This document shows positions 1 through 64,000 of a stretch of 64,000 nt of DNA, piece by piece. The first letter of the stretch is position 1. The number at the start of each line of letters is the position of its first letter. The DNA is taken from assembly GCA_041910335.1 (NCBI GenBank), contig JAYRRF010000024.1, positions 18,529-82,528 of the forward strand, in the 5' to 3' direction. Made by a program: the position numbers and the translations under genes. The notes beneath the pieces are model-generated. The model was not told where the DNA came from. It did not search any database and was given only the letters and a program-made list of their open reading frames with translations. Source of the stretch: Candidatus Moraniibacteriota bacterium. GTDB taxonomy: Bacteria > Patescibacteriota > Minisyncoccia > Moranbacterales > UBA1568.

Positions 1-2
1 CT

Positions 3-866
3 CGCTACGAGCAGAGGGAGACGCGTCAGGCTAATCGTGAACAAAGAATGGAGGACAGGCAGCAGAATCGTGAGGCGCGAATGGAGAACCGTCAGGAGGA
101 ACGAGAAGCTAAACATGAAGAAAATCAAGCCAATCGTCAGGAAAAGTTTTGCGAACGTTTTACAGAAAATGCCAGTAACATTAGTAGCCGTCTTGAAGAG
201 CGAAAAGGTAAGTTTGCAGAACGCAAAGAAAACCGCATGACTCGCTCTGAGGATAATCGTACCAAGCGTGATGAGAACCTTGCCACTAAGCGTGCAGAGG
301 CGAAGACTCGTCGTGAAGCTATGTACGCTCGTTTGCTTGAAAAGGCGGACACAGACACAGAAAAGGCAGCAGTAGAAAAATTCAAGACTACAACTGAAGC
401 AGCAGTACTTGCTCGTCAAACCGCTGTTGATAAGGCTATCGCTGATTTTCGATCCAGTGTAGACTCTCTTATTGCAAGCCGAAAAGACAGCATGACCAAT
501 ACGGGAGATACCTTTAAGGCAGCGGTGGATGCTGCTATCAGTCAGGCCAAAAGCGACTGCGCTGCTGGCAAAGATGTAAAGACAGTGCGCTCTAACTTCA
601 TGAGTGCTATGGCTACTGCCCGTGAAGGAGTACAAGCCAAACGTCAGTCAACTGACAAAATTGGTGATGACATCAAGGCACTTGCAGCGACACGAAATGC
701 TGCTCTCAAGGCTGCCAAAGAAACCTTTCACACTGCTATGGTAGCTGCCCGTAAAGAGCTCAAAGCCGCTTTCGGAGAATCAACAACAGATGGTACCGCA
801 GGAGCAGAGATGCCCGAACCAGCACCAGCTTCAGGGGTGACGACCCAGCCGAGCGCTGGCGAATAG
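3..866 (+). CDS. Charged low-complexity coiled-coil-like protein (repetitive N/R/Q/E/K), 5'-truncated at window edge
   Basis: The frame of ORF 48..866 stays open back to nt 3 (RYEQRETRQANREQR...). Composition is K/E/A/R-rich and repetitive. A stem-loop terminator follows. Confidence 0.5.
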   Translation, partial: RYEQRETRQANREQRMEDRQQNREARMENRQEEREAKHEENQANRQEKFCERFTENASNISSRLEERKGKFAERKENRMTRSEDNRTKRDENLATKRAEAKTRREAMYARLLEKADTDTEKAAVEKFKTTTEAAVLARQTAVDKAIADFRSSVDSLIASRKDSMTNTGDTFKAAVDAAISQAKSDCAAGKDVKTVRSNFMSAMATAREGVQAKRQSTDKIGDDIKALAATRNAALKAAKETFHTAMVAARKELKAAFGESTTDGTAGAEMPEPAPASGVTTQPSAGE

Positions 867-882
867 TGATATTTCTTCTCAA

Positions 883-924
883 AGAGCCCTTTCTCAGTGC
901 GTGAAAAAGGGCTCTTCATTTTTC
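883..924 (+). terminator. Rho-independent terminator
   Basis: AGAGCCCTTT (883-892) pairs with AAAGGGCTCT (906-915) and is followed by TCATTTTTC. Confidence 0.7.
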
Positions 925-927
925 ATA

Positions 928-956
928 TTGAATGACGTGTTGTTTTGTGCTAGAGT
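928..956 (+). promoter_or_regulatory. sigma70-like promoter of uvrA paralog 1 (TTGAAT-17-TAGAGT); the transcript would be near-leaderless
   Basis: TTGAAT at 928-933, a 17-nt spacer, TAGAGT at 951-956. The ATG is at 965, 9 nt after the -10 box, and no SD sequence is visible. Confidence 0.5.
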
Positions 957-964
957 GAACCACT

Positions 965-3553
965 ATGAGCAAGTCAACCAAAAGAGTCAACAAAGATCAG
1001 AACATCAATCCAAGCGAAGAGATTGTGGTTTGTGGTGCCCGGACGCATAACCTCAAAAACATCACTGTTGCTATGCCTCGCAACAAGATGGTGGTGTTCA
1101 CGGGTCTATCTGGTTCTGGTAAGTCATCACTTGCTTTTGATACTATTTTTGCGGAGGGGCAGCGTCGTTACGTCGAGTCTCTCTCAGCTTATGCGAGGCA
1201 GTTTTTGAATACGATGCAGAAGCCTGAGGTGGATGAGATACGCGGCCTCTCTCCAGCGATCTCCATTGACCAAAAGTCAGCGAGTCGCAATCCTCGCTCG
1301 ACAGTGGCGACGGTGACAGAAATTTATGACTACCTACGTGTACTTTTTGCTCGTGTCGGAAAACCACATTGTCTTGAATGTGGTCGAGAGATTGAGAAGC
1401 TCTCAACGGAGGAGATGCTTAACATTGTCCGTGAGAAGATTGCTAAGGCACAAAAGAAGAAAGGGAACGATAAGGTAGGTCTCATTATCACTGCTCCAGT
1501 AGTACGTGGACGCAAGGGAGAATATTATCAGTTACTCTACAATGCTCTTGGAAAAGGATTCAGTGAAATATTTCTTGACGGAGTTCGTAAGAGTTTACGT
1601 GAGCAGGTGTTGTTGTCTAAGAACAAAAAGCATGATATCGACTTTATTGTTGATGAGTTGCCACTCATTGAATTTGAGAAGTTTCCCGAGACATCGGGAG
1701 AGCGTCTTTCTGAGGCAGTGGAGCGAGCATTGGAAGAGAGCGAGGGTTTGGTGCGTATTCATCTTGGCAAAGAAGTGTTCCTTCTTTCTTCAAAGTTTTC
1801 TTGTCCATATGATGGCTTCTCCTATCCAGAAGTAGAGCCTCGACTCTTTTCCTTCAACTCTCCGTACGGAGCTTGTCCTGACTGTAATGGTCTTGGGACC
1901 AAGCATTTCTTTGGTAATGAAGCATGTGACACATGTCACGGATCACGTCTTCGTGAAGAAGCACTTCATATCAAAGTAGGGGGCAAGAACATCGTTGAAC
2001 TGACCGCGATGATGATTGATGCTACGTATGAGTACTTTCAGACACTCGCTCTCTCAGAGAGAGATGTACAGATAGCTTCAGTAGTGCTTCGAGAAATAGA
2101 GAGTCGCTTGAAGTTTTTGTTAAATGTGGGACTTAACTACCTCACTCTTGATCGACGTGCCAATACGCTCTCAGGAGGGGAGGCACAGCGTATTCGTCTA
2201 GCAAGTCAGTTGGGCTCACAGTTAGTGGGGGCTCTTTATGTTCTCGATGAACCGACTATTGGTCTGCATCAGCGTGATAATGAACGCTTGATTGAGACGT
2301 TACAGGCACTTCGCAACCTCGGTAACACCATCATTATTGTTGAGCATGATGAAGATACTATTTATGCTTCCGACTACATTGTTGATATTGGTCCCGGTGC
2401 TGGTGTCCATGGTGGCCAGGTAGTTGTCTCTGGTTATCTTGATGAACTTCTTCTGGCGCCGAAGAATAAGTCAGGCTCTTTGACGCTTGGTTATCTCCGT
2501 AATGAAGAAAGTGTACCGGTACCAAAAGAACGTCGTACCAAGGAAAAGGGTGAATTGAAGATTCGTGGCGGCAAGCTCTTCAATATCAAAAACATGAATG
2601 TAGATGTGCCACTCGGACGCTTCAATGTTATCACGGGTGTCTCTGGTTCAGGGAAGTCGACTCTCATGTATGAGATTATTTATGAAAACTTGAAAAACCG
2701 CTTTGATCGACGCTACAAGTCCAATCGAGTGATGAATTGTACGTCATTCACTGGGACAGAGTACCTTTCTCGAGTAGTGATGATTGATCAGAGTCCTATC
2801 GGGCGGACGCCACGTTCCAATCCAGCGACATACACGGGTATGTGGACACATGTGAGAGATATGTTTGCTTCGACTGAAGAGGCTCGAGTGCGAGGTTGGA
2901 AAGCTGGTCGCTTTTCTTTCAACCGGCCAGGCGGTCGTTGTGAGACATGTGAGGGCAATGGTTTCATAGCAGTTGAGATGCACTTCTTGCCGACTGTGTA
3001 TGTCCCTTGTGATGTTTGTGATGGGAAGCGTTTCACCAAGGAGACGCTCGAAGTGCGCTATAAACATAAGAATATTTACGAAGTACTCGAGATGACCGTC
3101 GAGGAAGCTTTTTCATTTTTTGCCGACATTCCAGCTATTGCTGATCGTTTGAAGACATTGAATGAAGTGGGTCTTGGCTATCTCAAGCTTGGCCAGTCTG
3201 CCACCACTCTTTCTGGTGGTGAGGCTCAGCGAGTCAAAATTTCTTCGGAACTTTACCGTCAGCACGTGGAGCGAACCATTTACCTTCTCGATGAACCAAC
3301 TATCGGACTGCACTATGAGGACGTTAAGAAGTTGATTGAGATTCTCGATCGTCTTGTAGCTAAGGGGAATACACTCTTAGTCATTGAACACAATATGGAT
3401 TTGATCAAATCAGCCGACTATATCATCGATATTGGCCCTGAAGGAGGAGTTGGTGGAGGAGAAGTGGTGGCTACAGGTACTCCAGAAGAAGTAGCGCGGA
3501 AGACCTTTTCGCATACCGGTAAGTACCTCAAGAAAGTGCTTGCAAAGAAGTAG
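965..3553 (+). CDS. uvrA: Excinuclease ABC subunit A paralog (UvrA-like, 862 aa) lacking the insertion domain
   Basis: Tandem ABC ATPase modules: [48 protein letters not shown], a second Walker [11 protein letters not shown] and a second LSGGEAQR. Zn-finger cysteines are present. Only about 10 aa separate CPDCNGLG and CDTCHGSRL, where canonical UvrA has an insertion domain of about 110 aa. The second copy at 44621 has the full insertion domain. Confidence 0.9.
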
Positions 3554-3573
3554 GTGATAAAATACGAAAAATG

Positions 3574-3600
3574 AGAGCTCCAAAAGGGAGCTCTTTGTCT
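3574..3600 (+). terminator. Rho-independent terminator
   Basis: AGAGCTCC-aaaag-GGAGCTCT hairpin followed by TTGTCTTCT. Confidence 0.6.
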
Positions 3601-3706
3601 TCTGGGTAGGAGACAAATAATAGGAGTAAACTCCTTGACAAACTCTATAGACAGTGTATGATTTGAAGGTTTTGGGGAAGGCCTCAGAACATTGGGAGGG
3701 TACTTT

Positions 3707-4132
3707 ATGAATACCAGGAAAGCTCAGTCGCAACAGCGACTGCTCATCGGCTTCAGCCTGCTCCTCATCATGATCTGTGCATCTTGCACGGCTTCCATGG
3801 TGAAAGCTGAGCCGGTGCGATCAGCAACTTTTTTGCCTTACTATGCCGCTGAGGTACACAATGCTTCGGGGCAGGCACGCGAGCTCGTTCTGCGTGTCAC
3901 CGATGGGCAAGAAGTTGTCCAGATGCATCTCGATGCCTATGAGGCCAAGCCGCTCTATGTCCACCGGACGAAGGTGCCTTGCTCATCAGCACTCGAAGTG
4001 TCGCTTGATGGGGGGCGTACCTATCAGCGACTTCGGGGCAATCTCTGTCTCAGGAATGAGGCAGGCGATCCCCAAGTGCTCTACATCGATGGAAGAGGCG
4101 GTATCATGCTTCTTCATGTAGACGTCGACTAA
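3707..4132 (+). CDS. Small secreted hypothetical protein (signal peptide) on a high-GC islet
   Basis: GGGAGG RBS lies 7 nt before the ATG at 3707. N-terminus is hydrophobic (LLIGFSLLLIMICASCTASMVKA). Local GC is clearly above the flanks. Confidence 0.55.
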   Translation: MNTRKAQSQQRLLIGFSLLLIMICASCTASMVKAEPVRSATFLPYYAAEVHNASGQARELVLRVTDGQEVVQMHLDAYEAKPLYVHRTKVPCSSALEVSLDGGRTYQRLRGNLCLRNEAGDPQVLYIDGRGGIMLLHVDVD

Positions 4133-4166
4133 GAACGACGCTACGACAATATAGTTGACTTACAGT

Positions 4167-4207
4167 CCCGGTGCTACCAACGTGTGGTGCCGGGATCAGT
4201 TTTTTTC
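4167..4207. terminator. Bidirectional terminator between convergent genes
   Basis: CCCGGTGC/GTGCCGGG stem with two G-U pairs and a 12-nt loop, followed by a T7 run. On the other strand it sits at the 3' end of the minus gene 4196..4708. Confidence 0.55.
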
Positions 4208-4708
4208 TTTGATGGATTTGATTTCTGTTAGGAGTTCGGCTAGCATGCTCTCAATTCTATCAATACGCTCAACTTCTTCAGCGTGTTCTTTAGCATCTTC
4301 TTGGTCATCCTCTTCGATTTCTTCGGAGAGCTCCTCGACATCATCAGCCAACTCTTCAACATCATCAGAAATTTCCTCCACGTCTTCATGGAGCTCATCA
4401 ATATCTTTAGAAATTTCCTCCATTTCCTCAGAAATATCTTCGACATCCTCACTCACCTCAGCAATGATCTCACCCTGTTTATTGACGGTCATTTGGATAA
4501 AGATAGAGAGGTAGATAGCTTCTAGAGAAACGACGGTGGTTAAGATGAGAAGGATATTTTCGAAGCTGAAGCCGATAAGATACAGAGCAAAAATACCCAC
4601 AAAGAAGACTGTGTGGAAAATAAGTGACGGGATAGAGCCAATAGTACGCGTCGCACCAAAAGCGAGCTTTTCCGCCGTAGGGGCCGATAGAGTGGATTTT
4701 TTACCCAT
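4196..4708 (-). CDS. DUF1003-like membrane protein with a C-terminal acidic repeat tail
   Basis: Two TM segments, with FENILLILTTVVSLEAIYLSIFIQMTVNKQ resembling the DUF1003 core. The tail carries 8 or more repeats of (D/E)VEEIS-like units. Confidence 0.6.
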   Translation of the reverse strand: MGKKSTLSAPTAEKLAFGATRTIGSIPSLIFHTVFFVGIFALYLIGFSFENILLILTTVVSLEAIYLSIFIQMTVNKQGEIIAEVSEDVEDISEEMEEISKDIDELHEDVEEISDDVEELADDVEELSEEIEEDDQEDAKEHAEEVERIDRIESMLAELLTEIKSIKEKN

Positions 4709-4756
4709 ATAGACCTATTGTACCTGAGTTTGAGACAGAGAACAAAGGGGTGTGGT

Positions 4757-5374
4757 ATGCTGTGGGATATCACTATGTTTGGTACCAAGAAGGCAAAACT
4801 CATAATCGACAAAGAGGTATGGCAACCGACTGGCAGTAAGGAGGATTTAGGTGTGACGTTTCGAAGAAGTAATCAGTCACGTCATATCAAGATATCTATC
4901 GGTGGGGATGGAGACATACTCGTCTCAGCTCCTTTACGGACAGCGAAGTCATTGCTTCGGAAAGTTCTCTTAGAGAAAGAAATCTGGATTATGAGAAGTC
5001 TCAGTCAGTTGCGCGCAACAGGTAAAGTAAGAAATAAAAAAGACGAAGAAGTATCATATCAACGACATAAAGAGCGAGCAAGGAAACTGGTAGAGCAAAA
5101 GCTTGTCTATTGGAACCAGTTCTATAAATATACATACGGTCGGGTCAGTATTCGTAATCAACGGACTCGGTGGGGGAGTTGCTCGCGTAAAGGTAATCTC
5201 AACTTCCACTACAAGATACTGTTTTTACCAGAAGAACTCGTCGATTATCTGATAGTTCATGAACTCTGTCATCTACGCGCTTTCGACCACAGTCAGCGTT
5301 TTTGGGGCTTAGTCTCAAAGACAATCCCTGACTACCAGAAGCGCCGCCGAGCCCTCAAGCAGAGTAGTCTCTGA
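4757..5374 (+). CDS. YgjP/DUF45-family metal-dependent hydrolase (SprT-like, HExxH)
   Basis: RWGSCSRKGNLNFHYKILFLPEELVDYLIVHELCHL motif. ATG at 4757 is preceded by AAAGGGG. Confidence 0.8.
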   Translation: MLWDITMFGTKKAKLIIDKEVWQPTGSKEDLGVTFRRSNQSRHIKISIGGDGDILVSAPLRTAKSLLRKVLLEKEIWIMRSLSQLRATGKVRNKKDEEVSYQRHKERARKLVEQKLVYWNQFYKYTYGRVSIRNQRTRWGSCSRKGNLNFHYKILFLPEELVDYLIVHELCHLRAFDHSQRFWGLVSKTIPDYQKRRRALKQSSL

Positions 5375-5414
5375 AAAGTGGTATAATGAATGTAGAATCA
5401 TTAACCATAATCCT

Positions 5415-5909
5415 ATGAGCGAAGAAGCACAGTCAGTAGAGGAAACCAAACATGAAGTCAAGAAGCGAAACCCTACAGCGCCATCGGGCGACATTGCGGA
5501 TTGGCGTAAGAGCAAGAAGGTGCGTCTTGGTATTATCATCGGACTAATTGTCTTGGTCGGTATCATCGCTATCTTTTTTACGAAGCTTCGTGTCTGGATG
5601 ATTGGCATCATGCTCGTACTTTTCGTTGGTTTGGGATTGGAGGTATCCAATACTGACTATGACCTGGGTAAGATGTGGGAGACCAAGTCCGTCTCTCAGT
5701 CTAAGGTACTACGTGACAAAGATGGTAATGTCGTGACCGATAGCACTCAAGGTAAGGCTACCGATGAGTATAATTGTGAAGATTTCGATACACAGCCACA
5801 AGCACAGCGCTTCTTTGATAAGGCTGGTGGATCTTCTAATGACACCAATCGCCTTGATGGTAATAAGGATGGTATTGCCTGCCAGAGTTTACCGGCTGGT
5901 GCAAAGTAA
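5415..5909 (+). CDS. Membrane-anchored Excalibur (extracellular Ca-binding) domain protein
   Basis: One TM helix, then C-terminal CEDFDTQPQAQRFFDKAGG...RLDGNKDGIACQSL, which matches the Excalibur signature. Confidence 0.7.
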   Translation: MSEEAQSVEETKHEVKKRNPTAPSGDIADWRKSKKVRLGIIIGLIVLVGIIAIFFTKLRVWMIGIMLVLFVGLGLEVSNTDYDLGKMWETKSVSQSKVLRDKDGNVVTDSTQGKATDEYNCEDFDTQPQAQRFFDKAGGSSNDTNRLDGNKDGIACQSLPAGAK

Positions 5910-5920
5910 GGGAAGCTTTC

Positions 5921-6544
5921 ATGGTCAAGAGATACGATGTTGTTATTATTCCAACACCGGAGGTCGCGCGAGCTGCTTGTGAGTTGAGCCAGCTCGTCGC
6001 TTCTCGATACGACACATGTTTTATTTTGAATGATGCTAATCAGGTACCACATCTGTCCCTGTATCACTTTGTTGCTCACGAAGAGAAGTTATCTGATATT
6101 ATAGAAGCTCTTAGTGAAAGATCTGCTTCTCAAGAAGCTTTTATGTTACAAGCAGTTGGCTATGATAGAGATAACATGCCATGGTTGCAGGCCCTCTACG
6201 AGAGAAGTGACCATCTTTCTAACCTTCATGAGAGCGTCTTAGAAGCAGTAGCTCCATTTCACGAAAAAAGAAAAAACTACAACCAGACAGAAGAATGGTC
6301 TACTGAGTCCCTCGTTCGCAAGGAAAATCTTGAGCGTTATGGTTGGTCGGAGGCAGGATCTCTCTATAAGCCACACATTACCCTTACTCGTTTTGATGAG
6401 GCTATCGATCAAGATAATATACCACCTTTCCCAGCGTCAATGACTTCTTTTATGGCGACGAAGCTTGGCTTGTATGAGCTTGGTGATTATGGTACATGTC
6501 ATAATTTGCTTGCTCAATTCAACCTCAACACACCTATCGTATGA
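5921..6544 (+). CDS. 2H phosphoesterase superfamily protein (LigT/2'-5' RNA ligase-like)
   Basis: Two H-x-[TS]-x motifs: HLSLYH and HITLTR. Confidence 0.65.
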   Translation: MVKRYDVVIIPTPEVARAACELSQLVASRYDTCFILNDANQVPHLSLYHFVAHEEKLSDIIEALSERSASQEAFMLQAVGYDRDNMPWLQALYERSDHLSNLHESVLEAVAPFHEKRKNYNQTEEWSTESLVRKENLERYGWSEAGSLYKPHITLTRFDEAIDQDNIPPFPASMTSFMATKLGLYELGDYGTCHNLLAQFNLNTPIV

Positions 6545-6978
6545 AAATACATGAACTCGGACACGTCGTCCTGTTTGTCACCAATCTGACCAAAATGGCT
6601 GACTTTTATCGAGACACTCTTGGCTTTCATGAAATTGCTCGTGATAGTCAGACGGCACTCTTCGGAGCTGGGCGTACTCACCATGAGATGCTTTTGATTG
6701 AGATAGGAGGACACGTAGAGCCTCGTGCTCATGCCAAGCCAGGCTTGTACCATATCGGCTTCAAGATAGGGGAGACGACGGATGATATCCGAAATGCTTT
6801 GGAGGAGCTCCAGTCAAAGGGAGTGACTATTGTTGGCACCGCTGATCATCATGTGACTCATAGTCTCTATATTCTCGATCCAGAAGGTAATGAGCTTGAG
6901 CTCTATGCCGATGTCTCTGATGAGTGGAAGACTGACCCGAAGGCAGTTCTACGACCAACCAGGCATCTCTACTTGTAA
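6541..6978 (+). CDS. VOC-family (glyoxalase/bleomycin-resistance/dioxygenase fold) protein
   Basis: HVVLFVTNLTKMADFYRDTLGF ... HIGFKI ... ILDPEGNELEL pattern. Confidence 0.75.
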   Translation: MKIHELGHVVLFVTNLTKMADFYRDTLGFHEIARDSQTALFGAGRTHHEMLLIEIGGHVEPRAHAKPGLYHIGFKIGETTDDIRNALEELQSKGVTIVGTADHHVTHSLYILDPEGNELELYADVSDEWKTDPKAVLRPTRHLYL

Positions 6979-7024
6979 GCAAAAGAAGAGTATACTAAAG
7001 ATGTAATTCATAACACTCAAAACT

Positions 7025-7393
7025 ATGAAAGGTTATGTTGGTAACATCGAAAAAAAGACAGAAGAAAACGAGAACTATCGAGAAGTGGTTTTCACTGGTC
7101 AGCACATGCAGCTCGTCGTTATGACTCTTCAGGTAGGCGAAGAGATTGGTCTTGAAGTGCATGATACACATGACCAGTTTTTTCGAGTAGAGGTTGGCCA
7201 AGCCAAGATAGTGATGAATGGAGAAGAGAGTATCATCGGTGCCGGTAGTGCTGCTATCGTGACCGCTGGCACAGAGCACAACGTGGTCAATACCGGAACT
7301 GAACCACTCAAGCTCTACACCATCTACGCTCCTCCACAGCATCCAGATGGTACTATCCATAAGACCAAAGCTGATGAACCAGAACATCACTAA
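7025..7393 (+). CDS. Cupin-domain protein
   Basis: Cupin beta-barrel motifs G(X)5HxH-like: LEVHDTHDQFFRVEVGQAKIVMNGEE ... GTEHNVVNTG. Confidence 0.65.
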   Translation: MKGYVGNIEKKTEENENYREVVFTGQHMQLVVMTLQVGEEIGLEVHDTHDQFFRVEVGQAKIVMNGEESIIGAGSAAIVTAGTEHNVVNTGTEPLKLYTIYAPPQHPDGTIHKTKADEPEHH

Positions 7394-7557
7394 AAACATT
7401 GAAGCCAACGTCAATGAGAAGAATGTGACGGGAATTTTAGGATTTCTCTTTGGCAAGAAAGTGACGAAGGATAAGAGATTACTTTTTCTTTTGCCATTTA
7501 TCATCGCTTTTATTCAAAGAATCCTTACCAAAAAAACAACAGGTAAGTAATAAACTT

Positions 7558-7977
7558 ATGGTCAAGCAAATATTCATCAATCTAGCCGTCAAGAACCTCG
7601 AGCGATCGGTAGAGTTTTTTGCGGCGCTTGGGTTCAGTTTCAATCCAGATTTTACCGATGAGAAAGCTACTTGCATGATCATGGGAGAGAATATCTTCGC
7701 GATGCTTCTCACAGAAGAGTTCTTTGATACTTTCATCCCGACGACTGAGAGGGTAGATTCCTTGCGTATGACTGAGGTACTTACTGCTATCACTCTCGAG
7801 AGCCGTGAGGCAGTCGATAAAATGGTTGATGTAGCGCTGTCCTTGGGCGCGACTGAGCCACGGCCACCACAAGACTATGGGTGGATGTACTCTCGCTCCT
7901 TTCAGGACTTAGACGGTCATATCTGGGAGCCATTCTACGGGGACGAAGAAGTGAGACAACAACAAGGCGACGAATAA
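7558..7977 (+). CDS. VOC/glyoxalase-family protein
   Basis: FINLAVKNLERSVEFFAALGF ... DLDGHIWEP pattern. Confidence 0.7.
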   Translation: MVKQIFINLAVKNLERSVEFFAALGFSFNPDFTDEKATCMIMGENIFAMLLTEEFFDTFIPTTERVDSLRMTEVLTAITLESREAVDKMVDVALSLGATEPRPPQDYGWMYSRSFQDLDGHIWEPFYGDEEVRQQQGDE

Positions 7978-7980
7978 CCA

Positions 7981-8004
7981 AAAACCGAGGGAAACCTCGG
8001 TTTT
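7981..8004. terminator. Bidirectional intrinsic terminator
   Basis: AAAACCGAGG-gaaa-CCTCGGTTTT, with A/T runs on both sides between convergent genes. Confidence 0.75.
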
Positions 8005-8025
8005 GAATAGGCTTTGCTAGAAGAG

Positions 8026-8238
8026 TTATTTCTTCAAGATTTTTGCCATTAGGATAGCGCCAGGGCAGTAACCAGTTAGCGCAAAGATGCATAACATACC
8101 ACCCACAAAGATATCACCCCAGAGGAACCGAACATCGAGAGTGAGAGTGAGAATAGCAAAAGCTATCACGAGCAATCCGCCGACAAGGTACATAGCACGC
8201 TCTACTGACCAAGTATCAGTATTCATTTTGTAAATCAT
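8026..8238 (-). CDS. DUF2892 (YgaP-like, rhodanese-associated) small membrane protein
   Basis: 70 aa, two TM segments, C-terminal GYCPG motif typical of DUF2892. Confidence 0.6.
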   Translation of the reverse strand: MIYKMNTDTWSVERAMYLVGGLLVIAFAILTLTLDVRFLWGDIFVGGMLCIFALTGYCPGAILMAKILKK

Positions 8239-8254
8239 ACGTCTTTTTTATGAG

Positions 8255-11200
8255 TTATTTTTTATTATCCCACTTCTTTCTCTCAAAAACAAAATAAACA
8301 AGAGGAAAGACAATGAGCGTGAGAAGTGTAGAAGCGGTGAGTCCAAGGATGATAGACCAGGCCAATCCCTCCCAGACAGGGTCACTAACGATAGTGAGTG
8401 ATCCAAGAATGGCCGCGAGTGATGTCAGAACTATAGGGAGAAGACGAATACGTCCAGCTTCTACCAAAGCCTGAACGAGAGGCAAGCCTTTTTGTTTGAG
8501 AGGTTCGAGATACTCCAGATAGATGACCGCGTTCTTGACAGCGAGTCCTGCAAGAGCGATGACACCAATCATAGAAGTGGCATTGAAGTAAGTACCTTTC
8601 AATGCATAGAGAATTGCAAAGCCAGGAAGAACACCGATGAGTGAGAGGGGAATGCTGACCATGATAAGGAGTGGTGTGAAGAGGGACTTTGCTTTAGCAG
8701 CCAATACGAAGTAGATGAGGAATATAGCAAAACCCATAGCAATACCAAGGTCACGAAAAACCTCGAGCGTGAGCTTCCATTCGCCGTCTATTTCGATAGA
8801 GTAGGGTTCACCCGTAGCAGGTACTTGATAGTTAGTACCAAAGAGTGACCAATGATGAAGCTCTGCTTCTCCATTTGGAAAATGATAATTGAGCAAAAGA
8901 GGAAAGAGATCAAGTACAGCATAGATTATGCTACGATTCTCCATTTCCCCAGAAACATAGACAGTCTCTTCACGACCATCGGTAAGGATGGTAGTAGAGG
9001 CGGGGGAGTTATCTTTCGTAAGAATCTCACTAAGAGGTACTTTCGTTCCATCTTGAGCAGAGAGCAGAATCAGAGAAAGGTCGCTTTCTTCGTTGCGAGA
9101 GTTTTGGTCGTATCGAACGATGATGAACTCTTGTTCTTCTTTGGTGATTCCTTCGTGAAGAGTTTGATGATAGAGACCGGCTGATGTACCCGAGAGAGCT
9201 GTTTTGAGAGCGCTGACAGCGTCATGAGGAGTAATTCCAAGGAGTTGAGCCTTTTCTCTGTCTAAATGATATAGGTAATCATAGCCTCGTTCAGGCACAG
9301 AAGTCTTGAGATCGACTATACCGGGAATACTTTGAGATTTGATAGCAAGATCCTGAGCAATTGCTTCAAGAGTTTTGGTATCGGACCCTTTTATCTTGAG
9401 CAGATAGGTAGATTTGACAGGTGGTCCTGGCGGATCTTCCATGAGACGAACATGAGCATCAGGAAAGAGAGTTTGGTACTCTGGCAGAGCATGACGTGTC
9501 TCAGTGGCTATTGCCTCCGAGGTTATAGAACGTTCTTCATGTGGAGTTAGGCGAACCTTGAGAGTAGCTTGCTCAGTACCTTGACGCATGCTGCTACCTT
9601 TGAAGAGGCCGTTGAAGTCAATGATTTGAGAAGTACCAATGAAACTCTCGACACCAGATACCTCAGGCTGTTTCAGTAGCAAATCCTCGAGGCCCTGAGT
9701 AGCAAGAGTTGTTTTGGAAAGAGCGGTACCCTTAGGGAGGTCAAGATAGATATAGAACTGATCCTTATTCGCCTTCGGTAGCATACGAAATGGTACCAAT
9801 GGAGTGAGGGGAAGGATGAGAGAAATAAGTAACACAAAACCAATACCAAGGAGAAATCGTCGACGTTGTCGGTGTACAGCTAGAAGATTGCTGAGGAACT
9901 GTGCATAGCGAGTCTCTATCTTTTGCATGAGACGATAAAAGAAGCCTTGCTCATAGTCGTGATGATTCTGGTTGTCTCCCTTTGCAAGAAAGAGGTGAGC
10001 AAGGTAAGGATTGATTGTTACCGATAGTAAGAGTGACACCAGGAGAGCGGCTGGCACAAAGAAGGGGATCGGTCCCATGTAAGGCCCCATCATACCCGTT
10101 ACGAAAGCCATTGGCAGGAACGCGAGAGCCATAGTGAGAGTGGAGAGAGAAAGTGCGCCACCTACTTCGTTGACCGCTTGGACGATGAGGTGAATTTTAT
10201 TTGGCTCATTTGGATGAAGGCGAAAGTATCGGGCAATGTTTTCTACCACAACGATAGCATCATCTACGAGCAGCCCAAGAGAGAGGATGAGTGCGAAGAG
10301 AGTAATACGATTGACGGTCTGATCAGCCATAAGTCCAAGTCCAAAGACTGCCAAGAGTACAAGTGGGATAGAGATAGAGGCGACAAGAGAGTTGCGGAAA
10401 CCGAGAAAAATATACAACAGTATCCCGACAATGAGGATGGATTTGATAAGGTCAAAAGTCAGCTTGAAGATTTCAGCTCGAGCCGTCTCACCTTCATTAT
10501 TAAGGACATCTAAGTAAGTATTTTGTGGAAGGGTAGATGTGCGAATTTCTTCGAGCTGTTGCTCTACCGCGTCAGTGACAGTAGTGGAGTTAATGCCAGC
10601 GTGTTTTGCGAGGGCGATATGTACAATTTCTTCGCGAGGAGTATCCTTTTCGTGCAACCATACAGAATGAGTAATTTCACCAGGGCCGGCCGTAATCGTA
10701 GCGATATCACCGAGACGAGTAAGGCTTTGTCCTTGGCTTCGGACAATAAGACGAGATAGATCATCAGGATTGGTAATGTTTCCTTCTACAGAGACAAGAG
10801 GGTTGCGGTCTTCCCCGCTGAGGCTGTCGAAAGTATAGATAGTATTGGTGCTCTGAATAGCACGGAGTACTTCGTCAAGGCTGATACCAGTCGCTTTGAG
10901 TTTCTCTCCATTGAGACTGACCTGTAGGTGATTGACAGTGCCACCCTTGATTTCATATGTAGATACACCGGAGACACGTTTGAGTTTCTCAGCTATATCT
11001 TGAGCGAGTTTACGTAGGGAGCTTTGCGAAAGTTCACTAGAACGAACGCCAATATCTATAACAGGTACGTCATCAGGATTGACGGATTGTATCAGCGGAG
11101 TAAGAGCACCCGCTGGTTTGAGATAGCTCTTATCGAGTATTTTTTGGTTGAGTGAAATCTTAGCATCTTCTTGATTCGATCCGACCAAGAACTGTACAGT

Positions 11201-11518
11201 GACTTGGCTGGCACCACCTGGGCTACTAGTCGAAGAAATCTTATCGACGGCAGGTATCTCAGCTACAGTATCTTCGAGTGGTCGCGTCACAAGGTCGTAC
11301 ACCTCTTCAGCTGAGGCGCCAGGAAATTCAGTAGTGATAACAAAGGCCGGCGCTACGATTTCTGGATTGTATTGTTTGGGCATGAGAACAAAAGAAATGA
11401 GTCCCCAGAAACCAAGGATAAGAATACTCAAGAAAGATATTTCTCGATTGGTGAGAAAAAAATGAGTCAGTTTGCCAGCAATGCCAAGAGAGGATTTGGG
11501 AAGAGTAGACATAAGCAC
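8255..11518 (-). CDS. RND-family efflux transporter permease (AcrB/HAE1-like, 1087 aa)
   Basis: 12-TM RND architecture with two large periplasmic loops. The stretch around VFVTGMMGPYMGPIPFFVPAALLVSLLLSVTINPYLA is typical of the family. Confidence 0.9.
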   Translation of the reverse strand: MLMSTLPKSSLGIAGKLTHFFLTNREISFLSILILGFWGLISFVLMPKQYNPEIVAPAFVITTEFPGASAEEVYDLVTRPLEDTVAEIPAVDKISSTSSPGGASQVTVQFLVGSNQEDAKISLNQKILDKSYLKPAGALTPLIQSVNPDDVPVIDIGVRSSELSQSSLRKLAQDIAEKLKRVSGVSTYEIKGGTVNHLQVSLNGEKLKATGISLDEVLRAIQSTNTIYTFDSLSGEDRNPLVSVEGNITNPDDLSRLIVRSQGQSLTRLGDIATITAGPGEITHSVWLHEKDTPREEIVHIALAKHAGINSTTVTDAVEQQLEEIRTSTLPQNTYLDVLNNEGETARAEIFKLTFDLIKSILIVGILLYIFLGFRNSLVASISIPLVLLAVFGLGLMADQTVNRITLFALILSLGLLVDDAIVVVENIARYFRLHPNEPNKIHLIVQAVNEVGGALSLSTLTMALAFLPMAFVTGMMGPYMGPIPFFVPAALLVSLLLSVTINPYLAHLFLAKGDNQNHHDYEQGFFYRLMQKIETRYAQFLSNLLAVHRQRRRFLLGIGFVLLISLILPLTPLVPFRMLPKANKDQFYIYLDLPKGTALSKTTLATQGLEDLLLKQPEVSGVESFIGTSQIIDFNGLFKGSSMRQGTEQATLKVRLTPHEERSITSEAIATETRHALPEYQTLFPDAHVRLMEDPPGPPVKSTYLLKIKGSDTKTLEAIAQDLAIKSQSIPGIVDLKTSVPERGYDYLYHLDREKAQLLGITPHDAVSALKTALSGTSAGLYHQTLHEGITKEEQEFIIVRYDQNSRNEESDLSLILLSAQDGTKVPLSEILTKDNSPASTTILTDGREETVYVSGEMENRSIIYAVLDLFPLLLNYHFPNGEAELHHWSLFGTNYQVPATGEPYSIEIDGEWKLTLEVFRDLGIAMGFAIFLIYFVLAAKAKSLFTPLLIMVSIPLSLIGVLPGFAILYALKGTYFNATSMIGVIALAGLAVKNAVIYLEYLEPLKQKGLPLVQALVEAGRIRLLPIVLTSLAAILGSLTIVSDPVWEGLAWSIILGLTASTLLTLIVFPLVYFVFERKKWDNKK

Positions 11519-12657
11519 TATTCGATATGGACGGAAGCATTGTCATGAAGAGAGTGTTGTCCTTCGATAACGACAATGTCATTAGTAGTAAGGCCATCGA
11601 GTACTTCTCGTTGGTTGCCAATACTTTGGCCAAGAGTAACTTTTTGCATGTGAGCATGATTGTCTTTGACTACGTACACATAGGTGTCATCGTAGACCCA
11701 GAGCAATGCCTTTTCCGGTATCAGAATGTGTTCATCAGCAGTAGGTTCTGTCAGAGTGAGGAGAGCCTGAACGTGGTCACCAATATGCACGTGTTGTCTC
11801 GCTTCTTTTCCGAGAGCAATGCGAATGCCCATTTCTTCAGAGCGCTCCCCGAGAGATTCTGCGATAGATATGATATGCGCAGGCACAGCGTCACCAGCCT
11901 CAGTCTCTAGCGTGATAGTGGTGTCTGAAGTAATAGCAGATCGATAGCTGCGAGGAACAGAGACAAATACCTCTAGCTCTTCGGGTGTGGCGAGTGTATA
12001 CAGGGGAGTGCTTGGTGAAACAAGGTTACCAAGGGAAGCTTGTCTTTCTAAGATGACACCACTGAAAGGAGCCCGCACGATAGTGTTGGCGAGCATAGCA
12101 TTAGCTATCAGTGATTGACTTTGAGTAGCAGCTTCACTAGTGAGTGCCTTTGCGATTTCGGCATCACGTAGACGCTTAGCGCTTATGACGCTTTCTTGGG
12201 CGACATCTACATCATGACTTGTGGCATCACCATTGCGCTTGGAAGCCTTCACTTGGTCAAGTGAAGCCTCTGCCTCAGCTACTTTTTGCTTGAAATAGCG
12301 AGCGGCTTCTTCGGTAGCAGCAGAGTTTTGTTCTGAGACCTGGTCGGCACCTGATGCACCTGCACGGAGTTCGCTTGCTTCAAGGACAGCAAGAACTTCT
12401 CCTTTGTGTACGAAGTCACCCTCGAGCTTAGTAAGACGGACTGTGTAGCCAGCGATACGCGGATAGACCACAGTATGGTTTTTACCTCTGGCAAATCCAG
12501 AAAATGCAATCTTTCGAGAGGCATGGGTGTCGGTAAGAGTAACGGTTTTGACTGGCGTTTCAGATGAAACGGTCATAACCCCTTCTTTTGCTTGAGCATA
12601 GTAATACCCAGCGCTTACGACCAAAAAGAAGATGATCCAAAAAATAGATTTTTTCAT
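11518..12657 (-). CDS. RND efflux membrane-fusion (periplasmic adaptor, HlyD-like) protein
   Basis: N-terminal signal anchor, coiled-coil hairpin (A/E/K-rich) and beta-barrel regions. Its stop overlaps the RND gene start at 11518. Confidence 0.85.
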   Translation of the reverse strand: MKKSIFWIIFFLVVSAGYYYAQAKEGVMTVSSETPVKTVTLTDTHASRKIAFSGFARGKNHTVVYPRIAGYTVRLTKLEGDFVHKGEVLAVLEASELRAGASGADQVSEQNSAATEEAARYFKQKVAEAEASLDQVKASKRNGDATSHDVDVAQESVISAKRLRDAEIAKALTSEAATQSQSLIANAMLANTIVRAPFSGVILERQASLGNLVSPSTPLYTLATPEELEVFVSVPRSYRSAITSDTTITLETEAGDAVPAHIISIAESLGERSEEMGIRIALGKEARQHVHIGDHVQALLTLTEPTADEHILIPEKALLWVYDDTYVYVVKDNHAHMQKVTLGQSIGNQREVLDGLTTNDIVVIEGQHSLHDNASVHIE

Positions 12658-12668
12658 AGAAAATTTTC

Positions 12669-13733
12669 TTAACGATTATGATTTCTCCCCATGCCATTAC
12701 CAGTTTCTTGAGGGGTGTTAAGGATGGCGGTTAGTTCTTCAGCACTTATGTACTGTGCTGCGTATGTCGTACCAGTTTTTTGTTCAAGCTGACGATTGAA
12801 AGCACGGAGATGGTTGCGTGATCCGCGAGTAAGGTTTTCGTACACATTTTGGATATCAGTTTTCTGAGTGCGTCCTAGAGCAGTGTTGATATCACGAATA
12901 TCTAGATCTTCAATAGTAGCACCCACGAGAAGAGCTTGTTCAAGAGATAGTACACCTTGTTTTGTGAGACTTATGTACAGTGCTTGGAGTTCTTGATTCT
13001 GAAAAGTCCCCGGAGTATCTGTAGCGACCGGATCTGGCAGACCGTACTTTTCGAGAAGTGCACCAACGGTGGCCATGTGAGTAGTTTCACTTTGGGAAAT
13101 ATTTTGAAAAATAGGAAGCTTCCACTGGTTGTACAGAGCTCTATACACATCTCTTGCGAGCTTTTCTTCTTCGCGGGTGAAGATAAGATCAGCCTTCTCT
13201 TCTGAAGAAAGGGTATCAGACGTCATAGCTGGTCCGCTTACAATATCAGCAGGAACGAGCATATCAGACTCATTTACGATGTATGTAGATGGATGTAGCC
13301 ACAGAAACCAGGCGAGTCCAGCGATAAAAGCTATTCCTAGCAGAAAGAAGGCAATAGTTTTTTTTGATACGTAAGGAAGAGCCATAGAGTAATGATTATT
13401 AGGAGAAGAAAGTTCACGAAGAGAATCTTGCATTGCTTGCCAGGCGATGAGACCACCAGAGACGTTGATGAGCTCACCGTTGACCCCAAGAGCATGAAGA
13501 GTCTCGATGGCCTTTTCAGAGCGTCTACCGCTCCGGCAATGGACATAGATAGTCTTTTTGTTGCGTAGCTCATCGACATGACCGAAGAGTGCATCGAGGG
13601 GTACATTGCGGACACCAGCAATATGGTGTTCCGCATATTCTTCGGGAGTACAGACATTGATGAAGTCGACCTCGGGAGAGGTGTTACCTTCGTGGAGTGC
13701 CTTCTGGAATTCTTCGACAGTGATGTGTTTCAT
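12669..13733 (-). CDS. Rhodanese-domain protein fused to a TM segment and a DUF2202 (ferritin-like) domain
   Basis: Rhodanese active-site loop IYVHCRSGRRSEKA, then a TM helix, then a C-terminal EEKLARDVYRALYNQW ferritin-like motif. Confidence 0.7.
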   Translation of the reverse strand: MKHITVEEFQKALHEGNTSPEVDFINVCTPEEYAEHHIAGVRNVPLDALFGHVDELRNKKTIYVHCRSGRRSEKAIETLHALGVNGELINVSGGLIAWQAMQDSLRELSSPNNHYSMALPYVSKKTIAFFLLGIAFIAGLAWFLWLHPSTYIVNESDMLVPADIVSGPAMTSDTLSSEEKADLIFTREEEKLARDVYRALYNQWKLPIFQNISQSETTHMATVGALLEKYGLPDPVATDTPGTFQNQELQALYISLTKQGVLSLEQALLVGATIEDLDIRDINTALGRTQKTDIQNVYENLTRGSRNHLRAFNRQLEQKTGTTYAAQYISAEELTAILNTPQETGNGMGRNHNR

Positions 13734-13744
13734 AGGGGAGAGTC

Positions 13745-13999
13745 CTAACCCTTGATGAGAGCGATGAGTTTACTGAACATCTCTTTCTCTTTGCTCGTAG
13801 TAGGTGAAGCAAAATGACGTAAGAGAAATGATTCAGTGAATTTTTGACGGAGCCCCGCAAAAGAACGTGAGGCAGAGAGAAGGGTCTCGCTCGCACGAAT
13901 ACAATTAGGTTCAGGGAGGAGGAGTTCCTTTTTGACAGCGAGAAGCTGGCCCTCGAGACGGCTAATATGGTCGATGATTGCTTTTTGTTCTTTGGTCAT
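13745..13999 (-). CDS. CsoR/CstR/RcnR-family (DUF156) metal- or persulfide-sensing repressor
   Basis: 84 aa with an all-helical pattern and a conserved Cys in LPEPNCIRASETLLSASRSF. It sits directly upstream of a palindromic operator. Confidence 0.7.
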   Translation of the reverse strand: MTKEQKAIIDHISRLEGQLLAVKKELLLPEPNCIRASETLLSASRSFAGLRQKFTESFLLRHFASPTTSKEKEMFSKLIALIKG

Positions 14000-14028
14000 A
14001 GGTGCTTGGTTATTTGGCTACTCTTCTT

Positions 14029-14048
14029 GTATACCATAGGGGGTATAC
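14029..14048. promoter_or_regulatory. Candidate CsoR-type operator: inverted repeat GTATACC-ATAGG-GGTATAC
   Basis: Perfect 7-bp arms around a G-tract, located 30 nt upstream of the repressor start. It resembles the B. subtilis CsoR operator ATACCnnnnGGGGTAT. Half-site-like GGGTATATAC and AGTATAC recur at 14062-14075 and 14099-14106. Confidence 0.6.
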
Positions 14049-14296
14049 TATAGTCAAGAGGAGAGGTAAAAAGGGTATATACTAAAAAGGTAAACAAATA
14101 GTATACAAATCTATGCATCAAGAAGACGAAATGAGTGAAGGCTACCCAGAGCAAGACCATCCAGAGCCTGGCGTTGTCTCAGTCAATGATGAGAGCTTTT
14201 CGGAAGGCGAGCTCCATATTCGCTACGAAGAGAAGCAGGCCGATATGGGTATTGATGAAGAGCGTCTTGCTGAGGAGTTCAGTGAACTTTAGAGCT

Positions 14297-14698
14297 ATGG
14301 ATACAAAAATGTGGTACATGCAGTTAGTCAAACCCGCCTGGGCACCGCCGAGCTATCTTTTCGGTCCCGTCTGGACGATTCTCTATGCTGTCATTGTTGT
14401 GACGTATGGGACTGTTCTCTACAAAGTCATCAAAGGAGAATGGCCGGCAGTTATCTTGATACCATTTGGACTCAACCTATTTTTCAACCTTATTTTTTCA
14501 CCCATACAGTTCGGCCTTCAGAATAACGTGCTTGCAAGTATCGATATTCTTCTGGTGCTCATGACTCTCATCTGGATGATTGTCACTATCTTTCCATACG
14601 CAAGATGGATTGCCTTTGCCAATGTTCCGTATCTTCTTTGGGTCGCTTTTGCTACTGTGCTTCAGTTAACGATTACGTATCTTAATTGGGGAAAGTAA
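14297..14698 (+). CDS. tspO: TspO/MBR-family tryptophan-rich sensory protein
   Basis: MWYMQLVKPAWAPPSYLFGPVWTILY signature plus 5 TM segments. Start is placed at the ATG at 14297; the ORF-track start at 14135 adds a non-homologous extension. Confidence 0.75.
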   Translation: MDTKMWYMQLVKPAWAPPSYLFGPVWTILYAVIVVTYGTVLYKVIKGEWPAVILIPFGLNLFFNLIFSPIQFGLQNNVLASIDILLVLMTLIWMIVTIFPYARWIAFANVPYLLWVAFATVLQLTITYLNWGK

Positions 14699-14756
14699 GT
14701 TGTATTTTTTCCAGGGGTTGCTATCATAGAGACATCTAAAATTTTTTATAAAAGTT

Positions 14757-17700
14757 ATGCAAAAGACTTTTGTTGGGGCAGTAGTTGTCTTGATGGGAGT
14801 CTTTTGTCTTTTTTCTTCGGCGGAGGCAGCAACGATTGTGAACGGAGCTCTGCCGGCAAGTACTACTTGGACAAAAGCGGGGAGTCCATACATAGCTACT
14901 GGTGTGACGGTGCCAGCTGGCATGATGCTTACTATTGAGCCAGGAGTTATCGTGAAGTTAAGAGGAACACAAGCTCTTTATTCAGCTGGTACTCTCAATA
15001 TAGGCGGGGATGGTGAGCCTGTGATCATCACGACTCAGAAAGATGATAGTTATGGTGGCGATACCAATAATGACGGATCAGCTACAGCGCCCTCTAAGTC
15101 AGACTGGTGTTATATTGGAGTACATACCAATGCTACTCTGATAGTCAAGAATACTCACATCTACTATGGAGGTTGCACTCCTACCTATGGTCAGTTGTAC
15201 AACTTCGGAGGAGTAATGGTGGTAGAGAATTCGCTTCTTACCAAGAGTGGACAGTTCGGTCTTTTAGCTGCCAGCGGTAACACCACTTTCCGCAACAACG
15301 AAGTGACGGGCAATGTTATCGGAGTGCGCTATCATAGTGGTACTCTGACTATGGAGGGAAATAGCATCCATGACAATCTCGAGTATGGTATGACCAATAC
15401 GTCGCTCGCTCATACAGTAGTAGACGCGCGCAATACCTGGTGGGGTGACACGACCGGACCACTCCATGTCACCACCAATCCGAATGGTCTCGGTAACAAG
15501 GTGTCGGACTATATTCTCTACACGCCCTGGAAAGACTGCTTCAATAACTGTGTATCGAATGTGATGTTTTTACCAGGCATCATGGGGACGAGACTGTACG
15601 GCACCGGTGACGAAGAGCTCTGGGTCTCGAGTAGTGATAGTAAGCAGGAGCGGATGGAGATGAACTCAGACGGTATCAGCAAACATGATATCTATACCAA
15701 GGATGACACGATGAGGGGGAACGAAATAGATGAGACAGGTATCGTTGATGATATCTATGGAGCTAACTTGTACCAGTCATTTCTTAATGACTTGCGTGAC
15801 TGGAAGACAGAAGGGGTGTATAGCGACTATGCTTTTATTCCCTATGACTGGCGTTTATCACTTGATGATATCGTCATGAATGGTCGAGTAGATGTATCAG
15901 GTAATCTCCGCTATACAGAGAACAATACAGACTTGACCCAGAGTTATCTTTACCAGAAGGCCAAAGCCTTACAGCTAAGCTCCAAGTCAGGTAAGATCAC
16001 TCTCATTGGACATTCCAATGGAGGGCTCGTCATCAAGGCCTTCGTCCAGAAATTGAAAGATGTGAATGATCCACTCTACCACACTATCGATAAAATCATC
16101 CTCGTCGGTGTACCGCAGACCGGGACACCTGACAGTATCGTGAGTATGCTCTACGGATCCAAGATCGGTATTGCTTGGCTCGGAGTCTCTGATAGACGCA
16201 CTCGCTCCCTCATCCATGATATGCCGACGATGTACAATCTTCTTCCGAGCGAGAGACTGTTTGATACTATCAACCCACCCATTGAATTCGTTGGAAGCAA
16301 TATCGACCCGAGTTGGACGAGTCGCTATGGTGAAAAAATTAATACCTATGGAGAGCTCCAAGATTTCCTCGGAGGCAGTGAAGGGAGAAGTCGACCAGAG
16401 TTTGCGGATACCTATGCACCAGAGGTGCTCAACCATAACATGCTCAGTCAAGCAGAGGGAGTTCATCAAGTGCTTGATAATTGGACGCCAGCTCCAGAAA
16501 CAGAAGTAGTGCAGATAGCTGGCTGGGGAATGTACACTGTGGCAGGGCTAAAAGTGACTGATGATAAGAAGTGTATCTTCAATAGCAACCAACTCATCGG
16601 CGGCAGACCGGTCTGTGTAGAGATCAGAGGAAGTGTCACAGTTGAGGATAAAATGACGCTCAATGGTGATGCAACAGTGCTCGTACAGAGCGCACATAAT
16701 ATTCCGGAGAGCGGGAATGTGAAGAAGTATTGGATTGATTTAGGTCGTTATAATACCAGAGCTTTCGTGCAGCGATTTATACCAGACACAAAACATAAAG
16801 ACGTTCTTGAAATGAATTCTATCCGTCCTTTCATAAAATCTCTCATTAATAAAAGTATCAGTACAGATTTTGACTATATTAGTTCTTTTGAGCCAGAACC
16901 CATTAATGATCCATACATTAAATATGACATCCACTCACCATTACATCTGACCGTCACTGATGCTAATGGACGAGTGGTCGGCTGGGACGCATCAAGCGGT
17001 GAGATAGTCGAGCACGTCAAGGGGGCGCAGTACTTCGAGATAGGAGAGAATAAGACTGTATTGATACCGAAAGCCACTCTGCACACTGTCCGACTCACTG
17101 CCTATGAAGAGGGGTCATTCACGCTCGGAGTGAGTGAGCTTTCTGGTGAGAGTGTCACGAGTGAGACGAAGTTCACCGCTATCCCGACTCTCGCTCACTC
17201 AGTAGTAGAGGTGACTCCAGCGACAGAGACAGTACCTCTCGGTATGCAGGTAGACTTCGATGCCGATGGTACAGTAGAGACGACGCTCGAGGCAGTGCCA
17301 GGAGAAGTGACAGAGTACGAAAATCCAGTCCCTCTTGATACGACGCCACCAGAGACGACACTCAGTCTTGATGGACCTGTAGGGATGAATGGTTGGTATA
17401 GAGGCGATGTACGCATCACTCTTACGACGGAAGAAGGTGCTACGACAGAATATTCACTTGATGGTGGTAGCTGGCAGACATATACTGAGCCGTTCACGGT
17501 TACTCGAGAGGGGATTACAGAGCTTCATTACCGCTCTATCGATGTGGCGAGGAATATAGAAGAGACTCAGTCAAGTGAGATCAAGATAGACATACTGCCA
17601 CCAGAGGCCAAGATAGGTTTCGATGTAGCCACTGGTACACTCAAGGTGGTTGGTCTACAGGAAGGTATTCAGGTGGAGTCTACTAGCATGACGTATCTTT

Positions 17701-18089
17701 TGACTGACCAGGCGGGCAATACTACAAGACTGATGTTCGGTAAGATCAAAGAAAAAGAAAAGAAAGAACAAGGGGAGTATATATTGCGAGCGCTCCAGTA
17801 TGACCAAGAGCCGGTGATCAACCTCAAAGATACGAACCTCAAGTATTTCTACAAAGGGGAGAAAAAGCGAGATGATGCTAAGGCATTCACTTCATCTCTA
17901 CGAACTCATACTCAGAGGCTTATCGCACACTATGTGAAGAAACGCAACCAGACATATATCATGGACAAAACAGAGAGTGAAGATGATGACCCGGAGACAT
18001 GCGAAAAGCGAAAGATAAAGAAGGTTTTATCAGGCCTCGTGGTACCATATATGGAGACAGAGAAGGGGAAAATAAATATTAAATATTAA
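14757..18089 (+). CDS. Large secreted multidomain protein (1110 aa): signal peptide, parallel beta-helix repeats, GxSxG lipase/esterase domain, C-terminal Ig-like domains
   Basis: Signal peptide MQKTFVGAVVVLMGVFCLFSSAEA. PbH1-like repeats (NNEVTGNVIGVRY, GNSIHDNLEYG). Lipase-type nucleophile elbow LIGHSNGGLVIKAF (PGAP1/DUF676-like). Chitobiase/Big-like C-terminal modules (YSLDGGSWQTYTEPFTVTREGITELHYRSIDVARN). Confidence 0.8.
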   Translation: MQKTFVGAVVVLMGVFCLFSSAEAATIVNGALPASTTWTKAGSPYIATGVTVPAGMMLTIEPGVIVKLRGTQALYSAGTLNIGGDGEPVIITTQKDDSYGGDTNNDGSATAPSKSDWCYIGVHTNATLIVKNTHIYYGGCTPTYGQLYNFGGVMVVENSLLTKSGQFGLLAASGNTTFRNNEVTGNVIGVRYHSGTLTMEGNSIHDNLEYGMTNTSLAHTVVDARNTWWGDTTGPLHVTTNPNGLGNKVSDYILYTPWKDCFNNCVSNVMFLPGIMGTRLYGTGDEELWVSSSDSKQERMEMNSDGISKHDIYTKDDTMRGNEIDETGIVDDIYGANLYQSFLNDLRDWKTEGVYSDYAFIPYDWRLSLDDIVMNGRVDVSGNLRYTENNTDLTQSYLYQKAKALQLSSKSGKITLIGHSNGGLVIKAFVQKLKDVNDPLYHTIDKIILVGVPQTGTPDSIVSMLYGSKIGIAWLGVSDRRTRSLIHDMPTMYNLLPSERLFDTINPPIEFVGSNIDPSWTSRYGEKINTYGELQDFLGGSEGRSRPEFADTYAPEVLNHNMLSQAEGVHQVLDNWTPAPETEVVQIAGWGMYTVAGLKVTDDKKCIFNSNQLIGGRPVCVEIRGSVTVEDKMTLNGDATVLVQSAHNIPESGNVKKYWIDLGRYNTRAFVQRFIPDTKHKDVLEMNSIRPFIKSLINKSISTDFDYISSFEPEPINDPYIKYDIHSPLHLTVTDANGRVVGWDASSGEIVEHVKGAQYFEIGENKTVLIPKATLHTVRLTAYEEGSFTLGVSELSGESVTSETKFTAIPTLAHSVVEVTPATETVPLGMQVDFDADGTVETTLEAVPGEVTEYENPVPLDTTPPETTLSLDGPVGMNGWYRGDVRITLTTEEGATTEYSLDGGSWQTYTEPFTVTREGITELHYRSIDVARNIEETQSSEIKIDILPPEAKIGFDVATGTLKVVGLQEGIQVESTSMTYLLTDQAGNTTRLMFGKIKEKEKKEQGEYILRALQYDQEPVINLKDTNLKYFYKGEKKRDDAKAFTSSLRTHTQRLIAHYVKKRNQTYIMDKTESEDDDPETCEKRKIKKVLSGLVVPYMETEKGKINIKY

Positions 18090-18095
18090 AATTGT

Positions 18096-18503
18096 ATGAC
18101 AAGAAAATCATCTTTACGTGGGAGTGTTTTGTTGACTGTTATTTTTGTAGCACTCCTTTTTTTAGAGGAGTCAGTAAAATCAAATTTTTGTGGATCACGC
18201 GACTTGTCTTGTTGGAGAAATTACAACTTAATATTAACAATATTATTACTAAGTCCTACTCTTCTCATCTCTTCCCTTGCATCACTAAAAGCCTCAGATG
18301 AAGCGTTCAGCAAATGGAAGAGTATGACACTGTACTTCATCCCAGCCTATCTCCTCATTGTTATTCTGACTCCGTGGGATATGGGCAATGCTATGGCGGG
18401 ACCAAGTCTTTCCAAGGGTATGGTCGCTTTGGCACTGTGTGTCATCTATCTTGTTTTCTCGGTATTCTACCTTCTCACCAAATCCAGCAGAAAAATCTCT
18501 TAG
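18096..18503 (+). CDS. Hypothetical small membrane protein
   Basis: ORF with 3-4 predicted TM helices in an AT-rich region. No recognisable motif. Confidence 0.35.
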   Translation: MTRKSSLRGSVLLTVIFVALLFLEESVKSNFCGSRDLSCWRNYNLILTILLLSPTLLISSLASLKASDEAFSKWKSMTLYFIPAYLLIVILTPWDMGNAMAGPSLSKGMVALALCVIYLVFSVFYLLTKSSRKIS

Positions 18504-18635
18504 CTTCTTAATAACAAAAAACAGTCCTTCTTTCGAGGGTTGTTTTTTTATCTTGATAACGCTATACTGATCAGTTCCTTAATAACTGCATAAAATCAGA
18601 TTGATTGAGAGAAATCCAGCAAAAGGACCGAAATC

Positions 18636-19397
18636 ATGGAACAGACACCAATTGAGGAAGCTGGCTCACCTCAAGCGGTGAGACCATGGACAGTAATGGG
18701 AATTCAGAAGTTAGTCGCCACATATTTCGGGGTAGAAGTCCTCGATCTCAAATCAAAGGCTCGAAGGAGAGCCGTCTCTCATCCCAGGCAGGTAGCTGTC
18801 TATCTCATCAAAAAGTTCTTTGGTGAGCGCTATAGCTATCCATGGATCGGGGGTAGGTTTGGCGGACGGGACCACTCGACGATGATTCATGCTTACCGAT
18901 GCATTGAAGAAGGGATCGGCAAGAATCCCACTTTGCATCATGACGTCATGACTTTGTGGCACCGCATCACTTTGCAAGGTCCGCCACAAGATGGTGTGGA
19001 TTTCGTGATAGAGCCGAAGGTCAGGCAAGAAAAGAGAGAACCTGATTTTCCTCAAGTAGTGGCAGTGAAAGTACCTGAATTACCAAGGCCAAAGCCCGTC
19101 TTGGCAAGCGCGGAGGTTCGCAGGGTAGTAGCTGATCACTACAGCGTAGAGATACGCTATCTTGAGGACATTCATGATGACGAATACTATCGGTTTTGTC
19201 GAGAAGTGCTGATATTCTTGCTCCAGTACCTCGAGCGACAAGGAGTTGTCATCGGGCATGACCAGTTCTGTGGCACAGAAGAAGAAAGGAGAAAGACCTA
19301 CCGGTACATCCACGGAGTATCGAGAGGAGACAGAGAAATTCGATCCGATATTGAAAGTATCTTGGCGACGCTGGACAAGCTCTCCATCATCCCATGA
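18636..19397 (+). CDS. Standalone DnaA C-terminal (domain IV, DnaA-box-binding HTH) protein with no AAA+ domain; second half looks like a degenerate repeat of the same domain
   Basis: Residues about 20-95 (IQKLVATYFGVEVLDLKSKARRRAVSHPRQVAVYLIKKF...IGGRFGGRDHSTMIHAYRCIEEG) match DnaA domain IV closely. The C-terminal stretch VRRVVADHYSVEIRYLEDI reiterates the start of that domain. GC is elevated. Confidence 0.7.
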   Translation: MEQTPIEEAGSPQAVRPWTVMGIQKLVATYFGVEVLDLKSKARRRAVSHPRQVAVYLIKKFFGERYSYPWIGGRFGGRDHSTMIHAYRCIEEGIGKNPTLHHDVMTLWHRITLQGPPQDGVDFVIEPKVRQEKREPDFPQVVAVKVPELPRPKPVLASAEVRRVVADHYSVEIRYLEDIHDDEYYRFCREVLIFLLQYLERQGVVIGHDQFCGTEEERRKTYRYIHGVSRGDREIRSDIESILATLDKLSIIP

Positions 19398-19422
19398 TAT
19401 TTCAGGTGCTTCAGTGAAGCGA

Positions 19423-19453
19423 TGGCAGCCCACCTCAAGAGGCTGCCTTTTTG
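19423..19453 (+). terminator. Rho-independent terminator
   Basis: GGCAGCC-cacctcaaga-GGCTGCC followed by TTTTT. Confidence 0.75.
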
Positions 19454-19471
19454 TTTCCCAAAATCAGAGTT

Positions 19472-19502
19472 TTCTACTTGGAGATCGAATCTCCAAGTAG
19501 AA
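19472..19502. repeat. Perfect 14-bp inverted repeat with 3-nt spacer (TTCTACTTGGAGAT-cga-ATCTCCAAGTAGAA)
   Basis: Verified by reading: the two arms are exact reverse complements and no T-run follows. It lies in the intergenic DNA after the DnaA-domain gene. Confidence 0.7.
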
Positions 19503-19614
19503 GTGAAGAGATGGCTGGAGATTGACGGGAGAAGGATTTTGCTTTAGGGTGAAGGCAAGAAGGAGGAGGGTGACACCCTCCTTTGCTGTTTAACAAAAGA
19601 AAGGACGCCTTGTC

Positions 19615-20517
19615 ATGGACATGATAGCGCATGCATCAACTGGTGCTTCCTCGCATGACCCTGACCAGGTCATCATCAAGCTCCAATATGAACAGGATGC
19701 CAAGTTGTATTGGCGACCAGAAGACTTGATTTATCACTTCGAGTATGACCTTCGAGATTTGTTTCATCGAGCTGGCCTTCGGGGAGTTCTCGAAGTCAAG
19801 CGTATCGGTCGTCGTGAACGTGGTATCGGCCAAGAGGGCATCGCCCTTGGTCACCCGCAGGATTTCGTCATCGAAATCAATGCCGAGTACGGTCAGCAGA
19901 ATAAGGGAAGGGCTGACGTTTGGTTCATCAAGGTGGACGCCAAGGATACGACTCCGATTCGGGAGCGTCTGACGCGCGCTTTGGCAGGAGAAAAACTTCC
20001 ATCAATACTCGAACCACCAGAAAAGCCTGAGTCGCAGCCGACTATTCCCGAAGAACCAGACGTGTCTACGGCTGATGTGCCGTGGCCTACGTTACCAGGG
20101 CAGGAAAGTTCTGTGAAGGAAGCTCTTTTTCGGCGAGATCCTCTGGGAATGACCTATTGCCTCGTGTTTTTGTGGGGTAGCGCTAACGCTGACAACCAGG
20201 TAGAAAGGGGCGTACTGACCAATATCGCCATGGAGTACTATCCAGAATTTCAGGATAAGCGCAAAACAACACCCATCCACAAGTCGTTTGGTCAAGAAGG
20301 CTTCCTCAGTCGCCTAGAAAGTGGCAACTACCAGCTTTTCCTTGAGCCCATCAAAGCCTTTGTATCAGAACATCACGATGCACTCATAGCATCACCGATG
20401 TTCTGGAAGAAAATCAAAAAGGTTGAAGGGCTTTCCCAGGGTAACCAAGGGAGGATGGCAACGCAGGAGGCGCTACGGGCAATTGAGCGCATCTATGATT
20501 TGATTTTGGAGAAATAA
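19615..20517 (+). CDS. Hypothetical protein (300 aa), high-GC island
   Basis: Long ORF with protein-like composition and no recognisable motif. A strong terminator follows. Confidence 0.5.
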   Translation: MDMIAHASTGASSHDPDQVIIKLQYEQDAKLYWRPEDLIYHFEYDLRDLFHRAGLRGVLEVKRIGRRERGIGQEGIALGHPQDFVIEINAEYGQQNKGRADVWFIKVDAKDTTPIRERLTRALAGEKLPSILEPPEKPESQPTIPEEPDVSTADVPWPTLPGQESSVKEALFRRDPLGMTYCLVFLWGSANADNQVERGVLTNIAMEYYPEFQDKRKTTPIHKSFGQEGFLSRLESGNYQLFLEPIKAFVSEHHDALIASPMFWKKIKKVEGLSQGNQGRMATQEALRAIERIYDLILEK

Positions 20518-20546
20518 ATAACATCCCAAATGGGATAAGGGCTGGA

Positions 20547-20582
20547 GGGCGGGACATCGAACCACGATGACCCGCCCTTTTT
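20547..20582 (+). terminator. Strong Rho-independent terminator (13-bp stem with one mismatch)
   Basis: GGGCGGGACATCG-aacca-CGATGACCCGCCC followed by TTTTT. Confidence 0.8.
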
Positions 20583-20672
20583 GCTTTTGTAAAAATATAT
20601 ACCAAAAGAGAAGAGCCGCTATCCGAATAGGACAGCGGCTCATTCTGTGGATCATTGATCCTGTTGGCTGGT

Positions 20673-21146
20673 TTAGCCCGAACATTCGTAGGACTTGCCA
20701 TCGTGTTCGGCAGCGGCCTCGTAACCGCGCCAGAGGTAGACGATCTGCGGTGAGCAGTCGTTACGCAGGCGATGGTCGCCAAGAGCCTTGCGGCGCTCAG
20801 CGAAGTCCTTGTGGTCGCGGGCGCTCTGTTCGAACGTGCCCCAGTCGTTATCGACCGTGAGTCTGTCGAAGACCTCCGGCCAGGCAGCTTTCACCACTCT
20901 TCGCCGTTCGGCAAAGATGGCCGCCTTTTCGTTCTCTGGGCAGAAAGTACCGCAAGCCACGAACTTGCGGAAGTTCCTTTCCACAGCCGGGTCTCGGCGT
21001 ACCAGCTCGCTGGCTAGGCTGCCGATGCGATCATCCATTATTCCCAAGCGGCTTCCGGGATAAACCCAGCTGCAGCCATTGGGCAGGATGATCAGGGTGA
21101 ATAGCAACAAGGCCGCTATTCCCAGGCTCAAGAGTACTTTCTTCAC
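20673..21146 (-). CDS. Secreted/membrane-anchored Cys-containing hypothetical protein, paralog of 40217..40762
   Basis: GTG start at 21146 with an AGGAGA RBS 7 nt upstream. Signal-peptide-like MKKVLLSLGIAALLLFTLIIL. Shares WP(E/L)VFDRL and RLRN(D/H)C blocks with the protein at 40217..40762. High GC. Confidence 0.55.
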   Translation of the reverse strand: MKKVLLSLGIAALLLFTLIILPNGCSWVYPGSRLGIMDDRIGSLASELVRRDPAVERNFRKFVACGTFCPENEKAAIFAERRRVVKAAWPEVFDRLTVDNDWGTFEQSARDHKDFAERRKALGDHRLRNDCSPQIVYLWRGYEAAAEHDGKSYECSG

Positions 21147-21201
21147 GCGCAATCTCCTCTGAAATGGCGTGAATAGTGTAGCACTCTTTTGAAAAAAGTC
21201 A

Positions 21202-21780
21202 ATGGACACCAAGAAGCACATTAAGAAGCAGTCGTCTCTCAAGAGGCAGCTTCAGCAGCTTGGCAAGTCAGTCGATGGTGTGGAGGAGGCTTACCGCCAA
21301 ATCCGCGAAGTGGCTGATCTTCACCATCATGCCAAGTCTGGTGGCTACGAAAAAGCACTGGGCCGAGCAGGTACCGCTATCCGCAGTGCCCGTGAGGTGG
21401 TGGAACATGAAGATGCTGGTGTCAACGCTCGAGGTATGATCACTCGGGCAAACAATGCCAAGACCGACGCCGTCAGCATGGCGCATCAGCCGAAGCCTGA
21501 CTGGATCGGTGCCATGATGACGCTTGATGCAGTAAGCGAGCTTGCTCGCCAAGCACAGGCCGAGGCAGAGCGTGATATCGGTTCAGCCGAAGAAGCTCGT
21601 CAAAGAGCAGCTCGCCGTCGTCGCGATGAAGAAGATCGTCGTCGCCGACAACGGGACGATGATTCTTCCGATGACGGATACGGTGGAGGCAGATCTTCGT
21701 CGTCCAATTCTTCAGGAGGCGTTTTTGGCGGTTTCGGCGGGGGCAACTCTGGTGGTGGTGGCGCTACCGGTAGCTGGTAG
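21202..21780 (+). CDS. Hypothetical protein with Arg/Asp-rich and Gly/Ser-rich C-terminal tail
   Basis: ORF in the high-GC island. C-terminus reads RRRRDEEDRRRRQRDDDSSDDGYGGGRSSSSNSSGGVFGGFGGGNSGGGGATGSW. A long hairpin terminator follows. Confidence 0.45.
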   Translation: MDTKKHIKKQSSLKRQLQQLGKSVDGVEEAYRQIREVADLHHHAKSGGYEKALGRAGTAIRSAREVVEHEDAGVNARGMITRANNAKTDAVSMAHQPKPDWIGAMMTLDAVSELARQAQAEAERDIGSAEEARQRAARRRRDEEDRRRRQRDDDSSDDGYGGGRSSSSNSSGGVFGGFGGGNSGGGGATGSW

Positions 21781-21815
21781 GCTCGACCCTCTAGTCGAGT
21801 AAATGTGTGTACCTT

Positions 21816-21856
21816 GGGGAGGTGGCTTCAGCTGAAGCTACCTCCCTCTCTTTTTA
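21816..21856 (+). terminator. Rho-independent terminator (long palindromic stem)
   Basis: GGGAGGTGGCTTCAG/CTGAAGCTACCTCCC followed by TCTCTTTTT. Confidence 0.75.
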
Positions 21857-21866
21857 TCCGGAGGCA

Positions 21867-21901
21867 TACTTTTTGCTTTTGTAGAGGGGAAAGAGTAGAA
21901 T
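21867..21901 (+). promoter_or_regulatory. Copy 1 of a 35-nt duplicated promoter element (TTGCTT-17-TAGAAT) upstream of the DUF3800 gene
   Basis: TACTTTTTGCTTTTGTAGAGGGGAAAGAGTAGAAT. -35 TTGCTT at 21873-21878 and -10 TAGAAT at 21896-21901. ATG at 21909, so the transcript would be near-leaderless. Confidence 0.6.
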
Positions 21902-21908
21902 TTTAGGT

Positions 21909-22553
21909 ATGAATACACCACAATCAACAAAACAATTAGTATTTATTGATGATTCGGGTGATCCTGGCTTTAAGTTGGAACAGGGTTCTACGAGCCACTT
22001 TGTAATAGCATGCGTGATTTTTGATGATACTTTAGATGCTGAGGAAGCAGCCTTGATAATAAAAAAGTATAGGCGCGAGCTTGGCTGGTCTGACCAGCGA
22101 GAGTTTAAGTTTAACAAAACAAATAAAAAGCTGATCAAAGAGCTTTTAGAAAGATTGCAAGGCGTAGGTTTTCGGGTGAGGGCAATTTGTATTGATAAAA
22201 AAAGAATCTATAGTCATGAGCTCAAAAATAAGCAAGACTCTTTCTATAACTACGCTATCAAGGAAGTTTTGGAAAAAACAAAAACTCTCAGTCATGCTAG
22301 CGTAAAGCTCGATGGGCATTCTGGACGTACCTACAAAAAATCAGCCATCACTTATTTGCGGAGAGAGGTAAATAAAAAATCATCAAAAATAGCGAAGGTA
22401 AAGTTTGTCCATTCTCATTCAGATGTGCTTATTCAGCTCGCTGACCTAGTAGCAGGAGCTATACTGAGATCTACTCAAGAGACTAAAACTGACCATAAAG
22501 ACTACCTTCAAATTATCCAAAAAAAAGTAGAAGATGTTTGGTATTTTGGATAA
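21909..22553 (+). CDS. DUF3800-family protein
   Basis: N-terminal LVFIDDSGDPGF motif characteristic of DUF3800. Low GC. Confidence 0.6.
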   Translation: MNTPQSTKQLVFIDDSGDPGFKLEQGSTSHFVIACVIFDDTLDAEEAALIIKKYRRELGWSDQREFKFNKTNKKLIKELLERLQGVGFRVRAICIDKKRIYSHELKNKQDSFYNYAIKEVLEKTKTLSHASVKLDGHSGRTYKKSAITYLRREVNKKSSKIAKVKFVHSHSDVLIQLADLVAGAILRSTQETKTDHKDYLQIIQKKVEDVWYFG

Positions 22554-22679
22554 AATCAAAACCGACTCCTATCCTAGATGTCCTAGGCACGCACACCATA
22601 CGGTGACAGTTCAGAGCCGGTTTCATTTGTACTGGAATTATAGCATCTGAAGGGTTTTTGTCAAGGTACCAAGAAACGG

Positions 22680-22714
22680 TACTTTTTGCTTTTGTAGAGG
22701 GGAAAGGGTAGAAT
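22680..22714 (+). promoter_or_regulatory. Copy 2 of the 35-nt duplicated promoter element (TTGCTT-17-TAGAAT) upstream of the PLD-SNF2 gene
   Basis: TACTTTTTGCTTTTGTAGAGGGGAAAGGGTAGAAT, 34/35 identical to copy 1. -35 at 22686-22691, -10 at 22709-22714. ATG at 22743. Confidence 0.6.
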
Positions 22715-22742
22715 AGGGGTATATTTTCCTAATTTTAGACTC

Positions 22743-25700
22743 ATGTCTTACTCTAAGATTATTGACAATAAAAGGGTGTCCTTGAAGGATGTTCTTTTAG
22801 ACGTATCGAAAAACTTTTCTGAACTCTCAATTGCCACTGGTTATTGGGATATTGAGGGCATGAGGTTGGTTCTGAATTCAATAAAGGAGTATAAAAAAGT
22901 CCGTATCCTTATAGGAAGAGAGCCTTTACTGAAGAGAGATAATAAGACCGGTATCGATCAACCTGAACCAGACTATCCAGATCAGGATTTTTTTGAAGAT
23001 CTTCAAAGAATCAGCCCTTCTTCGGAATTAAAGCAAGTTGTTATAGCGTTGAAAAAACTGATCGACAACGGTCAGTTAGAGGTAAAAGTATATCGCAGGT
23101 CATTTTTACATGCAAAATGCTACATTTTTGGAAATTATGAGTCAACGGAAGCAGTAGGAATCATTGGTTCTTCGAATTTTACTAGAAATGGCATGACCTC
23201 TAACTCTGAATTAAATTCACTCGAATCAGATCATCGAGTAGTTGCATTTAGACCACAGACTGAACAGCAAGAAGTTGGACATTTATATTGGTTCGATAAT
23301 CTTTGGGATGATGCACTGACGGAGGATTGGACAGGAAAATTTATCGAATTAGTACGTACCTCACCACATGGTGATCTTTTGAATAGTCCTCGTGATATGT
23401 ATTTACGTACACTCTATGAGCTTTATCGTCATGAAATTGAACAGGAAGAGGAGGACATTATTAATCCTACCTCGAAAAAACTTTTTGAATTTCAAGAAAA
23501 AAATGTCAAAAATTTAAAGAGAATTTTAGATACTTACGGAGTTGCCATGCTAGCTGATTCGGTAGGGCTTGGTAAAACTATTTCTGCAATGGGCGTGATT
23601 AAACAATATAAAAATCAACGCGTAGTTGTTATTGCACCAAAAACGCTTGGTCAACAATGGGAGCAAGAGTTAGCTCAAGAGGATCTTCATAATGTCCGGG
23701 TTGTTTCTTTACAAAACAGACAAGAGATTGAAGAGCAGATAAATATTGATCAGTACAGCTCACCAGCACTCTTTGTGATTGATGAATCTCATAACCTCCG
23801 ATCCAACAATGGAACACGTTATGAATTGATTTCAGATTGGATTTCGAGCTCGTACAATGAAGAATCACATGTGCTGCTTTGTACAGCTACCCCAATCAAT
23901 AACTCGCTTACTGATCTTACGAGTCAAATTCTTCTTGGCGCACGTGGAGATCAGGATATTTTTACTTTGGCCGTTAAGACATACGGAGGACAAGTGGTGA
24001 CGAGGTCTTTTTATGAAGCCATTGATAATATAAGAAAACGTATTCAGCAAGATATTGCTCAGGGAGGAGAGAACTTAGAAGAAATTTATTTGGAGGCTCG
24101 TATTACCTTGGAGCCTATTATTCGTAATTTTGTAGTACGCAATACTCGTCAAAGTATCGGTTCATTGATTTCAGAGAATGGTGATGTACAAAATTTCCCA
24201 GAAGTAAAGATCAACAACACTAAATATCAGCCAGTACAGGTGCCACTTACCATCAGTGAACGACATCAGAAAATAACAAGTCATTCTATTGAGCAATTAG
24301 CTGATACGATGGATCGACTTAAGCATCCTATGCGTCAGATTGATGATCTTGATGTTGAGGGTGTTGCTCCCGAAAATGCAAACTCAATTTATCGTATATA
24401 CCAGCTGATTCTTGGGCTCTCGTTTGTGCCGTATCGGTGGTATATGTATGACTTTAGGCTTTATGATAAGACGAGAGATGAGTTGAGAAATATGCGCTTG
24501 TCTGGCTCCGACCTGATGAAAATCAATATGCAATTGAGCCTTTATGGAATCATGAGAACGCTTTTCTTGAAGCGCTTAGAATCATCAGCGTATGCTCTGG
24601 AAGTTTCATTGAAACGATACTTAAATCGATTGCAAGTATTTGAGCAGATTCTTCGTGATGAAAATATAATTATCAACCTCTCCGAAGTTGCCGATATCTT
24701 AGATGAGTATTCTCCAGATGACGGAGACCAGATTACTTATTCGACAGAGGAATTGTTGGAAAAGGCTCGCAAAAATCCAGAAGAAGTAGATAAGAATTTT
24801 AATAAGACAGTGCTACTTGAAGATATCCATATAGAGAAAGATCTTATCTCTGAAATCATTGGTCTTGTGGCTACCATAAAATCTACAGATCCAAAAATTA
24901 AAGATTTAAAGAGAAAATTAAAGGATTCGTATAGAGAAGATCCAGCCAAAAAGATACTCATCTTTACTTTTTTTGCTGACACTATAGATTACATTGAAAA
25001 AGAATTAGGGACTGATCCTGATATGAAGGAAGTTTTTAATCAGTCAGCTTTTGTTTCAGGAAGGGACAGAAGGCATGCTCTGCACTGTGCAAATCGTTTT
25101 GCTCCAGAAGCCAAGGGCGCGCAAAGTCTCGTAGCAGAAGAAGGTGAAATTACTTATCTTTTTGCTACAGATGTTCTTTCGGAAGGTCAAAACTTGCAAG
25201 ATTGTGGAGAGATTATCAATTATGATCTTCACTGGAATCCGGTGCGCATGGTACAGCGCAATGGTCGTATCAATCGATTGGGTACCAAACATGAAACAGT
25301 GTGGGTTGATAATTTTGTGCCAGGTGATGATCTGGAGCTCTTTTTGGGTATCATGGATCGATTAAACAAAAAGATTGAATTGATTAAACATGCTATAGGA
25401 AATGACTCTTCTATTTTTGGAGAAACTATAGATGCACGTAGCTACACAGATCTTTATAGTGATGATGCAAATAGAGCCTCGATTGCTTATGATCAACTTG
25501 AGACAAGTATAGACGCCTTTTCTGACGATATCTTTTTGAAAGATCTTAAGCACTTTCTAAAAAAAGCTACAGATGAAGAAATTCGTCAAATGAAGCGTAT
25601 CCCGTATGGATCATGGGGGATTGTACCTCAAGGTCTTACTGATCCCAATGATGTGATTCTGTTTTCCAAATTAGCGTATACAAACGGGATTACAAAAAAT

Positions 25701-26168
25701 ATTTTCTTTGGAAATGATAGAGAGGCTTTTGGAATAGGAATTATTCAAAATACCTTAGCATTGCAAATGCTTCGTTCTAGTTTGGAAGATAAGCCGTTGG
25801 ATACAATTTTGTTAGACAAAGAAAAGCAAATTCAAACCATGTTTCGCAGGGGACCCCAAATTGCCAGAGATACGAATGTAGATAGTTCACTGACTCCTAC
25901 CAAGGAAAGAGTATTGAACGAATCAAGGGTATACGGATGGAGTGCCGAAGAAATAGACAAATTACGTTCCACTCTTTCTACACGCAATGTAAATCTTGGA
26001 CGAAAAGTTAGTCGTATTGTTCGACTTATCAATGCAGCTATCAAAGAAAATATTTCAACAGAAAGTTATTATAGAGATCTCAAGAAGCTTTTAGTGGAAC
26101 CTTCTGAATCAGCGATGGTGACGGATGTACAGTTTTTGCTTGGGTATACTGATCATTACTCACGATAA
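22743..26168 (+). CDS. Phospholipase-D-family (HKD) nuclease fused to an SNF2-family SF2 helicase (1141 aa); restriction/defense-type
   Basis: N-terminal single HKD motif: FLHAKCYIFGN...GIIGSSNFTRNG. Helicase motifs: I LADSVGLGKT, II VIDESHNLRS, III LLCTATP. A long insert follows, then C-terminal motifs V LFATDVLSEGQNLQ and VI HWNPVRMVQRNGRINRLG. Confidence 0.85.
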   Translation: MSYSKIIDNKRVSLKDVLLDVSKNFSELSIATGYWDIEGMRLVLNSIKEYKKVRILIGREPLLKRDNKTGIDQPEPDYPDQDFFEDLQRISPSSELKQVVIALKKLIDNGQLEVKVYRRSFLHAKCYIFGNYESTEAVGIIGSSNFTRNGMTSNSELNSLESDHRVVAFRPQTEQQEVGHLYWFDNLWDDALTEDWTGKFIELVRTSPHGDLLNSPRDMYLRTLYELYRHEIEQEEEDIINPTSKKLFEFQEKNVKNLKRILDTYGVAMLADSVGLGKTISAMGVIKQYKNQRVVVIAPKTLGQQWEQELAQEDLHNVRVVSLQNRQEIEEQINIDQYSSPALFVIDESHNLRSNNGTRYELISDWISSSYNEESHVLLCTATPINNSLTDLTSQILLGARGDQDIFTLAVKTYGGQVVTRSFYEAIDNIRKRIQQDIAQGGENLEEIYLEARITLEPIIRNFVVRNTRQSIGSLISENGDVQNFPEVKINNTKYQPVQVPLTISERHQKITSHSIEQLADTMDRLKHPMRQIDDLDVEGVAPENANSIYRIYQLILGLSFVPYRWYMYDFRLYDKTRDELRNMRLSGSDLMKINMQLSLYGIMRTLFLKRLESSAYALEVSLKRYLNRLQVFEQILRDENIIINLSEVADILDEYSPDDGDQITYSTEELLEKARKNPEEVDKNFNKTVLLEDIHIEKDLISEIIGLVATIKSTDPKIKDLKRKLKDSYREDPAKKILIFTFFADTIDYIEKELGTDPDMKEVFNQSAFVSGRDRRHALHCANRFAPEAKGAQSLVAEEGEITYLFATDVLSEGQNLQDCGEIINYDLHWNPVRMVQRNGRINRLGTKHETVWVDNFVPGDDLELFLGIMDRLNKKIELIKHAIGNDSSIFGETIDARSYTDLYSDDANRASIAYDQLETSIDAFSDDIFLKDLKHFLKKATDEEIRQMKRIPYGSWGIVPQGLTDPNDVILFSKLAYTNGITKNIFFGNDREAFGIGIIQNTLALQMLRSSLEDKPLDTILLDKEKQIQTMFRRGPQIARDTNVDSSLTPTKERVLNESRVYGWSAEEIDKLRSTLSTRNVNLGRKVSRIVRLINAAIKENISTESYYRDLKKLLVEPSESAMVTDVQFLLGYTDHYSR

Positions 26169-29100
26169 TGAATTACGATCAAATCAATCAACAATTAGAG
26201 ACAATACGCAAAACTAAAAACATTGAAGATGTGCAGTCTTTGGTGTGTCTTTTGCTTGAGCCGCTAGGTATTGTAGGATGCAAGCCTGAAGAATTACTTA
26301 ATCATAGCTCGGTACAACGTGAATTTTCTCGTTTCATGCCCGCACAAGGGTTCAGAGATCGAGCTGCTGCTTATACCATCAAACATACGTCGGATTTGCC
26401 GGTAGATATCAAACTCTACTGGATCAAAAAAACCACCAAAGCCAATCTTTCATGGCTCATGGCTCTTACTCCTAATTACGAAGACAACCCAGAGATTAAT
26501 ACCTCTATGAATCTGGGCATCGATATTATAGTTTCAGAGAATTGTGAAAGTATCTATCTGGTACTTTCAAGTATGCTCAAAGTTCGAGTATTGGAGTTAA
26601 ATGGGGTTCTCTCTCATACTCAGAGAGAAATACTTGAGAACTGGCAGAAAATAGGTTCTACTACAGATTCTCAATCAGAGAACTTCAAGCAAGAATTGCA
26701 TAAACTTCTTTGGAAGAGTTTTGACTTTGAGCCGATCAACCGTAAATTCTATCAAGAACTTGTCACACAGTTTGATCATCTAGTCCTTCATCTCAAGCCT
26801 ATAGTTGGGGAGGCATCGGCCAAGATGTTTGCAGTGAGGTTTATCGGAAGAACACTCTTTTTGTGGTTTCTCCGCAAAAAGGATTTTATCAATCCAGAGA
26901 AAGAATACTTCAATGTTTCAGGAAGTGATGATCAGAGTCTTTACTACCATTCCAAGTTAGAATCATTGTTTTTTGAGGTGCTCAACACTGAGGTAAAATC
27001 ACGTAGTTTTGATGATTTTGTGACTCCATTTCTTAATGGAGGGCTATTTGAGCCAATAGAAACAGATTTTTATAGGGATGAGAAGCTGACTTTTCCAGAA
27101 GGATTCTTCACTCAGTTCTTTGATGTCCTTAATCGCTATAATTTCACCGTAGATGAGGGTACTTCTGAGTATGAGCAAGTGGCGGTGGATCCAGAAATGT
27201 TGGGACGAGTATTTGAGAATCTCCTCGCTTCTATCAATGATGAGACAGGCGGGCAGGCCCGTAAGTCTAAAGGAGCTTTTTATACACCTCGTGAGATTGT
27301 GGACTATATGTGCAAGCAGTCTCTCATAGAGTATTTAAAAACAAAGCTTCCAGATACCGCTAATCGAGATCGTCGTATAGAAGAACTTGTCACTATGGAC
27401 GAGGCCACATTTCGTGATCAGGATCACAACAAGCGTCGTGACTGGAAGAAAGATCTTGGTCAAGAGACTGTACTAAAAGCCCTTGATGAATTACGTATCC
27501 TTGATCCGGCAGTTGGGTCGGGCGCTTTTCCTATGGGTATGCTGAATCTCTTGGTCAAGGTCTATACACGTATTGATACTAGCAGAGAGAAAGATCTTGC
27601 TACGCTCAAAAGAGAAATTCTTTCTCGATCGCTCTATGGTGTAGATATAGATCAGATGGCTATACAGATTAGTCGTCTCCGAGCCTGGCTTTCTATTTTG
27701 GTAGATATGGAGAGTCTCAAAAAAATTGATCCGCTGCCAAACCTAGACTTCAAGTTTGTTTGTGCTAATACGTTGATAGCCCTTGATGAAGGGCCAAATA
27801 GTTTATTTGATACTGATATAGAACTCAAAAAACATTTGATAGATCTTAGGGATAAGTACTACGCTGCTACACGTAAGGTAGACAAAGGGAAAATTAGAAA
27901 AGAATATCTATTTTCTATTCAAAAGGGAGGCGAATTATTCGCTTCCAAAAGAGAATTGCAGTTGAGGGATTATAATCCTTTTAATCCTCTTAATTCTACC
28001 AATTTCTATGATCCTGAACTCATGCACGGAGTGGAGAGTTTTGATGTCGTGATAGGTAATCCGCCATACGTGCAGCTTCAAAAGTTTGCCCGTACTCAAA
28101 TTCAGAAAGATTTAGAGAATGAAAAATACCAAACCTTTGCAAAAACAGGAGATTTATACGCTCTCTTTTACGAAAAAGGATTGAATCTTACCAGTCTAGA
28201 TTCAGGTTTGCTCTGTTACATTACGAGCAACAAGTGGATGAGGGCGGGGTATGGCGAAAGTCTTCGTAGATATTTTGTGCAACACAATCCGCTTCTTTTG
28301 CTAGATTTAGGAAGTGGTGTGTTTGAGAGTGCTACGGTAGATAGTAATATTTTATTGATTCAGAATACCTTAAATAAAGGAGAAACAAAGGCAGTCACGA
28401 TTAAGGATAATAAGAAAAGTTTTTCTACTCAGTTGCAAGAACATGGATCAGTGGTAAATTTTGATTCAAGTGGTCCGTGGTTTATTGGTACTCAAGTAGA
28501 GATTAATCTAAAAAATAAAATTGAGACAAATGGAAAACCTCTTAAAGATTGGGATGTTTCAATTAACTATGGTATAAAGACCGGCCTTAATGAAGCTTTT
28601 ATTATTAATCAGGAAAAACGAGATGAGTTGATTGCTCAGGATCTAAAAAGTGAAGAAATTATTAAGCCTATTTTGCGAGGAAGGGATATAAAGAGATATT
28701 CCTACAATTTTTCAGGTCTATATTTGTTAATGACAGGTTTTGATTTTGACATTCCAGTGGAATACCCTGTCGTTTTTAATCATCTGAAGCAGTTTGAAGA
28801 AAAGGCAAAGAAAAGAGATGATCAGGGTAAAAATTGGTGGAATTTGAGAGCATGCGTTTATTATGATGAGTTTGAAAAAGAAAAAATAGTATGGGGAAAT
28901 ATAGCATACAATTCCACTTTTTCAGTGCTAGGTAGTAGCTATTACTTAAATGCTCCTGGAAACCTTATAACTTCTAATTCCACTAGTTTAAAGTTTTTGT
29001 TAGGTTGTTTAAATTCGAAAATATTCAATTGGGAATTCAAAAAAGAAGGTATATTTTTAGGGAATGCTTATGAATGGAAGAAGCAGTATGTAGAACAGAT

Positions 29101-29287
29101 TCACTTGCCATTGAAACAAGATTCACAAAGTATTAAAAAAATTGAGAGTATTGTTGAAAAAATCATATACTTAAAAAAAATAAATCTTGATGCAGACACC
29201 AAAGATCTAGAAGCTCAAATTGATCAGCTTGTTTATCACCTTTATGACCTAACAGAAGATGAAATTAAGATAATTGAAGAATCTTAA
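26168..29287 (+). CDS. Gamma-class N6-adenine DNA methyltransferase with Eco57I/TaqI-like C-terminal target-recognition domain (Type IIG/ISP/PglX-like architecture, no recognisable nuclease domain; 1039 aa)
   Basis: FLNGGLFEP and KGAFYTPREIVDYM N-terminal motifs, motif I ILDPAVGSGAFPMG, motif IV VIGNPPYVQ. TaqI_C-like GIKTGLNEAFII and ILRGRDIKRY. C-terminal LYDLTEDEIKIIE. The start overlaps the upstream stop (TAATG), consistent with translational coupling. Confidence 0.85.
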   Translation: MNYDQINQQLETIRKTKNIEDVQSLVCLLLEPLGIVGCKPEELLNHSSVQREFSRFMPAQGFRDRAAAYTIKHTSDLPVDIKLYWIKKTTKANLSWLMALTPNYEDNPEINTSMNLGIDIIVSENCESIYLVLSSMLKVRVLELNGVLSHTQREILENWQKIGSTTDSQSENFKQELHKLLWKSFDFEPINRKFYQELVTQFDHLVLHLKPIVGEASAKMFAVRFIGRTLFLWFLRKKDFINPEKEYFNVSGSDDQSLYYHSKLESLFFEVLNTEVKSRSFDDFVTPFLNGGLFEPIETDFYRDEKLTFPEGFFTQFFDVLNRYNFTVDEGTSEYEQVAVDPEMLGRVFENLLASINDETGGQARKSKGAFYTPREIVDYMCKQSLIEYLKTKLPDTANRDRRIEELVTMDEATFRDQDHNKRRDWKKDLGQETVLKALDELRILDPAVGSGAFPMGMLNLLVKVYTRIDTSREKDLATLKREILSRSLYGVDIDQMAIQISRLRAWLSILVDMESLKKIDPLPNLDFKFVCANTLIALDEGPNSLFDTDIELKKHLIDLRDKYYAATRKVDKGKIRKEYLFSIQKGGELFASKRELQLRDYNPFNPLNSTNFYDPELMHGVESFDVVIGNPPYVQLQKFARTQIQKDLENEKYQTFAKTGDLYALFYEKGLNLTSLDSGLLCYITSNKWMRAGYGESLRRYFVQHNPLLLLDLGSGVFESATVDSNILLIQNTLNKGETKAVTIKDNKKSFSTQLQEHGSVVNFDSSGPWFIGTQVEINLKNKIETNGKPLKDWDVSINYGIKTGLNEAFIINQEKRDELIAQDLKSEEIIKPILRGRDIKRYSYNFSGLYLLMTGFDFDIPVEYPVVFNHLKQFEEKAKKRDDQGKNWWNLRACVYYDEFEKEKIVWGNIAYNSTFSVLGSSYYLNAPGNLITSNSTSLKFLLGCLNSKIFNWEFKKEGIFLGNAYEWKKQYVEQIHLPLKQDSQSIKKIESIVEKIIYLKKINLDADTKDLEAQIDQLVYHLYDLTEDEIKIIEES

Positions 29288-29291
29288 TGTC

Positions 29292-29846
29292 ATGAGTCAA
29301 TCTTACAAAAACTTCTGGAGTCTGAATACTGACGAGGCTGTAGTAACGGGAATTCTAAAGAGTGAGACCGAAAAACAAGTAGAGGTCCTGATGCCGCTCA
29401 ATGCCCAGATGAAAGGAATAGATCTTTTCTTGATGAACGTAAAAAATAAAAAGATTGTCTCAGTTCAGGTAAAAGGGAGTCGTGCGTACGAACCGAAGCC
29501 TACAGAAGTAAAAAAGTATGGAGCGGGTTCTACGGGCTGGTTCTTTCTTTCACAAGATGTATTTGATAAGTCTTCTGCAGACTTTTTTCTTTTTCTGGTG
29601 TATGTAATCTGTGATTCTAGTAAGACGGGTAAAAGAAGCATCGAAACACATACTATCACTATCCCTACCAAAAAAATTAAGGAACTATGTAAAAAATACA
29701 AAAAACCTCATCCAGATAGATATAGCTTTTATTTTTGGGTAAATCCAGAAGAGAAAAAAGCTTTTGACTTTAGAGATCAGTATTATGATGTGAGTCAGTA
29801 TCTAGACAAGAAAGGTTTTGAAGTCTTAAACAAAATTCTAAAATAG
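29292..29846 (+). CDS. Hypothetical protein, possible PD-(D/E)xK-like fold (weak)
   Basis: ATG lies 4 nt after the methyltransferase stop. GIDLFLMNV...KIVSVQVKGS resembles a D...(E/Q)xK core. No firm family assignment. Confidence 0.45.
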   Translation: MSQSYKNFWSLNTDEAVVTGILKSETEKQVEVLMPLNAQMKGIDLFLMNVKNKKIVSVQVKGSRAYEPKPTEVKKYGAGSTGWFFLSQDVFDKSSADFFLFLVYVICDSSKTGKRSIETHTITIPTKKIKELCKKYKKPHPDRYSFYFWVNPEEKKAFDFRDQYYDVSQYLDKKGFEVLNKILK

Positions 29847-29887
29847 GGACAGGGGGGTATTGTTAAAATTGATGGTCTTAAAAATAT

Positions 29888-30355
29888 ATGTCTAATATAA
29901 AATTTGCGCGGAATTTAGTGAAAGGAAAAATTGCTGAGACAGTATTTGCTCAGATGCTTCGTGATACTAAGGAGTTTACTGTGTTGGAGTTTGGCTATGA
30001 GAAAATTATCCCAGAGCTCGTGCAGCGTGGCGCCAAAGAGGGAGATAAGGAGCTGGAAACCTTGCGCACAGCACCAGACTTTGCAGTAATCAATAAGACG
30101 ACAAATAAAGTGCATCTTATCGAAGTAAAGTATCGTAAAACAAAAAAGAAAAGCGATATCTTGGCTATCGCCACGCGTATGACAAAATCTTGGAATCCAT
30201 CATATCTTTTCTTGGCTACTCAAGACGGATTCTATTTTGATGAAGTCCAAGAAATCATAAAAAATTGTGGCAATATAAAACCATTGGCGCATGAACACAT
30301 ACCACAAGAGTTACAAAAAGATTATTTAGAAATACTTAATGCTTTTGAAAAATAA
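29888..30355 (+). CDS. PD-(D/E)xK nuclease-fold protein (YraN/Hjc-like motif arrangement)
   Basis: GKIAETVFAQML (Gly-x-x-A-E helix), then APDFAV, then VHLIEVKYRK (D...E-x-K). Confidence 0.5.
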   Translation: MSNIKFARNLVKGKIAETVFAQMLRDTKEFTVLEFGYEKIIPELVQRGAKEGDKELETLRTAPDFAVINKTTNKVHLIEVKYRKTKKKSDILAIATRMTKSWNPSYLFLATQDGFYFDEVQEIIKNCGNIKPLAHEHIPQELQKDYLEILNAFEK

Positions 30356-30661
30356 ACTAATTTGACTTTTGCTTTGATTCGATCAAAGATCAAAGCATAA
30401 ATGAAGAAATACAAAATTTTCCAAAGCACGCGTGCCAGTTTTGTGGCAGTGAACGAAAGTGGGCAGAGACCCTTATCGATGATGAGTTTTTTTTGGAATA
30501 AAGATACTAGCCAGTATGAGCCAAATAAATTTACTGATGATTTCGAGCATACAGGCAACGATAGATGTTCTCAGTGTAAGAGGAAGTGGACTGGGTTTTA
30601 AGGACTGATTTTTGTTTTCTTTACTCAGAAAGAGTAAAATAAAGAGGTAATCATAAGTGCT

Positions 30662-30925
30662 ATGCGTATGGCAGAATCTCAGAAAAAACGTCACAATTGC
30701 GCGAGTTGCTTCATGCCTTTCAAGGAGGATCCGGGAGTGCGAGAGCATCCTGACTACTGTAGCTATTGCTATCGGAACGGTCAGCATAATGCTGATGGGT
30801 CTACTCTCAAGCATTTTCAGGAGATGTGCTATACCAATATGGTGAAAAATGGCTTACCTCAATGGAAAGCAAAATTCTTTGCTTGGACTATCCAGTTCGC
30901 TCCATACTGGAAAGGAAGAAAATAG
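30662..30925 (+). CDS. Putative zinc-ribbon domain protein (Zn_ribbon_2-like)
   Basis: CASCFMPF ... HPDYCSYCYRNG pattern of two CxxC knuckles, then a C-terminal MCYTNM region. About 87 aa. Confidence 0.5.
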   Translation: MRMAESQKKRHNCASCFMPFKEDPGVREHPDYCSYCYRNGQHNADGSTLKHFQEMCYTNMVKNGLPQWKAKFFAWTIQFAPYWKGRK

Positions 30926-30954
30926 CAAGTTTGTTTCAGTCATATAAAATCGAA

Positions 30955-30990
30955 GGCCCGGGTCACTGCAGTTGCAGGCCCGGGCTTTTC
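30955..30990. terminator. Bidirectional GC-rich hairpin terminator between convergent genes
   Basis: GCCCGGG-TCACTGCAGTTGCAG-GCCCGGGC palindromic stem followed by TTTTC. Confidence 0.6.
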
Positions 30991-30995
30991 GGTTC

Positions 30996-31268
30996 TCATT
31001 GACCAAAGCGTTCCTCGCTTCGGTAGTGACTGGCATAGGTCGACCTGAGGCCGTTTTTGCCTCGCTTCTGGAAGCGTTGCTCCCAGATGTCGAGTTCTTC
31101 TTGGCTCATCTGGTAGAAGATGAGGATGTTGTCAGGCGTGACAATGCCATCATGGATGGCACGGAGGATGACGGCTTTGCGCTCATACGTCATCCGTGCA
31201 TCAGGGGCGGGCAGACGACCATCCCTGACGAGTTCGTCGGGGGCGACCATGGATGCGAGACAGTTCAT
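30996..31268 (-). CDS. DUF1153-family small protein (alphaproteobacterial type, often IS-associated), high GC
   Basis: ERKAVILRAIHDGIVTPDNILIFYQMSQEELDIWEQRFQKRGKNGLRST matches the DUF1153 pattern (LSxEEf.xWq..fxxhG..gLR.T). AAGGAG RBS lies 5 nt upstream of the ATG. Confidence 0.6.
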   Translation of the reverse strand: MNCLASMVAPDELVRDGRLPAPDARMTYERKAVILRAIHDGIVTPDNILIFYQMSQEELDIWEQRFQKRGKNGLRSTYASHYRSEERFGQ

Positions 31269-31339
31269 GTGAGCTCCTTCTCTTGAGAACAGGAATTCAT
31301 TAAAGCATGAGAAGGGGCGTCTGTCTAGAGAGTGAGAGG

Positions 31340-32548
31340 TCAGGCTTTTTTCTTGAAGAAAAGCATGTACCAGGAAGCGAGAGCGAAGCAGCTTCCAGTG
31401 ATGAATGGCATAGCAATGCCAAAGAAGCCAGAACCGAAGCCAGCAAGAAGAGGGATAGTACCTTGGGCAAGGGCCATGAGGGAGCCATTGATACCGAGGG
31501 CGACGCCTTGCTTACTCGGGCCGACGCTTTTACTCACCAGGGCGCTCATGTTGGCCATGGTGAGACCATTGGGGATAGCGAGAAGTGGGATGATGCTATA
31601 AATCCAGATGAGTGATGGCACGAATGGGTAGAGGGAGAGCGCGAAGGCCATGACGAGGATGGTGATGCGGAGAATCTGACGCTCTCGGTAGCGACGACTG
31701 ATGATGCGGAGGATGACTGCCTGAGTGATGATAATCCAAAAACCGACCGCACCGAAGAAAGTACCGATAGCACTCTCAGAGAGACCGAAGCGAGAGACGA
31801 GGAGTATGCCGATGAAAGAGGTGAAAAAAGCAAAGCCAGACGTGTAGAAAAAGCTCGCGATGTAGACTGGTCGAGCATCATGATCGCGCCACGCGGCCTG
31901 GATATTGTGGATGCCTTTCCAGAGGTGGAAGTTCTTTTCTTCTTTTCTGTTATGATGGGTCTCGGTGAGAAAGAGTGAGATGAAGACGACGTTGATGATA
32001 CCGAGAGCTGAGGCGAACCAAAAAGGTGCTGCGGCATTGCCACTGACTGAGACGATGAAGCCACCAAGCATCGGTCCGAGGATGAAGCCAATACCGACCG
32101 CCACACCGATGAGACCGAAGTTGCGGGCACGAAATTCAGGGAGAGTGATATCAGCGATACTGGCCTGAGCGACTGAGAAGTTGCCACCAGCAATACCAGC
32201 GATGATACGACTGATGAAGAGAATGAGGAGGGATCCAGTCTCTATCCCGAAGCCGAAGAGGAGTTGGGAGATGGCTAAGACGCCGACACCGAATGTGATA
32301 ATCTTCTTGCGACCATAGACATCTGAGAGTTCACCGAAAAGTGGGGCGGAGATGAACTGCATGAGCCCGAAGAGTGCCGTAAGAAGCCCAGCCATGGTGT
32401 ACTGTAGGCCAGTAGAATAGCCTTGAAGTATGAAGTCGGGTGAGCTCGGGTCGGTGAAGATGACTGGGATAATCGGGATGAGCATCCCGATACCGATCAT
32501 ATCGAGGAGGATAGTAGCGAAGAGAACGGGGAAAACTTTACGTGCCAT
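31340..32548 (-). CDS. MFS-family transporter (12 TM; drug/H+ antiporter-like)
   Basis: 12 hydrophobic segments. MFS motif A-like [11 protein letters not shown] between TM2 and TM3. Confidence 0.8.
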
Positions 32549-32709
32549 AGCGTTTTATGAATGGATGGATTGGAAGTAAATAAGAATGAGCGTGACAATG
32601 ACAAAACTCGCTACAACAGGTAGGAGAAAGAGAAGTGATTTCATAATAGTTTGGTATGGCCTCATTATACCATCTTTCGGAAGTGCTTGGAGAGGAGTAT
32701 ACTAGAAGC

Positions 32710-33006
32710 ATGACTATCGAAATCCATCCACTCCTTCTCATTCTCTTCGCACTCATCAACGGAGTGGCTTTTGTCGTTATGTTGTGGGATAAGGCTCAGT
32801 CGATGCAGCAAGGCGCAGAACGCATCTCTGAGGGGATGTTGTTTTTCTTGGCGACCATTTTCGGAAGTGTCGGTATCTACGCTGGGATGATGCTCATCCG
32901 TCACAAGAGTCGTAAGTGGTACTTTCTGATCGGTATTCCGCTTCTCATCGCCGAAAACCTCGCCACTCTCTACGTCATCAATCTCTCTCTCAATAACGCA
33001 CTCTAA
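32710..33006 (+). CDS. DUF1294-family membrane protein
   Basis: WDKAQSMQQGAERISEGMLFFLATIFGSVGIYAGMMLIRHKSRKWYF matches DUF1294. The ATG at 32710 has a GAGAGGAG RBS; the ORF-track start at 32656 is an alternative. Confidence 0.55.
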   Translation: MTIEIHPLLLILFALINGVAFVVMLWDKAQSMQQGAERISEGMLFFLATIFGSVGIYAGMMLIRHKSRKWYFLIGIPLLIAENLATLYVINLSLNNAL

Positions 33007-33031
33007 AATAATTCATTAATATAATAAGAGT

Positions 33032-33454
33032 ATGAATTTCTTAGTCATCCTCGGTTGTGGTGTGCTTGCCATGATTATCGGAGCACTATGGTACGGGCCA
33101 GTTCTTTTCGGGAAGGCATTCCTTCGGGCCAATGATTGGCCAGAATGGGAGTCTATGAGTGATGCAGAAAAGGAAGTCAAAATGAAAGAAATGAAATGGA
33201 TGTACCTCATCCAATTCGTCTTTGTCTTGCTCCAGGTCTTCATCCTTTCTAACATGATTCACTACTGGGCGGGTGCGTCTGGCGTGATCATCGCTTTCTT
33301 TATGTGGCTCGGCTTCATCATGCCGACTATTGCAGGCGGTGTCATTTGGAACATGAGTACACCGAAGAAGCGTATCACCTTATTCTGTATCATGAGTGGC
33401 TACCAGCTCGTCTGTATGCTCCTCTTCGGATACATCTTGAGTCACGTCGGCTAA
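33032..33454 (+). CDS. DUF1761-family membrane protein
   Basis: N-terminal AMIIGALWYGPVLFGKAFL motif and 4 TM helices. Confidence 0.55.
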   Translation: MNFLVILGCGVLAMIIGALWYGPVLFGKAFLRANDWPEWESMSDAEKEVKMKEMKWMYLIQFVFVLLQVFILSNMIHYWAGASGVIIAFFMWLGFIMPTIAGGVIWNMSTPKKRITLFCIMSGYQLVCMLLFGYILSHVG

Positions 33455-33470
33455 ATCCCAGTAATTCTTT

Positions 33471-33779
33471 ATGGAGAGAAAAGAAAAAGTACCACACTAC
33501 TGGTTTCGACCAGTGCGGTTTTGGAAAATATGTGCCTGCTACTATCCGAGCTCGAGAGAGGGTGTCGGAGTGACGCTTTTTCTTGTCTTTTTGCTCGGAG
33601 CACTCTTTTACTTTATTGATATGGAGTCGCACTCAGTATCTGATACGTTGATACGTTTCGTACCCTGGCTCTTGGTCGGACTGCTGTTGTTTGACTTGTT
33701 CTGCTTTCGTTTTGGGGAGTACCCAGCCTGGTGGCGGGAGCACAAAAAACGACATCCTTTCTCAAAACACACCAAGTAA
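33471..33779 (+). CDS. Hypothetical small membrane protein
   Basis: ORF with 2-3 TM helices and no motif. It overlaps the next gene's alternative N-terminus. Confidence 0.35.
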   Translation: MERKEKVPHYWFRPVRFWKICACYYPSSREGVGVTLFLVFLLGALFYFIDMESHSVSDTLIRFVPWLLVGLLLFDLFCFRFGEYPAWWREHKKRHPFSKHTK

Positions 33780-33793
33780 CAATAACTAGAGAC

Positions 33794-34573
33794 ATGAAAA
33801 GATACATACTTATTATCATAGGGCTCGTGGTACTCGGAGGAGGCTGGTTTTGGTTGCATGGAGATAAGCAAAAACAAGCTACCACAGTAGAAGCTCCAAA
33901 GATAAATCAGGAAGAACAGCAAGCTAAGGCAAGCGAGCTGCTGGTAGGTATGTACACGGGTACATACAAGAAAAACGATGCCGAGACAGAAGTCATACTC
34001 GTCTTAGGTCAAGATAAGACGGCTACTTTGACGATAGCTACCACGTCAGTAGAGAAGGGTGGCTGGCAGTTTGGCGAAGCAGAGAAAATAGTAGTTGATA
34101 TCCCAGCATCGACGAAGTCATCGGAAGCCAAGAAGCTCGTGTTTGACTATGATACGACGGCAGGAACACTTGAGCTCGATGATTATGATAAAGATGTTTG
34201 GGGGAAAGGTGGACTTGATCTCTCAAAGACACTTGACTTGGTAGGGACGACGTGGGTATGGCTGGAGACCACCTTGGCCGATGGGACAGAAGTACAAGCC
34301 GATGATAAACGGTCGTTTCGCATCACTTTCGGAGAGAAAAACAAGCTTGAGCTTACCACTGACTGTAATCGAGTCTCCGCTAGCTATAAGACGAATAATC
34401 GAGACGAGCTGACTATCGCTCTGGGGGCGATGACAGAGATGGCTTGCGAGGGTTCACATGAAGGAGATTTCTTGAAGGAACTTGGGAGTGTCGAGATGTT
34501 TACTTTGGAAGGAAGTTCGTTGTGGCTTACTCTCAAAGACGAAACAGGGACAATGACATTCACTCGTCAGTAA
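33794..34573 (+). CDS. Membrane-anchored META-domain (HslJ-like/DUF306) protein
   Basis: TM anchor MKRYILIIIGLVVLGGGWFW. C-terminal META pattern TTDCNRVSASYKT...LTIALGAMTEMACEG...GSSLWLTLKDETGTMTF. Confidence 0.65.
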   Translation: MKRYILIIIGLVVLGGGWFWLHGDKQKQATTVEAPKINQEEQQAKASELLVGMYTGTYKKNDAETEVILVLGQDKTATLTIATTSVEKGGWQFGEAEKIVVDIPASTKSSEAKKLVFDYDTTAGTLELDDYDKDVWGKGGLDLSKTLDLVGTTWVWLETTLADGTEVQADDKRSFRITFGEKNKLELTTDCNRVSASYKTNNRDELTIALGAMTEMACEGSHEGDFLKELGSVEMFTLEGSSLWLTLKDETGTMTFTRQ

Positions 34574-34726
34574 CCGCTGATGACTAAAGTGAATCGATGA
34601 AGGGCTGGAGAGGGCTTTGTTTTGGGGTAGATGAATTCTTGTGTTTAGTTGGAAAAAGCCACAAGACTGTGATGAGGAAAAGGAGGCTAACGAGAAGCAA
34701 AGCGATGAGATTCTTGGGCATGAGGT

Positions 34727-35026
34727 TTACTTACCAGTTGGACCAAGATCTGCCCAAGCATCATCGACACGGTCGATCTCTCTGAGACGATCAATTTCTT
34801 TGTCTGGATCAAGAATAGCAGCACGTACTTCATCATCAGTACGTCCGTGGAAACGATGTTTGCCTACTCTCTCGAAGTAGAGTTTCTCTAGGGCCTCACG
34901 ATCAAGGCTAGCCAAATCCAGCTCCGCCGTCTGTTCATCCACAGCATCCTCTTTTTTGGGAAGATTTAAATCGAGTTGCTCCTCAGGGGTTTCCATGAAG
35001 GAGAAATGAAATTGTTGTTCACCCAT
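34727..35026 (-). CDS. Small acidic hypothetical protein
   Basis: Start at the internal ATG (MGEQQFHFSFMETPEEQ...). The ORF-track start at 35128 would overlap the divergent exonuclease gene and add an implausible N-terminus. Confidence 0.4.
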   Translation of the reverse strand: MGEQQFHFSFMETPEEQLDLNLPKKEDAVDEQTAELDLASLDREALEKLYFERVGKHRFHGRTDDEVRAAILDPDKEIDRLREIDRVDDAWADLGPTGK

Positions 35027-35060
35027 AGCAGTAGTTATTAGGCGTATTGATACGGTCATT

Positions 35061-35082
35061 ATAGCATGGTTTGGCATGCTAT
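35061..35082. promoter_or_regulatory. 8-bp perfect inverted repeat (ATAGCATG-gtttgg-CATGCTAT) in a divergent promoter region
   Basis: Seen directly in the sequence between divergent genes 34727..35026 (-) and 35109..35846 (+). Confidence 0.4.
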
Positions 35083-35108
35083 ACTTAAGGGTATTATAGA
35101 ACAAAAAT

Positions 35109-35846
35109 ATGACCAAAAATAACCTCATTTTCCTGGATACTGAGACGACCGGACTGACCCCAGAAGACCGTCTCTGTCAGCTTGCCTATACTTTTCAAGG
35201 AAAGGAATTCGAAGCTCTATTCAAGCCACCACTGCCAATTTCTATCGAAGCAATGTCGGTCACTCATATCACCAATCGCATGGTGGCTGATAAAGAGGTG
35301 TTTGCTGATTCCCGGGCGAAGTCAGAGCTCATCCATCTGTTAGGAGAGGGGAATATACTAGTCGCTCACAATGCACGATTTGATATCGATATGCTCAAGC
35401 GAGAAGGGGTAGAAGTAGGTAAGTATATCGACACCTTCAAGGTCGCCTATGCCTTGGATGAGCAAGGTGAGATCCCACGTTACGCATTGCAGTACCTTCG
35501 TTACTATTTCGACCTCGATGTATCGGAAGCGACAGCGCACAGTGCACTTGGCGATGTACGCGTACTAGTAGCAGTGTTTGACTTTCTGTTTGCCAAGATG
35601 ATGGTGGTGCACCAGGATGAAGACCGGGTCATCGAAGAGATGAGCGCCCTTTCTGATAAGCCTCTTCTCTTCCGCACTTTCACCTTCGGGAAGTATAGTG
35701 GGCAGTCTATCAAAGAAGTCGCTGCTAACGATCAGGGCTATATCGCCTGGCTCCTCAATCAAAAAATCATGAATCGTGAGAATGGTGGTGAAGATGATGA
35801 GAACTGGATTTATACACTCGACTATTATCTCGAAAAAACATCATGA
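35109..35846 (+). CDS. DEDDh 3'-5' exonuclease (DnaQ/ExoX-like) with C-terminal DUF3820-like domain
   Basis: Exo I FLDTETTGL, Exo II VAHNARFDIDML, Exo III HSALGDV. C-terminal FGKYSGQSIKEV...YIAWLL. Confidence 0.8.
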   Translation: MTKNNLIFLDTETTGLTPEDRLCQLAYTFQGKEFEALFKPPLPISIEAMSVTHITNRMVADKEVFADSRAKSELIHLLGEGNILVAHNARFDIDMLKREGVEVGKYIDTFKVAYALDEQGEIPRYALQYLRYYFDLDVSEATAHSALGDVRVLVAVFDFLFAKMMVVHQDEDRVIEEMSALSDKPLLFRTFTFGKYSGQSIKEVAANDQGYIAWLLNQKIMNRENGGEDDENWIYTLDYYLEKTS

Positions 35847-37324
35847 TTCTCACCAAAACTGATTTCAAAGAACATCTCCTGTGTCACAAAAGTTTGTGGC
35901 TCAAAAAGAACAAGCCGGAGCTCTACACGCCAGGAGAGTTTTCTTTGTTTCTGCAAAAAATCTTGAAGGATGGTGATGAAGTAGAGTCATATGTACAGAG
36001 GCTTTTTCCTGAAGGGAAGATGATCCATGGTTCCAATCCAGTTTTGGTTGAGCGAACCAAGGAGCTTCTTCCAGATCAGGGGACGCTCTTTCAGGCAACG
36101 TTTGAGACGGTGGAAGAACTTTTTGCGAAGATAGATATTCTTCAGTGGAACCAAGAGACGGAGAAGTGGGATATCTATGAGGTGAAGGCAAGCACTGAGA
36201 TCAAGAGTGACCTCAAGCACAACCATCTCAAAGACATCACCTTCCAGACACTCGTCGTACGAGAGGTGCTCGGTCGAGAGATGGTAGGTGAAAGCACGCT
36301 CATCTATATCAATAAAGACTATCGCCGTGGTGAAGAACTGAATCTCGAAGAACTTTTCATTTTCGAAAACGTGACCGCGGCAGTCAATGAACAAGCTGGG
36401 GTGGTCTCTAGTGAGATGAACGAAGCACTCCAGCACCTTGGGCAAGAAGAGATCAATTATCAGACCTGCCCGTGTCTGTATCGGACCAATGGTCAGCGTT
36501 GTGATGCGTTCTTTTTCTTCAATCCTGATGTTCCTGCTTATTCAGTGCATCACATAGTGAGCGGAAAAAAACTTGAGGCACTACTCGATATGGGAGTGCT
36601 CAGTATCGAGTCGATTCCAGAAGATTTCAAGTTGACCGCTATTCAGCAGAGTAAGGTAGACTTGGTCAAAAATGGCCAGCCAAGAATTGATCTTGCTGGT
36701 ATCAAGGATGAGTTAGACGGACTGGTCTTCCCACTCTACTTTCTTGACTATGAGACCTATGGATCACCAATTCCGCTCTTACCTGGGTATAAGGCTAATC
36801 AGGCAGTGGTCTTTCAGGTGTCAGTCCACAAGCTTTCAGAAGACGGAGCACTCGAACATTTCGAATATCTTGCTGATGATTTTGTCTCTGCGACCGAAGG
36901 GCTGGTCGCCATGCTTCGTCAGACCATTGGTGAGACAGGGAGTATCATTGTGTGGTATGAGAGTTTTGAGAAGGGGCGTAATAAGGAGCTATCCGAGCTT
37001 CATCCAGAAGCGAGCGGGTTTTTTCTCCAGATGAATGAGCGCATCTTTGATCTGATGAAAGTGTTCACTCAATACTATGCTGATCCGAAGTTTGGTGGGA
37101 GTTTTTCTATCAAGAATGTGTTGCCAGTGTTGTTGCCAGCATTGTCGTATAAGAGTCTCGAAATCCAAAACGGTACCATGGCTCTTTCTGAGTGGGAGAA
37201 GATGGTGCGAGGCAATATGACACCAGAGTACCGGGCACAGGTACGAGAAAATCTTCTTCGTTACTGTGAGCTTGATACTCGTGCGATGGTAGAACTCTAT
37301 CAAGCATTGCAGAAAATGATCTAG
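35843..37324 (+). CDS. Cas4/RecB-like PD-(D/E)xK nuclease (4-Cys cluster) fused to a DUF2779/RNase-H-like C-terminal domain
   Basis: Overlaps the upstream stop (ATGA). Cys14 plus CPCLYRTNGQRC gives four Cys in total. AKIDILQW...DIYEVKAST carries the D and ExK nuclease motifs. C-terminal FLDYET...IVWYESFEK is RNase-H/DEDD-like. Confidence 0.6.
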   Translation: MILTKTDFKEHLLCHKSLWLKKNKPELYTPGEFSLFLQKILKDGDEVESYVQRLFPEGKMIHGSNPVLVERTKELLPDQGTLFQATFETVEELFAKIDILQWNQETEKWDIYEVKASTEIKSDLKHNHLKDITFQTLVVREVLGREMVGESTLIYINKDYRRGEELNLEELFIFENVTAAVNEQAGVVSSEMNEALQHLGQEEINYQTCPCLYRTNGQRCDAFFFFNPDVPAYSVHHIVSGKKLEALLDMGVLSIESIPEDFKLTAIQQSKVDLVKNGQPRIDLAGIKDELDGLVFPLYFLDYETYGSPIPLLPGYKANQAVVFQVSVHKLSEDGALEHFEYLADDFVSATEGLVAMLRQTIGETGSIIVWYESFEKGRNKELSELHPEASGFFLQMNERIFDLMKVFTQYYADPKFGGSFSIKNVLPVLLPALSYKSLEIQNGTMALSEWEKMVRGNMTPEYRAQVRENLLRYCELDTRAMVELYQALQKMI

Positions 37325-37327
37325 TAT

Positions 37328-37570
37328 ATGCGAGTAGCAGTCACAGTCAAAACCAATGCGAGAGAAGAAAAAGTCACAGAATCACGTGGGGGTTCGGCCT
37401 CCAAGTATGGGCGAGAGTTAGTGGTGAGTGTGAAGGCAGTGCCGGTAGAAGGTAAAGCGAATGAGGCTCTGCGCAAAATACTCGCCAAGCACTTCAAGAC
37501 CAGTCCATCATGCATCACGTTGGTACGTGGCACAAGAAGTAAAGAAAAAGTTTTTGATATCCTTTTATGA
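37328..37570 (+). CDS. DUF167 (YggU/UPF0235) family protein
   Basis: VKAVPVEGKANEALRKILAKHFKTSPSCITLVRGTRSKEKVFDI matches DUF167. Confidence 0.65.
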   Translation: MRVAVTVKTNAREEKVTESRGGSASKYGRELVVSVKAVPVEGKANEALRKILAKHFKTSPSCITLVRGTRSKEKVFDILL

Positions 37571-37860
37571 CCAAAGAGTATAAAATCAAGGCCAAAGTCT
37601 TCGTCTATAGCGTTGAGCCAGCGAGCTGGTATTTCGTCAGTATTGATAAAAAAATAACAGAAGAAATAAAAGCAAAAGCGAAGAAGAAAGTGGGGTTTAG
37701 TTTTGTACCAGTCGAGGTGACAGTAGGGAGGACGACTTGGCGGACAACCCTCTTCCCGACCAAGGAAGGTCCATATATACTGGCTCTCAAAAAGATAGTG
37801 CGACAAAAAGAAGATATCCGAGAAGGGGACATAGTGACTGTAAGATTTCATCTGGTTTAG
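37567..37860 (+). CDS. DUF1905-family protein
   Basis: WYFVSI...GFSFVPVEVTVGRTTWRTTLFPTKEGPYILALKKIVRQKEDIREGDIVTV pattern. Confidence 0.55.
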   Translation: MTKEYKIKAKVFVYSVEPASWYFVSIDKKITEEIKAKAKKKVGFSFVPVEVTVGRTTWRTTLFPTKEGPYILALKKIVRQKEDIREGDIVTVRFHLV

Positions 37861-37881
37861 CTAGCTGTTATACTGAAAAAT

Positions 37882-38682
37882 ATGCAAAAAATCGAAATCC
37901 AAAACCGTAAAGGTCAGAAAATAGTCGGACTCCTTAATTTACCAGAAGGTGTGACCAGAGGAACGGCAGTGATTCAGCATGGGTATGGTGGACTCAAAAG
38001 TCAGGCTCATATTCTTAAAATGGAACAAGCATTTCATGATAATGGTTTTGTGACGTTTAATTTTGATACAACGAATTCTTTCGGAGAAAGTGATGGTACA
38101 TACTGGGAGGCGAGACTCGGACTGCATGCCGAAGATCTTGAAGACGTCGTCAAATGGGTAGAGCAACAAGAGTGGTTCGTGAAACCTCTCGCGCTCACCG
38201 GGCATAGCATGGGTGGCTATGCAGTAGCACGGTATGCAGAACACTATCCAGAAGAGGTAGATATACTCGTACCAGTTGCACCAGTTGTCTCCGGTGAGCT
38301 TTCATGGGAAACTCATCAAGAACTTGAACCTGAGGCATTCAGGATTTTTCAAGAAAAAGGGTATAAGGAATCAGTCAGTCAGACTACAGGAATTGTGAAG
38401 AAATCTCCTTGGGCAGAAATGGAAGAGAGACTCGATCATGATCTTCTGCCGTTGGCTAAAAATCTCACTATGCCCACACTTCTAGTAGTAGGCTCACAAG
38501 ATGAAAGTTGCCGTCCTCAGGACATCAAGCTTCTTTACGATGCATTACCTATAAGCACGAAGAAAAATTATGTAGAGATAGAAGGTGCGCCGCATACTTA
38601 TCGTACAGAAGAACATCTACAGTCTCTTTACGATATAATAAACGATTGGCTGAAAGAAGTGGTTTTCAATAATGCCCAATAA
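37882..38682 (+). CDS. Alpha/beta-hydrolase fold protein
   Basis: Nucleophile elbow LTGHSMGGYAV. Acid/His region LLVVGSQDE ... APHTY. Confidence 0.75.
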   Translation: MQKIEIQNRKGQKIVGLLNLPEGVTRGTAVIQHGYGGLKSQAHILKMEQAFHDNGFVTFNFDTTNSFGESDGTYWEARLGLHAEDLEDVVKWVEQQEWFVKPLALTGHSMGGYAVARYAEHYPEEVDILVPVAPVVSGELSWETHQELEPEAFRIFQEKGYKESVSQTTGIVKKSPWAEMEERLDHDLLPLAKNLTMPTLLVVGSQDESCRPQDIKLLYDALPISTKKNYVEIEGAPHTYRTEEHLQSLYDIINDWLKEVVFNNAQ

Positions 38683-38685
38683 ATC

Positions 38686-40011
38686 ATGACCCAAAAGACA
38701 GCACTTGCATTGTTACGAGCTGGCCACAGTATCTTTCTCACGGGGGAAGCTGGCGCTGGTAAGACACATACTATCAATGAGTATGTGCGTTTTTTGCGTG
38801 AGCACAAAATAGCCTACGCAGTCACTGCTTCGACTGGTATCGCCGCGACTCATATCAGTGGGATGACTATCCATTCATGGAGTGGCATAGGGACAGCGCG
38901 AGAGCTTAGTGAAGCAGAAATCAAAAATATTGCTAAGACGGCACATGTTGCTAAACGAATCAGAAAGGCTAAGGTGCTCATCATTGATGAAATCTCTATG
39001 TTGGACGGCCGCACGCTCTCTTTGGTGGAGACGGTTTGTCGAGTGGTTCGGAAGACGAGCCTGCCTTTCGGAGGAATGCAAGTCATTCTTGTCGGGGATT
39101 TTTTTCAGTTGCCACCAGTGACGGGTCGAGGTGAGGCGCCGCAGTATGCTTTTGAGAGTGAGGCGTGGTCACGCTTGATGCCAGTCATTTGTTATCTCGA
39201 GGAGCAGTATCGCCAGGAGGATGAAGTATACCTACGTCTCCTCAAAGCCATTCGCCACAATACACTTGAAGAAACAGATTATGAGACTTTTCGTGCTCAG
39301 ATGGTTTCAGAGGATGAGGCGCCACTTGGAGTGACGCGACTGTACGCTCACAATATTGATGTGGACAGAGTCAACCAAGAAGAGCTCAGACAACTTCCAG
39401 GAAAAGTGATGGCCTATCAAATGAGAGGAGAAGGAAAAGAACAGCTTGTAGAAGCATTGAAGCGCAATTGTCTTTCCCCAGAACGTCTTGAGCTCAAAGT
39501 AGGTGCACTGGTCATGTTCACGAAGAACAATCAGCTCGATGGCTATGTCAACGGTACGCAAGGAGTGGTGCTTTCATTTCACCCAGACACCAAGCTCCCG
39601 ATTGTGAAAACCAAGAGTGGGAATATCATTGAGGTGGGACCAGCCGAATGGTCACTTTTTGAAGGTGATGAGGAGTTAGCAAGTGTGACCCAGTTGCCTC
39701 TCCGTCTAGCGTGGGCACTCACCATCCATAAGAGTCAAGGGACGAGCCTTGATGCGGCGGTCATTGACCTCTCCAAAGCTTTTGAATATGGGCAAGGTTA
39801 TGTAGCATTGTCACGTGTCCGCACTCTCCGCGGACTACATCTTATCGGCATGAATCAGAAGGCCACAGCTATCCATCCATATATCCGCACAATGGACGAA
39901 GAATTTCGTCAGGCTTCTCATGAAGCCAAACAAAAACACGCTTCTTTGTCAGATGAAGCGCGTCAAGAACTTGAGCACACTTTCCTCCTTTTTGTTGGCG
40001 GAAAGAAGTAG
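38686..40011 (+). CDS. PIF1/RecD-family SF1 DNA helicase
   Basis: Walker A FLTGEAGAGKTH, Walker B LIIDEISML, VGDFFQLPPV motif, C-terminal ALTIHKSQG. Confidence 0.8.
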   Translation: MTQKTALALLRAGHSIFLTGEAGAGKTHTINEYVRFLREHKIAYAVTASTGIAATHISGMTIHSWSGIGTARELSEAEIKNIAKTAHVAKRIRKAKVLIIDEISMLDGRTLSLVETVCRVVRKTSLPFGGMQVILVGDFFQLPPVTGRGEAPQYAFESEAWSRLMPVICYLEEQYRQEDEVYLRLLKAIRHNTLEETDYETFRAQMVSEDEAPLGVTRLYAHNIDVDRVNQEELRQLPGKVMAYQMRGEGKEQLVEALKRNCLSPERLELKVGALVMFTKNNQLDGYVNGTQGVVLSFHPDTKLPIVKTKSGNIIEVGPAEWSLFEGDEELASVTQLPLRLAWALTIHKSQGTSLDAAVIDLSKAFEYGQGYVALSRVRTLRGLHLIGMNQKATAIHPYIRTMDEEFRQASHEAKQKHASLSDEARQELEHTFLLFVGGKK

Positions 40012-40177
40012 TCTGGGTATAACAAAAGCCCTCAATGCGGGCAAGTGGGTCTGGGTCCCTGAAAATAAGCATCGGAAAAAATAATTTTTTCCCTAGAAAT
40101 CTAGGTGGGTCCCAATTAGGAGTAGAAACTCCGTCACGTACCTTTCTGAAGGCTTTCAACTATAGTATAGCACAGGT

Positions 40178-40218
40178 GAAAAGGCGCCCACTTCCATCGA
40201 TGGGAAGGGGCGCCTTTC
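40178..40218. terminator. Bidirectional hairpin terminator between convergent genes
   Basis: AAAGGCGCCC-ACTTCCATCGATGGGAAG-GGGCGCCTTT with a nested inner hairpin. It abuts the stop codon of the minus-strand gene. Confidence 0.65.
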
Positions 40219-40762
40219 AGTTGCAGCGATAGCCCTGCTCGCGGTTGAGGCGATAGTAGGGCATATGGCTTTGGGGGTCGGTATAGAACTCGATGATCGG
40301 AACGCAGTGATTGCGCAGTCGGTCGGCACCAAGATGCCGAATGGAGCGAAAAAATCGATCATGAGCATCCTGAGCCTTGAGCTCTCGTTTGCTTGGGTCA
40401 CTTGATGGCTTGAGCCAGTCTTGACCACCGTCATTGACGAGACGGTCGAAAACAAGTGGCCACTCCTTACGAATTGTTTCATCACGATGTTTCATGATGA
40501 GCCTGAGTCGTTCAGAGTCTTCGCAAATCGGTGAAGCCATGCAGCGCTTGAAATCTTCGAAAGAAGCTGAGAGGCTTGGTGAGCGGCGCATGAATTCGCC
40601 GCTGACCGCCTCGATACTTTCTTCGTAGAGTCCAAGTTTGCTCCAGGGGTTGAGCGCCCGCGGGTTGCCCCCAGCGAGCTGGAAGAGGAAAAGACTGACA
40701 TAGTATACAGCCACTAGTAGCGAGACGCCCCACAGGAGGCGCTTGAGATGATTGTGAGTCAC
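40217..40762 (-). CDS. Membrane-anchored/secreted Cys-containing hypothetical protein, paralog of 20673..21146
   Basis: N-terminal anchor LLWGVSLLVAVYYVSLFLF. Shares KEWPLVFDRLVND and ADRLRNHC blocks with the 20.7-kb copy. High GC. Confidence 0.6.
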   Translation of the reverse strand: MTHNHLKRLLWGVSLLVAVYYVSLFLFQLAGGNPRALNPWSKLGLYEESIEAVSGEFMRRSPSLSASFEDFKRCMASPICEDSERLRLIMKHRDETIRKEWPLVFDRLVNDGGQDWLKPSSDPSKRELKAQDAHDRFFRSIRHLGADRLRNHCVPIIEFYTDPQSHMPYYRLNREQGYRCN

Positions 40763-40815
40763 CGTAGGTCTCCTTTAGACGGAAAAGAACAGATGTCTAG
40801 GATACAAGATGACAA

Positions 40816-41325
40816 ATGAAAAATCAAGAACCGTGGCTTGACGGAAGGATATCTCTAGGTATAGGATGTCTGAGCATACCAAGAGTATGCTTTTGTGTGG
40901 AAGGATATTTGATGTCGAAATCAGTTTCAGTACGAGGTGATCATGCTTCTCGGCGATGCAAAAGGGGGCCAGCAAGTAAGCCTCAGGGCAGGGCGGAAGG
41001 TGTCCCCGAACATGATATCCTTGTTCTGGCACGGGGTACGCCAGCTCGCAGGGTCATTGAGGGCGTATTGTCTGGCGCAACCGCTTCCAAGAGTGGTCAC
41101 AGGGCATCAACCGTCATTCTGATGGAGGCTCGCGGTGAAGAAATTCGCCCAGCGGCCCGCAGGGTATTTCCGATTTCGTTTGCCGATGCTGCGCGTATGC
41201 TCAGTCACGAGAAGAATCTCTCGGGCGGAGCGGATGACTTCGGCTTCTTCGAAATCGTGGATGCCAAGGCGGGTCTAATTCGCCAGGTTCCTTCGGAACA
41301 GGTCGTCGAGCTGGTTCGTGCCTAG
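40816..41325 (+). CDS. Hypothetical protein, high-GC islet
   Basis: ORF in a high-GC segment with no motif. The true start may be the internal ATG at about 40912. Confidence 0.4.
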   Translation: MKNQEPWLDGRISLGIGCLSIPRVCFCVEGYLMSKSVSVRGDHASRRCKRGPASKPQGRAEGVPEHDILVLARGTPARRVIEGVLSGATASKSGHRASTVILMEARGEEIRPAARRVFPISFADAARMLSHEKNLSGGADDFGFFEIVDAKAGLIRQVPSEQVVELVRA

Positions 41326-41410
41326 ATAAGGCACTACCCGATCAGAGACAATGATGATGTGGGGCGGATTCGAGATTCTCGGGTCCGCCTCAAACACTTT
41401 TTATAAAGAA

Positions 41411-41449
41411 TTTTCGTCACTTGACGAAAATAAAAAGACGTGTTAATAT
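41411..41449 (+). promoter_or_regulatory. Consensus-like sigma70 promoter (TTGACG-17-TAATAT) with a 9-bp-arm palindrome (TTTTCGTCA-ct-TGACGAAAA) overlapping the -35
   Basis: -35 at 41421-41426, -10 at 41444-41449. Palindrome at 41411-41430. GAAGGGGA RBS lies before the ATG at 41508. Confidence 0.65.
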
Positions 41450-41507
41450 GTAGGCGCCTGAATTTCTTGGGCAACTGTTTTTGATAGATAGAAGGGGACC
41501 GCATCAA

Positions 41508-41915
41508 ATGAGTCATGGAAAACCGTCCGCGCAGGTCTTGCGGGCACAGACGGTCCGGGTCGCCCTCGACGAAGTCGAGGATGATCGTCAGGAAAGGATG
41601 AGATGGTGGCGGCAGGATGGCAAACATCGTGACGTGCCAGCTCTGCTCAACCACGGATTCCCGTTCGGATTGACCGAAGCGGATCGAGGGCTGATTTTGC
41701 CCAATGAGGTGGAGATGGCACAGGCCACGCTCCGCCAAATGTTGGATCAAGGTCCACGTGAACATTTAGGTGTTCGCTACGAAGATGTTGATATCCACCC
41801 GGAAAGCCGCTTGATCAATCCGGATCATAACCAGGCAAGCCTGTTCCTCTTTTGCGAGCGTGAAGGATGGTACCAGGTTACGTCGGATTCACCTATTTTC
41901 GATCGGGCCGCCTAA
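41508..41915 (+). CDS. Hypothetical protein (135 aa), high GC, with its own strong promoter and terminator
   Basis: RBS and ATG at 41508. The promoter above and a hairpin+T5 terminator at 41955-41991 bracket it. Confidence 0.55.
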   Translation: MSHGKPSAQVLRAQTVRVALDEVEDDRQERMRWWRQDGKHRDVPALLNHGFPFGLTEADRGLILPNEVEMAQATLRQMLDQGPREHLGVRYEDVDIHPESRLINPDHNQASLFLFCEREGWYQVTSDSPIFDRAA

Positions 41916-41954
41916 GGGCGCCTGATTTACCCGATAATACGGGAACAGTAAAGA

Positions 41955-41991
41955 GCGGCAGATCACCGAACCTGGAGATCCGCCGCTTTTT
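41955..41991 (+). terminator. Rho-independent terminator
   Basis: GCGGCAGATC...GAGATCCGCCGC stem followed by TTTTT. Confidence 0.7.
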
Positions 41992-42006
41992 CGCATCCAA
42001 AGAAAA

Positions 42007-42038
42007 GATGACCGAAGGTGCATGGAGCTTCGGTCATC
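42007..42038 (-). terminator. Perfect 11-bp hairpin at the 3' end of the minus-strand gene 42037..42420
   Basis: GATGACCGAAG-gtgcatggag-CTTCGGTCATC. Confidence 0.5.
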
Positions 42039-42420
42039 AGTCGGATGGTGGCGCATCAAGAAAAGGAGTGGAAACAGAAAAGTGTTGGTAGCCAATATTG
42101 TCAGTAAAGGCCAACATACTCTCAATTTCATTCTCTGGTAGATTGCCGACAAGAGCATCTCTTTCAGTGAGCGCCTGGATTATCTCAGCTTCTTCCTTTT
42201 GTTTGTTGCGCATAGCGCGTCGGAGGAGGCCATTATTTCGCTCACTGACTCGACTACGAACAAGGGCAAATGTTTCATTGTAGTGACGGGCATTTATATG
42301 ATGCCAGATATCACGACGATGAGCTGCCCAGGAGAAAGCTCGTCGGAAGTCAACGCCTTTTTCTTCGATGTCATGTATTACTTCATCAGCCATCAGGCTG
42401 ATCATGTCACCCTTTGGCAT
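42037..42420 (-). CDS. Hypothetical protein (127 aa)
   Basis: ATG at 42420 with a GGGAGA RBS. MPKGDMISLMADEVIHDIEEKGVDFRRAF... Confidence 0.45.
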   Translation of the reverse strand: MPKGDMISLMADEVIHDIEEKGVDFRRAFSWAAHRRDIWHHINARHYNETFALVRSRVSERNNGLLRRAMRNKQKEEAEIIQALTERDALVGNLPENEIESMLAFTDNIGYQHFSVSTPFLDAPPSD

Positions 42421-42529
42421 GGGAATTCTCCCGTATGAAGTGGAGGAAAAGGTGCTTATTTTTATTACACACCTAAGGGTATAAAGAGTCAAACTAGCAA
42501 AGAAAGAAAGAGAATGCTTCAATAGAACT

Positions 42530-43807
42530 ATGACCGACAAAGAAAAGCTCTGGGAAGAGCTCATCTCTATCACAGATTTTCAGAACAAAAATACGCTGCC
42601 AGAGTATCCGGGAGTATACTTTTTTCTTGATGACAAAAAAGAAGTGCTCTATGTCGGTAAAGCTACCTCACTTCGTGATCGAGTGAAAAGCTATTTCGTC
42701 CAAGATATGCTGGAGACGCGAGGGCCAAAGATAGAGCTGATGATGCCGAAGATTGGCTTCATTGGGTACCGCAAGACGGATTCGGTTCTCGAGGCACTTC
42801 TCTTGGAGTCAGAATTGATCAAAAGTCTGCAGCCGCCTCACAACACTGATGCCAAAGATGACAAAAGTTATAACCAAGTCGTCATTACCAAGGAACTCTT
42901 TCCGCGCGTACTAGTTGTCCGTAGTCGGGATATCGCTCAAGGGAAATTCAGTGATCCTATCAAGTATTCTTTCGGACCATTCCCTGATGGAGGGAGTCTG
43001 CGAGAAGCGATGAAAATCATTCGTCGTCTTTTCCCATTTCGTGATAAATGTGTGCCCTATGAGTCTCTGACAGATACACAGAAGAAAAAAGCACGAGCTT
43101 GTTTTTCTGCTCAGATTGGGCTCTGTCCGGGGGTGTGTACAGGAGCTGTCACAGCTGCAGAATATCAAGAAGGTCTCAAGCACCTCAAGCTTTTCTTTCA
43201 AGGGAAAAAAGGTAGGCTGGTAAAGACTCTCGAAAAAAAGATGATGACATTTGCTCATGAACTTCGTTTCGAAGAAGCAGGAGAGGTAAAGAAACTCTTA
43301 TTTGGACTGCAGCACATACAAGATATTGCTCTCGTCAGACAAGACATTGGTGAGGGTGAGCGGCACCGCATCGAAGCCTATGATGTGGCTCATCTTCAGG
43401 GGAGTGCTTCGGTCGGAGTGATGACGGTTGTTCAGAAGAGTCGAGTTCAACCGAGTGAATATCGACAATTCAAGCTGCGAGCTAAGCACAATGGCAATGA
43501 TCTTTCGGCTTTGGAGGAAATTTTGCGACGACGCTTCACTCATCCTGAGTGGCCCTTTCCCGAACTGATTGTCATTGATGGAGGCGAGACGCATCGCAGA
43601 CAGGCAGAGAAAATTTTACAAGAAATAGACGTGAGTATCCCTGTGCTATCGGTCGTCAAAGATGAGCGTCATCGTCCGAGAGAGGTGCTGGGTCTTATTG
43701 CACTAGCAGAACGTTTCAAGAAAGAAGCTTTGCTTGCCAACAATGAAGCTCATCGTTTTGCTATCACCTTTCACCGCAAACGTAAGCGTCAGGATTTCCT
43801 CTCGTAA
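42530..43807 (+). CDS. uvrC: Excinuclease ABC subunit C, short form (GIY-YIG + UvrBC-interaction + RNase-H-like endonuclease domains; lacks C-terminal HhH)
   Basis: GIY-YIG: YPGVYFFLDDKKEVLYVGKATSLRDRVKSY. UVR domain: LRFEEAGEVKKLLFGLQHI. Length is 425 aa against about 600 for canonical UvrC. Confidence 0.75.
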   Translation: MTDKEKLWEELISITDFQNKNTLPEYPGVYFFLDDKKEVLYVGKATSLRDRVKSYFVQDMLETRGPKIELMMPKIGFIGYRKTDSVLEALLLESELIKSLQPPHNTDAKDDKSYNQVVITKELFPRVLVVRSRDIAQGKFSDPIKYSFGPFPDGGSLREAMKIIRRLFPFRDKCVPYESLTDTQKKKARACFSAQIGLCPGVCTGAVTAAEYQEGLKHLKLFFQGKKGRLVKTLEKKMMTFAHELRFEEAGEVKKLLFGLQHIQDIALVRQDIGEGERHRIEAYDVAHLQGSASVGVMTVVQKSRVQPSEYRQFKLRAKHNGNDLSALEEILRRRFTHPEWPFPELIVIDGGETHRRQAEKILQEIDVSIPVLSVVKDERHRPREVLGLIALAERFKKEALLANNEAHRFAITFHRKRKRQDFLS

Positions 43808-43911
43808 CGGTAGACAAGGGAGTATTGACAAAGGTGCGCTAGAGGAGTAGACCTATAGAGCAACTTCAAAATGAGGGTATTTCGATGTCAGTTTTGCCAT
43901 ACGAACTTACC

Positions 43912-44424
43912 ATGATTGCTGCCTACATGGGTGCGCGGCGCATCATTGGTTACCAGGGAGAAATGCCTTGGAGTATTGAAACGGAGACGCAGTTTTTTCG
44001 CGAAACGACGCGAGGTTCTATCGTCATTATGGGACGTGTGACGTGGGAGTCTATCCTACGGCGGAATGGTCACCGGCTTCTTGGTCGCACCAATCTTGTT
44101 CTCAGTCGAAATGATCAGGACGGCGGCGGCTATGTTCCAGTTTTTTCGGTCGAAGATGCTCTTCGAGTGGTCGAACAACTTCGGCATGAAAATCAGAAGG
44201 TTTTCGTCATTGGTGGCGAACAGGTCTATAAGGCTTTTCTGCCATACGCCTCTCGACTGCTTATTTCAAGAATCGTGCATCGACGAGGAACTTTGCCTCA
44301 ACATGCTGATGCATTCTTTCCTTGCTTCAACAAGAAGGAGTTCCCGATTCACCGAAGAATTCGTTCCGGACAGGATGGGAGATACAGAATCGTTTTTGAA
44401 GAGCGAAAGCGGGTCAGTCGCTAA
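43912..44424 (+). CDS. folA: Dihydrofolate reductase
   Basis: MIAAYMGARRIIGYQGEMPW...VIMGRVTWESI...VFVIGGEQVYKAFLPYASRLLISRI aligns with the E. coli FolA pattern. Confidence 0.8.
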   Translation: MIAAYMGARRIIGYQGEMPWSIETETQFFRETTRGSIVIMGRVTWESILRRNGHRLLGRTNLVLSRNDQDGGGYVPVFSVEDALRVVEQLRHENQKVFVIGGEQVYKAFLPYASRLLISRIVHRRGTLPQHADAFFPCFNKKEFPIHRRIRSGQDGRYRIVFEERKRVSR

Positions 44425-44451
44425 GTCACCAAAAGTGGAGATATAAGCGAG

Positions 44452-44494
44452 GAGGGGTCTATCGTGCAGTGTCACGGTGGACCCCTCTCTCTTT
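44452..44494 (+). terminator. Hairpin terminator
   Basis: GAGGGGTC-(20 nt)-GACCCCTC followed by TCTCTTT. Confidence 0.5.
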
Positions 44495-44620
44495 ACAGCA
44501 TGTGAAAAATCATGTATCCTGAGAGACATCTTATTTAAGTGAAAAGTAAAAATGCAAAGCTAAAAATGACTTGCCTTTATACTCTTTCCATTTTGATGTT
44601 TTCATTTTGAATTTCAGAAT

Positions 44621-47416
44621 ATGGCAGATAAAAAAACAGTCATTGAAGTGCGAGGCGCACGAGTGAATAACCTGAAGAATATCGATGTTGATATTCCGCG
44701 CGACGCATTGGTGGTCGTCACCGGTCTTTCTGGTTCGGGCAAATCATCACTGGCTTTTGATACTCTTTTTGCGGAAGCGAATCGACGCTATGTCGAGTCG
44801 CTTTCTTCATATGCACGTAATTTTCTTGATGGTTTTGAGAAACCGGATGTAGACACTATTCACAATCTTTCTCCAGCTATCTCTATTGATCAGAAGAGTG
44901 TTTCTCGTAGTCCGCGTTCTACTGTAGGCACGATGACGGAAGTCTATGATTACCTTCGTGTACTCTACGCCAAACTCGGTGAGCCACATTGTCCAAATTG
45001 TAGTGCGAAATTGAGTCGTCGAAGTGTTCGAGAGATTCTTGAGGAGATTCTGTTGTTACCGAATGACACCGCTCTAGTGTTTACTACGGAGAGTTTTGCT
45101 TTGCGTGGCAAGAATGAAAAAGATGCTCTGCAGATGATTCAGACCTGGGGGTATCCTCGAGTGATGAAGGACGGTGAAGTTCTTGGAATTGCTGAAGCAG
45201 CGATGACTGCCAAGGGAGATCAAGAACACCGCTATGAGCTCGTGATTGATCGTATGACACTCAACACGGCTCGTCCTGATAAGGAGCGTATCATCGACAA
45301 CCTTCAGACAGGTTTTCAGTTAGGTCATGGGACGCAAGCGGTAATCATTGGAGAAGACGGTGAGAAGCGTCACTACAATGAAGAATATCGTTGTGACAGT
45401 TGTGATATCTATCTCCCAGAGTTTTCACCGAGCCATTTTTCTTTCAATAATCCAGAAGGGGCTTGTCAGAAGTGTTCGGGTCTTGGCGTGACCCTTGCCT
45501 TTGATCCAGAACTGATTATTCCTAATAAGAATCTTTCTTTTCTTGAAGGAGCTGTACGGCCATGGAGCAAGATGAATAGTGGTCGTGAGAACGGACATGG
45601 GCCTCTCGCTCAGCTTTTGGATGCCTTGAAGCGTCTTCGTATTGGAGCAAGCACTCCAGTCAAAAAACTCTCCAAGAAACAGCTTGATATTATTTTCTTC
45701 GGTGAGGAGAAAGAGGGTGGCTTTGAGGGAATTATTTCTCTTTTGGAGCGTAAGTACAAAGAGACGAAATCAGAACATCTGCGAGGCGATATCGAAGCTT
45801 ACATGCATACGCAGGTATGTGATAGTTGTCAGGGTAAGCGACTCAAGAAGGAGTCTCTCTCAGTGTTGCTTCAGGGGCTGTCAATCGATGATATTGCTTG
45901 TCAAAGTATCGATAAGTTATTGATCACATTACCTACACTGGAAAAGAAGCTTGTCACCAACAAGGAAAACAAGGCATTCGTAGAGCCCCTTTTTCGTGAG
46001 ATGTTCACTCGTTTACGTGCAGTAGAGAAGGTCGGCCTAGGTTACTTGGAGATACGTCGTGGAGCTCACACGCTTTCTGGTGGAGAGGCTCAGCGTATCC
46101 GTCTTTCTGTGCAAATGAAGTCAGGTCTCTCAGGTATCATCTATGTCCTGGACGAACCCTCAGTTGGGCTTCATAGTCGTGATACTGAGAAACTCTTAGG
46201 GGCTCTCGAGGATTTACGTGGTGCCAATAACTCTCTGGTAGTCGTAGAGCATGATGTAGCTATCATGAAACGAGCTGATTATATTATCGATATGGGGCCT
46301 GGAGCAGGGAGTGAGGGAGGCGAAGTCATTTTTGCTGGGACACCTTCTGCACTCCTCAAATCAAAGATGCTCACTGCGGAGTACCTCAATGGTAAACGCA
46401 GCGTCTCCGAGAAGAAGAAGCTTCGCAAGGGGACTGGTAAGAGTCTTTCTATTATCGGTGCGAAAGAACACAATCTTCAGAACGTTGATGTGAGCATTCC
46501 TCTCGGTATGTTGGTCTCAGTAGTAGGAGTGTCTGGATCGGGTAAGTCATCCCTTGTCCACAGTATTCTTTCAAAAGCTCTCTCGAAACACTTCTACCAT
46601 GCCAAGGCAGAGCCAGGCGCTCACAAGAAAATCACCGGCTTAGAGAACATCGATAAAGTCATCACTGTCAATCAAGATCCAATTGGACGAACACCTCGCA
46701 GTAACGCAGCGACCTACACAGGAGTCTTTGGTCTTATTCGCGATGTTTTTGCAGCGACGCCTGATGCAGAGAAAGAGAAATTCAGCGCTAGTCACTTCAG
46801 TTTCAATATGCGTGGTGGACGCTGTGAAGAGTGTCAGGGAGGGGGAATGAAGAAAATAGAGATGTATCTCTTACCCGATGTATATGTACCTTGTGAGTAT
46901 TGCCAGGGCACTCGCTACAACCAGAAAACGCTTTCCATTGAGTACCGAGGGGTAAACATTTCTCAAATTCTCCAAATGACCGTGACAGAAGCGAGAAGAT
47001 TTTTCCTTGATCAACCAATGATTGAGGAGAAGCTCCGCGTGCTTGAAGAGGTGGGCCTTGGCTATCTTGTCTTGGGTCAGAGCGCTACCAATCTCTCCGG
47101 AGGTGAAGCTCAGCGTATCAAGCTCGCTACTGAATTGGCGCGTAAGTCTACTGGAAAGACTCTTTATATTCTCGATGAGCCGACTATCGGACTGCACTTC
47201 GAAGATGTGAGAAGACTCCTTGAAGTATTAGATGTTCTTGTAGACAAGGGGAATAGCGTCTTGGTAGTAGAGCATAATATCGATGTCGTCAAAGCATCAG
47301 ACTGGGTGATAGAGCTTGGGCCAGACGGTGGACAGGCTGGAGGAGAGCTGGTGTTTTCTGGTACACCTACGAAACTGAAGGCTGTTAAGAAAAGCTTCAC
47401 CGCTAAATACCTCTAG
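44621..47416 (+). CDS. uvrA: Excinuclease ABC subunit A (canonical, 931 aa, with insertion domain)
   Basis: [34 protein letters not shown], two LSGGEAQRI signatures, and a full insertion domain of about 110 aa between CQKCSGLG and CDSCQGKRL. Confidence 0.95.
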
Positions 47417-47433
47417 CCAACACAGTCAAAACT

Positions 47434-48351
47434 ATGGTAACGAATTTGTACAAGAATATCATCGCCACTGTTACCTACTACGATGTCTTAGAGTATCCAC
47501 TGACAGCGTATGAGCTTTGGGCATATTTGATCTCATACGATGGGGAAAATTCGACAGACTGCTGTACACTTCGCGATGTGGTACTTGCTCTCGAAACTCC
47601 CGAAATGAAAAAGCAACTTGCCTTTCTTGGAGGATTTATCTTCCTTCCAGGACGCGGCCTTTTGGTGACAGAGAGAATTGCTCGGGAGAAACTCTCAGCA
47701 CATAAACTGAAGGGTATGGAGCAATTGGTACGCATCATTCGTTATCTGCCCTTTGTGCGTATGGTAGGAGCAACCGGAAGTCTCTCACTCAAGCATGGTA
47801 CAAAGGCGAGTGATTGGGACATGCTCGTCGTTTTCGAAGAGGGCCATATCTGGATAGGAAGGTTCATCTTGACCACTTTCTTACATCTCATTGGTAAGCG
47901 ACGTCACGGAGATAAGATAACCAATCGTGCTTGTCTCAATTATTTTATTACGACGAAGCGTCTCGAGATTCTTAATCAAGATCTCTACGCTGCCCATGAG
48001 TATCAAACTATGCGCCTTTTGTATGGTGTTCAAACGCATGAAAAGTTCCTGCAGGCTAATCGCTGGATCAAACGTTATAAACCAAATTATGACGGACAGG
48101 CTCTAAATGAGCGTTTCGTGACTAAGGACACGTTTTTTTCTTTGGGTGTCCAAAAACTCCTCGAACAACTAGTGGGTTGGCTACCTCTCCAGTCAAGATT
48201 GATAGAGTGGCAGAAAGAGAAGATTGCTATGAACCCAAACACCCATCTTCCCGGGAGTTATATTGAAGCGACTGATGAAGCGTTGGTATTCCTACCGAAG
48301 CCACGTGGGCCAAGAGTTTTCGAAGCTTTCAAAAAGAGACTCGTTTTCTGA
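47434..48351 (+). CDS. Hypothetical protein with nucleotidyltransferase-like GS...DxD motif
   Basis: MVGATGSLSLKHGTKASDWDMLVV resembles the Pol-beta-superfamily NTase core. No further assignment. Confidence 0.45.
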   Translation: MVTNLYKNIIATVTYYDVLEYPLTAYELWAYLISYDGENSTDCCTLRDVVLALETPEMKKQLAFLGGFIFLPGRGLLVTERIAREKLSAHKLKGMEQLVRIIRYLPFVRMVGATGSLSLKHGTKASDWDMLVVFEEGHIWIGRFILTTFLHLIGKRRHGDKITNRACLNYFITTKRLEILNQDLYAAHEYQTMRLLYGVQTHEKFLQANRWIKRYKPNYDGQALNERFVTKDTFFSLGVQKLLEQLVGWLPLQSRLIEWQKEKIAMNPNTHLPGSYIEATDEALVFLPKPRGPRVFEAFKKRLVF

Positions 48352-48400
48352 TTTCGTGATACAATAGAAAGTAGAAATACAAAAAAGCAACACCAAAAGT

Positions 48401-49621
48401 ATGCCGAAGTTTTTGTATACGGCAAAATCTATTGAAACCGGTCAAGCCAGTTCTGGTGAGACAGTCGCTAAAGACGAAAAAGAACTTGCTCAAGACTTAC
48501 GTAGTCGAGGGTTATTGTTGACGTCTCATCGTGAAGTAGGTGAGAATAAAAAATTGGAAATCAAGTTCCTTGACGGGCTTCGCTCAGTGCCACTCAAGGA
48601 GAAAATGGTCTTTACCCGTAACCTCGCCGTGATGGTTTCTTCCGGATTGACTCTCTCGAGAGGTATTCATAACCTGAGTCTTCAGACTACCCATAAGGGC
48701 TTCAAAAAAATCCTTGAGGATGTTTTCAATGAAGTCCAAGGAGGGAAGTCTCTCTCTGAGGGGTTGGCTAAGTATCCGAAGGTCTTTAGTGAGCTTTTTA
48801 CCAATATGATAGCAGTGGGAGAGGTATCGGGTAACCTCGAAGAAGTCTTGGATATCCTCGCTACTCAGCTCGAGAAAGAAAATGATCTTTTGAGTAAGGT
48901 ACGAGGGGCTCTTATCTACCCGATGGTCATCCTTGTTGCGATGTTTGGCATCGGTGTTTTGATGTTGGTCTATATCTTACCAAGAATCACTGGAGTCTTC
49001 AAAGATATGAATGTCACTCTGCCGGCGTCAACAAGAGCTATCATGGCCTTCAGTGATTTTTTGCGCAATCATTACATTCTTTCTTTTGGCGGACTTTTCC
49101 TCTTCATCTTTGCTGTCAAAACTTTTGCGGGTACGACCACAGGAAGAAATTTTTTCCATTGGCTCTATATTCGCCTTCCTATCGTCGGTAACATTGTCAT
49201 CAAGGTGAACTGCGCACGTTTTGCTCGTATCCATAGCTCACTTTTGAAAAGCGGCGTCTCAGTAGTGACTTCGCTTGGCATCGTGTCCAAGACTTTGGGG
49301 AATGTGTACTACAAGAGAGCTGTAGAGAGTGCTATTGATGGCATTCAAAAGGGAACAGATCTCTCGAAAATCATCGAAGGCTATCCGAAACTGTTTCCTA
49401 TCTTGGTACCGCAGATTATCCAAGTAGGTGAAGAAACAGGAAAGACGGAGCTAGTATTGCAACGTCTCGCTGAGTTTTATGAAGAAGAGGTCTCGCAGAT
49501 TACCAAAAACATGTCTTCTATTATTGAGCCAGTTTTGATGCTACTTATTGGTGGTGGTGTGGGATTTTTTGCAGTGGCGATGTTGCAGCCGATGTATAGT
49601 GTCCTCGAAAATATCAAATAG
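48401..49621 (+). CDS. pilC: Type IV pilus/T2SS platform protein (PilC/GspF family)
   Basis: Two GspF repeats and 3 TM segments. Typical LTLSRGIHNLS...FTNMIAVGEVSGNLEEVL and SGVSVVTSL...IIQVGEETGKTELVL blocks. Confidence 0.85.
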   Translation: MPKFLYTAKSIETGQASSGETVAKDEKELAQDLRSRGLLLTSHREVGENKKLEIKFLDGLRSVPLKEKMVFTRNLAVMVSSGLTLSRGIHNLSLQTTHKGFKKILEDVFNEVQGGKSLSEGLAKYPKVFSELFTNMIAVGEVSGNLEEVLDILATQLEKENDLLSKVRGALIYPMVILVAMFGIGVLMLVYILPRITGVFKDMNVTLPASTRAIMAFSDFLRNHYILSFGGLFLFIFAVKTFAGTTTGRNFFHWLYIRLPIVGNIVIKVNCARFARIHSSLLKSGVSVVTSLGIVSKTLGNVYYKRAVESAIDGIQKGTDLSKIIEGYPKLFPILVPQIIQVGEETGKTELVLQRLAEFYEEEVSQITKNMSSIIEPVLMLLIGGGVGFFAVAMLQPMYSVLENIK

Positions 49622-49817
49622 CGGATTCAAATTATTTTTTGGAGAATTTCATTGTTGCAAGTTCCAGTACTTGCTCAAGGTACTGGTAAGTACCTCTCGC
49701 TCCGTGCTTCACTTGTGCCTCGAACTTCTCTCAAAAAATACTTTGAATACAAAGTAGCTTTGACGAATTTGTCTGTTATACGTTCTGGTGCTCGGTCTTG
49801 TACCGTGAAAAGGTAAA

Positions 49818-51200
49818 ATGAAAAAAGAAAATACACAAAAGAAGAGAAGAGGATTCACATTGATTGAGTCGATGATTTTTTTGCTGTTGTTCGCGCTTAT
49901 CTCCACGACTTTTTTTCAGGCGTATATAGTGACAACTCGGACTATTATTGAGTCAAGAAATCGTCTCGGAGGAACTGCTCTCGCCAACCAACGCATGGAG
50001 ATCATCCGGAGTATTGAATATACAACGATTGGTACGAAGCACTGGAATGGGAGCGCTTGGGTATACGGTATTCCAGCGGGAGACCTCATTGAGGAAGAGG
50101 ATGTAAGTGTCAGTGGAGCTCAGTATCATGTCGACACGTTTGTACAGTACGTGGATGATGCTTTTGATGGTGTTACACCGGCAGATACTATACCGACGGA
50201 CTATAAACGTGTGCGTATTACGGTCAGTTGGGGGAGTCGAGGAGCTGATCAGCAAGTGGCACTTTTCGGGAGTTTTTCACCTAATGGGGTGGAGAGTTCG
50301 AGTGGCGGAGGTGTGCTTTCGGTGAATGTGCTTGATGCTGGTGGTAACGGTGTGAGTGGGGCTGATGTTCGGATTCAGAATAGTAGCGCCAGTATTGATA
50401 CAACAGCAACGACAGACGCAACAGGTAATATCACCTTGCCGGGTGCACCAGCAGGCACCCAGAAGTATATTCTTACGGTTTCTAAGTCAGGTTACTTCGG
50501 AGCCAATACGTATGCGCCATATCCTACGACCGCGTACAATCCTGTAGATGTGCATGCTACAGTGGTAGCCAATGTACTCAATCAGAAGTCTATAGTGATG
50601 GATAGGGCAGTGAATATCAAACTCTCCACAGAAGATCCATTCGGGAGCGACGTAGCTAGCGTGCCATTTACTCTGGCAGGTGGGAGGCTGCTTGGTACTA
50701 ATCCGAGTACTTCGGCTGCTGTCTATAACTTCTCTAACTCTTCAACTACCGATGGCAGTGGAGAAAAAACATACTCGAGTCAGAGCTATGGACAATACAC
50801 ATTGACTGTTCCGGATACGGCCACGCATACTTTTTGGAAAATTACACCAGAAACGACAGCGACCAATCTTCTAGATGTTCTTCCAGGAGCTAATGCTGAC
50901 ATCAAGGTAGTGATGGTACCGAAAAACACAGCGGGTCTTTGGGTTACAGTAGTGAATGATGCCAATGGCTTACCAGTGAGTGGAGCTACTGTGAAATTAA
51001 GCAACGCAACACTGCCGTATGATGTAACCCGGACGACTGATGCCTTCGGCAAGGTCTACTTTCCGGAATCAACCTCGGCGCCACTATCAGCAGCTGACTA
51101 CAGCATAGAAATTTCTGCTACTGGCTACACCACCAAGACTGATACGGTCACCGTTGGCACAGCTCTTCTTCAGAAAAGCTATAATCTTGTTGCTAATTAG
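49818..51200 (+). CDS. Prepilin-type N-terminal cleavage/methylation domain protein (large pseudopilin/minor pilin, 460 aa)
   Basis: Class III signal RRGFTLIESMIFLLLFALIS, then a long beta-rich extracellular region. Confidence 0.8.
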   Translation: MKKENTQKKRRGFTLIESMIFLLLFALISTTFFQAYIVTTRTIIESRNRLGGTALANQRMEIIRSIEYTTIGTKHWNGSAWVYGIPAGDLIEEEDVSVSGAQYHVDTFVQYVDDAFDGVTPADTIPTDYKRVRITVSWGSRGADQQVALFGSFSPNGVESSSGGGVLSVNVLDAGGNGVSGADVRIQNSSASIDTTATTDATGNITLPGAPAGTQKYILTVSKSGYFGANTYAPYPTTAYNPVDVHATVVANVLNQKSIVMDRAVNIKLSTEDPFGSDVASVPFTLAGGRLLGTNPSTSAAVYNFSNSSTTDGSGEKTYSSQSYGQYTLTVPDTATHTFWKITPETTATNLLDVLPGANADIKVVMVPKNTAGLWVTVVNDANGLPVSGATVKLSNATLPYDVTRTTDAFGKVYFPESTSAPLSAADYSIEISATGYTTKTDTVTVGTALLQKSYNLVAN

Positions 51201-51202
51201 GT

Positions 51203-51841
51203 ATGGTATTCTCATTCTCCTCAAAAAAGAAAGGCATGACGTTAATTGAGATGCTCGTAGCTATCTCCATTATGATCATTGCGATGGAGGGATTCACGTA
51301 TGTTTTTGTCAGGTCTTGGGAGAATAATCGCTTCACTATTGAGATGGGACTGGCTTCTACCACAGCTTCGAGAGCAGTGAATCAGACAATTATTCAGCTA
51401 CGCGCTATCAAACAAGCTGACAATGGTGATTTTCCAATTGAGGAAGCTGATGATTTTGACTTGACTATCTATACAGATATTGATGATGATGGTGTAACGG
51501 AGCGAGTGCACTATTATCTTGATTTAGCTACAGATGAATTTAAAAGAGGAGTAACTGATCCTAATACGGCAACTATACCAGTCACGTATCCAAGTGGTGA
51601 CACGACCACCACAGTCATGGCAAAATACATTACGAACAGTAGTACGGAGCCAATTTTTCACTACTACAATGGAGATTATCCTGGAGATACAGTAAATAAC
51701 CCACTTGCTACTCCTGCGAGTGTTGGTAATATTCAGCTTGTGAAAGTGAAAATCAAGGTCAATATTAACCCAGCTAGGGCACCAGAAAACATCAATCTTG
51801 AATCATTTGTTGATTTACGTAATATGCACAACTATGAGTAG
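51203..51841 (+). CDS. Prepilin-type pseudopilin
   Basis: KKGMTLIEMLVAISIMIIAM prepilin leader/TM. Confidence 0.8.
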   Translation: MVFSFSSKKKGMTLIEMLVAISIMIIAMEGFTYVFVRSWENNRFTIEMGLASTTASRAVNQTIIQLRAIKQADNGDFPIEEADDFDLTIYTDIDDDGVTERVHYYLDLATDEFKRGVTDPNTATIPVTYPSGDTTTTVMAKYITNSSTEPIFHYYNGDYPGDTVNNPLATPASVGNIQLVKVKIKVNINPARAPENINLESFVDLRNMHNYE

Positions 51842-53252
51842 GAAATCCTTTTCTTCAGCAAAAAGAAAGGGTACGGCCCTTGTGTACGGTCTTATCATTA
51901 TGACAGTAGTGTCTATTGTTTTGACGTCTATTATTACCTTTGTGGCCAACTACACTAAGTATTCATTGCAGATTCACGCGCGTGAGCAAGCATTTCAGGT
52001 AGCTGAATCAGGTATCCATTTCTATCGCTGGTATCTTGCTCATCAGGTGGAGGGAAGGACTGCTTCGCAGATAGCTGCTTTTTGGGCAGGCACTCCGTAT
52101 GGAGTAGCTACACCATATGAGGTCGAATACAAAGATCCATCAGGGAGTGCTATAGGTAAATATAAGCTTGAAGTGGTACCACCCTCAGGTACATCTACTA
52201 TTGTGACAGTCAAGTCAACAGGTTGGACGTACCGTTACCCGAATGACAAACGTGTTATTGAAGTACGTTTTCGTAAGCCAGCCTGGAGTGAGGATATCGT
52301 GCTCGCGAACGATGTGTTGCGTTTCGGAGCTGGAACAGAAGTGTTTGGCAAAATCCATTCAAATGAGGGAATTCGCTTCGATGGCGTAGCTCATAATCTT
52401 ATCTCAAGCTCAGTATCTACTTATGATGACCCGGATCATACTGGAGGAAACGAATTCGGAGTACATACGCATGACAGTCCAGTAGATCCATTACCACCAG
52501 CAGCAGTACCGACACGCGCGGATGTTTTTGAAGGCGGAAGAAAATTCCCCGTTACAGCCACTGACTTTAATGGAGTTTTGGGGGATTTAGCTTATATGAA
52601 AAGTGAAGCTCAGGCGGGTACGAATGGGAGTAGGTACTTCAATAATACTGGACAAGGGAGACATATTATTCTCAATACGAACGATACTTTCACTATTCGT
52701 ACGGTGCAGAGTTTCAACGCTGCCACGAACCAGATTATCAATTATTCAGGTGGATGGTCCACCTACAATCTTCCAGAAGACGGTGTTATTTTTGTAGAAA
52801 ATAATGTTTGGATCTCTGGCGCAATTGATTCGCGACATGTCACGGTAGTAGCTGCTAATCTTACCTCTGCCTCACAGAAATCTATCTATATTGGTAATGA
52901 TATTCGTTATACCAATTATACGAACTGTACCGATATTCTCGGGATTATTGGACAGAATGATGTTGAAATATTTCGAGCCAGTGAAGACGACCTTCGTATC
53001 GATGCTTCCTTGATTGCGCAAAACGGTCGTGTAGGAAGGGCACATTATAGTGGTGGCGGAGGCGATTTGGTGAAGTCGGTGATTACAGTGTACGGTGCTA
53101 TAGCAACTAATCAGCGCTACGGTTTTGCTTGGACTGATGGTACGGGCTATACCACGAGGAATCTCTACTACGATAATAATCTCTTGTATTGTCCTCCGCC
53201 ATACTTTCCAACAGGTACGCAGTATGAAATGGATTTATGGAAAGAGTACTAA
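51834..53252 (+). CDS. PilX-like minor pilin/pilus-assembly protein (N-terminal TM, large extracellular domain)
   Basis: ATG at 51834 overlaps the upstream stop by 8 nt. RKGTALVYGLIIMTVVSIVLTSIITFVA anchor. The ORF-track start at 51798 is a TTG. Confidence 0.65.
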   Translation: MSRKSFSSAKRKGTALVYGLIIMTVVSIVLTSIITFVANYTKYSLQIHAREQAFQVAESGIHFYRWYLAHQVEGRTASQIAAFWAGTPYGVATPYEVEYKDPSGSAIGKYKLEVVPPSGTSTIVTVKSTGWTYRYPNDKRVIEVRFRKPAWSEDIVLANDVLRFGAGTEVFGKIHSNEGIRFDGVAHNLISSSVSTYDDPDHTGGNEFGVHTHDSPVDPLPPAAVPTRADVFEGGRKFPVTATDFNGVLGDLAYMKSEAQAGTNGSRYFNNTGQGRHIILNTNDTFTIRTVQSFNAATNQIINYSGGWSTYNLPEDGVIFVENNVWISGAIDSRHVTVVAANLTSASQKSIYIGNDIRYTNYTNCTDILGIIGQNDVEIFRASEDDLRIDASLIAQNGRVGRAHYSGGGGDLVKSVITVYGAIATNQRYGFAWTDGTGYTTRNLYYDNNLLYCPPPYFPTGTQYEMDLWKEY

Positions 53253-53293
53253 AAATCTGTTAAAATAGACACAAAAGAAAAATCAAAAGTAGA

Positions 53294-54388
53294 ATGAGTA
53301 TTTTGCAGAAAAAAATTATCAACCTTTTCCCTACCTCGTTTGGGCTTGATCTTTCTGATCTCTCAGTGAAAGCTGTTTGGCTTGAGCGAAATGGCAGTCG
53401 AGAATCCATTGCGAGCTTTGGCTCCGTACCTATTCCGGCGGGGGCTATTTCTGATGGAGAAATCATAGATGCTGAAGCCGTTAAGGTAGCGATTAAGAAT
53501 CTTCTGGAAAAAGCAGGTCCGAAAAAGATTAAGACCAAGAAAGTCATTTGTTCTTTACCAGAAACAAAGGCTTTTTTGCGTATCATTACACTGCCTCGCA
53601 TGCAACCAGATGAAGTCCGTGAAGCCATCAAATGGGAGATAGAAGCTAATATTCCATTAACACTTGATCAAGTATATTACGACTGGCAGATGCTCGACCT
53701 GAATGTGACCAATGAAAAAGATAAAATGAGCGTTCTGGTTATTGCAGTATCTCGAACGAACGTAGATCAGTTTCAAGAGGTGCTTGAAGGAGCAGGCTTG
53801 GAGCCGCTTGGCCTTGAGACGGAATCTGTTGCAGAAGCCAGGAGTTTACTCCTTGAGAGTGATGAAAAAAGAACAACACTCATCGTAGATATAGGTGATC
53901 GTCGCTCGAGTTTCTTAGTAGCTATTGGTAATAGCCCATGTTTTACTTCGAGTGTACCACTTTCATCACAGATGATGACAGATGCTATTTCTAAGTCGCT
54001 TCAGATTTCTTTCGATGATGCTGAAACAATGAAGATTAAGCATGGTCTTGGGTCACTTGCTGAGAAAAGTCCAGCATTTCTGGCCTGTGAACCAATTCTT
54101 GAAAGTATTGCTGTAGAAATTGAGAAGTCAGTAGACTTTTTTCTGACCAACTTCACTCTTGTTGAGAAAATTGACCATATCGTTTTTTGTGGTGGAGGAT
54201 CCAATATGCATGGATTATTGCCATATATGGCTAAGCGTCTTGGCAGACCAGTGGAGAATGGTAATCCTTGGATCAATCTTCGACTAGGTAAAAGGCTGCC
54301 ATTGATTGATCGAGAGCATTCAGTTCAGTATTCAACCGCTATTGGTCTAGCATTGCGAGGCCTTGATGAATATGAAGATTTTACTTAA
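53294..54388 (+). CDS. pilM: Type IV pilus assembly protein PilM (actin-like ATPase fold)
   Basis: FGLDLSDLSVKAV N-terminus, IVDIGDRRSSF and IVFCGGGSNMHGL actin-fold motifs. It precedes the PilN/PilO-like genes. Confidence 0.8.
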   Translation: MSILQKKIINLFPTSFGLDLSDLSVKAVWLERNGSRESIASFGSVPIPAGAISDGEIIDAEAVKVAIKNLLEKAGPKKIKTKKVICSLPETKAFLRIITLPRMQPDEVREAIKWEIEANIPLTLDQVYYDWQMLDLNVTNEKDKMSVLVIAVSRTNVDQFQEVLEGAGLEPLGLETESVAEARSLLLESDEKRTTLIVDIGDRRSSFLVAIGNSPCFTSSVPLSSQMMTDAISKSLQISFDDAETMKIKHGLGSLAEKSPAFLACEPILESIAVEIEKSVDFFLTNFTLVEKIDHIVFCGGGSNMHGLLPYMAKRLGRPVENGNPWINLRLGKRLPLIDREHSVQYSTAIGLALRGLDEYEDFT

Positions 54389-54938
54389 CCTCCTCCCAGA
54401 AGAAAAAAAGTCTGCAATTGAGCGCGGTCTGCACGCTCGAATTTTGTTGTGGCAATTTTTTCTTCTCTTTTTTCTTGAAATCTTTTTCATAGGTCTTTTG
54501 GTGACCATTATTGTGCTGTTACGCGTGGAGTTTGAAAGTGTCAAACTTTCTGCTCAGAATGCTGATCAGGCGGTGCAGGGTGACAAAAAAGATCTCGCTC
54601 GTTATGAAGAGAAATTCGCGGGCACTAACGAGGCTATCGGTACGATTGGTAAAATTCAGATGAGTCATTTTCATTTCACACAACTCTTCCGTATTCTTGA
54701 TATGACACAGCCAAAAGAGGTGTTGTTGCGTCAGATGGTTACCAAAGATAGAGTAGTGTCCCTTACGGGAGTAGCAAAAACTCGAGAAGATCTTCTTGCC
54801 TTTGAAGAGCAGCTGAAAGGATCTGTTTGTGTAGAGAATGTCAACGTGCCTCTGTCAAACCTCTTTTCTCAGAAAGACTTGGAGTTCCAAATGGATTTCA
54901 CTATTACGCTAGACTGTTTACGGAAAAATAGCTTATGA
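54363..54938 (+). CDS. pilN: PilN-like bitopic pilus assembly protein
   Basis: Short cytoplasmic N-terminus, one TM helix, periplasmic coiled-coil. Overlaps the pilM end. Confidence 0.6.
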   Translation: MMNMKILLNLLPEEKKSAIERGLHARILLWQFFLLFFLEIFFIGLLVTIIVLLRVEFESVKLSAQNADQAVQGDKKDLARYEEKFAGTNEAIGTIGKIQMSHFHFTQLFRILDMTQPKEVLLRQMVTKDRVVSLTGVAKTREDLLAFEEQLKGSVCVENVNVPLSNLFSQKDLEFQMDFTITLDCLRKNSL

Positions 54939-55708
54939 AAGACTTCTTCAAAAAGTATCAATTGACGATAGGCACTGTTGCGCTCATACTCCTCATGGGA
55001 TTGACGGGCTGGTTTGGTATTTTACCGCTGTATCAGCAGATATTTTCATTACGTGACGAAATTCAGAAAGAAATAGTGCGTCAACAAAATCAAGAAAAGC
55101 AACTGAAGTATCTTCCAGAGTTGAAGAAACAGTATGATGCAGTGTTGGTGGATGAAGGATATTTCGATATTCTTCTTACGGAAGAAAAAGTAGTTAGTTT
55201 TATCCGTACTGTGGAAGGCGTGGCAAGTGAGAGTGACGTGGAAATTAAAATTCAGTCAAATGATGCTGCTCTTGATACACCGACGAAGAAGAAAGGTGCT
55301 AGCAATAATGATGAGACTACAGCCAATAATCCAGCGAGCGATGGCGATCAAAAAAAGTCGAAACTCTTAGCAGAACTTCTTCCTTTTGGGAACTCTCTAC
55401 GATTGACCCTGACCCTCAAGGGAGACTACGCAGCTTTGGTTAAGTTTCTTTCTCGACTCGAGTCATTACCAGTAGCGCTGGATGTTGTATCTGTGGAAGT
55501 ACGACAACCGATACAAAACGACAATTCCACAGAAGGTGATGTGCGTTCTGTGAACCCATTTACAGGTACTGGTGATGCAGGACAGACTAATAAAACATCT
55601 CCAGATATATCTAAGGATGGCGGGTTGCCAGCAGAAATTACTCAGCCAATTTCACCAAAACTCGAGATGGTGGTAGATTTACTAGTCTATGTCGATAAGC
55701 AGAAATAA
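54935..55708 (+). CDS. pilO: PilO-like bitopic pilus assembly protein
   Basis: N-terminal TM helix, coiled-coil, C-terminal periplasmic domain. Translationally coupled (ATGA). Confidence 0.55.
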   Translation: MKDFFKKYQLTIGTVALILLMGLTGWFGILPLYQQIFSLRDEIQKEIVRQQNQEKQLKYLPELKKQYDAVLVDEGYFDILLTEEKVVSFIRTVEGVASESDVEIKIQSNDAALDTPTKKKGASNNDETTANNPASDGDQKKSKLLAELLPFGNSLRLTLTLKGDYAALVKFLSRLESLPVALDVVSVEVRQPIQNDNSTEGDVRSVNPFTGTGDAGQTNKTSPDISKDGGLPAEITQPISPKLEMVVDLLVYVDKQK

Positions 55709-56051
55709 CGGTATGGATATACAGTCAATACATATAGCAGATATTCAAAAACACTTCTCGTTTCGACGAGTGACGCTTTTTTGGTATCGTCACTTCAAGC
55801 TTATGTTTATATTGTTATTCTTTCTGATGCTCGGATTTGCAGCCTTTCTTTGGTATAGCAGTGTTTATCACTACGAATGGGATGAAAGCCAGAAAAAGGC
55901 ATATATAGAACAAACGTTTACAGAGACGAACCTGAAAGAAAAAGAGTTTCAGAAACTTTTGGAAAGTCTAAGACAAAGAAAAATAGAGTATGAAAATCCA
56001 TTTGAGATAAACAGAAACCTTTTTACTGGCGAACCTCTAGTCAAGAATTAG
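55689..56051 (+). CDS. Small membrane protein at the end of the pilMNO cluster (PilP-like position)
   Basis: One TM helix (MFILLFFLMLGFAAFLWY). Overlaps the upstream gene. A strong terminator follows. Confidence 0.45.
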   Translation: MSISRNNGMDIQSIHIADIQKHFSFRRVTLFWYRHFKLMFILLFFLMLGFAAFLWYSSVYHYEWDESQKKAYIEQTFTETNLKEKEFQKLLESLRQRKIEYENPFEINRNLFTGEPLVKN

Positions 56052-56069
56052 CAAAAAAAGAAAAGAAAA

Positions 56070-56093
56070 AACCCTCGCTAACGAGGGTTTTTC
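56070..56093 (+). terminator. Rho-independent terminator
   Basis: AACCCTCG-ctaa-CGAGGGTT followed by TTTT. Confidence 0.8.
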
Positions 56094-56147
56094 AATAAGA
56101 ATAGGGTGTGTTGACGAAGAGGATAAAAAGTGGCAGAATAAAGAGCT

Positions 56148-57197
56148 ATGTTTATAGAAGATCGCCTTACATTTTTTAAAGAAACCTTCCCGAGTAGTCC
56201 GGCGTATCGTCAGGAGCAGTTTGTGCGCGCTTTTTTTACACCAGGGTTTCGTTCTATTGAAGATATCACGACTTTGAGTAAAGTTGATAGAGAAGCTCTA
56301 GCACAGGTGTCTTGGCAGGCATTTGCCGACGTTCTTATTTTAGAAAGCAAGAAGGGTGATACTTACAAAGCACTCATCACTCTCCATGATGGTAAAAAAA
56401 TAGAAACTGTTCTCATGCAAAATGCTCGTGGACACTGGACGGTCTGTGTTTCTTCTCAGGTAGGTTGTGCCATGGCGTGTACGTTTTGTGCCACAGGTAC
56501 AATGGGCTTTACACGTAACTTAACGGTAGATGAAATAGTCGATCAGTATCGTGTATGGATGATGTATCTCGAGGACCATCCAGAATTGACTGGGCAGATC
56601 ACTAATATCGTCTTTATGGGGATGGGGGAACCACTCGCTAATTATCAGAACGTCAAGCAAACAATAGAAACGATTCTTCGGTATACCGAAATAGGACCGA
56701 CACGTATCACGGTATCTACAGTGGGTCTTATTCCCATGCTCCACAAGCTTTTGGATGATGAGACATGGCCACCGGTACGCCTTGCCGTTTCGCTTCATAG
56801 TGCAGATGCTAAGACTCGGACCAATATTATGCCGAGCTCGTATCCGCAGTTTCTTGATAAACTTCTCGAATGGACAGAGAAATACTTTGCTAAATTTTCT
56901 AGTCGTAGACGACACCTGACTTTCGAGTATGTTATGCTGTCTAAAGTAAATGACACAAGCATGCATGCTAAGGCTTTGATACAGTTCGCTCGTCGAGTAG
57001 GGAAGGTGCGTATCAATCTTATCCCATATAATTTCACAGGAGAAGTGTATCGAGATAGTCTTCCAGCTGACTTTGCGCGTTTTGAAGCGGAACTTCGTGA
57101 AGCAGGAGTATTAGTCACCCGCAGAAGAACGATGGGGGACGATATTGCAGCTGCTTGCGGGCAATTAGTAGTAGAAAAAAATAATACAAATATATGA
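56148..57197 (+). CDS. rlmN: 23S rRNA (A2503-C2)/tRNA methyltransferase RlmN (radical SAM)
   Basis: VSSQVGCAMACTFCATG radical-SAM CxxxCxxC. The conserved GMGEPLANY block is present. Confidence 0.9.
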   Translation: MFIEDRLTFFKETFPSSPAYRQEQFVRAFFTPGFRSIEDITTLSKVDREALAQVSWQAFADVLILESKKGDTYKALITLHDGKKIETVLMQNARGHWTVCVSSQVGCAMACTFCATGTMGFTRNLTVDEIVDQYRVWMMYLEDHPELTGQITNIVFMGMGEPLANYQNVKQTIETILRYTEIGPTRITVSTVGLIPMLHKLLDDETWPPVRLAVSLHSADAKTRTNIMPSSYPQFLDKLLEWTEKYFAKFSSRRRHLTFEYVMLSKVNDTSMHAKALIQFARRVGKVRINLIPYNFTGEVYRDSLPADFARFEAELREAGVLVTRRRTMGDDIAAACGQLVVEKNNTNI

Positions 57198-57745
57198 TCA
57201 ATCGGTATGTCATTGGAATAGTAGGTGGGCCAGGAACTGGCAAAGACACGATAGCAAGACTCTTACCGGAAGTGGTAGGTGAGTCAGTCGAGGTGTTATC
57301 TTTTAGTCGTCTCATTATTGATGAGTACTGTAAGCCGCTTGGTATTGAGCCAACTCATACCAATCTCCAGTTTATCGGTAATGCTATCCGTCCGGAGTGG
57401 ATTCATGAGCGTATCTATCAGAAGATAGAGCAGTCGAATGCTAAATACTTTGTCATTCCTTCCATTCGTCGAGAGGGGGATTTTCTTTTTGTACGGAGTT
57501 TTCCAAAGCATCTTCTTATCGCTGTAGAGACTGAGGGGCGGATAGCTTATGAGCGCATGAAACAGCGTAATGAGAAGCCTAATGAAGATAAATTGACCTG
57601 GGAAGAATACTTAGTGCTTTGCAATGCTCCAATTGACCAGGAAGTGCCGAAACTGAGGAAACAAGCAGACGCAACCTTAGAGAATAATGGCACGGTAGAG
57701 GAGCTCAAAGAAAAACTTAAGCAGATATTTAGTGAAGTTGCATGA
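57194..57745 (+). CDS. P-loop kinase-like protein (dNMP/adenylate/dephospho-CoA kinase-like fold)
   Basis: Walker A IGIVGGPGTGKDT. Small size, about 180 aa. Confidence 0.5.
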   Translation: MINRYVIGIVGGPGTGKDTIARLLPEVVGESVEVLSFSRLIIDEYCKPLGIEPTHTNLQFIGNAIRPEWIHERIYQKIEQSNAKYFVIPSIRREGDFLFVRSFPKHLLIAVETEGRIAYERMKQRNEKPNEDKLTWEEYLVLCNAPIDQEVPKLRKQADATLENNGTVEELKEKLKQIFSEVA

Positions 57746-58890
57746 GTAAGTATTTCATCAAAACTTTTGGCTGTCAGCAGAATGTGGCTGATAGTGAGCG
57801 ACTTGCGAGTTACTATGAGGCTCGAGGCATGACTCCAGGTACAGGCCAGGAAGACTGTGATGTTCTTATCTTGAATACCTGTGTGATTCGAGATAAAGCC
57901 GAAGAGCGAGTCTATGGTCAAATGAAGAGTCTTAAAGAGAAGCTCGGAGATAAAATGCCACATGTGGTAGTGACTGGGTGTTTGGTGGGGAGTGCAGCAC
58001 GAGTACCTGGCGGCAAGATGATGAAGCGACTCAAGCACCGTCTACCTGACGCTGAGATTCTCCCACTCGAAGATATTGGTTTTGAACATGCACCGAAACG
58101 CAAGAGTGGCAAGGAAGCGAGTATTGTCATCTCCAATGGCTGTAATAACTTTTGTGCCTTTTGTATTGTACCTTTTGCGCGGGGCAAAGAAATATCACGT
58201 CCATATGCAGAAATCTTAGAAGAGGTGCAAGAGAGTATTAATAATGGATTTACTGAGATCATGCTCTTGGGTCAGAATGTTAACTCCTATGGGGCAGATC
58301 TCCTGATGGGCGCACTGAAGGACAAAGAAAAATATGAGCTACCGAGCGGTGAGCTCGTTGATCCTGTGATGGTGAAGCATCTGGGGCGTCACCGTATCCC
58401 AACATTGTTCACCTACCTCCTTCGTGATGTAGCAGAAATACCTGGGGTAGAGAAAGTCACTTTCCTCTCATCAAATCCTTGGGACTTCTCTGATGAGCTT
58501 ATTGAAGTGATGGCTACTCATAAGAACATCAATCGGGTTCTTCATCTACCGGTGCAGGCAGGGAGTAATACTGTTATCAAACGGATGAATCGTTGGTATA
58601 CCCGAGAAGAGTACCTTGATCTTGTCGCGAAGTTACGAAAAGCGATGCCAGATATCAAGATCACCACCGACATCATCGTTGGTTTTCCGGGGGAGACTAT
58701 CTCAGACTTTGAAGAAACCAAGAAGCTGGTCGAAGAGGTAGGATTTGTCCAGACCTTCATTGCCTGGTATTCACCGCGTCCTGGGACAGCAGCTACGAAA
58801 GGTATGGAAGATGATATACCAATAGAAGAGAAACAACGTCGTTTTCATGAGTTGGACGAGCTCGCGTATAAAGGTGAGAGCTATTATTAG
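57742..58890 (+). CDS. MiaB/RimO-family radical-SAM methylthiotransferase (short, no obvious TRAM domain)
   Basis: MTTase N-domain FIKTFGCQQNVADSERL. Radical SAM SNGCNNFCAFCIVPFARG. Confidence 0.8.
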   Translation: MSKYFIKTFGCQQNVADSERLASYYEARGMTPGTGQEDCDVLILNTCVIRDKAEERVYGQMKSLKEKLGDKMPHVVVTGCLVGSAARVPGGKMMKRLKHRLPDAEILPLEDIGFEHAPKRKSGKEASIVISNGCNNFCAFCIVPFARGKEISRPYAEILEEVQESINNGFTEIMLLGQNVNSYGADLLMGALKDKEKYELPSGELVDPVMVKHLGRHRIPTLFTYLLRDVAEIPGVEKVTFLSSNPWDFSDELIEVMATHKNINRVLHLPVQAGSNTVIKRMNRWYTREEYLDLVAKLRKAMPDIKITTDIIVGFPGETISDFEETKKLVEEVGFVQTFIAWYSPRPGTAATKGMEDDIPIEEKQRRFHELDELAYKGESYY

Positions 58891-58983
58891 ATTTTCCTAT
58901 TTTTGGAAATAAAAAACAGCCTTTCGGCTCAGTATTTTTGGTGGGTAGGAGGGAGTGCTGTTGCACACCCTCCTCCCAAGTTG

Positions 58984-59541
58984 TCAGTGGGCTGTCTCGA
59001 GACCCTTCCATTCCCGTTCTTCCCAGTTCCGGAACAAGCGTTCCAGGGGCGGGAGAGGATTCAGAGTGTATTCATCGCCGTCGATGATCACCTCGAGTCC
59101 TCCTCGGTCGCGAATGCCCACGACACCCGACCAGTAGCCATCACCGACCCTGGAGTGATCGATCATCATCTGGAACTTCCGGGGCACCAGCTTCGAAACG
59201 AAGTTGGATGCCCGACGATAGATGCCGCTCTCCCAACGATAGACACCGTATTCCCAGGAAGGAGGCTTCTTGTTCAGGCCGAGCATATTCGCCAGGCCCA
59301 GAGTGGACCAGCTGATCCATTTCCAGCGACGCATGCGCCGCGCGTAGAGCAGCTCGTACCGCCGGTGGTACTTCTGGTGCAGCTTGCGCCGGACCAGTTC
59401 TTCTTCATGGTAAGCAGTGTGCGCTTCCGTAAGGAAGGTATTGAGGTCCTGGCTCGACAGCGGCCAGGAGTAGCCGTGCTCGTGGGTCATGGCATGCAGG
59501 ATGCCAGCCATGATTTCGTTTTCGTAGCGGCCAAGGTGCAT
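58984..59541 (-). CDS. Hypothetical Trp/Tyr-rich protein on a high-GC islet
   Basis: ATG at 59541 with a GGAGAGAG RBS. A consensus promoter lies upstream. The opposite-strand ORF 58903..59607 is P/A/V-rich, typical of an antisense ORF in high-GC DNA. Confidence 0.5.
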   Translation of the reverse strand: MHLGRYENEIMAGILHAMTHEHGYSWPLSSQDLNTFLTEAHTAYHEEELVRRKLHQKYHRRYELLYARRMRRWKWISWSTLGLANMLGLNKKPPSWEYGVYRWESGIYRRASNFVSKLVPRKFQMMIDHSRVGDGYWSGVVGIRDRGGLEVIIDGDEYTLNPLPPLERLFRNWEEREWKGLETAH

Positions 59542-59622
59542 GACTCTCTCCGTATCGTGGGGGAGTGTGAGCTCCCAGTTAAACAACTTGTATCCAGTGC
59601 AGCTTAGCACCTTCAACTTTAC

Positions 59623-59651
59623 ATTATACACCTAAAACAATAAAAAGTCAA
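59623..59651 (-). promoter_or_regulatory. Consensus sigma70 promoter on the minus strand (TTGACT-17-TATAAT)
   Basis: Reverse complement of 59623-59651 reads TTGACTTTTTATTGTTTTAGGTGTATAAT. Confidence 0.6.
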
Positions 59652-59736
59652 TAGTGCGAGAGTGGTCTAAAAATGCGATAATGCAAGTGCATTTTTTGCT
59701 TAATACTTACTTCTCACTATTTAATACTTTGTACTC

Positions 59737-60531
59737 ATGAAGATCATCTCTTGGAACGTCAACGGTATACGAGCCGTAGAGCGGAAAGGGCTTTTCCAGC
59801 CGTTTTTGGTTGAGTATGCTCCGGATATTCTCTGTCTTCAGGAGACCAAGGCGAATAGAGAGCAGGTAGAGATAGACCTCCCTGGCTATATCGAGTACTG
59901 GCATAGCGCAGAACGTAAGGGCTACAGTGGGACAGCTATCTTCACCAAAGTTGAGCCGCTTTCTATCAGAAATGGGTTTCTTCCTAAGGTATCCAAAAAG
60001 TTCGCACCCCTTGAAGATAAGTTTGGTGATCCTGAGACCGAAGGGCGAGTGCTCACGGCTGAGTACGAAGGCTTTTATCTTGTCACTTGCTATACCCCGA
60101 ATGCCAAAGATAAGCTCGAACGTATACCGCTGCGACTCAAGTGGGATGCTGCGTTTCTTATGCACTGCAAGGAGCTTGAGAAAGATAAGCCGGTCGTCTT
60201 CTGTGGTGACCTCAATGTCGCTCATACTGAAGATGACCTGGCGCGGCCGAAGGAAAATATTGGGAACAAGGGCTTTACTGATGAAGAGCGGCAGGGATTC
60301 GAGAATTTCATCAAGGCTGGATTCATCGATACCTTGAGAATATTCAAACAGGGGAATGGACTGTATACCTGGTGGACCAACTGGGGTGGAGCGAGAGAAC
60401 GAAACGTTGGGTGGAGGATTGATTATTTCCTTGTTAGTAAGAGTCTCAAAAGCAAAGTAAAAGATGCTTTTATTCTTCCCGAGGTACTAGGCTCTGATCA
60501 TTGTCCTGTGGGGATAGAGCTCAATTTTTAA
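59737..60531 (+). CDS. xth: Exodeoxyribonuclease III (AP endonuclease, Xth family)
   Basis: MKIISWNVNGIRA...LCLQETK...GDLNVAH...SDHCPV EEP-family motifs. Confidence 0.9.
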   Translation: MKIISWNVNGIRAVERKGLFQPFLVEYAPDILCLQETKANREQVEIDLPGYIEYWHSAERKGYSGTAIFTKVEPLSIRNGFLPKVSKKFAPLEDKFGDPETEGRVLTAEYEGFYLVTCYTPNAKDKLERIPLRLKWDAAFLMHCKELEKDKPVVFCGDLNVAHTEDDLARPKENIGNKGFTDEERQGFENFIKAGFIDTLRIFKQGNGLYTWWTNWGGARERNVGWRIDYFLVSKSLKSKVKDAFILPEVLGSDHCPVGIELNF

Positions 60532-60669
60532 TAATTTGATAGCTCACAAATAATAGTTTTTTGCTACCGCCAAAATCCAGCGTATTTTGGCTACCAAGTC
60601 ACTCGAAACCACTCGATGAACTCGTGGACCATGCTTTCTTGCTCCTAGCCGCGCAACAAAACTATTATC

Positions 60670-61968
60670 TTGCTCACTTTTATGATGAATAAACATATAC
60701 CACTCGCAGAACGGATGCGACCAAAGACTTTGGAGGAGTTTTTGGGTCAAGAAAAAATATTTGGTGCAGGGAGTTTTCTGCGTCGCGCCATAGATGAAGA
60801 CAAAGTTCCTTCACTTATTCTCTGGGGGCCGCCTGGAAGTGGTAAGACCACGCTCGCTCTTCTTATTGCTCAGTCAACACAGGCAGAGTTTTTTCAGTTG
60901 TCTGCTGTGGGAAGCGGAGTGAAGGATCTACGAAAAATTATAGAAGTAGCTGAGAAAAATAAAGAGGGGGGCAAAAAAACACTTCTTTTCATTGATGAGA
61001 TTCATCGTTGGAACAAGTCTCAGCAGGATAGTCTGCTTCCGTATGTGGAGCGAGGGGTACTCACGCTCATCGGAGCCACTACTGAGAATCCGAGCTTTGA
61101 AGTTAATGGCGCTCTTCTTTCGCGTTCGCGAGTCGTAGTACTAGAAAAGCATTCTGTGACCTCACTAGTGCATTTATTGAGACAGACTCTGATGAAGTCA
61201 CAAGAATATTTTGGAAGAAAGGTAGACGCAAACAATGAGACGCTTGGGTTCATCGCAGAGGTTTCGGGAGGAGATGCGAGGCAGGCCCTTGGAATACTTG
61301 AAGCTTGTGTAGTCATGCTTGGCAAAAAGAAAATACTGGATAGTACTTTAGTGGAGTCAGTAGTAAAACGCTCCCATGTTCTTTATGACAAAGGTGGTGA
61401 AGAACATTACAATATCATTTCAGCTTTGCATAAGTCACTGCGTGGTGGTGATGCCAATGCTGCGCTTTATTGGTTGGCGCGGATGCTTGAGGCAGGCGAA
61501 GACCCTCTTTATGTAGCCAGACGCTTGGTACGGTTTGCCTCGGAAGATATCGGGTTAGCAAATTCTTTTGCATTGCCGCAGGCCACCGCAGTCTATCAAG
61601 CATGTCAGTATCTCGGGATGCCAGAATGTGAAGTGCATCTCGCACAGCTGGTGGTATACTTAGCAGCTTCTAAGAAAAGCAACACTCTCTATGTTGCTTA
61701 CAATAAAGCCAAAGAAGATGTCCATCGCTTTCCGAATGAGCCAGTACCTCTTTATCTCAGAAATGCTCCGACAAAACTGCTGAAAGATATAGGCTACGGT
61801 AAAGGATACAAATACACTCCCGCACACAATACTTTGCATAATGAGGCGGGCAGGCCAGACAATGGTGGTAGAGGTGGTTATACTCGTGACGAAGACCTAG
61901 GGGTACAGCAAGAGTATCTTCCTGAGAAATTGAAGGGGAAAAAATATATAGATATTAAAGAAAAATAG
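60670..61968 (+). CDS. rarA: Replication-associated recombination protein A (RarA/MgsA, AAA+ ATPase)
   Basis: Walker [16 protein letters not shown], Walker [17 protein letters not shown]. MgsA C-terminal helical domain ([27 protein letters not shown]). Confidence 0.9.
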
Positions 61969-61969
61969 T

Positions 61970-62413
61970 ATGTTTGAAATAAATAAGTTCGATCAGTTCG
62001 GAAATAGAGAGAATCAAAGGTTGAAATCAGCATTTGAAGTGTACCAGAGTCTTTCTGCGGAAAAAAAGAGAAGACTCGAAATAAAATTTTTTGGTGTTGG
62101 TATTGGTAGTGAAGAGGGTATAAAGGCGAATTTTGAATTTTGGGAAAAGGAACATCCAAAAGATGAATCTCTCGCAGCTCTTATGAAAGAATTTTATGAT
62201 ACAGTGGACGATTCAGAAGCTGGTTGCTATGTCGGAAAATATAAGGATTTTGATGGGTTTGATTTTTATCCTGTTAGAAAAATTGATAAAACAGTATTTG
62301 ATAGCTATGTTCAGCAAGATGAATTGGAAATGGTTTATGAGGTTTTTGAGGGTGGCGGTAACTCAAGAGTCATTCAGTTAGCTGATGATATCTTAGAGAA
62401 AATAGTCCGATAA
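61970..62413 (+). CDS. Hypothetical protein
   Basis: ORF starting 2 nt after the rarA stop. No motif recognised. Confidence 0.4.
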   Translation: MFEINKFDQFGNRENQRLKSAFEVYQSLSAEKKRRLEIKFFGVGIGSEEGIKANFEFWEKEHPKDESLAALMKEFYDTVDDSEAGCYVGKYKDFDGFDFYPVRKIDKTVFDSYVQQDELEMVYEVFEGGGNSRVIQLADDILEKIVR

Positions 62414-62611
62414 TTAGTATCTTGACTTCGATAGTTTTTATCATGTTATGATTATCTCAACCGCTGCGTCTGGAAGTTTCAGTAAGGGTTCATCTGGTGG
62501 CGGAAGCGGAGCAATAGGAGGTGTTCTTTTGGAAACTGTAGGAGTGTGCTCCTAAGAAAGTGAAACAGAGAAATATGTTACTATATAGCTATTAAGTATT
62601 AATCTAATTGT

Positions 62612-62938
62612 ATGGGTTTTGGAGAACCGCGATTTGCTGCACAGGTACCTTTGCATGAGACTCCTCAGAAAAAAGAAGAGCTGGAAGAAGGGGAATTTGG
62701 TTTAGATAAAAAGCGTCTCGATCGCTTCGGCTGGATACTTAACAATCATGGCATCATTGGTCTCGATATACTCCGTAATCGTCTTGAGGATGCAGAAGAA
62801 TTTCCAGAAGATTATCCCGAATATGATAAGGCAAGATATGAGAGACTTATTGGTAGTCTAAAAAACTTTGATGTCAAAAGTCCGGAGTTTGCAGAAACAG
62901 CTGAAAAAATTGCTGGCATGTTGCAAAGTAGTCTCTAA
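62612..62938 (+). CDS. Hypothetical acidic protein
   Basis: ORF with no motif recognised. Confidence 0.35.
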   Translation: MGFGEPRFAAQVPLHETPQKKEELEEGEFGLDKKRLDRFGWILNNHGIIGLDILRNRLEDAEEFPEDYPEYDKARYERLIGSLKNFDVKSPEFAETAEKIAGMLQSSL

Positions 62939-62943
62939 AGAGC

Positions 62944-64000
62944 ATGTACAAAGTCTTCTTTTTTCTTTGTTTATCATTCGTTTTTCTGCCAGGATCTCTT
63001 TTGGCTGTGACACCTTTGACTGATGAGCATATAGAATCCTTTAATGTCGACATCATCGTTAATACAGATGGTTCGATCGCTGTCACTGAGAAAATTTTGT
63101 ATAACTCAGGTGGTTTGGAAAAACACGGTATCTATAGGGATATTAGGACTCTCTCATCACAGGGAAAGAAGATGAGTATTGAGAATATTTCTGTGCGAGA
63201 TGAGCAGGGTAGGGAATATGCTTTTGAGAAAAAAGAGCAAGGAAATACATTGCAGCTCAAGATAGGTGATTCGAGAAGCACTTTTTCAGGAGTGAAGACG
63301 TACGTCATTGCTTATCGGGCTACTCATGCTGTGTCTTACTTTGATAATTTTGATGAGATTTACTGGAATACTACGGGTAACAATTGGCCATTTCCCATTC
63401 TCTCCGCTACAGCAGAAGTGATACTGCCGAGCGGAGCTACTCTGAAGCAAAAGAGTTGTTACGAGGGTGTGGCGGGTAGTCAAGAACCCTGTCAGTTCTC
63501 AGAAGAAAAGTTTATCTCAAGCAGAATATTGAGCCAAGGTGAGGGTATGACGATAGCAACGGGTTTTGATAAAGGACTAGTAGTAGAGCACTTTACTTTT
63601 TGGGAAAGGATTCTTGTCTTCATTCATTCTATAAGCATAGTCATTGGTGGAGGTATTGCGTTTTGGGGTTTGTGGAGTGCTTATCGTCGTTGGTATCGAG
63701 AGGGGCGTGACCCGAAAGAGCGTGATGTAGTGGTACCAGAGTACGATGTGCCTGACCACTTGACACCCCTTGAGGTCTCAGGGCTGTTCTCTGAGGCTCA
63801 GGTGAGTATGACTGCGTTCAGCGCTCAGATTATTAGCTTAGCAACGCGTGGCTATATCCGTATTCACCAAAATCAAGATAAATACGTCTTTGGCCTGATC
63901 ACGACTAATGATTATGAGCTCGAGCGTCTTCCAAAAAATGATGGACTCAAAGTATTCGATGTATTGTTTCTAGAAGAGCTCTTTGGTAGCCAGTCAACAG
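62944..64000 (+). CDS. DUF2207-family membrane protein, 3'-truncated at window edge
   Basis: The frame stays open from the ATG at 62944 to the window end; it is absent from the ORF track because it has no stop. Signal peptide MYKVFFFLCLSFVFLPGSLLA. DUF2207-like N-terminal NVDIIVNTDGSIAVTEKILYNSGGLEKHGIYRDI, then TM helices. Confidence 0.6.
   Translation, partial: MYKVFFFLCLSFVFLPGSLLAVTPLTDEHIESFNVDIIVNTDGSIAVTEKILYNSGGLEKHGIYRDIRTLSSQGKKMSIENISVRDEQGREYAFEKKEQGNTLQLKIGDSRSTFSGVKTYVIAYRATHAVSYFDNFDEIYWNTTGNNWPFPILSATAEVILPSGATLKQKSCYEGVAGSQEPCQFSEEKFISSRILSQGEGMTIATGFDKGLVVEHFTFWERILVFIHSISIVIGGGIAFWGLWSAYRRWYREGRDPKERDVVVPEYDVPDHLTPLEVSGLFSEAQVSMTAFSAQIISLATRGYIRIHQNQDKYVFGLITTNDYELERLPKNDGLKVFDVLFLEELFGSQST

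Follow-up and report, generated by a model that had tools for sequence, protein, structure and literature searches.

A UvrA variant without the insertion domain and a divergent second UvrA in a Moranbacteria-type genome

Known UvrA proteins and the two paralogues of this locus

Class I UvrA proteins (E. coli; G. stearothermophilus, 2R6F/3UWX; T. maritima, 3PIH; M. tuberculosis, 3ZQJ) join two ABC ATPase modules to three zinc modules and a UvrB-binding domain, contact DNA through a signature-II arginine patch and a Zn3 hairpin, and carry an insertion domain (ID). Cryo-EM gives the IDs a central part in clamping and melting DNA and in the hand-off to UvrB (PMC11985968). An E. coli UvrA deleted for residues 290-400 incised a 50-bp adducted duplex normally but a UV-damaged plasmid more slowly; it also discriminated damage less well and was biased toward Mfd-dependent repair (PMC3025350). 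Class II proteins (D. radiodurans UvrA2, 2VF7; Ecm16, 7SH1; DrrC) have neither the UvrB-binding domain nor Zn1 but retain the ID, on which their DNA binding depends; removal of the domain from Ecm16 abolishes this activity (PMC10192343). Lastly, many tandem UvrA proteins (Chlamydia-type, NF001885; Planctomycetota MAG proteins P0379 and P0397) join an ID-less module that has a UvrB-interaction domain to an ID-bearing one in a single polypeptide.

The 64,000-nucleotide stretch of a Candidatus Moraniibacteriota contig analyzed here (the window), from the Paceibacteria/Parcubacteria group of the Patescibacteria within the candidate phyla radiation, had been annotated with two UvrA paralogues, and both open reading frames lie exactly where the initial annotation placed them, 41 kb apart. 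Copy 1 shares with class I UvrA the two ATPase modules, the three zinc modules, the UvrB-binding domain, the arginine patch and the Zn3 hairpin, and in related genomes it has uvrB and uvrC as neighbors. It differs in having no ID, in an Asp as fourth Zn1 ligand and in short insertions specific to the family, which lie in the UvrB-binding domain and also near E. coli residue 587. Like class II proteins, it is a coexisting paralogue missing one accessory domain; however, its domain loss is the reverse of theirs, and its UvrB-binding domain (PF17760) sets it apart from that class, as the initial annotation had held. Copy 2 also keeps this domain and is not class II either. The closest parallel is the engineered E. 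coli protein, since the gap in copy 1 (about residues 290-402) covers almost exactly the same stretch. Unlike the deletions made in E. coli and G. stearothermophilus, however, this one arose in nature and has become fixed and been conserved in at least 120 species, with a conserved 9-residue linker in place of an artificial junction.

Copy 1 and the short UvrC

The features of copy 1 are as follows:
883..956, + strand: upstream region of copy 1, read from sequence
965..3553, + strand: uvrA copy 1 (ID-less UvrA), 862 aa, ORF intact
1370..1813, + strand: Zn module 1 (CLEC ... CPYD) around the UvrB-binding domain (PF17760 at residues 170-266)
1874..1951, + strand: Zn module 2 with the deletion junction (residues 304-329)
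2876..3034, + strand: signature-II DNA-binding patch and Zn module 3 with hairpin, all canonical by E. coli alignment and family conservation

Both ATPase modules, the three zinc modules and the UvrB-binding domain are present in copy 1. Pfam detects PF17760 (UvrB-interaction) in the protein and does not detect PF17755 (UvrA_DNA-bind, the ID). Nine residues, TKHFFGNEA, stand in for an ID of about 113 residues, and all four Zn-module-2 cysteines are retained at the junction. Geobacillus UvrA 2r6f aligns with copy 1 at chain residues 22-303 and 417-957, and its match to the UvrA equivalog model NF001503 (1246 bits) falls into two parts, with profile positions of about 300-400 left out. Pfam and the alignments to 2r6f and to E. 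coli UvrA thus bear out the initial annotation, which had described a UvrA without an ID that keeps its UvrB-binding region and zinc cysteines; they rule out an ID that is present but diverged, the domain being cleanly missing. The NF001503 score exceeds the curated cut-off and that of copy 2, and identity to E. coli UvrA is 54% for copy 1 versus 46% for copy 2. Residues R216 and E222 of the UvrB-binding domain are kept, and an AF2 model (pLDDT 83) has the UvrA-UvrB complex 3uwx_A as its best PDB match (TMq 0.88). Across the ID-less family (203 sequences), K37, K646, R216, G502, R712, R722, R724 and R730 are kept, and the Asp at the fourth Zn1 position occurs in 100%.

The same deletion recurs in related genomes. 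A Cys-to-Cys spacing of 17 residues is identical in all 120 of the best homolog clusters of copy 1, and a degenerate DNA pattern scan found the GLGTKHFFG junction in at least 120 GTDB species genomes, the species labels among the matches listed being Moraniibacteriota, Lloyd-, Nomura-, Vogel-, Campbell- and Yonathbacteria, and Paceibacterota. As these clusters and species come from independent assemblies, an assembly deletion in copy 1 is ruled out. Identity to copy 1 ranges from 63 to 92% across 83 complete orthologs. In Paceibacteria/Parcubacteria the usual place of the ID-less gene is between uvrB and a short uvrC: of 120 loci of 8 kb, 52 have uvrB immediately before it and 55 have short uvrC immediately after it, and the relative L005 has the order uvrB, ID-less uvrA, short uvrC, ID-bearing uvrA. 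Judged by its sequence, conserved residues and gene neighborhood, copy 1 is predicted to be the orthodox nucleotide excision repair (NER) UvrA of this lineage. A natural ID-less UvrA with a UvrB-binding domain is a real and apparently undescribed variant of the known system, and the domain it has lost is one that current models call central to damage recognition.

The proposal that copy 1 is expressed as a leaderless mRNA fared less well, the evidence being weak and not specific. Behind a terminator-like hairpin that belongs to the preceding gene (883-918) come TTGAAT (928-933), a 17-nt spacer and TGcTAGAGT (948-956), with an in-frame stop at 956-958 and the ATG at 965. This putative promoter matches the consensus at 8 of 12 positions, and a consensus promoter scan did not call the 883..956 region. 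A Shine-Dalgarno motif is absent from nearly all genes in the window, and in the L005 ortholog, where the arrangement is not conserved, a -10-like element and the ATG are 22 nt apart.

Two genes precede copy 2:
42530..43807, + strand: short uvrC, 425 aa, with GIY-YIG, UVR and RNase-H-like nuclease domains (Pfam)
43885..44424, + strand: dihydrofolate reductase (DHFR) gene between uvrC and copy 2 (PF00186)

The uvrC reading frame is likewise present as annotated, and its product had been noted to lack the C-terminal (HhH)2 region. Pfam indeed finds no HhH domain in it, and no split-off HhH gene follows, as the next gene downstream encodes a DHFR; in the relatives L001 and L005 this gene is absent from the gap and the ID-bearing uvrA directly follows uvrC. 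The shortening goes further, since by alignment the protein is also without the segment of about 140 residues that links the UVR domain to the RNase-H domain in E. coli UvrC (about residues 245-390). The protein thus resembles UvrC of E. coli and T. maritima in its GIY-YIG 3' nuclease, UVR motif and RNase-H-like 5' nuclease, and differs from them in these two losses; it is set apart from Cho by its RNase-H-like domain. Its score is above the TIGR00194 cut-off, and the equivalents of E. coli R42, E76, D399, D438, D466 and H538, which cover both nuclease sites, are invariant in short UvrC. All of the best 120 UvrC homologs are 395-495 aa long without an HhH Pfam match, and 43 complete UvrC neighbors of ID-less uvrA measure 397-458 aa. 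A short UvrC with its catalytic residues kept is thus lineage-wide. In E. coli, 5' incision by UvrC needs (HhH)2, so dual incision by the short form is putative.

Copy 2 and its neighborhood

The region of copy 2 comprises:
44621..47416, + strand: uvrA copy 2, a divergent paralogue of full architecture, 931 aa
45464..45844, + strand: Zn module 2 around the ID (PF17755 at residues 295-392)
46106..46135, + strand: region in which Lys takes the place of E. coli G502, from family conservation
46760..46807, + strand: altered signature-II patch (R722E, R724E, R730H), from alignment and family conservation
47434..48351, + strand: conserved gene of 305 aa, 17 nt past the end of copy 2, from neighborhood

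The initial annotation took copy 2 to be the canonical UvrA. This holds for its domain content, as Pfam finds both PF17760 and PF17755, but identity to E. coli UvrA, G502, the arginines and the gene neighborhood all favor copy 1. The ID itself is about 16 residues shorter than that of E. coli, with a gap against E. coli NIEFKYMNDRGDTSIRRHP, which from the alignment we take to be the site of the ID beta-hairpin whose role was described for M. tuberculosis UvrA (PMC11985968). The G502 position is Lys in 97% of the copy 2 family (120 sequences) versus Gly in 100% of the ID-less family. In the same 120 copy 2-type sequences R722 is Glu, R724 is Glu and R730 is His or Tyr, so that three of the four signature-II DNA-binding arginines are replaced, whereas the ID-less family keeps all four. 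In E. coli, UvrA G502D has lost damage discrimination, and the R712A R722A R724A R730A protein has neither NER nor transcription-coupled repair (TCR) activity (PMC3025350).

On shared contigs the copy 2 family is 65-74% conserved versus 73-83% for copy 1 orthologs, the latter being more conserved by 8-11 percentage points; copy 2, a long-branch paralogue, evolves faster than copy 1. In neighbor-joining (NJ) trees the two copies formed a joint monophyletic group in 0 of 200 bootstraps, which argues that they are not recent duplicates. The copy 2 type was its own clade in 200 of 200 and grouped with ID-bearing Patescibacteria UvrAs in 141 of 200; these trees were built from trimmed alignments with long branches and do not settle the origin of each paralogue.

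All copy 2-type uvrA genes that we saw were from Moranbacteria-type genomes, and each stood after uvrC and before the 305-aa gene, which directly follows copy 2-type uvrA in 31 metagenome loci as well as in L001, L002 and L005. This gene is likely an operon partner of copy 2, and the two are probably co-expressed. Neither Pfam nor NCBIfam has a family that its product matches; a profile built from the homologs gave a weak PDB match to an MNT nucleotidyltransferase (E = 8e-4), and it may be a Pol-beta-type nucleotidyltransferase-fold protein.

Possible roles of the two UvrA proteins

The explanation that we favor, with moderate confidence, is that copy 1 serves as the working NER UvrA with the short UvrC as its partner, copy 2 being accessory. 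An ancestor of a large part of the Paceibacteria would have lost the ID of about 113 residues cleanly and in a single step, with zinc module 2 now closed by a 9-residue loop. The copy 1 homodimer would bind DNA through the signature-II/Zn3 groove only and load UvrB, which would then carry most of the damage verification; the model for this is the behavior of E. coli and Geobacillus UvrA proteins engineered to be without the ID, which continue to support incision but with poorer damage discrimination. Together with a UvrC that has lost (HhH)2 and keeps both nuclease centers, copy 1 could make up a streamlined UvrABC set in small genomes. Copy 2 would stand for a distinct UvrA line that evolves faster, has its relatives among the ID-bearing UvrAs of other Patescibacteria and has persisted in Moranbacteria-type genomes. 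Its ATPase sites, zinc modules and UvrB-binding domain are kept, as is a seemingly hairpin-less ID; the reversed charge of its signature-II patch and the changed G502 therefore suggest an accessory rather than a main sensor, which may act alone or as partner of copy 1. The role given to the ID by cryo-EM and the effect of its deletion in Ecm16 suggest that an ID-less homodimer may be a poor sensor on its own.

One could imagine, as an unlikely alternative, that the two proteins form an obligate or preferred asymmetric heterodimer in which copy 1 gives the arginine patch and copy 2, as the "recognition" protomer, the single ID. Their losses are complementary (R722/R724/R730 without an ID, E/E/H with one), both keep the UvrB-binding domain, and in relatives both genes share one cluster; moreover, a cryo-EM model separates a recognition-ID from a support-ID (PMC11985968), and the many tandem fusions of the [ID+ module][ID- module] type lend Rosetta-stone-type support to one-ID dimers. 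Against this, many Paceibacteria loci have the ID-less gene and no copy 2 after uvrC, so that the ID-less protein probably functions alone there. In addition, the arginine-patch pattern is not cleanly complementary in the seven tandem proteins in which both Zn3 modules were detected, and here 41 kb separate the two genes. We find it less probable still that global-genome damage sensing is truly the task of copy 2, with copy 1 as a specialized UvrB loader used where damage is already marked, for instance in Mfd-dependent transcription-coupled repair. The complete domain set of copy 2 would fit, as would the behavior of E. coli UvrA without its ID, which is more strongly biased toward Mfd-dependent template-strand repair and gives less global repair on plasmids (PMC3025350). 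However, copy 2 has lost residues whose mutation in E. coli abolishes DNA binding or damage discrimination, its ID appears to be missing the beta-hairpin, it evolves faster and has the narrower distribution noted above, and the uvrB neighbor across the group is the ID-less gene.

That copy 1 is no repair UvrA at all, being instead the product of a pseudogene in decay, of a deletion in the assembly, or a non-NER UvrA-like protein of the kind seen in class II drug-resistance homologs, is highly improbable and in our opinion essentially refuted. It does lack a domain found in all characterized class I UvrAs, whose deletion destroys DNA binding by Ecm16 (PMC10192343). Yet its reading frame is intact, the identical junction recurs in at least 120 species and 120 protein clusters of independent assemblies, and its equivalog score lies above the cut-off and above that of copy 2; the catalytic and UvrB-interface residues are all conserved in the ID-less family, the gene is embedded between uvrB and uvrC, and the UvrB-binding domain that class II proteins lack is present.

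The tandem proteins provide a final comparison. In their pair of modules they resemble copy 2 and copy 1 together, although as single polypeptides they differ from the two separate proteins encoded here. Examples of the [ID+][ID-] order are P0362, with Zn2 spacings of 126 and then 17 residues, and the Planctomycetota proteins P0379 and P0380; the scores of the tandem proteins fall short of the NF001885 cut-off. Since the linkers differ and the ID-less halves share only about 40-45% identity with copy 1, the ID was probably lost independently in the two groups.

Two UvrA paralogs, one lacking the insertion domain

The genes of concern are the following:

965..3553 (+): copy 1, a uvrA gene without the insertion domain (ID), 862 aa
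42530..43807 (+): a short uvrC gene without (HhH)2, 425 aa
44621..47416 (+): copy 2, an ID-bearing uvrA gene, 931 aa
47434..48351 (+): a gene for a 305-aa protein, starting 17 nt past copy 2

The first three reading frames lie where the initial annotation placed them, and its claim that copy 1 lacks the ID while keeping the UvrB-binding domain was borne out by Pfam, which detects PF17755 only in copy 2 and PF17760 in both copies. That the ID of copy 1 has diverged and is still present can be ruled out, since a linker of only 9 residues lies between the cysteine pairs of Zn module 2. This module retains its four cysteines at the junction ([26 protein letters not shown]). The match of copy 1 to NF001503, the curated UvrA equivalog, is split in two, skipping profile positions ~300-400, and scores higher than that of copy 2 (1246 versus 1189 bits). 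Alignment to Geobacillus UvrA (2r6f) covers chain residues 22-303 and 417-957, and in the alignment with E. coli UvrA the gap falls at about residues 290-402. This natural gap therefore nearly coincides with the 290-400 deletion engineered in the E. coli protein (Manelyte et al., PMC3025350). The AlphaFold model of copy 1 (pLDDT 83, pTM 0.74) has as its top structural match the UvrA of the UvrA-UvrB complex (3uwx_A, TMq 0.88). The ID-less family carries two insertions that neither E. coli UvrA nor copy 2 has, at copy 1 residues ~148-172 and ~495-503 (window ~1406..1480 and ~2447..2473). The former lies in the UvrB-binding domain and is Lys-rich and variable (KKKG in copy 1, KKVMGV in other lineages); the latter is a conserved (T)AK(T)N.SG sequence near E. 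coli residue 587.

The best 120 homolog clusters of copy 1 (820-996 aa, most of ~850-875; 77-92% identity to copy 1) trace to independent assemblies under the names Moranbacteria, Moraniibacteriota or Patescibacteria, and PF17755 is absent from them. A 17-residue Zn2 spacing and an invariant GLGTKHFFG linker are found in 120/120, as against spacings of 118-126 in copy 2-type proteins. A degenerate DNA pattern of this linker matched at least 120 GTDB species genomes; the species labels among the matches listed include Moraniibacteriota, Lloyd-, Nomura-, Vogel-, Campbell- and Yonathbacteria, Paceibacterota and Parcubacteria, and some TPA-assembly labels (“Saccharibacteria”, “Bdellovibrionales”; e.g. 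CAYLJX010000004.1) appear unreliable. Complete orthologs from the GTDB loci (n = 83) are 63-92% identical to copy 1. The motif search undercounts ID-less UvrAs, because the linker is different in P0472, a stand-alone ID-less UvrA of 57-60% identity. An assembly deletion or a pseudogene is ruled out by the recurrence of the identical junction in the 120 clusters and at least 120 GTDB species. Purifying selection maintains a UvrA with a UvrB-binding domain and no ID in at least 120 species; its gene is usually flanked by uvrB and uvrC, and its UvrC partner is without (HhH)2.

Identity to E. coli UvrA is 54% for copy 1 and 46% for copy 2, and between the two copies it is 42-46%. The Walker A, Walker B and H-loop residues (K37, K646, D513/E514, D857/E858, H546 and H890) are 98-100% conserved in both families, in which the Zn2 and Zn3 cysteines and R216 are invariant; the Zn1 ligands read C-C-C-D in the copy 1 family and C-C-C-C in copy 2, where E222, retained in copy 1, is replaced by Q. 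Across 203 ID-less sequences all functional residues tested are kept (K37, K646, Walker B, H-loops, R216, G502, the arginines and the Zn ligands, with C256 changed to D), G502 and the signature-II arginines R712, R722, R724 and R730 being conserved at 95-100% in this family. The 120 copy 2-type sequences retain the ATPase residues, the Zn residues and R216; of the signature-II arginines they retain only R712, and G502 is K (97%), R722 is E (71%), R724 is E (80%) and R730 is H or Y (94%). In E. coli UvrA, G502D abolishes damage discrimination and the R712A/R722A/R724A/R730A quadruple mutant is dead in both global NER and TCR (PMC3025350). The ID of copy 2 (PF17755, E = 3e-19) has a gap of ~16 residues with respect to E. 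coli which, from the alignment, is taken to be the loss of the beta-hairpin, an element of the UvrA ID that is conserved except in Thermotoga and Aquifex (PMC11985968).

Where both genes lie on one contig, conservation is invariably higher for the ID-less ortholog (73-83%) than for the copy 2 ortholog (65-74%). In neighbor-joining trees (817 trimmed columns, 200 bootstraps), which are distance trees with long branches and bear on whether the two genes are recent duplicates rather than on which UvrA copy is vertically inherited, the ID-less and copy 2 families each form a group in 200/200 replicates and are united in 0/200; hence the two copies are not recent duplicates. The ID-less family is joined by P0472 (200/200). 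The copy 2 family is joined by the UvrA of locus L159 (200/200), then by ID-bearing UvrAs (141/200), two of which (L164, L165) are annotated Patescibacteria MAG proteins. The core of the initial annotation, two paralogs of which one has no ID, stands; the roles that it gave them have to be exchanged, copy 1 being the conserved mainstream UvrA minus a domain and copy 2, which had been called canonical, the divergent extra.

Copy 1 shares with class I UvrA two ABC ATPase modules, three Zn modules and the UvrB-binding domain and departs from that class in one feature, the ID; in copy 2 the ID is present minus the hairpin segment, and the arginine patch and G502 are altered. Class II UvrAs (UvrA2, Ecm16, DrrC) are without the UvrB-binding domain and Zn1, whereas both copies here have PF17760 and the Zn1 ligands; class II proteins also have the ID, so that copy 1 differs from them on both counts. 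Tandem UvrAs (NF001885 type) hold two modules in one polypeptide of ~1800 aa, unlike the present copies, which are separate single-module genes 41 kb apart and score 613 and 607 against a cut-off of 3054. In a search of 1.84 billion representatives, the best 150 listed (P0361-P0510) are dominated by tandem UvrAs, in dozens of distinct 50%-identity clusters (1600-2300 aa), P0472 being the single stand-alone ID-less representative. Many of these tandem proteins consist of an ID-bearing N-terminal and an ID-less C-terminal module, some are from Planctomycetota MAGs, and in several the second module does not open with a consensus Walker A. A literature search, with subscription papers mostly outside its coverage, returned engineered ID deletions only, no natural ID-less UvrA and no CPR NER. 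Copy 1 represents a naturally occurring form of a familiar system and is spread widely through a radiation of uncultivated bacteria.

The short UvrC and the gene neighborhood

The absence of the (HhH)2 region from the uvrC product, also pointed out in the initial annotation, is confirmed: the protein ends ~10 residues past the H538-equivalent motif and has no HhH Pfam match. Compared with E. coli UvrC, about residues 245-390 are missing, as is all that follows ~550, (HhH)2 included. The GIY-YIG domain (PF01541, residues 27-102) has invariant equivalents of R42 and E76, and the RNase-H-like domain (PF08459, E = 2e-31) invariant equivalents of D399, D438, D466 and H538; the UVR motif (PF02151, residues 229-260) scores 18.0 bits, just under the cut-off of 21.5, and is detected in many homologs. 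While full UvrC has (HhH)2 and the 425-aa protein does not, the latter is also distinct from Cho, which is the N-terminal half of UvrC only and has no RNase-H-like domain (the Cho model NF007833 gives 58 bits against a cut-off of 367). The best 120 homologs are 395-495 aa long with no HhH Pfam in any, and the 43 complete uvrC genes that adjoin an ID-less uvrA encode 397-458 aa, ending right after the EAHRFAI..HRK motif. Locus L160 carries a UvrA of canonical, ID-bearing type whose arginine patch is intact (9962..12784, +) and which groups with UvrAs annotated Patescibacteria; the UvrC of this locus (7872..9071, -) is short too (399 aa, no HhH). With an ID-bearing UvrA and a short UvrC in one locus, the loss of (HhH)2 is broader than that of the UvrA ID.

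In GTDB loci of 8 kb, many of which end early, uvrB lies directly upstream of the ID-less uvrA in 52/120 and the short uvrC directly downstream in 55/120. The locus of a Moranbacteria MAG (L005) presents the order uvrB - ydjC - ID-less uvrA - (93-aa gene) - short uvrC - ID-bearing uvrA - 307-aa gene - pilC, which recurs in JGI metagenome loci. In the window, the copy 1 and the uvrC/copy 2 halves are separated by 41 kb, a DHFR gene lies between uvrC and copy 2, and uvrB was not found inside the 64 kb. Among the loci examined, copy 2-type genes adjoin uvrC only in those of Moranbacteria type; more than 10 non-Moranbacteria loci with over 2 kb of sequence past uvrC have no such gene. The copy 2-type proteins of the metagenome scan form a discrete group (at least 64% identity; the next class reaches at most 57%).

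A gene of the 305-aa type directly follows every copy 2-type uvrA with enough flank (31 metagenome loci plus L005 and two further loci, L001 and L002), and one is likewise found behind the sister UvrAs of L159 and L172/L173, which are more canonical. The 305-aa protein matched no curated family significantly in Pfam or NCBIfam. A profile built from its homologs weakly matches an MNT minimal nucleotidyltransferase (E = 8e-4), and the family has an invariant G...S-D-x-D motif; the single-sequence AF2 model, with a pLDDT of 36, is too poor for use. The protein may work together with copy 2.

Proposed damage recognition without the insertion domain

Earlier mutant studies were divided over the dispensability of the ID. 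As judged from its sequence and modeled fold, copy 1 should be capable of ATP-driven dimerization, of DNA binding through signature II and Zn3 and of UvrB binding, and its gene is associated with uvrB and uvrC in genomes. We infer that copy 1 acts as the working UvrA of this lineage without an ID, because engineered ID deletions still support incision, albeit with poorer damage discrimination and in favor of Mfd-dependent repair (PMC3025350). More of the damage verification would then be left to UvrB. A tblastn search with E. coli Mfd gave no match in the Patescibacteria loci, all of them short, and matched three unrelated bacterial loci. The role proposed for copy 1 sits uneasily with a recent cryo-EM model that puts the IDs at the center, clamping and melting DNA, flipping a base and being displaced on UvrB binding (PMC11985968, 2025), and with the loss of DNA binding by Ecm16 upon removal of its ID (PMC10192343), and is worth testing for that reason. 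Copy 2, for its part, looks like an accessory sensor, given its reversed-charge DNA patch, faster evolution and tightly linked downstream gene.

An attractive alternative is that copy 1 and copy 2 form a heterodimer. Each would supply what the other has lost, the losses being complementary, and the pairing of ID-bearing with ID-less modules in many tandem UvrAs (e.g. P0362 and the Planctomycetota proteins P0379 and P0380) fits such an arrangement. However, many lineages appear to have the ID-less gene alone, and the arginine-patch pattern is not consistently complementary in the tandem fusions: it is mixed in the 7 proteins compared and is therefore not used here as evidence for complementary loss. 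One might go further and picture a CPR branch running a minimal UvrABC, made of an ID-less UvrA and a UvrC without (HhH)2, with which, in Moranbacteria, the charge-reversed ID-bearing UvrA pairs into an obligately asymmetric sensor; the recognition and support protomers would be split as inferred from cryo-EM, and the tandem [ID+][ID-] fusions would be its fused equivalent. We regard this composite scheme as rather unlikely. Either NER works without both accessory DNA-binding domains or another solution has been adopted here, such as a second UvrA, and either outcome bears on damage discrimination and on the hand-off to UvrB. There is also a consequence for annotation, as pipelines call both paralogs plain “UvrA” and some short UvrCs “GIY-YIG nuclease family protein”.

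Gene starts and other features of the window

A promoter giving a leaderless mRNA had been proposed for copy 1. Upstream of the gene, a terminator-like hairpin is followed by TTGAAT-17 nt-TGcTAGAGT, which ends 8 nt before the ATG. The proposal finds little backing: the element matches the consensus at 8/12 positions, was not reported by the promoter scan and is not conserved in L005, whose ortholog has a TGgTATACT element 22 nt from the ATG. Of the 54 ORF starts listed for the window, very few show a Shine-Dalgarno-like motif, so that the missing motif at copy 1 is uninformative and a leaderless start would not be specific to this gene. A TAnnnT element is seen ~7 nt before the ATG at several gene starts (e.g. 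21909 and 37882), and this genome may commonly use leaderless or Shine-Dalgarno-independent initiation.

About 1.2 kb downstream of copy 1 lies a YgjP-like/SprT-like metallopeptidase gene (4718..5374, +), and L005 has a gene of the homologous family (3686..4243) a few kb upstream of uvrB. SprT/WLM-type proteases of other organisms act on DNA-protein crosslinks, and a repair link of the gene near copy 1 is conceivable. The genes at 8255..12657 (-) encode an AcrB-family RND transporter (1087 aa) and a HlyD-type membrane-fusion protein (379 aa); we mention them because Patescibacteria are generally regarded as being without an outer membrane. The ORF at 21909..22553 (+, 214 aa) is DUF3800-like by eye, from FIDDSGDPGF, and directly after and antisense to it is a match to the Rfam DUF3800-IX RNA (22555..22623, -; 65 bits, E = 6e-12). 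Two large overlapping genes follow at 22743..29287 (+), the first for a PLD-nuclease/SNF2-helicase fusion (1141 aa) and the second for an Eco57I/MmeI-like N6-adenine methyltransferase with a TaqI-like specificity domain (1039 aa); the pair resembles a restriction-modification or defense module.

Follow-up and report, generated by a model that had tools for sequence, protein, structure and literature searches.

Base composition and gene content of the window

The window analyzed here, a 64-kb stretch of a Candidatus Moraniibacteriota (CPR/Patescibacteria) genome whose MiaB-like gene has its relatives in Moraniibacteriota MAGs, has an overall GC content of 44.7%. The five segments that a sequence-only reading had described as GC-rich proved to be so, with 0.520 to 0.578 against 0.447 for the whole window: positions 3692 to 4132 (GC 0.544), 18600 to 21800 (0.520), 30950 to 31300 (0.561), 40200 to 42000 (0.527), and 58980 to 59600 (0.578). 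These patches (islets 1 to 5) are real, modest (52 to 58% GC), and far beyond a homogeneous null: with a first-order Markov model, 64 of 1,273 400-nt windows reached ≥53% GC where 0.29 were expected, the top window had a GC content of 0.6075 against a simulated maximum of 0.5475, and the binomial z per segment was 4 to 9. A 60-nt sample at 59101 to 59160, put at 63% GC, measured 63.3%, and the reported contrast with low-GC DNA was also recovered (defense block at 21.9 to 30.4 kb, 37% GC; uvrA, 46%). The label of single-gene islets suits only 3.7 to 4.1 kb and 58.98 to 59.6 kb, the other three containing two to five genes: four genes and one gene remnant at 18.6 to 21.8 kb, three genes at 40.2 to 42.0 kb, and a patch at 30.95 to 31.3 kb that runs on across an MFS gene to 32.5 kb, with GC3 raised to 33.5 kb. 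Moreover, 18.6 to 20.5 kb, previously counted as visibly GC-rich, is barely raised (49 to 50% GC; GC3, 0.51 to 0.52; z, ∼1).

Islet 1, between the UvrA and DUF948 genes, consists of a 141-amino-acid (aa) ORFan (3707 to 4132, plus strand; GC, 55%; GC3, 0.58) that begins with a signal or lipoprotein-like peptide (…LLLIMICASC…) and has no match in Pfam, PHROGs, or PADLOC. It is preceded by a promoter (TTGACA-16-TATGAT, 3635 to 3662, plus strand; 11/12 match) and followed by a terminator (4165 to 4196, plus strand; 13-pair stem and T-run) that it has in common with the convergent gene at 4196 to 4708 (minus strand). It is the only islet ORF without diverged homologues.

Islet 2 lies between an LCAT-like gene and DUF3800. 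Its first gene (18636 to 19397, plus strand; GC, 49%, barely raised) encodes a 253-aa protein containing the helix-turn-helix of DnaA domain IV (Bac_DnaA_C; Pfam E value, 2.1e-24) and a weak PHROGs match to "replication initiation protein"; the second (19615 to 20517, plus strand; GC, 50%) encodes a 300-aa ORFan, a singleton cluster in a collection of 15 billion proteins, with a GGGCGGG…CCCGCCC hairpin and T-run at its 3′ side (20547 to 20585). On the minus strand, a 157-aa membrane-anchored or lipoprotein-like member of a four-cysteine family (20673 to 21146; GC, 56%; GC3, 0.69) has a promoter-like sequence upstream (TTGACT-16-TACACT, 21202 to 21175) and its own terminator (20641 to 20613). 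The islet ends with the 3′ remnant of a TPM/YgcG-like gene (21181 to 21780, plus strand; GC, 57%, from GC1/GC2) with a Gly-rich tail (…GGGGATGSW) and a 14-pair terminator (21816 to 21847, plus strand) that borders the defense block. In a 97%-identical strain, the TPM-like gene encodes 487 aa, homology begins at 21199, and 18.6 to 21.2 kb is missing; in a relative, the position is held by a 676-aa TPM_phosphatase protein. The 18.6- to 21.2-kb part, with the DnaA-type gene in it, is strain specific and truncates the TPM-like gene. The adjoining defense block (21854 to 30608, plus strand; GC, 35 to 37%) encodes DUF3800, an HKD+Snf2 helicase-nuclease, a type IIG RE-MTase, and two ORFans; 97%-identical strains have other content here, and relatives have other defense systems. 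Beside islets 2 and 3, the block may represent the same turnover with the opposite compositional sign.

Islet 3 (flanked by Zn-ribbon and DUF1294 genes) comprises, on the minus strand, a 90-aa DUF1153 protein (30996 to 31268; GC, 56%; GC3, 0.67) and a 402-aa DHA1-type MFS transporter (31340 to 32548; GC, 52%; GC3, 0.62; C3, 0.49). In two relatives, DUF1153 orthologues (46% and 56% identical; GC, 59% and about 52%) adjoin the MFS gene. The closest homologues of the MFS protein are all from CPR (84 to 86% identity in Moranbacteria, 60 to 67% in other Paceibacteria), and the gene is native to CPR.

Islet 4, between PIF1 and UvrC, starts with a 181-aa protein (40217 to 40762, minus strand; GC, 54%; GC3, 0.59) that has a transmembrane anchor at its N terminus and four invariant cysteines, a paralogue of the product of 20673 to 21146. 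Its family contains ∼70 clusters, two relatives have orthologues in this slot (identity, 31% and 47%), and its AlphaFold model (pLDDT, 96) matched no PDB structure. Two plus-strand ORFans follow: one of 137 aa, Arg/Ala/Gly rich (40912 to 41325; GC, 57%, from GC1/GC2; orthologue in L094, 32% identity), with a 15-pair terminator (41360 to 41392), and one of 135 aa (41508 to 41915; GC, 55%; GC3, 0.59; orthologue in L090, 39% identity), with a hairpin and T-run at ∼41956 to 41995. In a 98.6%-identical strain, divergence starts at 41425, within the −35 hexamer of the promoter-like sequence upstream of the latter.

Islet 5, between the MiaB-like and ExoIII genes, carries a 185-aa ORFan (MHLGRYENEIMAG…; 58984 to 59541, minus strand, ATG start at 59541; GC, 58%; GC3, 0.74) with homologues in three clusters only, all from Moranbacteria. 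A plus-strand ORF at 58987 to 59607, called in public assemblies, was rejected as a shadow ORF; the minus frame is the coding one, since its amino acid identity is 59%, against 40% for the antisense frame, which has a stop in L083. Upstream are a leader of about 75 nt (59542 to 59622) with a candidate covarying 5-bp hairpin (by sequence comparison, GGGAG/CTCCC versus AGGAG/CTCCT among orthologues) and a TTGACT-17-TATAAT promoter (59623 to 59651, minus strand). Downstream, a double-hairpin terminator module (58909 to 58983, minus strand), GGGAGGAGGGTG…CACTCCCTCC followed by AGCC-GAAA-GGCT and a T-run, is bidirectional with the MiaB-like gene.

The source of the GC rise is heterogeneous among these genes. 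It is driven by GC3 in 58984 to 59541, 20673 to 21146, DUF1153, and MFS, and by Gly/Ala/Arg-rich protein composition in 21202 to 21780 and 40912 to 41325. In general, islet proteins are rich in Arg, Gly, and Ala and poor in Lys and Asn, with GC-type codons (CGC, GGC, and CTC).

Expression signals

Of the two promoters singled out as textbook examples, the one of islet 5 deserves the name (11/12), and TTGACG-17-TAATAT (41421 to 41449, plus strand) does not: with 9/12, albeit with a TG, it is of a quality no commoner than chance (29 sites versus 27.5 in shuffles). Of the three best matches in the first 60 kb, two are the promoters of islets 1 and 5, and these two islets carry the best sigma-70 matches among protein-coding genes there. 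The strong terminators hold up as well, the longest stem of each 20-kb block being found at 4165 to 4196, 20613 to 20641 (minus strand), 21816 to 21847, or 41360 to 41392. The patches are, as proposed, compositionally atypical accessory genes, and several of them form self-contained transcription units with host-type promoters and terminators.

Conservation and turnover in relatives

Relative L090 (JAHBAT02) is collinear with the window from 42.5 to 21.2 kb. On a background of 42 to 43% GC, its ORFs between UvrC and PIF1 have 49 to 59%, DUF1153 59%, and the TPM protein 57%, and its defense block has 32 to 36%. L094 and L101 (a third genome) have a UvrC/PIF1 slot of 54 to 56% GC and the same MFS-DUF1153 pair. 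In short, the DUF1153-MFS pair, the UvrC/PIF1 cluster, and the MiaB/ExoIII gene occupy the same positions in relatives and are equally GC-rich (GC3, 0.6 to 0.7, in genomes of 42% GC; 0.70 to 0.71 for islet 5 orthologues). Since third-position identity of flanking genes is only 0.45 to 0.59, i.e., synonymous sites are saturated, islets 3, 4, and 5 point to ancient residence, by the sequence-only reading's own reasoning that islets recurring in relatives speak for age. Three of the five patches are in place, orthologous, and as GC-rich in relatives, which speaks against recent import. Among the patches, only 18.6 to 21.2 kb and 41.43 to 41.95 kb behave like recent differences between strains; the breakpoints relative to other strains are at 21199, 30609, and 41425. 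Amino acid identity to relatives is 31 to 65% for islet genes, against 67 to 92% for most flanking genes.

Turnover is visible between the MiaB-like and ExoIII genes, where three kinds of cargo were found. The slot is empty in L009 and L064 (spacer, 48 to 51 nt). In L006 it contains an unrelated lipoprotein ORF (GC, 55%; GC3, 0.66) between signals resembling those of the window and L003 (promoter, 91 to 94% identity; terminator, 76 to 78%), and in L007 the terminator is kept with an M50-like ORF. The 34-nt promoter module is 91 to 94% identical in L003 and L006, with its pattern matched exactly in L083 and L084; L003 and L006 match the terminator at 78 to 83%, and L083 and L007 have it as well. 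Each motif is found a single time in the window and, in the loci compared, at the MiaB/ExoIII slot only. The earlier notion of native expression signals fits this slot, in which promoter and terminator are conserved features and the ORF is replaceable. The MiaB-like gene itself is 70% identical to relatives, and its neighbors are 85 to 92% identical, which suggests allele replacement. The MiaB/ExoIII gap of more distant relatives has a lower GC content than their genomes.

Alternative origins of the GC-rich patches

One unlikely, though not negligible, alternative is that the genes are native and that codon selection (NNC over NNU) in strongly transcribed small genes lifts GC3. The rise is mostly in C3 in 20673 to 21146, DUF1153, MFS, DUF1294, DUF1761, and islet 5; C/(C+T) at Phe, Tyr, His, Asn, Asp, and Ile codons is 0.62 to 0.78 versus 0.22 to 0.57 in other genes, G/(A+G) at Lys, Glu, and Gln codons is unchanged, and orthologues keep a GC3 of 0.70 to 0.74 despite saturation; the two best promoters would also be in line with strong transcription. 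However, NNC preference is absent from the plus-strand genes 3707 to 4132, 40912 to 41325, and 41508 to 41915 and is low (0.32 to 0.33) in the pilin-like genes at 49818 and 51203, whose products are presumably abundant, and amino acid composition is shifted too. In addition, translational selection is usually weak where growth is slow and tRNA and rRNA genes are few, as in CPR. Finally, because most C3-rich genes are on the minus strand and the GC skew of the window is positive, the excess of C over G is partly strand skew.

The sequence-only reading had proposed multiple acquisitions from high-GC donors. Recent, unameliorated import of this kind from outside CPR (e.g., from Alphaproteobacteria or Actinobacteria) strikes us as improbable. 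It would agree with the amino acid and codon composition described above, with DUF1153 matches in Paracoccus and Novosphingobium plasmids (31 to 38% identity), with the strain-level absence of 18.6 to 21.2 kb, and with a weak bias of the inferred synonymous changes in islet 5, 42 of which run from GC to AT and 26 from AT to GC (nonindependent counts). Against it stand the equally GC-rich orthologues at the same positions in two to three saturated genomes, the exclusively CPR affiliation of the nearest MFS relatives, and the closer match of DUF1153 to its Moraniibacteriota orthologues than to any plasmid protein. No integrase, tRNA, or flanking repeats accompany the islets, and G-ending codons (GAG and GCG) are not enriched; the C3-specific shift is unlike the trace of a generally GC-rich donor. 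A donor search identified no lineage for any islet and no GC-rich donor carrying any islet gene, most islet proteins being ORFans known from this clade or from metagenome proteins, with no non-CPR homologue found. For islets 3, 4, and 5, such import is by and large disproved already.

GC-biased gene conversion at recombination hot spots, with biased repair of diverged alleles raising GC3, is more doubtful still. Cargo swaps, strain breakpoints, and the replaced MiaB-like allele do indicate recombination at the slots, and high GC3 endures at saturation, but the equally recombinogenic defense block is GC-poor, and the MiaB-like gene has an ordinary GC3 (0.45). Effects of GC-biased conversion reported for bacteria are far below 25 to 30 GC3 points.

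That the GC-rich stretches are structured noncoding RNAs with artifactual ORFs is very improbable. Both strands are open in islet 5, gene callers differ on the strand, and the units have strong promoters and terminators, but no Rfam family or tRNA was found in any islet; the islet 5 frame comparison, the alignment of the four-cysteine family as protein across 36 sequences, its confident structure model, and the protein-level orthologues of 40912 to 41325 and 41508 to 41915 already refute this reading for islets 4 and 5 and the annotated domains.

To misassembly or a binning chimera with a higher-GC organism, also raised earlier, we attach practically no weight. Abrupt compositional steps and a metagenome contig (86,183 nt) as the source would be in its favor, but the boundaries tested are spanned by independent assemblies from at least six samples. 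An identical islet 1 with both flanks occurs in 10 contigs (at least six samples), islet 5 with both flanks is present in a Logan contig, segment 30609 to 32942, including the right edge of islet 3, has 97% nucleotide identity in ENA and Logan contigs, and contigs from both of these sources also contain the PIF1-side (left) boundary of islet 4. Other genomes repeat the arrangement of islets 3, 4, and 5, and the gene order is found again in JAHBAT02, a Logan contig, and a JGI contig. A chimera is already refuted for islets 1, 3, 4, and 5; for 18.6 to 21.2 kb, the versions at hand are those of NCBI and Logan.

Proposed accessory slots between housekeeping genes

We consider it somewhat probable that the GC-rich patches are moron-like expression slots for long-resident, fast-evolving accessory genes, with exchange probably taking place within Patescibacteria. 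Such slots would be small genes or short clusters wedged between conserved housekeeping genes (UvrA and DUF948, LCAT-like and DUF3800, Zn-ribbon and DUF1294, PIF1 and UvrC, and MiaB-like and ExoIII), most with their own promoter and hairpin terminator, and their products would be mostly small proteins, several with signal, lipoprotein, or transmembrane N termini and conserved cysteines. Their contents change several times faster than the flanking genes and are occasionally replaced, the forms observed being presence or absence, substitution of an unrelated ORF with promoter and terminator kept, and strain breakpoints at promoters. We speculate that homologous recombination via conserved flanks and regulatory modules swaps these contents from a Patescibacteria-internal pool of accessory genes, some with 55 to 60% GC, and that this GC-richer pool, together with Arg/Gly/Ala-rich composition and a preference for C-ending codons, would hold the slots above genomic GC. 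In-situ rapid divergence without exchange would yield equally low identities.

A close parallel is with phage morons, reportedly described by Juhala and Hendrix in lambdoid phages (HK97/HK022) as extra genes with their own promoter and terminator and a base composition unlike that of their neighbors. The islets share these features, and islet 5 likewise sits between genes that are directly adjacent in relatives (L009 and L064). Unlike morons, however, the islets reside among housekeeping genes of a bacterial chromosome rather than in a prophage: no phage genes were found near them and no islet matches in viral contigs, and of ten islet proteins tested, nine had no PHROGs match. Moreover, the ORF of the islet 5 slot is exchanged between a promoter and a terminator that stay in place. 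Integron gene cassettes are also small, mostly single-ORF units swapped at a fixed place with a resident promoter, but the islets lack an integrase and attC-like repeats. Defense-island hot spots resemble the slots in having conserved core flanks and variable content (three different defense systems were found between DUF3800/TPM and DUF1153/MFS across strains and relatives); they are usually AT-rich, whereas the islet cargo is GC-rich and matches no known defense family in PADLOC.

In 125 Patescibacteria genomes, horizontal gene transfer accounted for ≤13% of genome length, and single-gene transfers were mostly between Patescibacteria (PMC12455944). The islands and islets of that study are likewise compositionally atypical accessory DNA at hot spots, transferred mostly within Patescibacteria, with restriction-modification and defense cargo comparable to that of the adjacent low-GC block. 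The GC-rich slots differ in being tiny (0.5 to 3 kb), without integrases, tRNA targets, or flanking repeats, and in keeping position and composition across related genomes, so that most of them are not recent events. Because GC-poor outliers are commoner than GC-rich ones among accessory ORFs in 80 Patescibacteria loci (12.5% versus 4.6%) and the MiaB/ExoIII gap is GC-poor in distant kin, the GC-richness of the islets is peculiar to this clade and lies outside the slot model. The GC-rich patches would then make up a genome mosaic of an ordinary sort, apart from a few puzzling details.

Base composition and gene content of the patches

With a GC content of 44.7% across the whole window, sliding windows rose to 54% at 3.7 to 4.2 kb (islet 1), 54 to 55% at 19.75 to 21.9 kb (islet 2), 53% at 30.95 to 32.4 kb (islet 3), 52% at 40.1 to 41.95 kb (islet 4), and 55 to 58% at 58.85 to 59.6 kb (islet 5); the block from 21.85 to 30.7 kb has 35 to 37% GC. 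The patches thus depart from the genome both in overall GC (52 to 58% versus 44.7%) and at third codon positions (GC3), with z-scores of up to 4.2. Since 64 windows of 400 nt had at least 53% GC, versus 0.29 expected under a first-order Markov null in which such windows never exceeded 54.75%, the mosaic is real, though moderate (+7 to +13 points). The GC-rich segments listed in an earlier, sequence-only reading therefore held in substance, but not in detail, as 18.6 to 19.6 kb reaches just 48 to 50%. Its 63% GC sample at 59101 to 59160 measured 63.3% (uvrA, 46%), and its term "single-gene islets" suits two of the five patches (islets 1 and 5), the others holding several genes.

Islet 1 consists of a 141-amino-acid (aa) ORFan with a signal- or lipoprotein-like N terminus (3707 to 4132, plus strand). 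Islet 2 encodes a 253-aa protein (18636 to 19397, plus), a 300-aa ORFan, a membrane-anchored protein of 157 aa (20673 to 21146, minus), and a 192-aa open reading frame (ORF) with a Gly-rich tail (21202 to 21780, plus). In the first of these, only the DnaA domain-IV helix-turn-helix was found (Bac_DnaA_C, residues 23 to 89) and no AAA+ domain was detected; judged by its domains, the product is a DnaA-box-binding-type helix-turn-helix protein, not DnaA. We rejected a DnaA-like replication initiator, since no AAA+ ATPase domain III accompanies domain IV. For islet 3, the DUF1153 domain previously proposed is present (30996 to 31268, minus; Pfam, 56.1 bits versus a gathering cutoff of 23.5, E = 4e-15), but the patch runs on past the limits then drawn, into an MFS transporter gene (31340 to 32548, minus; MFS_1, 198 bits, above the gathering score, residues 9 to 363) for whose homologues JGI uses the names DHA1 or tetracycline-resistance-like. 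Islet 4 holds three small ORFans (40217 to 40762, minus; 40912 to 41325, plus; 41508 to 41915, plus) and islet 5 a 185-aa ORFan (58984 to 59541, minus). The window contains no tRNA gene, and Rfam and tRNA scans of its whole length revealed no RNA gene in any patch, their sole match being a DUF3800-IX RNA in the defence block.

The cause of the raised GC varies gene by gene. Against a GC3 baseline of 0.44 ± 0.07 (47 other genes), values were 0.74 for islet 5, 0.69 for 20673 to 21146, 0.67 for DUF1153, 0.62 for MFS, and 0.58 to 0.59 for the genes starting at 40217, 41508, and 3707. At 21202 to 21780 and 40912 to 41325, the rise sits in the first and second codon positions and reflects proteins rich in Gly, Ala, and Arg. 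Two membrane-protein genes beside the MFS gene (DUF1294 and DUF1761; 32656 to 33454, plus) prefer C-ending codons and have a raised GC3 (0.60 to 0.62) at an ordinary overall GC of 47 to 48%, so the islet 3 anomaly reaches approximately 33.5 kb. In six genes (20673 to 21146, DUF1153, MFS, DUF1294, DUF1761, and islet 5) the GC3 excess is mainly cytosine: C/(C+T) in two-fold pyrimidine-ending codons is 0.62 to 0.78, versus 0.22 to 0.57 in others, and the A/G choice in Lys, Glu, and Gln codons is unaltered. This preference is absent from three plus-strand islet genes (3707 to 4132, 40912 to 41325, and 41508 to 41915). Islet proteins are also enriched in Arg, Gly, and Ala and depleted in Lys, Asn, and Thr. 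Taken by itself, neither translational selection nor a simple GC-rich donor accounts for both the cytosine pattern and this amino acid shift.

Assembly soundness and persistence of GC-richness in relatives

The source contig (86,183 nt, NCBI) is assigned to Candidatus Moraniibacteriota by the MiaB-like gene of the window. Chimeric assembly, raised earlier as one explanation of the mosaic, was ruled out for four of the five patches by independent assemblies: 10 contigs, drawn from at least six samples, carry islet 1 and both flanks in identical form, a Logan contig includes islet 5 together with its two neighbours, and ENA and Logan contigs match 30609 to 32942 and 39701 to 41425 at 97 to 99%.

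The other explanation, recent import from high-GC donors, found no support in three of the five patches, which have syntenic GC-rich orthologues. A relative, JAHBAT02 (locus L090; background GC, 42 to 43%), is collinear with the window from 42.5 to 21.2 kb and carries, in order, UvrC, four small ORFs at 49 to 59% GC, PIF1, and, further on, META, MFS (49% GC), DUF1153 (59%), a different defence set (32 to 36%), DUF3800, and a 676-aa TPM protein (57%). In a third genome (L094 and L101), the slot with UvrC, small ORFs, and PIF1 is also present, at 54 to 56% GC, and MFS and an uncalled DUF1153 are followed by a type I restriction-modification (RM)/KAP/Fic island. Islets 3 and 4 were found in every relative examined. 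Two further relatives, L003 and L083, carry islet 5 orthologues between the MiaB-like and ExoIII genes, at 57% GC and a GC3 of 0.70 to 0.71 in 42% GC genomes. The nearest homologues of the MFS gene all belong to CPR bacteria, the islet 5 homologues form three clusters, all Moranbacteria, and Moraniibacteriota orthologues of DUF1153 are closer than alphaproteobacterial plasmid matches.

At conserved codons of the flanking genes, third-position identity is 0.45 to 0.59, that is, saturated. As orthologues are still GC-rich at such saturation, the GC-richness is not a leftover of recent import and has been either maintained or resupplied. Synonymous changes polarised by parsimony in islet 5 gave small, non-independent counts at saturated sites. 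In a set of 80 Patescibacteria loci, compositional outliers were more frequent among accessory than among conserved ORFs, but lay mostly on the AT side; GC-rich slots are thus peculiar to this Moraniibacteriota clade. A metagenome scan with the DUF2202 protein for relatives spanning islets 1 and 2 returned two remote matches only.

Cargo turnover between the MiaB-like and ExoIII genes

Islet genes evolve faster than their surroundings, with orthologue identities of 31 to 65% versus 67 to 92% for most flanking genes. For islet 5, identity to L003 is 59% in the minus frame and 40% in the plus frame, gene calls in the three homologue clusters fall on the equivalent strand, and the codon-aligned antisense frame has a stop in L083. 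The gene is accordingly placed by conservation on the minus strand (58984 to 59541), and the plus-strand ORF is a shadow, open because the minus-strand gene is devoid of TTA, CTA, and TCA codons. Public calls (NCBI and Logan) take the plus-strand ORF (58987 to 59607, 206 aa, P0140) and leave the conserved one uncalled. An AlphaFold model of the islet 5 protein from four sequences was unusable (pLDDT, 41).

In two relatives whose ExoIII is 92% (L009) and 83% (L064) identical to that of the window, islet 5 is absent and the MiaB-like-ExoIII spacer measures 48 to 51 nt, versus 846 nt here. Two others hold different cargo: L006 has an unrelated lipoprotein ORF (GC, 55%; GC3, 0.66) between a promoter and a terminator that match their counterparts in the window and L003 at 91 to 94% and 76 to 78%, respectively, and L007 retains the double-hairpin terminator beside an M50-like ORF at ordinary GC. 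The predicted islet 5 mRNA leader contains a 5-bp hairpin (approximately 59556 to 59571, minus) with a compensatory change: GGGAG…CTCCC of the window is AGGAG…CTCCT in the L003 and L083 orthologues. The adjacent MiaB-like radical-SAM gene (57742 to 58890, plus) is approximately 70% identical to every relative, and the genes on both sides of it are 85 to 92% identical to those same genomes; between L003 and L083 it is 92% identical. The pattern suggests that this allele, beside islet 5, was replaced by one from a more distant lineage.

Predicted promoters and terminators

Promoters and terminators were called as consensus and hairpin matches, with best-match promoters ranked over the first 60 kb. 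The three best sigma-70 matches lie at 3635 to 3662 (islet 1, 11 of 12 consensus positions), 59651 to 59623 (minus; islet 5, 11 of 12), and 22664 to 22637 (minus, 12 of 12), which bears out the islet 5 promoter of the sequence-only reading; its second promoter, at 41421, matches at only 9 positions, and such sites are equally common in shuffles. Around the single ORFs of islets 1 and 5, the 11-of-12 promoters are paired with hairpin/T-run terminators. At 20673 to 21146 (minus), 40912 to 41325, and 41508 to 41915, the predicted promoters are weaker (9 of 12), yet the terminators are strong; indeed, the longest stems are located at islets (4165, 20613, 21816, and 41360), as the claim of strong terminators had it. 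No further copies of the islet 5 promoter or terminator module occur in the window, and among the fetched loci the promoter module is confined to the MiaB/ExoIII slot; these results give no support to identical sockets dispersed as a family.

Strain breakpoints and the adjacent defence hot spot

Strain-level homology (97 to 99% nucleotide identity) ends at 21199, 30609, and 41425. At 21199, a TPM-like gene of 487 aa is found in the other strain; the ORF at 21202 to 21780 is therefore a 3' remnant of such a gene, and 18.6 to 21.2 kb is strain specific in the window. More fully, 21181 to 21780 (plus, 192 aa) corresponds to the 3' third of a TPM/YgcG-like gene (487 aa in the 97%-identical strain, 676 aa in JAHBAT02), the rest having been replaced by 20673 to 21146 (minus) and the genes upstream of it. 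Breakpoint 41425 falls inside a -35 box. A site-specific mechanism at TTGAC (-35) was considered for 21199 and 41425, but the hexamer is placed differently at each of these junctions, and in L006 the break of the swap comes only after the -10 box; we therefore treat the shared TTGAC as coincidence.

At 30609, other strains carry a Bro-N gene in place of the defence block. The hot spot, between DUF3800/TPM and DUF1153/MFS, varies in content by genome and is always GC-poor (window, 21854 to 30608; L090, 11.6 to 20.0 kb; L101, 11.6 to 21.0 kb; L087, a further fetched locus, 2339 to 3181). It holds an HKD+Snf2 helicase-nuclease and a type IIG RE-MTase in the window (PADLOC); a DEAD helicase, an N6_N4 MTase, Fic, and HNH in JAHBAT02; type I RM, a KAP NTPase, and Fic in the third genome; and the Bro-N gene in the 97%-identical strains. 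The DUF3800-IX RNA (Rfam RF02968, 65 bits, E = 6e-12; 22555 to 22623, minus) is located immediately downstream of the DUF3800 gene, in convergent orientation; its predicted promoter (22664 to 22637, minus; TTGACA-16-TATAAT with an upstream TG) is the only perfect match in the first 60 kb. Copies of a promoter-like 35-nt direct repeat (TACTTTTTGCTTTTGTAGAGGGGAAAGAGTAGAAT; TTGCTT-17-TAGAAT) precede the DUF3800 and Snf2 genes (21867 to 21901 and 22680 to 22714, 97% alike), and a weak third copy (30606 to 30640) coincides with breakpoint 30609.

A four-cysteine family of putative envelope proteins

In an all-against-all BLASTP search of the window ORFs, the only islet pair linked was 20673 to 21146 and 40217 to 40762 (30% identity); other matches were two UvrA paralogues and their shadow ORFs. 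The paralogues (965 to 3553, plus, 862 aa; 44621 to 47416, plus, 931 aa) are 46% identical over approximately 510 residues, the longer being 89% identical to a relative's UvrA and the shorter preceding islet 1. A word-indexed search with 40217 to 40762 returned one near-identical sequence only; an exhaustive profile search was needed to recover the family, approximately 70 clusters (at 50% identity) among 1.84 billion proteins. Members share an N-terminal transmembrane anchor, four invariant cysteines, and the motifs EFMRRSP, WPxVFDRL, DWG, and LRNxCVP. The AlphaFold model is confident (pLDDT, 96), and no significant match was found in the PDB. The islet proteins probably reside in the cell envelope, to judge by their signal peptides and disulfide-type cysteines.

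Probable replaceable slots rather than imported islands

The patches are best described as moron-like accessory expression slots, conserved in position, with replaceable, fast-evolving cargo; the adjacent defence hot spot shows the same kind of turnover at low GC. Like phage morons, islets have their own predicted promoter and terminator and, in the case of islet 5, are inserted between genes adjacent in relatives; unlike them, they do not reside in a phage or prophage genome: their neighbours are housekeeping genes, and scans of viral contigs with four islet proteins found no relatives. PHROGs gave only a weak match, for the DnaA_C protein; PADLOC returned nothing useful on islet proteins. 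With classical genomic islands they share a deviating base composition and codon usage. Their presence among close relatives is mixed, being sporadic for islet 5 and 18.6 to 21.2 kb and constant for islets 3 and 4. They are without mobility genes, tRNA, flanking repeats, or an identifiable donor: Pfam and PHROGs found no integrase or transposase domain in islet proteins, no direct repeats flank islets 2 and 3, and the sole IS-associated domain, DUF1153, is conserved in position among relatives. An integron cassette array does not fit, as there is neither an integrase domain nor repeated imperfect inverted repeats at cassette ends. The slot description fits gene exchange in Patescibacteria being mostly among themselves (PMC12455944).

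A bolder model, which we consider unlikely, goes beyond such slots to fixed sockets, in which a near-consensus promoter and a bidirectional terminator would be resident between housekeeping genes, unrelated small ORFs would be swapped in, and an ongoing force (either selection favouring codons that end in C or a biased gene conversion linked to swapping) would keep the cargo above the genome, by 10 to 15 points in GC and by as many as 30 in GC3, despite synonymous saturation. If true, this would amount to integrase-free cassette exchange, with GC-richness locally maintained, not inherited, in a CPR genome.

Apart from the persistent GC3, this is a well-documented instance of an ordinary phenomenon and leaves the major picture unchanged. 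Atypical GC is routinely taken as recent horizontal gene transfer or contamination, and tools that clean metagenome-assembled genomes discard such DNA. The GC-rich patches of this CPR genome are authentic old residents, GC-rich across related genomes, and composition alone would therefore mislead both transfer inference and bin curation. The slots hold fast-evolving, small putative envelope proteins, including a four-cysteine family whose confidently predicted fold has no solved counterpart, and these proteins are candidates for the cell-surface interactions needed by episymbiotic CPR bacteria.

Follow-up and report, generated by a model that had tools for sequence, protein, structure and literature searches.

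A five-gene operon on the minus strand (nt 8026–13999) of a 64,000-nt stretch of Candidatus Moraniibacteriota DNA (the window, to which all coordinates refer) places a rhodanese and an RND efflux pump behind a small repressor, raising the questions of which signal the repressor senses and how the pump came to be there. All five genes proposed in an earlier sequence-only reading were present. They encode, in order, a repressor of 84 aa with a single cysteine at residue 33 (nt 13745–13999), a rhodanese-TM-DUF2202 chimeric membrane protein of 354 aa (nt 12669–13733), an RND membrane-fusion (HlyD/RND adaptor) protein matching TIGR01730 (nt 11518–12657), an RND permease (ACR_tran, E 2e-164) of the AcrB/MdtB (HAE) type (nt 8255–11518), and a DUF2892 (YgaP-TM-like) protein whose 27.1 bits exceed the cut-off of 25.3 (nt 8026–8238). 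The intergenic gaps are 11, 11, -1 and 16 nt, promoter-like or terminator-like sites within the operon were no commoner than in shuffled sequence, and the 3′-end is closed by a strong terminator-like stem-loop with a 10-bp stem and a T-rich tail (nt 8004–7981, minus strand). Because the operon is this tight, the pump is very probably under the control of the repressor.

The operator (nt 14029–14048) overlaps the promoter of the repressor gene. Its arms, GTATACC at nt 14029–14035 and GGTATAC at nt 14042–14048, form the perfect inverted repeat recognized earlier, except that the spacer is of 6 nt (ATAGGG) instead of five. Read along the gene strand, the site is GTATACCCCCTATGGTATAC, which contains a C5 tract and the conserved core ATACC-N6-GGTAT, and it sits between a putative -35 hexamer TTGACT (nt 14052–14057) that is invariant in relatives and, after an 18-nt spacer, a putative -10 hexamer TATACA (nt 14028–14033), both on the minus strand and read from the sequence, the latter overlapping the promoter-proximal arm. 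TATACA was not called by a consensus promoter scan because the final T is missing; its equivalents in relatives are TATAAT or TATACT, and many homologous loci have TTGACA or TTGACT ahead of the operator. Perfect 7-nt inverted repeats with spacers of 4–8 nt are not rare (51 in the window), so that the significance of the operator lies in its position and conservation and not in the repeat alone. It is the sole match within the window; five relatives with diverged flanks have retained the block CTTGACTATAGTATACCCCCTATGGTATA unchanged, and all 40 distinct homologues have upstream, between -35 and -10, a G/C-tract site of the form ATACC-N6-GGTAT or ATAGGG..CCCTAT. A strict form of the pattern occurred in 26 of the 40 upstream regions versus 10 matches in 461 kb of background, both strands counted. 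CsoR/RcnR proteins typically bind pseudo-palindromes with at least 4 consecutive G or C residues (PMC10318464), and the design is near-identical to that of the published CstR operator, ATATACCCTTATGGGGTATAT (PMC8643695), bearing out the claim of an operator of CsoR-family type. On the plus strand, a divergent unit (nt 14113–14698) encodes a 59-aa acidic ORF (nt 14113–14292) followed by TspO (about nt 14297–14698); its probable -10, a conserved GGGTATA(T/A) at about nt 14072–14084, is some 25–30 nt from the operator, and the unit may be co-regulated with the repressor operon.

The repressor is a member of a small, divergent clade of the CsoR/RcnR family, comprising 54 clusters at 50% identity; those members that are named come chiefly from Patescibacteria/CPR (Paceibacterota and relatives). 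Its earlier description as a DUF156-family repressor needs one qualification, in that the match to PF02583, though full length, is below threshold (19.9 bits versus a gathering score of 22.8); most homologues carry a precomputed PF02583 match. The AF2 model has three helices (pLDDT 90.7), and the top 14 PDB matches in a fold search were all FrmR, CsoR, CstR or InrS. The best match in both sequence and fold was FrmR (5LCY, 5LBM; TM-score 0.71), weak on both counts; the repressor thus lies nearer FrmR than CstR, both being distant, and sequence and profile searches of solved structures retrieved no CstR structure at E ≤ 1. Invariant in the clade are His11, a conserved residue of the DNA face, Cys33 at the X position (110 of 110 sequences), and Phe58 at the Y position, while the Z position, 62, is His in the repressor of the window and His or Tyr in its clade. 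Extra cysteines differ by subclade, occurring at position 57, position 5, or, in the nearest relatives, position 27. Residues 57 and 62 alternate between Cys57 with Lys/Thr62 and Ser/Ala/Thr57 with His/Tyr62, an alternation that tracks a switch in the operator half-sites. The residue signatures of CstR, CsoR and FrmR all fail in the repressor; the ligand sets x-C-H-C, x-C-H-H, H-C-H-H and H-C-H-C are absent, as is an N-terminal His. Neither the FrmR nor the RcnR set, which the sequence-only reading had named as the competing possibilities, matches. FrmR Pro2 is missing, with variable N-termini among homologues (MTK, MND, MEN and others), and FrmR His60 corresponds to the invariant Phe. The label CstR-like therefore holds as an analogy in function and not in residues, the second cysteine being absent and the matches nearer FrmR. 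Work on CstR has shown the N-terminal Cys to be the attacking residue and, in one CstR cluster, the resolving Cys to be poorly conserved.

The neighbours of the repressor in other genomes provide the link to sulfur. Among 36 GTDB reference loci, a rhodanese lies directly downstream of the repressor in 33, and in 27 a three-gene module is formed by the repressor, a rhodanese+YgaP-TM protein with the architecture of E. coli YgaP, and an MBL protein of ~290 aa. The latter was matched to structures of type II persulfide dioxygenases (4YSK/4YSL, E 3e-104) and to the dioxygenase portion of Blh (E 1e-118). These linkages support, on sequence grounds, a repressor that would sense sulfur rather than copper; in related uncultured CPR/Paceibacteria-type bacteria the genes under its control are almost always a pair for sulfide detoxification. 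The sulfur connection proposed earlier was thus upheld, and strengthened, by the evidence of relatives. Against it stands the absence of the persulfide dioxygenase, the strongest sulfur marker, from the operon and from the whole window.

Comparison with three syntenic relatives (L039, L040, L042) showed where the dioxygenase had been. Blastn synteny breaks at nt ~13440–13592 and resumes at nt ~7987, with both flanks collinear, and the 5.4-kb segment in between (approximately nt 7988–13440, minus strand; TM-DUF2202, adaptor, RND and DUF2892) has replaced the YgaP-TM coding part, that is, the membrane anchor of the rhodanese, together with the persulfide dioxygenase. The fusion junction between the rhodanese and TM-DUF2202 was mapped by alignment. 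In the resulting protein, whose three parts had been correctly recognized before, a cytoplasmic rhodanese (aa 1–~110; Pfam Rhodanese, residues 6–100, E 2.6e-13) with an intact active-site loop, VHCRSGRRS, is followed by one hydrophobic TM helix (about residues 125–147) and an extracytoplasmic ferritin-like DUF2202 domain (residues 180–340, E 1.3e-55; MJ0754/3Q4N, E 3e-52). Other loci, too, repeatedly show DUF2202 fused to or linked with rhodanese, and in some CPR genomes an ArsR-type regulator and a glutaredoxin lie 5′ of a secreted rhodanese-DUF2202 fusion. The rhodanese-RND combination is a mosaic of this genome and not a module conserved in the family; a rhodanese-less version, repressor-DUF2202-adaptor-RND-DUF2892, was found in one other genome, L044, the repressor of which is 87% identical to that of the window.

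Could such a mosaic have arisen during assembly, with no real operon behind it? None of the other loci with this repressor, about 45 in all, has the arrangement, but an artefact is scarcely credible: an independent Logan assembly contains the same junction without any difference (from the repressor through the fusion gene and adaptor to the RND start), a second 354-aa protein of the fusion cluster, not identical to the first, is encoded on another contig, the same cassette stands behind the repressor in L044, and all reading frames are intact between the collinear flanks.

The pump is AcrB/MdtB-like and not CusA/CzcA-like. The best matches of the permease are multidrug-type HAE pumps, TM4 carries LLVDDAIVVVEN with an AcrB-like DD proton-relay motif, the 60 best PDB matches included no CusA/CzcA structure, and the multidrug models outscored that for CusA/CzcA, no score reaching the curated cut-off of a named subfamily; no feature of the permease indicated a sulfur substrate. 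The adaptor scored 164 bits against TIGR01730 (cut-off 94.9), with sub-threshold similarity to CzcB/CusB-type adaptors. The DUF2892 protein, with two TM helices and a conserved TGYCPG motif, had been regarded as rhodanese-associated; it belongs instead with the pump, being encoded 3′ of the permease in about 19 of 22 unrelated loci. The adaptor-RND-DUF2892 set recurs elsewhere with its own CsoR-family regulator, x-C-H-x in most loci, and a different operator; in L060 and L062 this pump module is preceded by regulators with an x-C-x-C fingerprint (a DUF2202 gene is present as well in L062), and in L072 and L055 it has rhodanese genes beside it. The suggestion of a sulfide- or Cu(I)-responsive rather than generic efflux module is retained for sulfur and dropped for Cu(I), with a pump that best matches multidrug HAE transporters.

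We consider it probable, though well short of certain, that the locus is an autoregulated thiol-switch operon, induced by reactive sulfur, into which a pump cassette has been swapped. The 84-aa repressor would bind the G/C-tract pseudo-palindrome between -35 and -10 and block RNA polymerase. Reactive sulfur (sulfane sulfur, as persulfide or polysulfide) is the likeliest inducer; its target would be the invariant Cys33, which lies where helix 2 begins, at the canonical inducer site facing residues 57–62 of the partner subunit. In the sister clades a di- or polysulfide bridge from Cys33 to Cys57 probably forms, as in CstR, some members also carrying Cys5; in the clade of the window the second Cys has given way to other residues and His or Tyr has been gained at position 62, and there Cys33 would instead carry a stable persulfide or a mixed (poly)sulfide as the switch, possibly with sulfur delivered by the co-encoded rhodanese. 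Sensing would then depend on one cysteine, whereas the known cousins use two. The ancestral regulon comprised a membrane-bound rhodanese of YgaP type and a persulfide dioxygenase of type II; recombination in this genome fused the rhodanese domain already present, in frame, to a DUF2202 protein with a membrane anchor, and exchanged the dioxygenase for the adaptor-RND-DUF2892 pump, so that the sulfur-stress signal should now trigger export, not oxidation.

One-cysteine regulators of other families answer many oxidants and electrophiles, so that sequence does not reveal specificity. A general sensor of peroxides, HOCl, quinones or aldehydes over a multidrug-type pump, with the rhodanese domain an ancestral leftover, would accord with the single cysteine, the multidrug-type matches of the permease, the loss of the dioxygenase, and the usual presence of the pump module under other regulators. 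It seems rather unlikely, however, in view of the near-obligatory pairing with rhodanese and persulfide dioxygenase family-wide, which indicates sulfane sulfur, the retention of an intact rhodanese catalytic loop in frame through the recombination, and the recurrent association of DUF2202 with rhodanese. Sensing of formaldehyde or methylglyoxal in the manner of FrmR is less credible still, and would be improbable even with FrmR as the best match, the one-Cys signature, and glyoxalase/Ble-like and cupin genes just downstream of the operon: these genes are on the opposite strand, past the terminator, and equally found in relatives with the rhodanese-dioxygenase operon, while Pro2, His60 and a formaldehyde dehydrogenase are all missing. 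That the repressor senses Cu(I) or another metal and governs a metal-exporting pump, as the name of the Pfam family (metal-sensitive repressors) and the CzcB/CusB-type similarity of the adaptor might suggest, appears very improbable, with Cys, Phe and His or Tyr at X, Y and Z forming no known ligand set, no N-terminal His, and a pump of AcrB-like TM4 motif and HAE type. Cu(I) in particular, offered earlier as an alternative inducer, was rejected, the C-H-C set being broken at Phe58 and His62 and CopA/CopZ occurring in none of the loci examined.

Varied degrees of likeness were observed with known systems. With CstR and the cst operons of Staphylococcus aureus, Enterococcus faecalis and Streptococcus mitis/pneumoniae, the repressor shares the fold family, the promoter-overlapping ATACC..G/C tract..GGTAT operator and, in its family, control of rhodanese-domain proteins and persulfide dioxygenase; unlike CstR, it has His or Tyr in place of the second cysteine at Z, the partner Cys of the sister clades is at 57 (Y-1) or 5, and an RND pump rather than a dioxygenase is controlled in this genome. 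FrmR of E. coli and Salmonella likewise has a single sensing Cys at X, but its site is defined by the Pro2 and His60 lacking here, and the family neighbours are sulfur enzymes instead of an frmA-type gene. CsoR of M. tuberculosis and B. subtilis (copZA) is similar in fold, G/C-tract pseudo-palindromic operator and autoregulation, whereas its C-H-C ligands, copper ATPase and chaperone have no counterparts here. In BigR-Blh and YgaV-YgaP (PMC9774250, PMC4730233) the same kind of genes, a rhodanese/dioxygenase or the membrane rhodanese YgaP, is under sulfide/persulfide sensors that are winged-helix ArsR proteins, in contrast to the CsoR-type four-helix-bundle regulator of this family. Adjacent rhodanese and persulfide dioxygenase genes have been reported in CPR bacteria (Microbiome 2024, PMC10811913), the same pair in the same organism group; that text, in which a search gave no hit for 'CsoR' or 'regulator', mentions no regulator or operator, and the DUF2202 and RND variants are not described there. 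Lastly, the present pump agrees with AcrAB/MdtABC-type HAE pumps in its permease and adaptor families and in the DD proton-relay motif of TM4, and differs from them in lacking an outer-membrane channel gene and in having a conserved small DUF2892 partner and CsoR-family regulators.

Five genes, the same as those listed by the sequence-only reading, were found on the minus strand at nt 8026-13999. The first encoded the repressor (nt 13745-13999, 84 aa), followed by genes for a rhodanese-TM-DUF2202 protein (nt 12669-13733, 354 aa; rhodanese at residues 6-100, DUF2202 at 180-340), an HlyD/RND adaptor (nt 11518-12657, 379 aa; HlyD-family matches), an ACR_tran RND permease (nt 8255-11518, 1087 aa; E = 2e-164), and a YgaP-TM-like (DUF2892) protein (nt 8026-8238, 70 aa; 27.1 bits, cut-off 25.3). 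The rhodanese-TM-DUF2202 protein had the loop VHCRSGRRS and a single hydrophobic helix at about residues 125-147. The gaps between the five genes were 11, 11, -1, and 16 nt; a terminator-like 10-bp hairpin with a T-rich tail was located directly after the last gene (nt 8004-7981, minus strand), and promoter-like or terminator-like matches inside the operon were at the level of shuffled sequence. Because of the tight gaps, the end hairpin, and internal signals at the shuffled level, the five genes were taken as one transcription unit. Beside the RND pump genes, an outer-membrane channel gene was absent.

The repressor aligned over its full length with PF02583 (DUF156; model positions 1-77 of 78) at a score slightly below the threshold (19.9 bits, gathering score 22.8), and most of 109 homologues (54-88% identity) had a precomputed match to this family. 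The AF2 model based on the family alignment predicted three helices (residues 3-26, 33-62, and 69-83; pLDDT 90.7), and its top 14 Foldseek matches in the PDB were FrmR, CsoR, CstR, and InrS, the best TM-score being 0.71 at probability 1.00 with weak E-values. The closest solved relative by sequence was FrmR (E = 0.014 with the family profile), all solved members being distant, and searches by single sequence or family profile gave no match to solved CstR or CsoR structures, just FrmR and InrS (E 0.01-0.7). Since a direct match to solved CstR or CsoR was lacking, the superfamily placement rests on the Pfam matches of the homologues and on the predicted fold; as modelled, the repressor belongs to the CsoR/RcnR fold as a divergent member. 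Among 1.84 billion cluster representatives, a profile search yielded 54 clusters with E <= 0.001, of which 18 reached E <= 1e-10; the repressor clade is small and distinct. Its named members were mainly Patescibacteria/CPR, e.g., Paceibacterota, Nomurabacteria, and Kaiserbacteria. Several contigs with the repressor (L001 [CAYLMF010000049.1] and L021-L026) were labelled Bdellovibrionales or Gammaproteobacteria; these are probably mis-binned CPR contigs, horizontal transfer being the other account that may apply. NCBIfam models gave a name neither to the repressor nor to the proteins with DUF2892 and DUF2202.

Upstream of the repressor gene, the inverted repeat previously noticed from the sequence was real, with arms GTATACC (nt 14029-14035) and GGTATAC (nt 14042-14048), and its spacer had six bases (ATAGGG) instead of the five written in that reading. 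On the gene strand (minus), a -35 hexamer TTGACT (nt 14057-14052) and a -10 hexamer TATACA (nt 14033-14028) were read from the sequence. The 18 nt between them contained ATAGTATACCCCCTATGG; therefore, the operator fills the spacer and overlaps the -10. As the window contained 51 perfect inverted repeats with 7-nt arms and spacers of 4-8 nt, the repeat by itself is not beyond chance, and conservation decides. The operators were compared across 36 loci of species-representative genomes, with several further loci taken from public assemblies. A related site was present in 40 of 40 distinct upstream regions, 20-45 nt before the start codon and mostly between TTGACA-like and TATAAT-like hexamers; the strict pattern ATA-SSS-N2-6-SSS-TAT was found in 26 of these regions, versus 10 matches on both strands of the remaining 461 kb of locus sequence. 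In five close relatives, with a mean column identity of 79% over the intergenic DNA, the block CTTGACTATAGTATACCCCCTATGGTATA was invariant. CsoR/RcnR operators are characterised by AT-rich arms around a run of at least four G/C (PMC10318464), and the same design, pseudo-palindromic and overlapping the promoter, was observed here; moreover, the S. mitis cst operator ATATACCCTTATGGGGTATAT (PMC8643695) was nearly the same as that of the window. The likeness to CsoR-family operators claimed earlier is thereby upheld, and the repressor very probably acts on the predicted operator at nt 14029-14048.

No second copy of the operator was found across the 64-kb window, hence no sign of a wider regulon within those 64 kb. 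GTATAC-like sites near nt 14075 and 14100 were considered as second operators and set aside, because the conserved block at about nt 14072-14084 reads as a TATAAT-like -10 of the divergent gene on the other strand; a 23-nt imperfect inverted repeat (nt 14011-14033 and 14078-14100, 74%) was dismissed as not conserved in relatives. The divergent genes (nt 14113-14698, plus strand) encoded a 59-aa very acidic ORF and TspO, a pair kept in the syntenic relatives L039-L042, and their probable -10 lies near enough to the operator for co-regulation. In another locus, L018, TspO was located downstream of the repressor-rhodanese-dioxygenase genes in the same direction.

Alignment to FrmR (5LCY and 5LBM) placed Cys33, Phe58, and His62 of the repressor at sensor positions X, Y, and Z. 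Cys33, which aligned with FrmR Cys35 at the N-terminus of helix 2, was invariant in 110 of 110 family sequences, as were His11, Arg14, Gly17, Gln18, Arg45, Arg51, Phe54, and Phe58, the last of these aligned with FrmR His60. Position 62 was His in 87 sequences, Tyr in 22, and Glu in 1; a single cysteine was present in 100 of the 110, and the N-termini were variable but never Met-Pro, residue 2 being Thr, Asn, Lys, or Glu. His11 was set aside as an inducer ligand, as it aligned onto the helix-1 position of FrmR Arg14, which we take to be that of the DNA-binding Arg15 of M. tuberculosis CsoR; judged from this alignment, it more likely contacts DNA than inducer.

Published fingerprints over positions W, X, Y, and Z are x-C-H-C for CsoR, x-C-H-H for Thermus CsoR, H-C-H-H for RcnR, H-C-H-C for InrS, P-C-H-x for FrmR, and x-C-x-C for CstR, and the repressor fits that of no characterised CsoR-family group (PMC8643695). 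The Cys at Z that CstR has was replaced by His62; the CsoR and Thermus CsoR sets were absent, Y being the invariant Phe58 and no second Cys being present; FrmR was mismatched by the lack of Pro2 and by Phe at the equivalent of His60; and RcnR and InrS were mismatched by the lack of His at positions 2-4 and by Phe at Y. FrmR or RcnR ligand sets, which the sequence-only reading had said would speak against its proposal, were thus looked for and absent.

The cysteine pattern varied within the clade. Nearly all of the more distant members (38-55% identity; L017-L035) possessed Cys33 and Cys57 and had Lys or Thr as residue 62, and several carried an extra Cys5; the group with 57-68% identity (L002-L015) possessed Cys33 only, residue 57 being Ser, Ala, or Thr and residue 62 His or Tyr; and the nearest relatives of the window repressor possessed Cys27 and Cys33, the window repressor itself having Leu27. 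Operator classes followed protein classes, the two-Cys type being paired with ATACCCC..GGGGTAT, the one-Cys type with ATAGGGTACCCCCTAT, and the window subclade with ATAGTATACCCCCTATGGTATA. Invariance of one Cys while its partner Cys shifts or vanishes fits a thiol switch, not a metal site. In CstR, the N-terminal Cys attacks, and one CstR cluster shows poor conservation of the resolving Cys, which provides a precedent for a one-Cys version.

A rhodanese was encoded directly after the repressor in 33 of the 36 reference loci, and in 27 of the 36 the repressor gene was followed by those for a 173-aa rhodanese, whose C-terminal domain was YgaP-like with two helices, and then for a metallo-beta-lactamase-fold protein of about 290 aa. 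The last was similar to type II persulfide dioxygenase structures 4YSK/4YSL (E = 3e-104) and to the NCBIfam Blh model in its dioxygenase part (E = 1e-118). A membrane-anchored DUF2202 protein was inserted in 8 of the 36 loci. The CstR-type neighbourhood of rhodanese and dioxygenase is therefore found family-wide, and the window operon keeps just the rhodanese domain, no persulfide dioxygenase being found elsewhere in the 64 kb. Thus, the earlier term "CstR-like" suits the sulfur-gene neighbourhood but not the x-C-x-C fingerprint. A 2024 paper drew attention to the rhodanese-dioxygenase pair of CPR bacteria without mention of a regulator (PMC10811913); the repressor and operator described here fill that gap. 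In an operon variant without a separate YgaP-type rhodanese gene (L019, nt 488-2500; L020, nt 1961-4000), a Cys33/Cys57 repressor was followed by a rhodanese segment apparently within a 333-aa dioxygenase-type ORF and by a thioredoxin-like protein.

The loci L039, L040/L041, and L042, with repressors 85-89% identical, were collinear with the window on both flanks, sharing on one side a large LCAT-like surface protein, TspO, and the small acidic ORF, and on the other Ble/glyoxalase, cupin, glyoxalase, 2',5'-RNA-ligase-like, Excalibur-domain, and YgjP-like genes. Their operons instead encoded the repressor, a rhodanese+YgaP-TM protein (174 aa), and the dioxygenase (295 aa). DNA similarity between the window and these relatives covered the repressor and the first 100-150 or so rhodanese codons, ended at about nt 13440-13592, and returned at about nt 7987. 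In the protein alignment, residues 1 to about 120 of the window fusion protein were the resident rhodanese domain (58-60% identical to L039/L040), and from about residue 122 on it was a whole signal-anchored DUF2202 protein, 64% identical to a free-standing 234-aa protein of L044. The YgaP architecture (rhodanese plus two-helix DUF2892), present in L039-L042, was thus not found in the window, where the rhodanese was fused to TM-DUF2202. By analogy with the known topologies of YgaP-type and signal-anchored proteins, the fusion would have rhodanese inside, one helix, and DUF2202 outside.

In L044, from another genome, a repressor (87% identical) was followed by DUF2202, adaptor, RND, and DUF2892 genes, with an operator of the window type. 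An assembly artefact is excluded for the rhodanese-DUF2202 fusion, since it was also found in an independent assembly, its cluster has a second member that is not identical, and L044 shares the cassette. The L044 genome is more distant from the window than L039/L040 (LCAT-like protein 48% versus 68-74% identical) and yet shares the cassette at 64-73% identity, which argues that the cassette moved or recombined at the locus and was not simply inherited. Just downstream of the L044 cassette, a convergent gene (nt 9553-10941, minus strand) encoded a class I pyridine-nucleotide disulfide oxidoreductase (462 aa), which could be a (per)sulfide or disulfide reductase. The 1110-aa protein with beta-helix, LCAT/lipase-like, and chitobiase-C-like segments (nt 14757-18089, plus strand), kept beside the locus with 48-74% identity, is probably a surface enzyme of the lineage. 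The conserved convergent Ble/glyoxalase-like, cupin, glyoxalase, and 2',5'-RNA-ligase-like genes just past the operon terminator (nt 5921-7977, plus strand) are equally present in relatives with the dioxygenase operon and so probably lie outside the regulon.

A metagenome scan with the RND protein gave 32 loci, in nearly all of which the adaptor preceded the permease; a DUF2892 protein with the motif TG(Y/W)CP followed the permease in about 19 of the 22 loci having downstream sequence, and a small gene was located ahead of the adaptor in 22 of 27, every representative scanned being a PF02583 protein. Examples of the full order (among L049-L075) are L050 (nt 4559-9484) and L053 (nt 4568-9446). 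The common pump regulator, of about 95 aa, combined a single Cys at X with His or Tyr at Y (x-C-H-x), and those of L060 and L062 bore the CstR fingerprint x-C-x-C. A different operator accompanied the common regulator, namely TATACC-N3-GGTATA flanked by extra ATACC/GGTAT repeats. The recurrence of CsoR-family regulator, adaptor, RND, and DUF2892 indicates a module in its own right, in which the regulator was swapped for the rhodanese-linked one in the window and L044. DUF2892 looks like a constant partner of this RND pump type; its earlier interpretation as a rhodanese-associated signal is not sustained, as in the window it is a separate protein belonging with the pump module. Sulfur-related neighbours recurred around the module, not universally: a DUF2202 lipoprotein in L062, a YgaP-like rhodanese and a single-domain rhodanese in L072, and an exported tandem rhodanese in L055. 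The best NCBIfam models for the permease were multidrug RND, with TIGR00914 (CusA/CzcA) lower at 300 bits versus a cut-off of 701; its best solved relatives were MdtB, CmeB, MexB, and AcrB, and no CusA/CzcA structure was among the top 60 PDB matches. TM4 was LLVDDAIVVVEN, with the AcrB-like VDD motif. Judged by its sequence, the permease is of the AcrB/MdtB-like, not the heavy-metal-efflux (CusA/CzcA), type.

The DUF2202 domain was similar to the uncharacterised M. jannaschii protein MJ0754 (3Q4N; E = 3e-52) and retained the motifs REEEKLARDVY, SExTH, IEDLDIRD, and GSRNHLRAF, which presumably form a ferritin-like di-metal site. Its linkage with rhodanese took three forms, namely operon neighbours, the inside/outside fusion of the window, and a fully extracytoplasmic fusion (signal anchor, rhodanese, DUF2202; about 330 aa) present in many CPR genomes after an ArsR-type regulator and glutaredoxin. 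Loci with this last order, the regulator matching HTH_5, were L046 (nt 8490-10011) and, at nt 8495-9999, L047 and L048; the fusion of about 332 aa is independent of that in the window and under a different regulator family. The YgaP membrane domain shifts conformation on thiocyanate binding and has been proposed as a thiocyanate exporter (PMC4730233), and full-text searches of the literature gave no other functional hint for DUF2892. Nothing useful was found there on DUF2202, MJ0754, DUF2892, or RND efflux with persulfide and CstR.

Taken together, the repressor very probably acts from the predicted site between the -35 and -10 of the sole recognisable promoter of the operon, and family context and residue patterns suggest induction by sulfane sulfur acting on Cys33. 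As the resolving Cys is missing, Cys33 may in the induced state carry a persulfide or mixed polysulfide, which His62 of the partner subunit might stabilise or the rhodanese might deliver. The signal would in this genome turn on the rhodanese-DUF2202 membrane protein and the RND-DUF2892 pump, not a dioxygenase, with export replacing oxidation. Export of a sulfur compound by the pump, the weakest step of this mechanism, is doubtful.

Reactive sulfur is favoured as the signal chiefly because of the rhodanese/dioxygenase context of the repressor family, and from the genes and residues compared it is somewhat the likelier inducer. The serious alternative is that a switch responding generally to oxidants or electrophiles controls a multidrug pump. 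An FrmR-like aldehyde sensor, despite FrmR being the closest solved relative, fails on wrong defining residues and wrong gene context, no frmA being present near the window repressor. A copper or nickel sensor likewise fails, with ligand sets, pump type, and neighbourhood all against it; neither copA nor copZ, encoding a copper ATPase and chaperone, was found in any locus examined. Of the persulfide/sulfide- or Cu(I)-responsive module proposed by the sequence-only reading, the sulfur part thus agrees with the family context and the Cu(I) part is contradicted.

A wider proposal, to be regarded as speculative, is that the clade represents a new class of reactive-sulfur sensor, evolved from a dithiol (Cys33/Cys57) to a one-Cys (Cys33 with His/Tyr62) switch, plus a dedicated pump exporting or handling sulfane sulfur. 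Persulfidation alone, or sulfur handed over directly by the partner rhodanese, would then trigger the one-Cys switch, and adaptor-RND-DUF2892 with the ferritin-like DUF2202 ectodomain would export or handle sulfane-sulfur compounds in bacteria without an outer membrane. If true, efflux would offer another way than the dioxygenase to detoxify persulfide.

Neither the fold nor the style of operator is new, and the theme of rhodanese with dioxygenase is likewise known. In full-text searches of the literature, no description was found of a mainly CPR clade with one-Cys and Cys33/Cys57 variants and co-varying operators, of a cassette replacement placing an RND pump under such a repressor, of a constant RND-DUF2892 pairing with CsoR-family regulators, or of repeated rhodanese-DUF2202 linkage or fusion. 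The last two associations give a first lead to the function of two uncharacterised domains, and the window is a clean case of rewiring in which a cassette was replaced at a conserved repressor-operator anchor. Sensors of the CsoR family serve as a model for the retuning of one small fold to copper, nickel, formaldehyde, or persulfide, and their specificity beyond the W-X-Y-Z residues is an open question (PMC8643695). The clade offers a natural series of two-, three-, and one-Cys sensors with the same rhodanese/dioxygenase genes and co-varying operators, in which the need for a resolving cysteine in persulfide sensing becomes directly testable.
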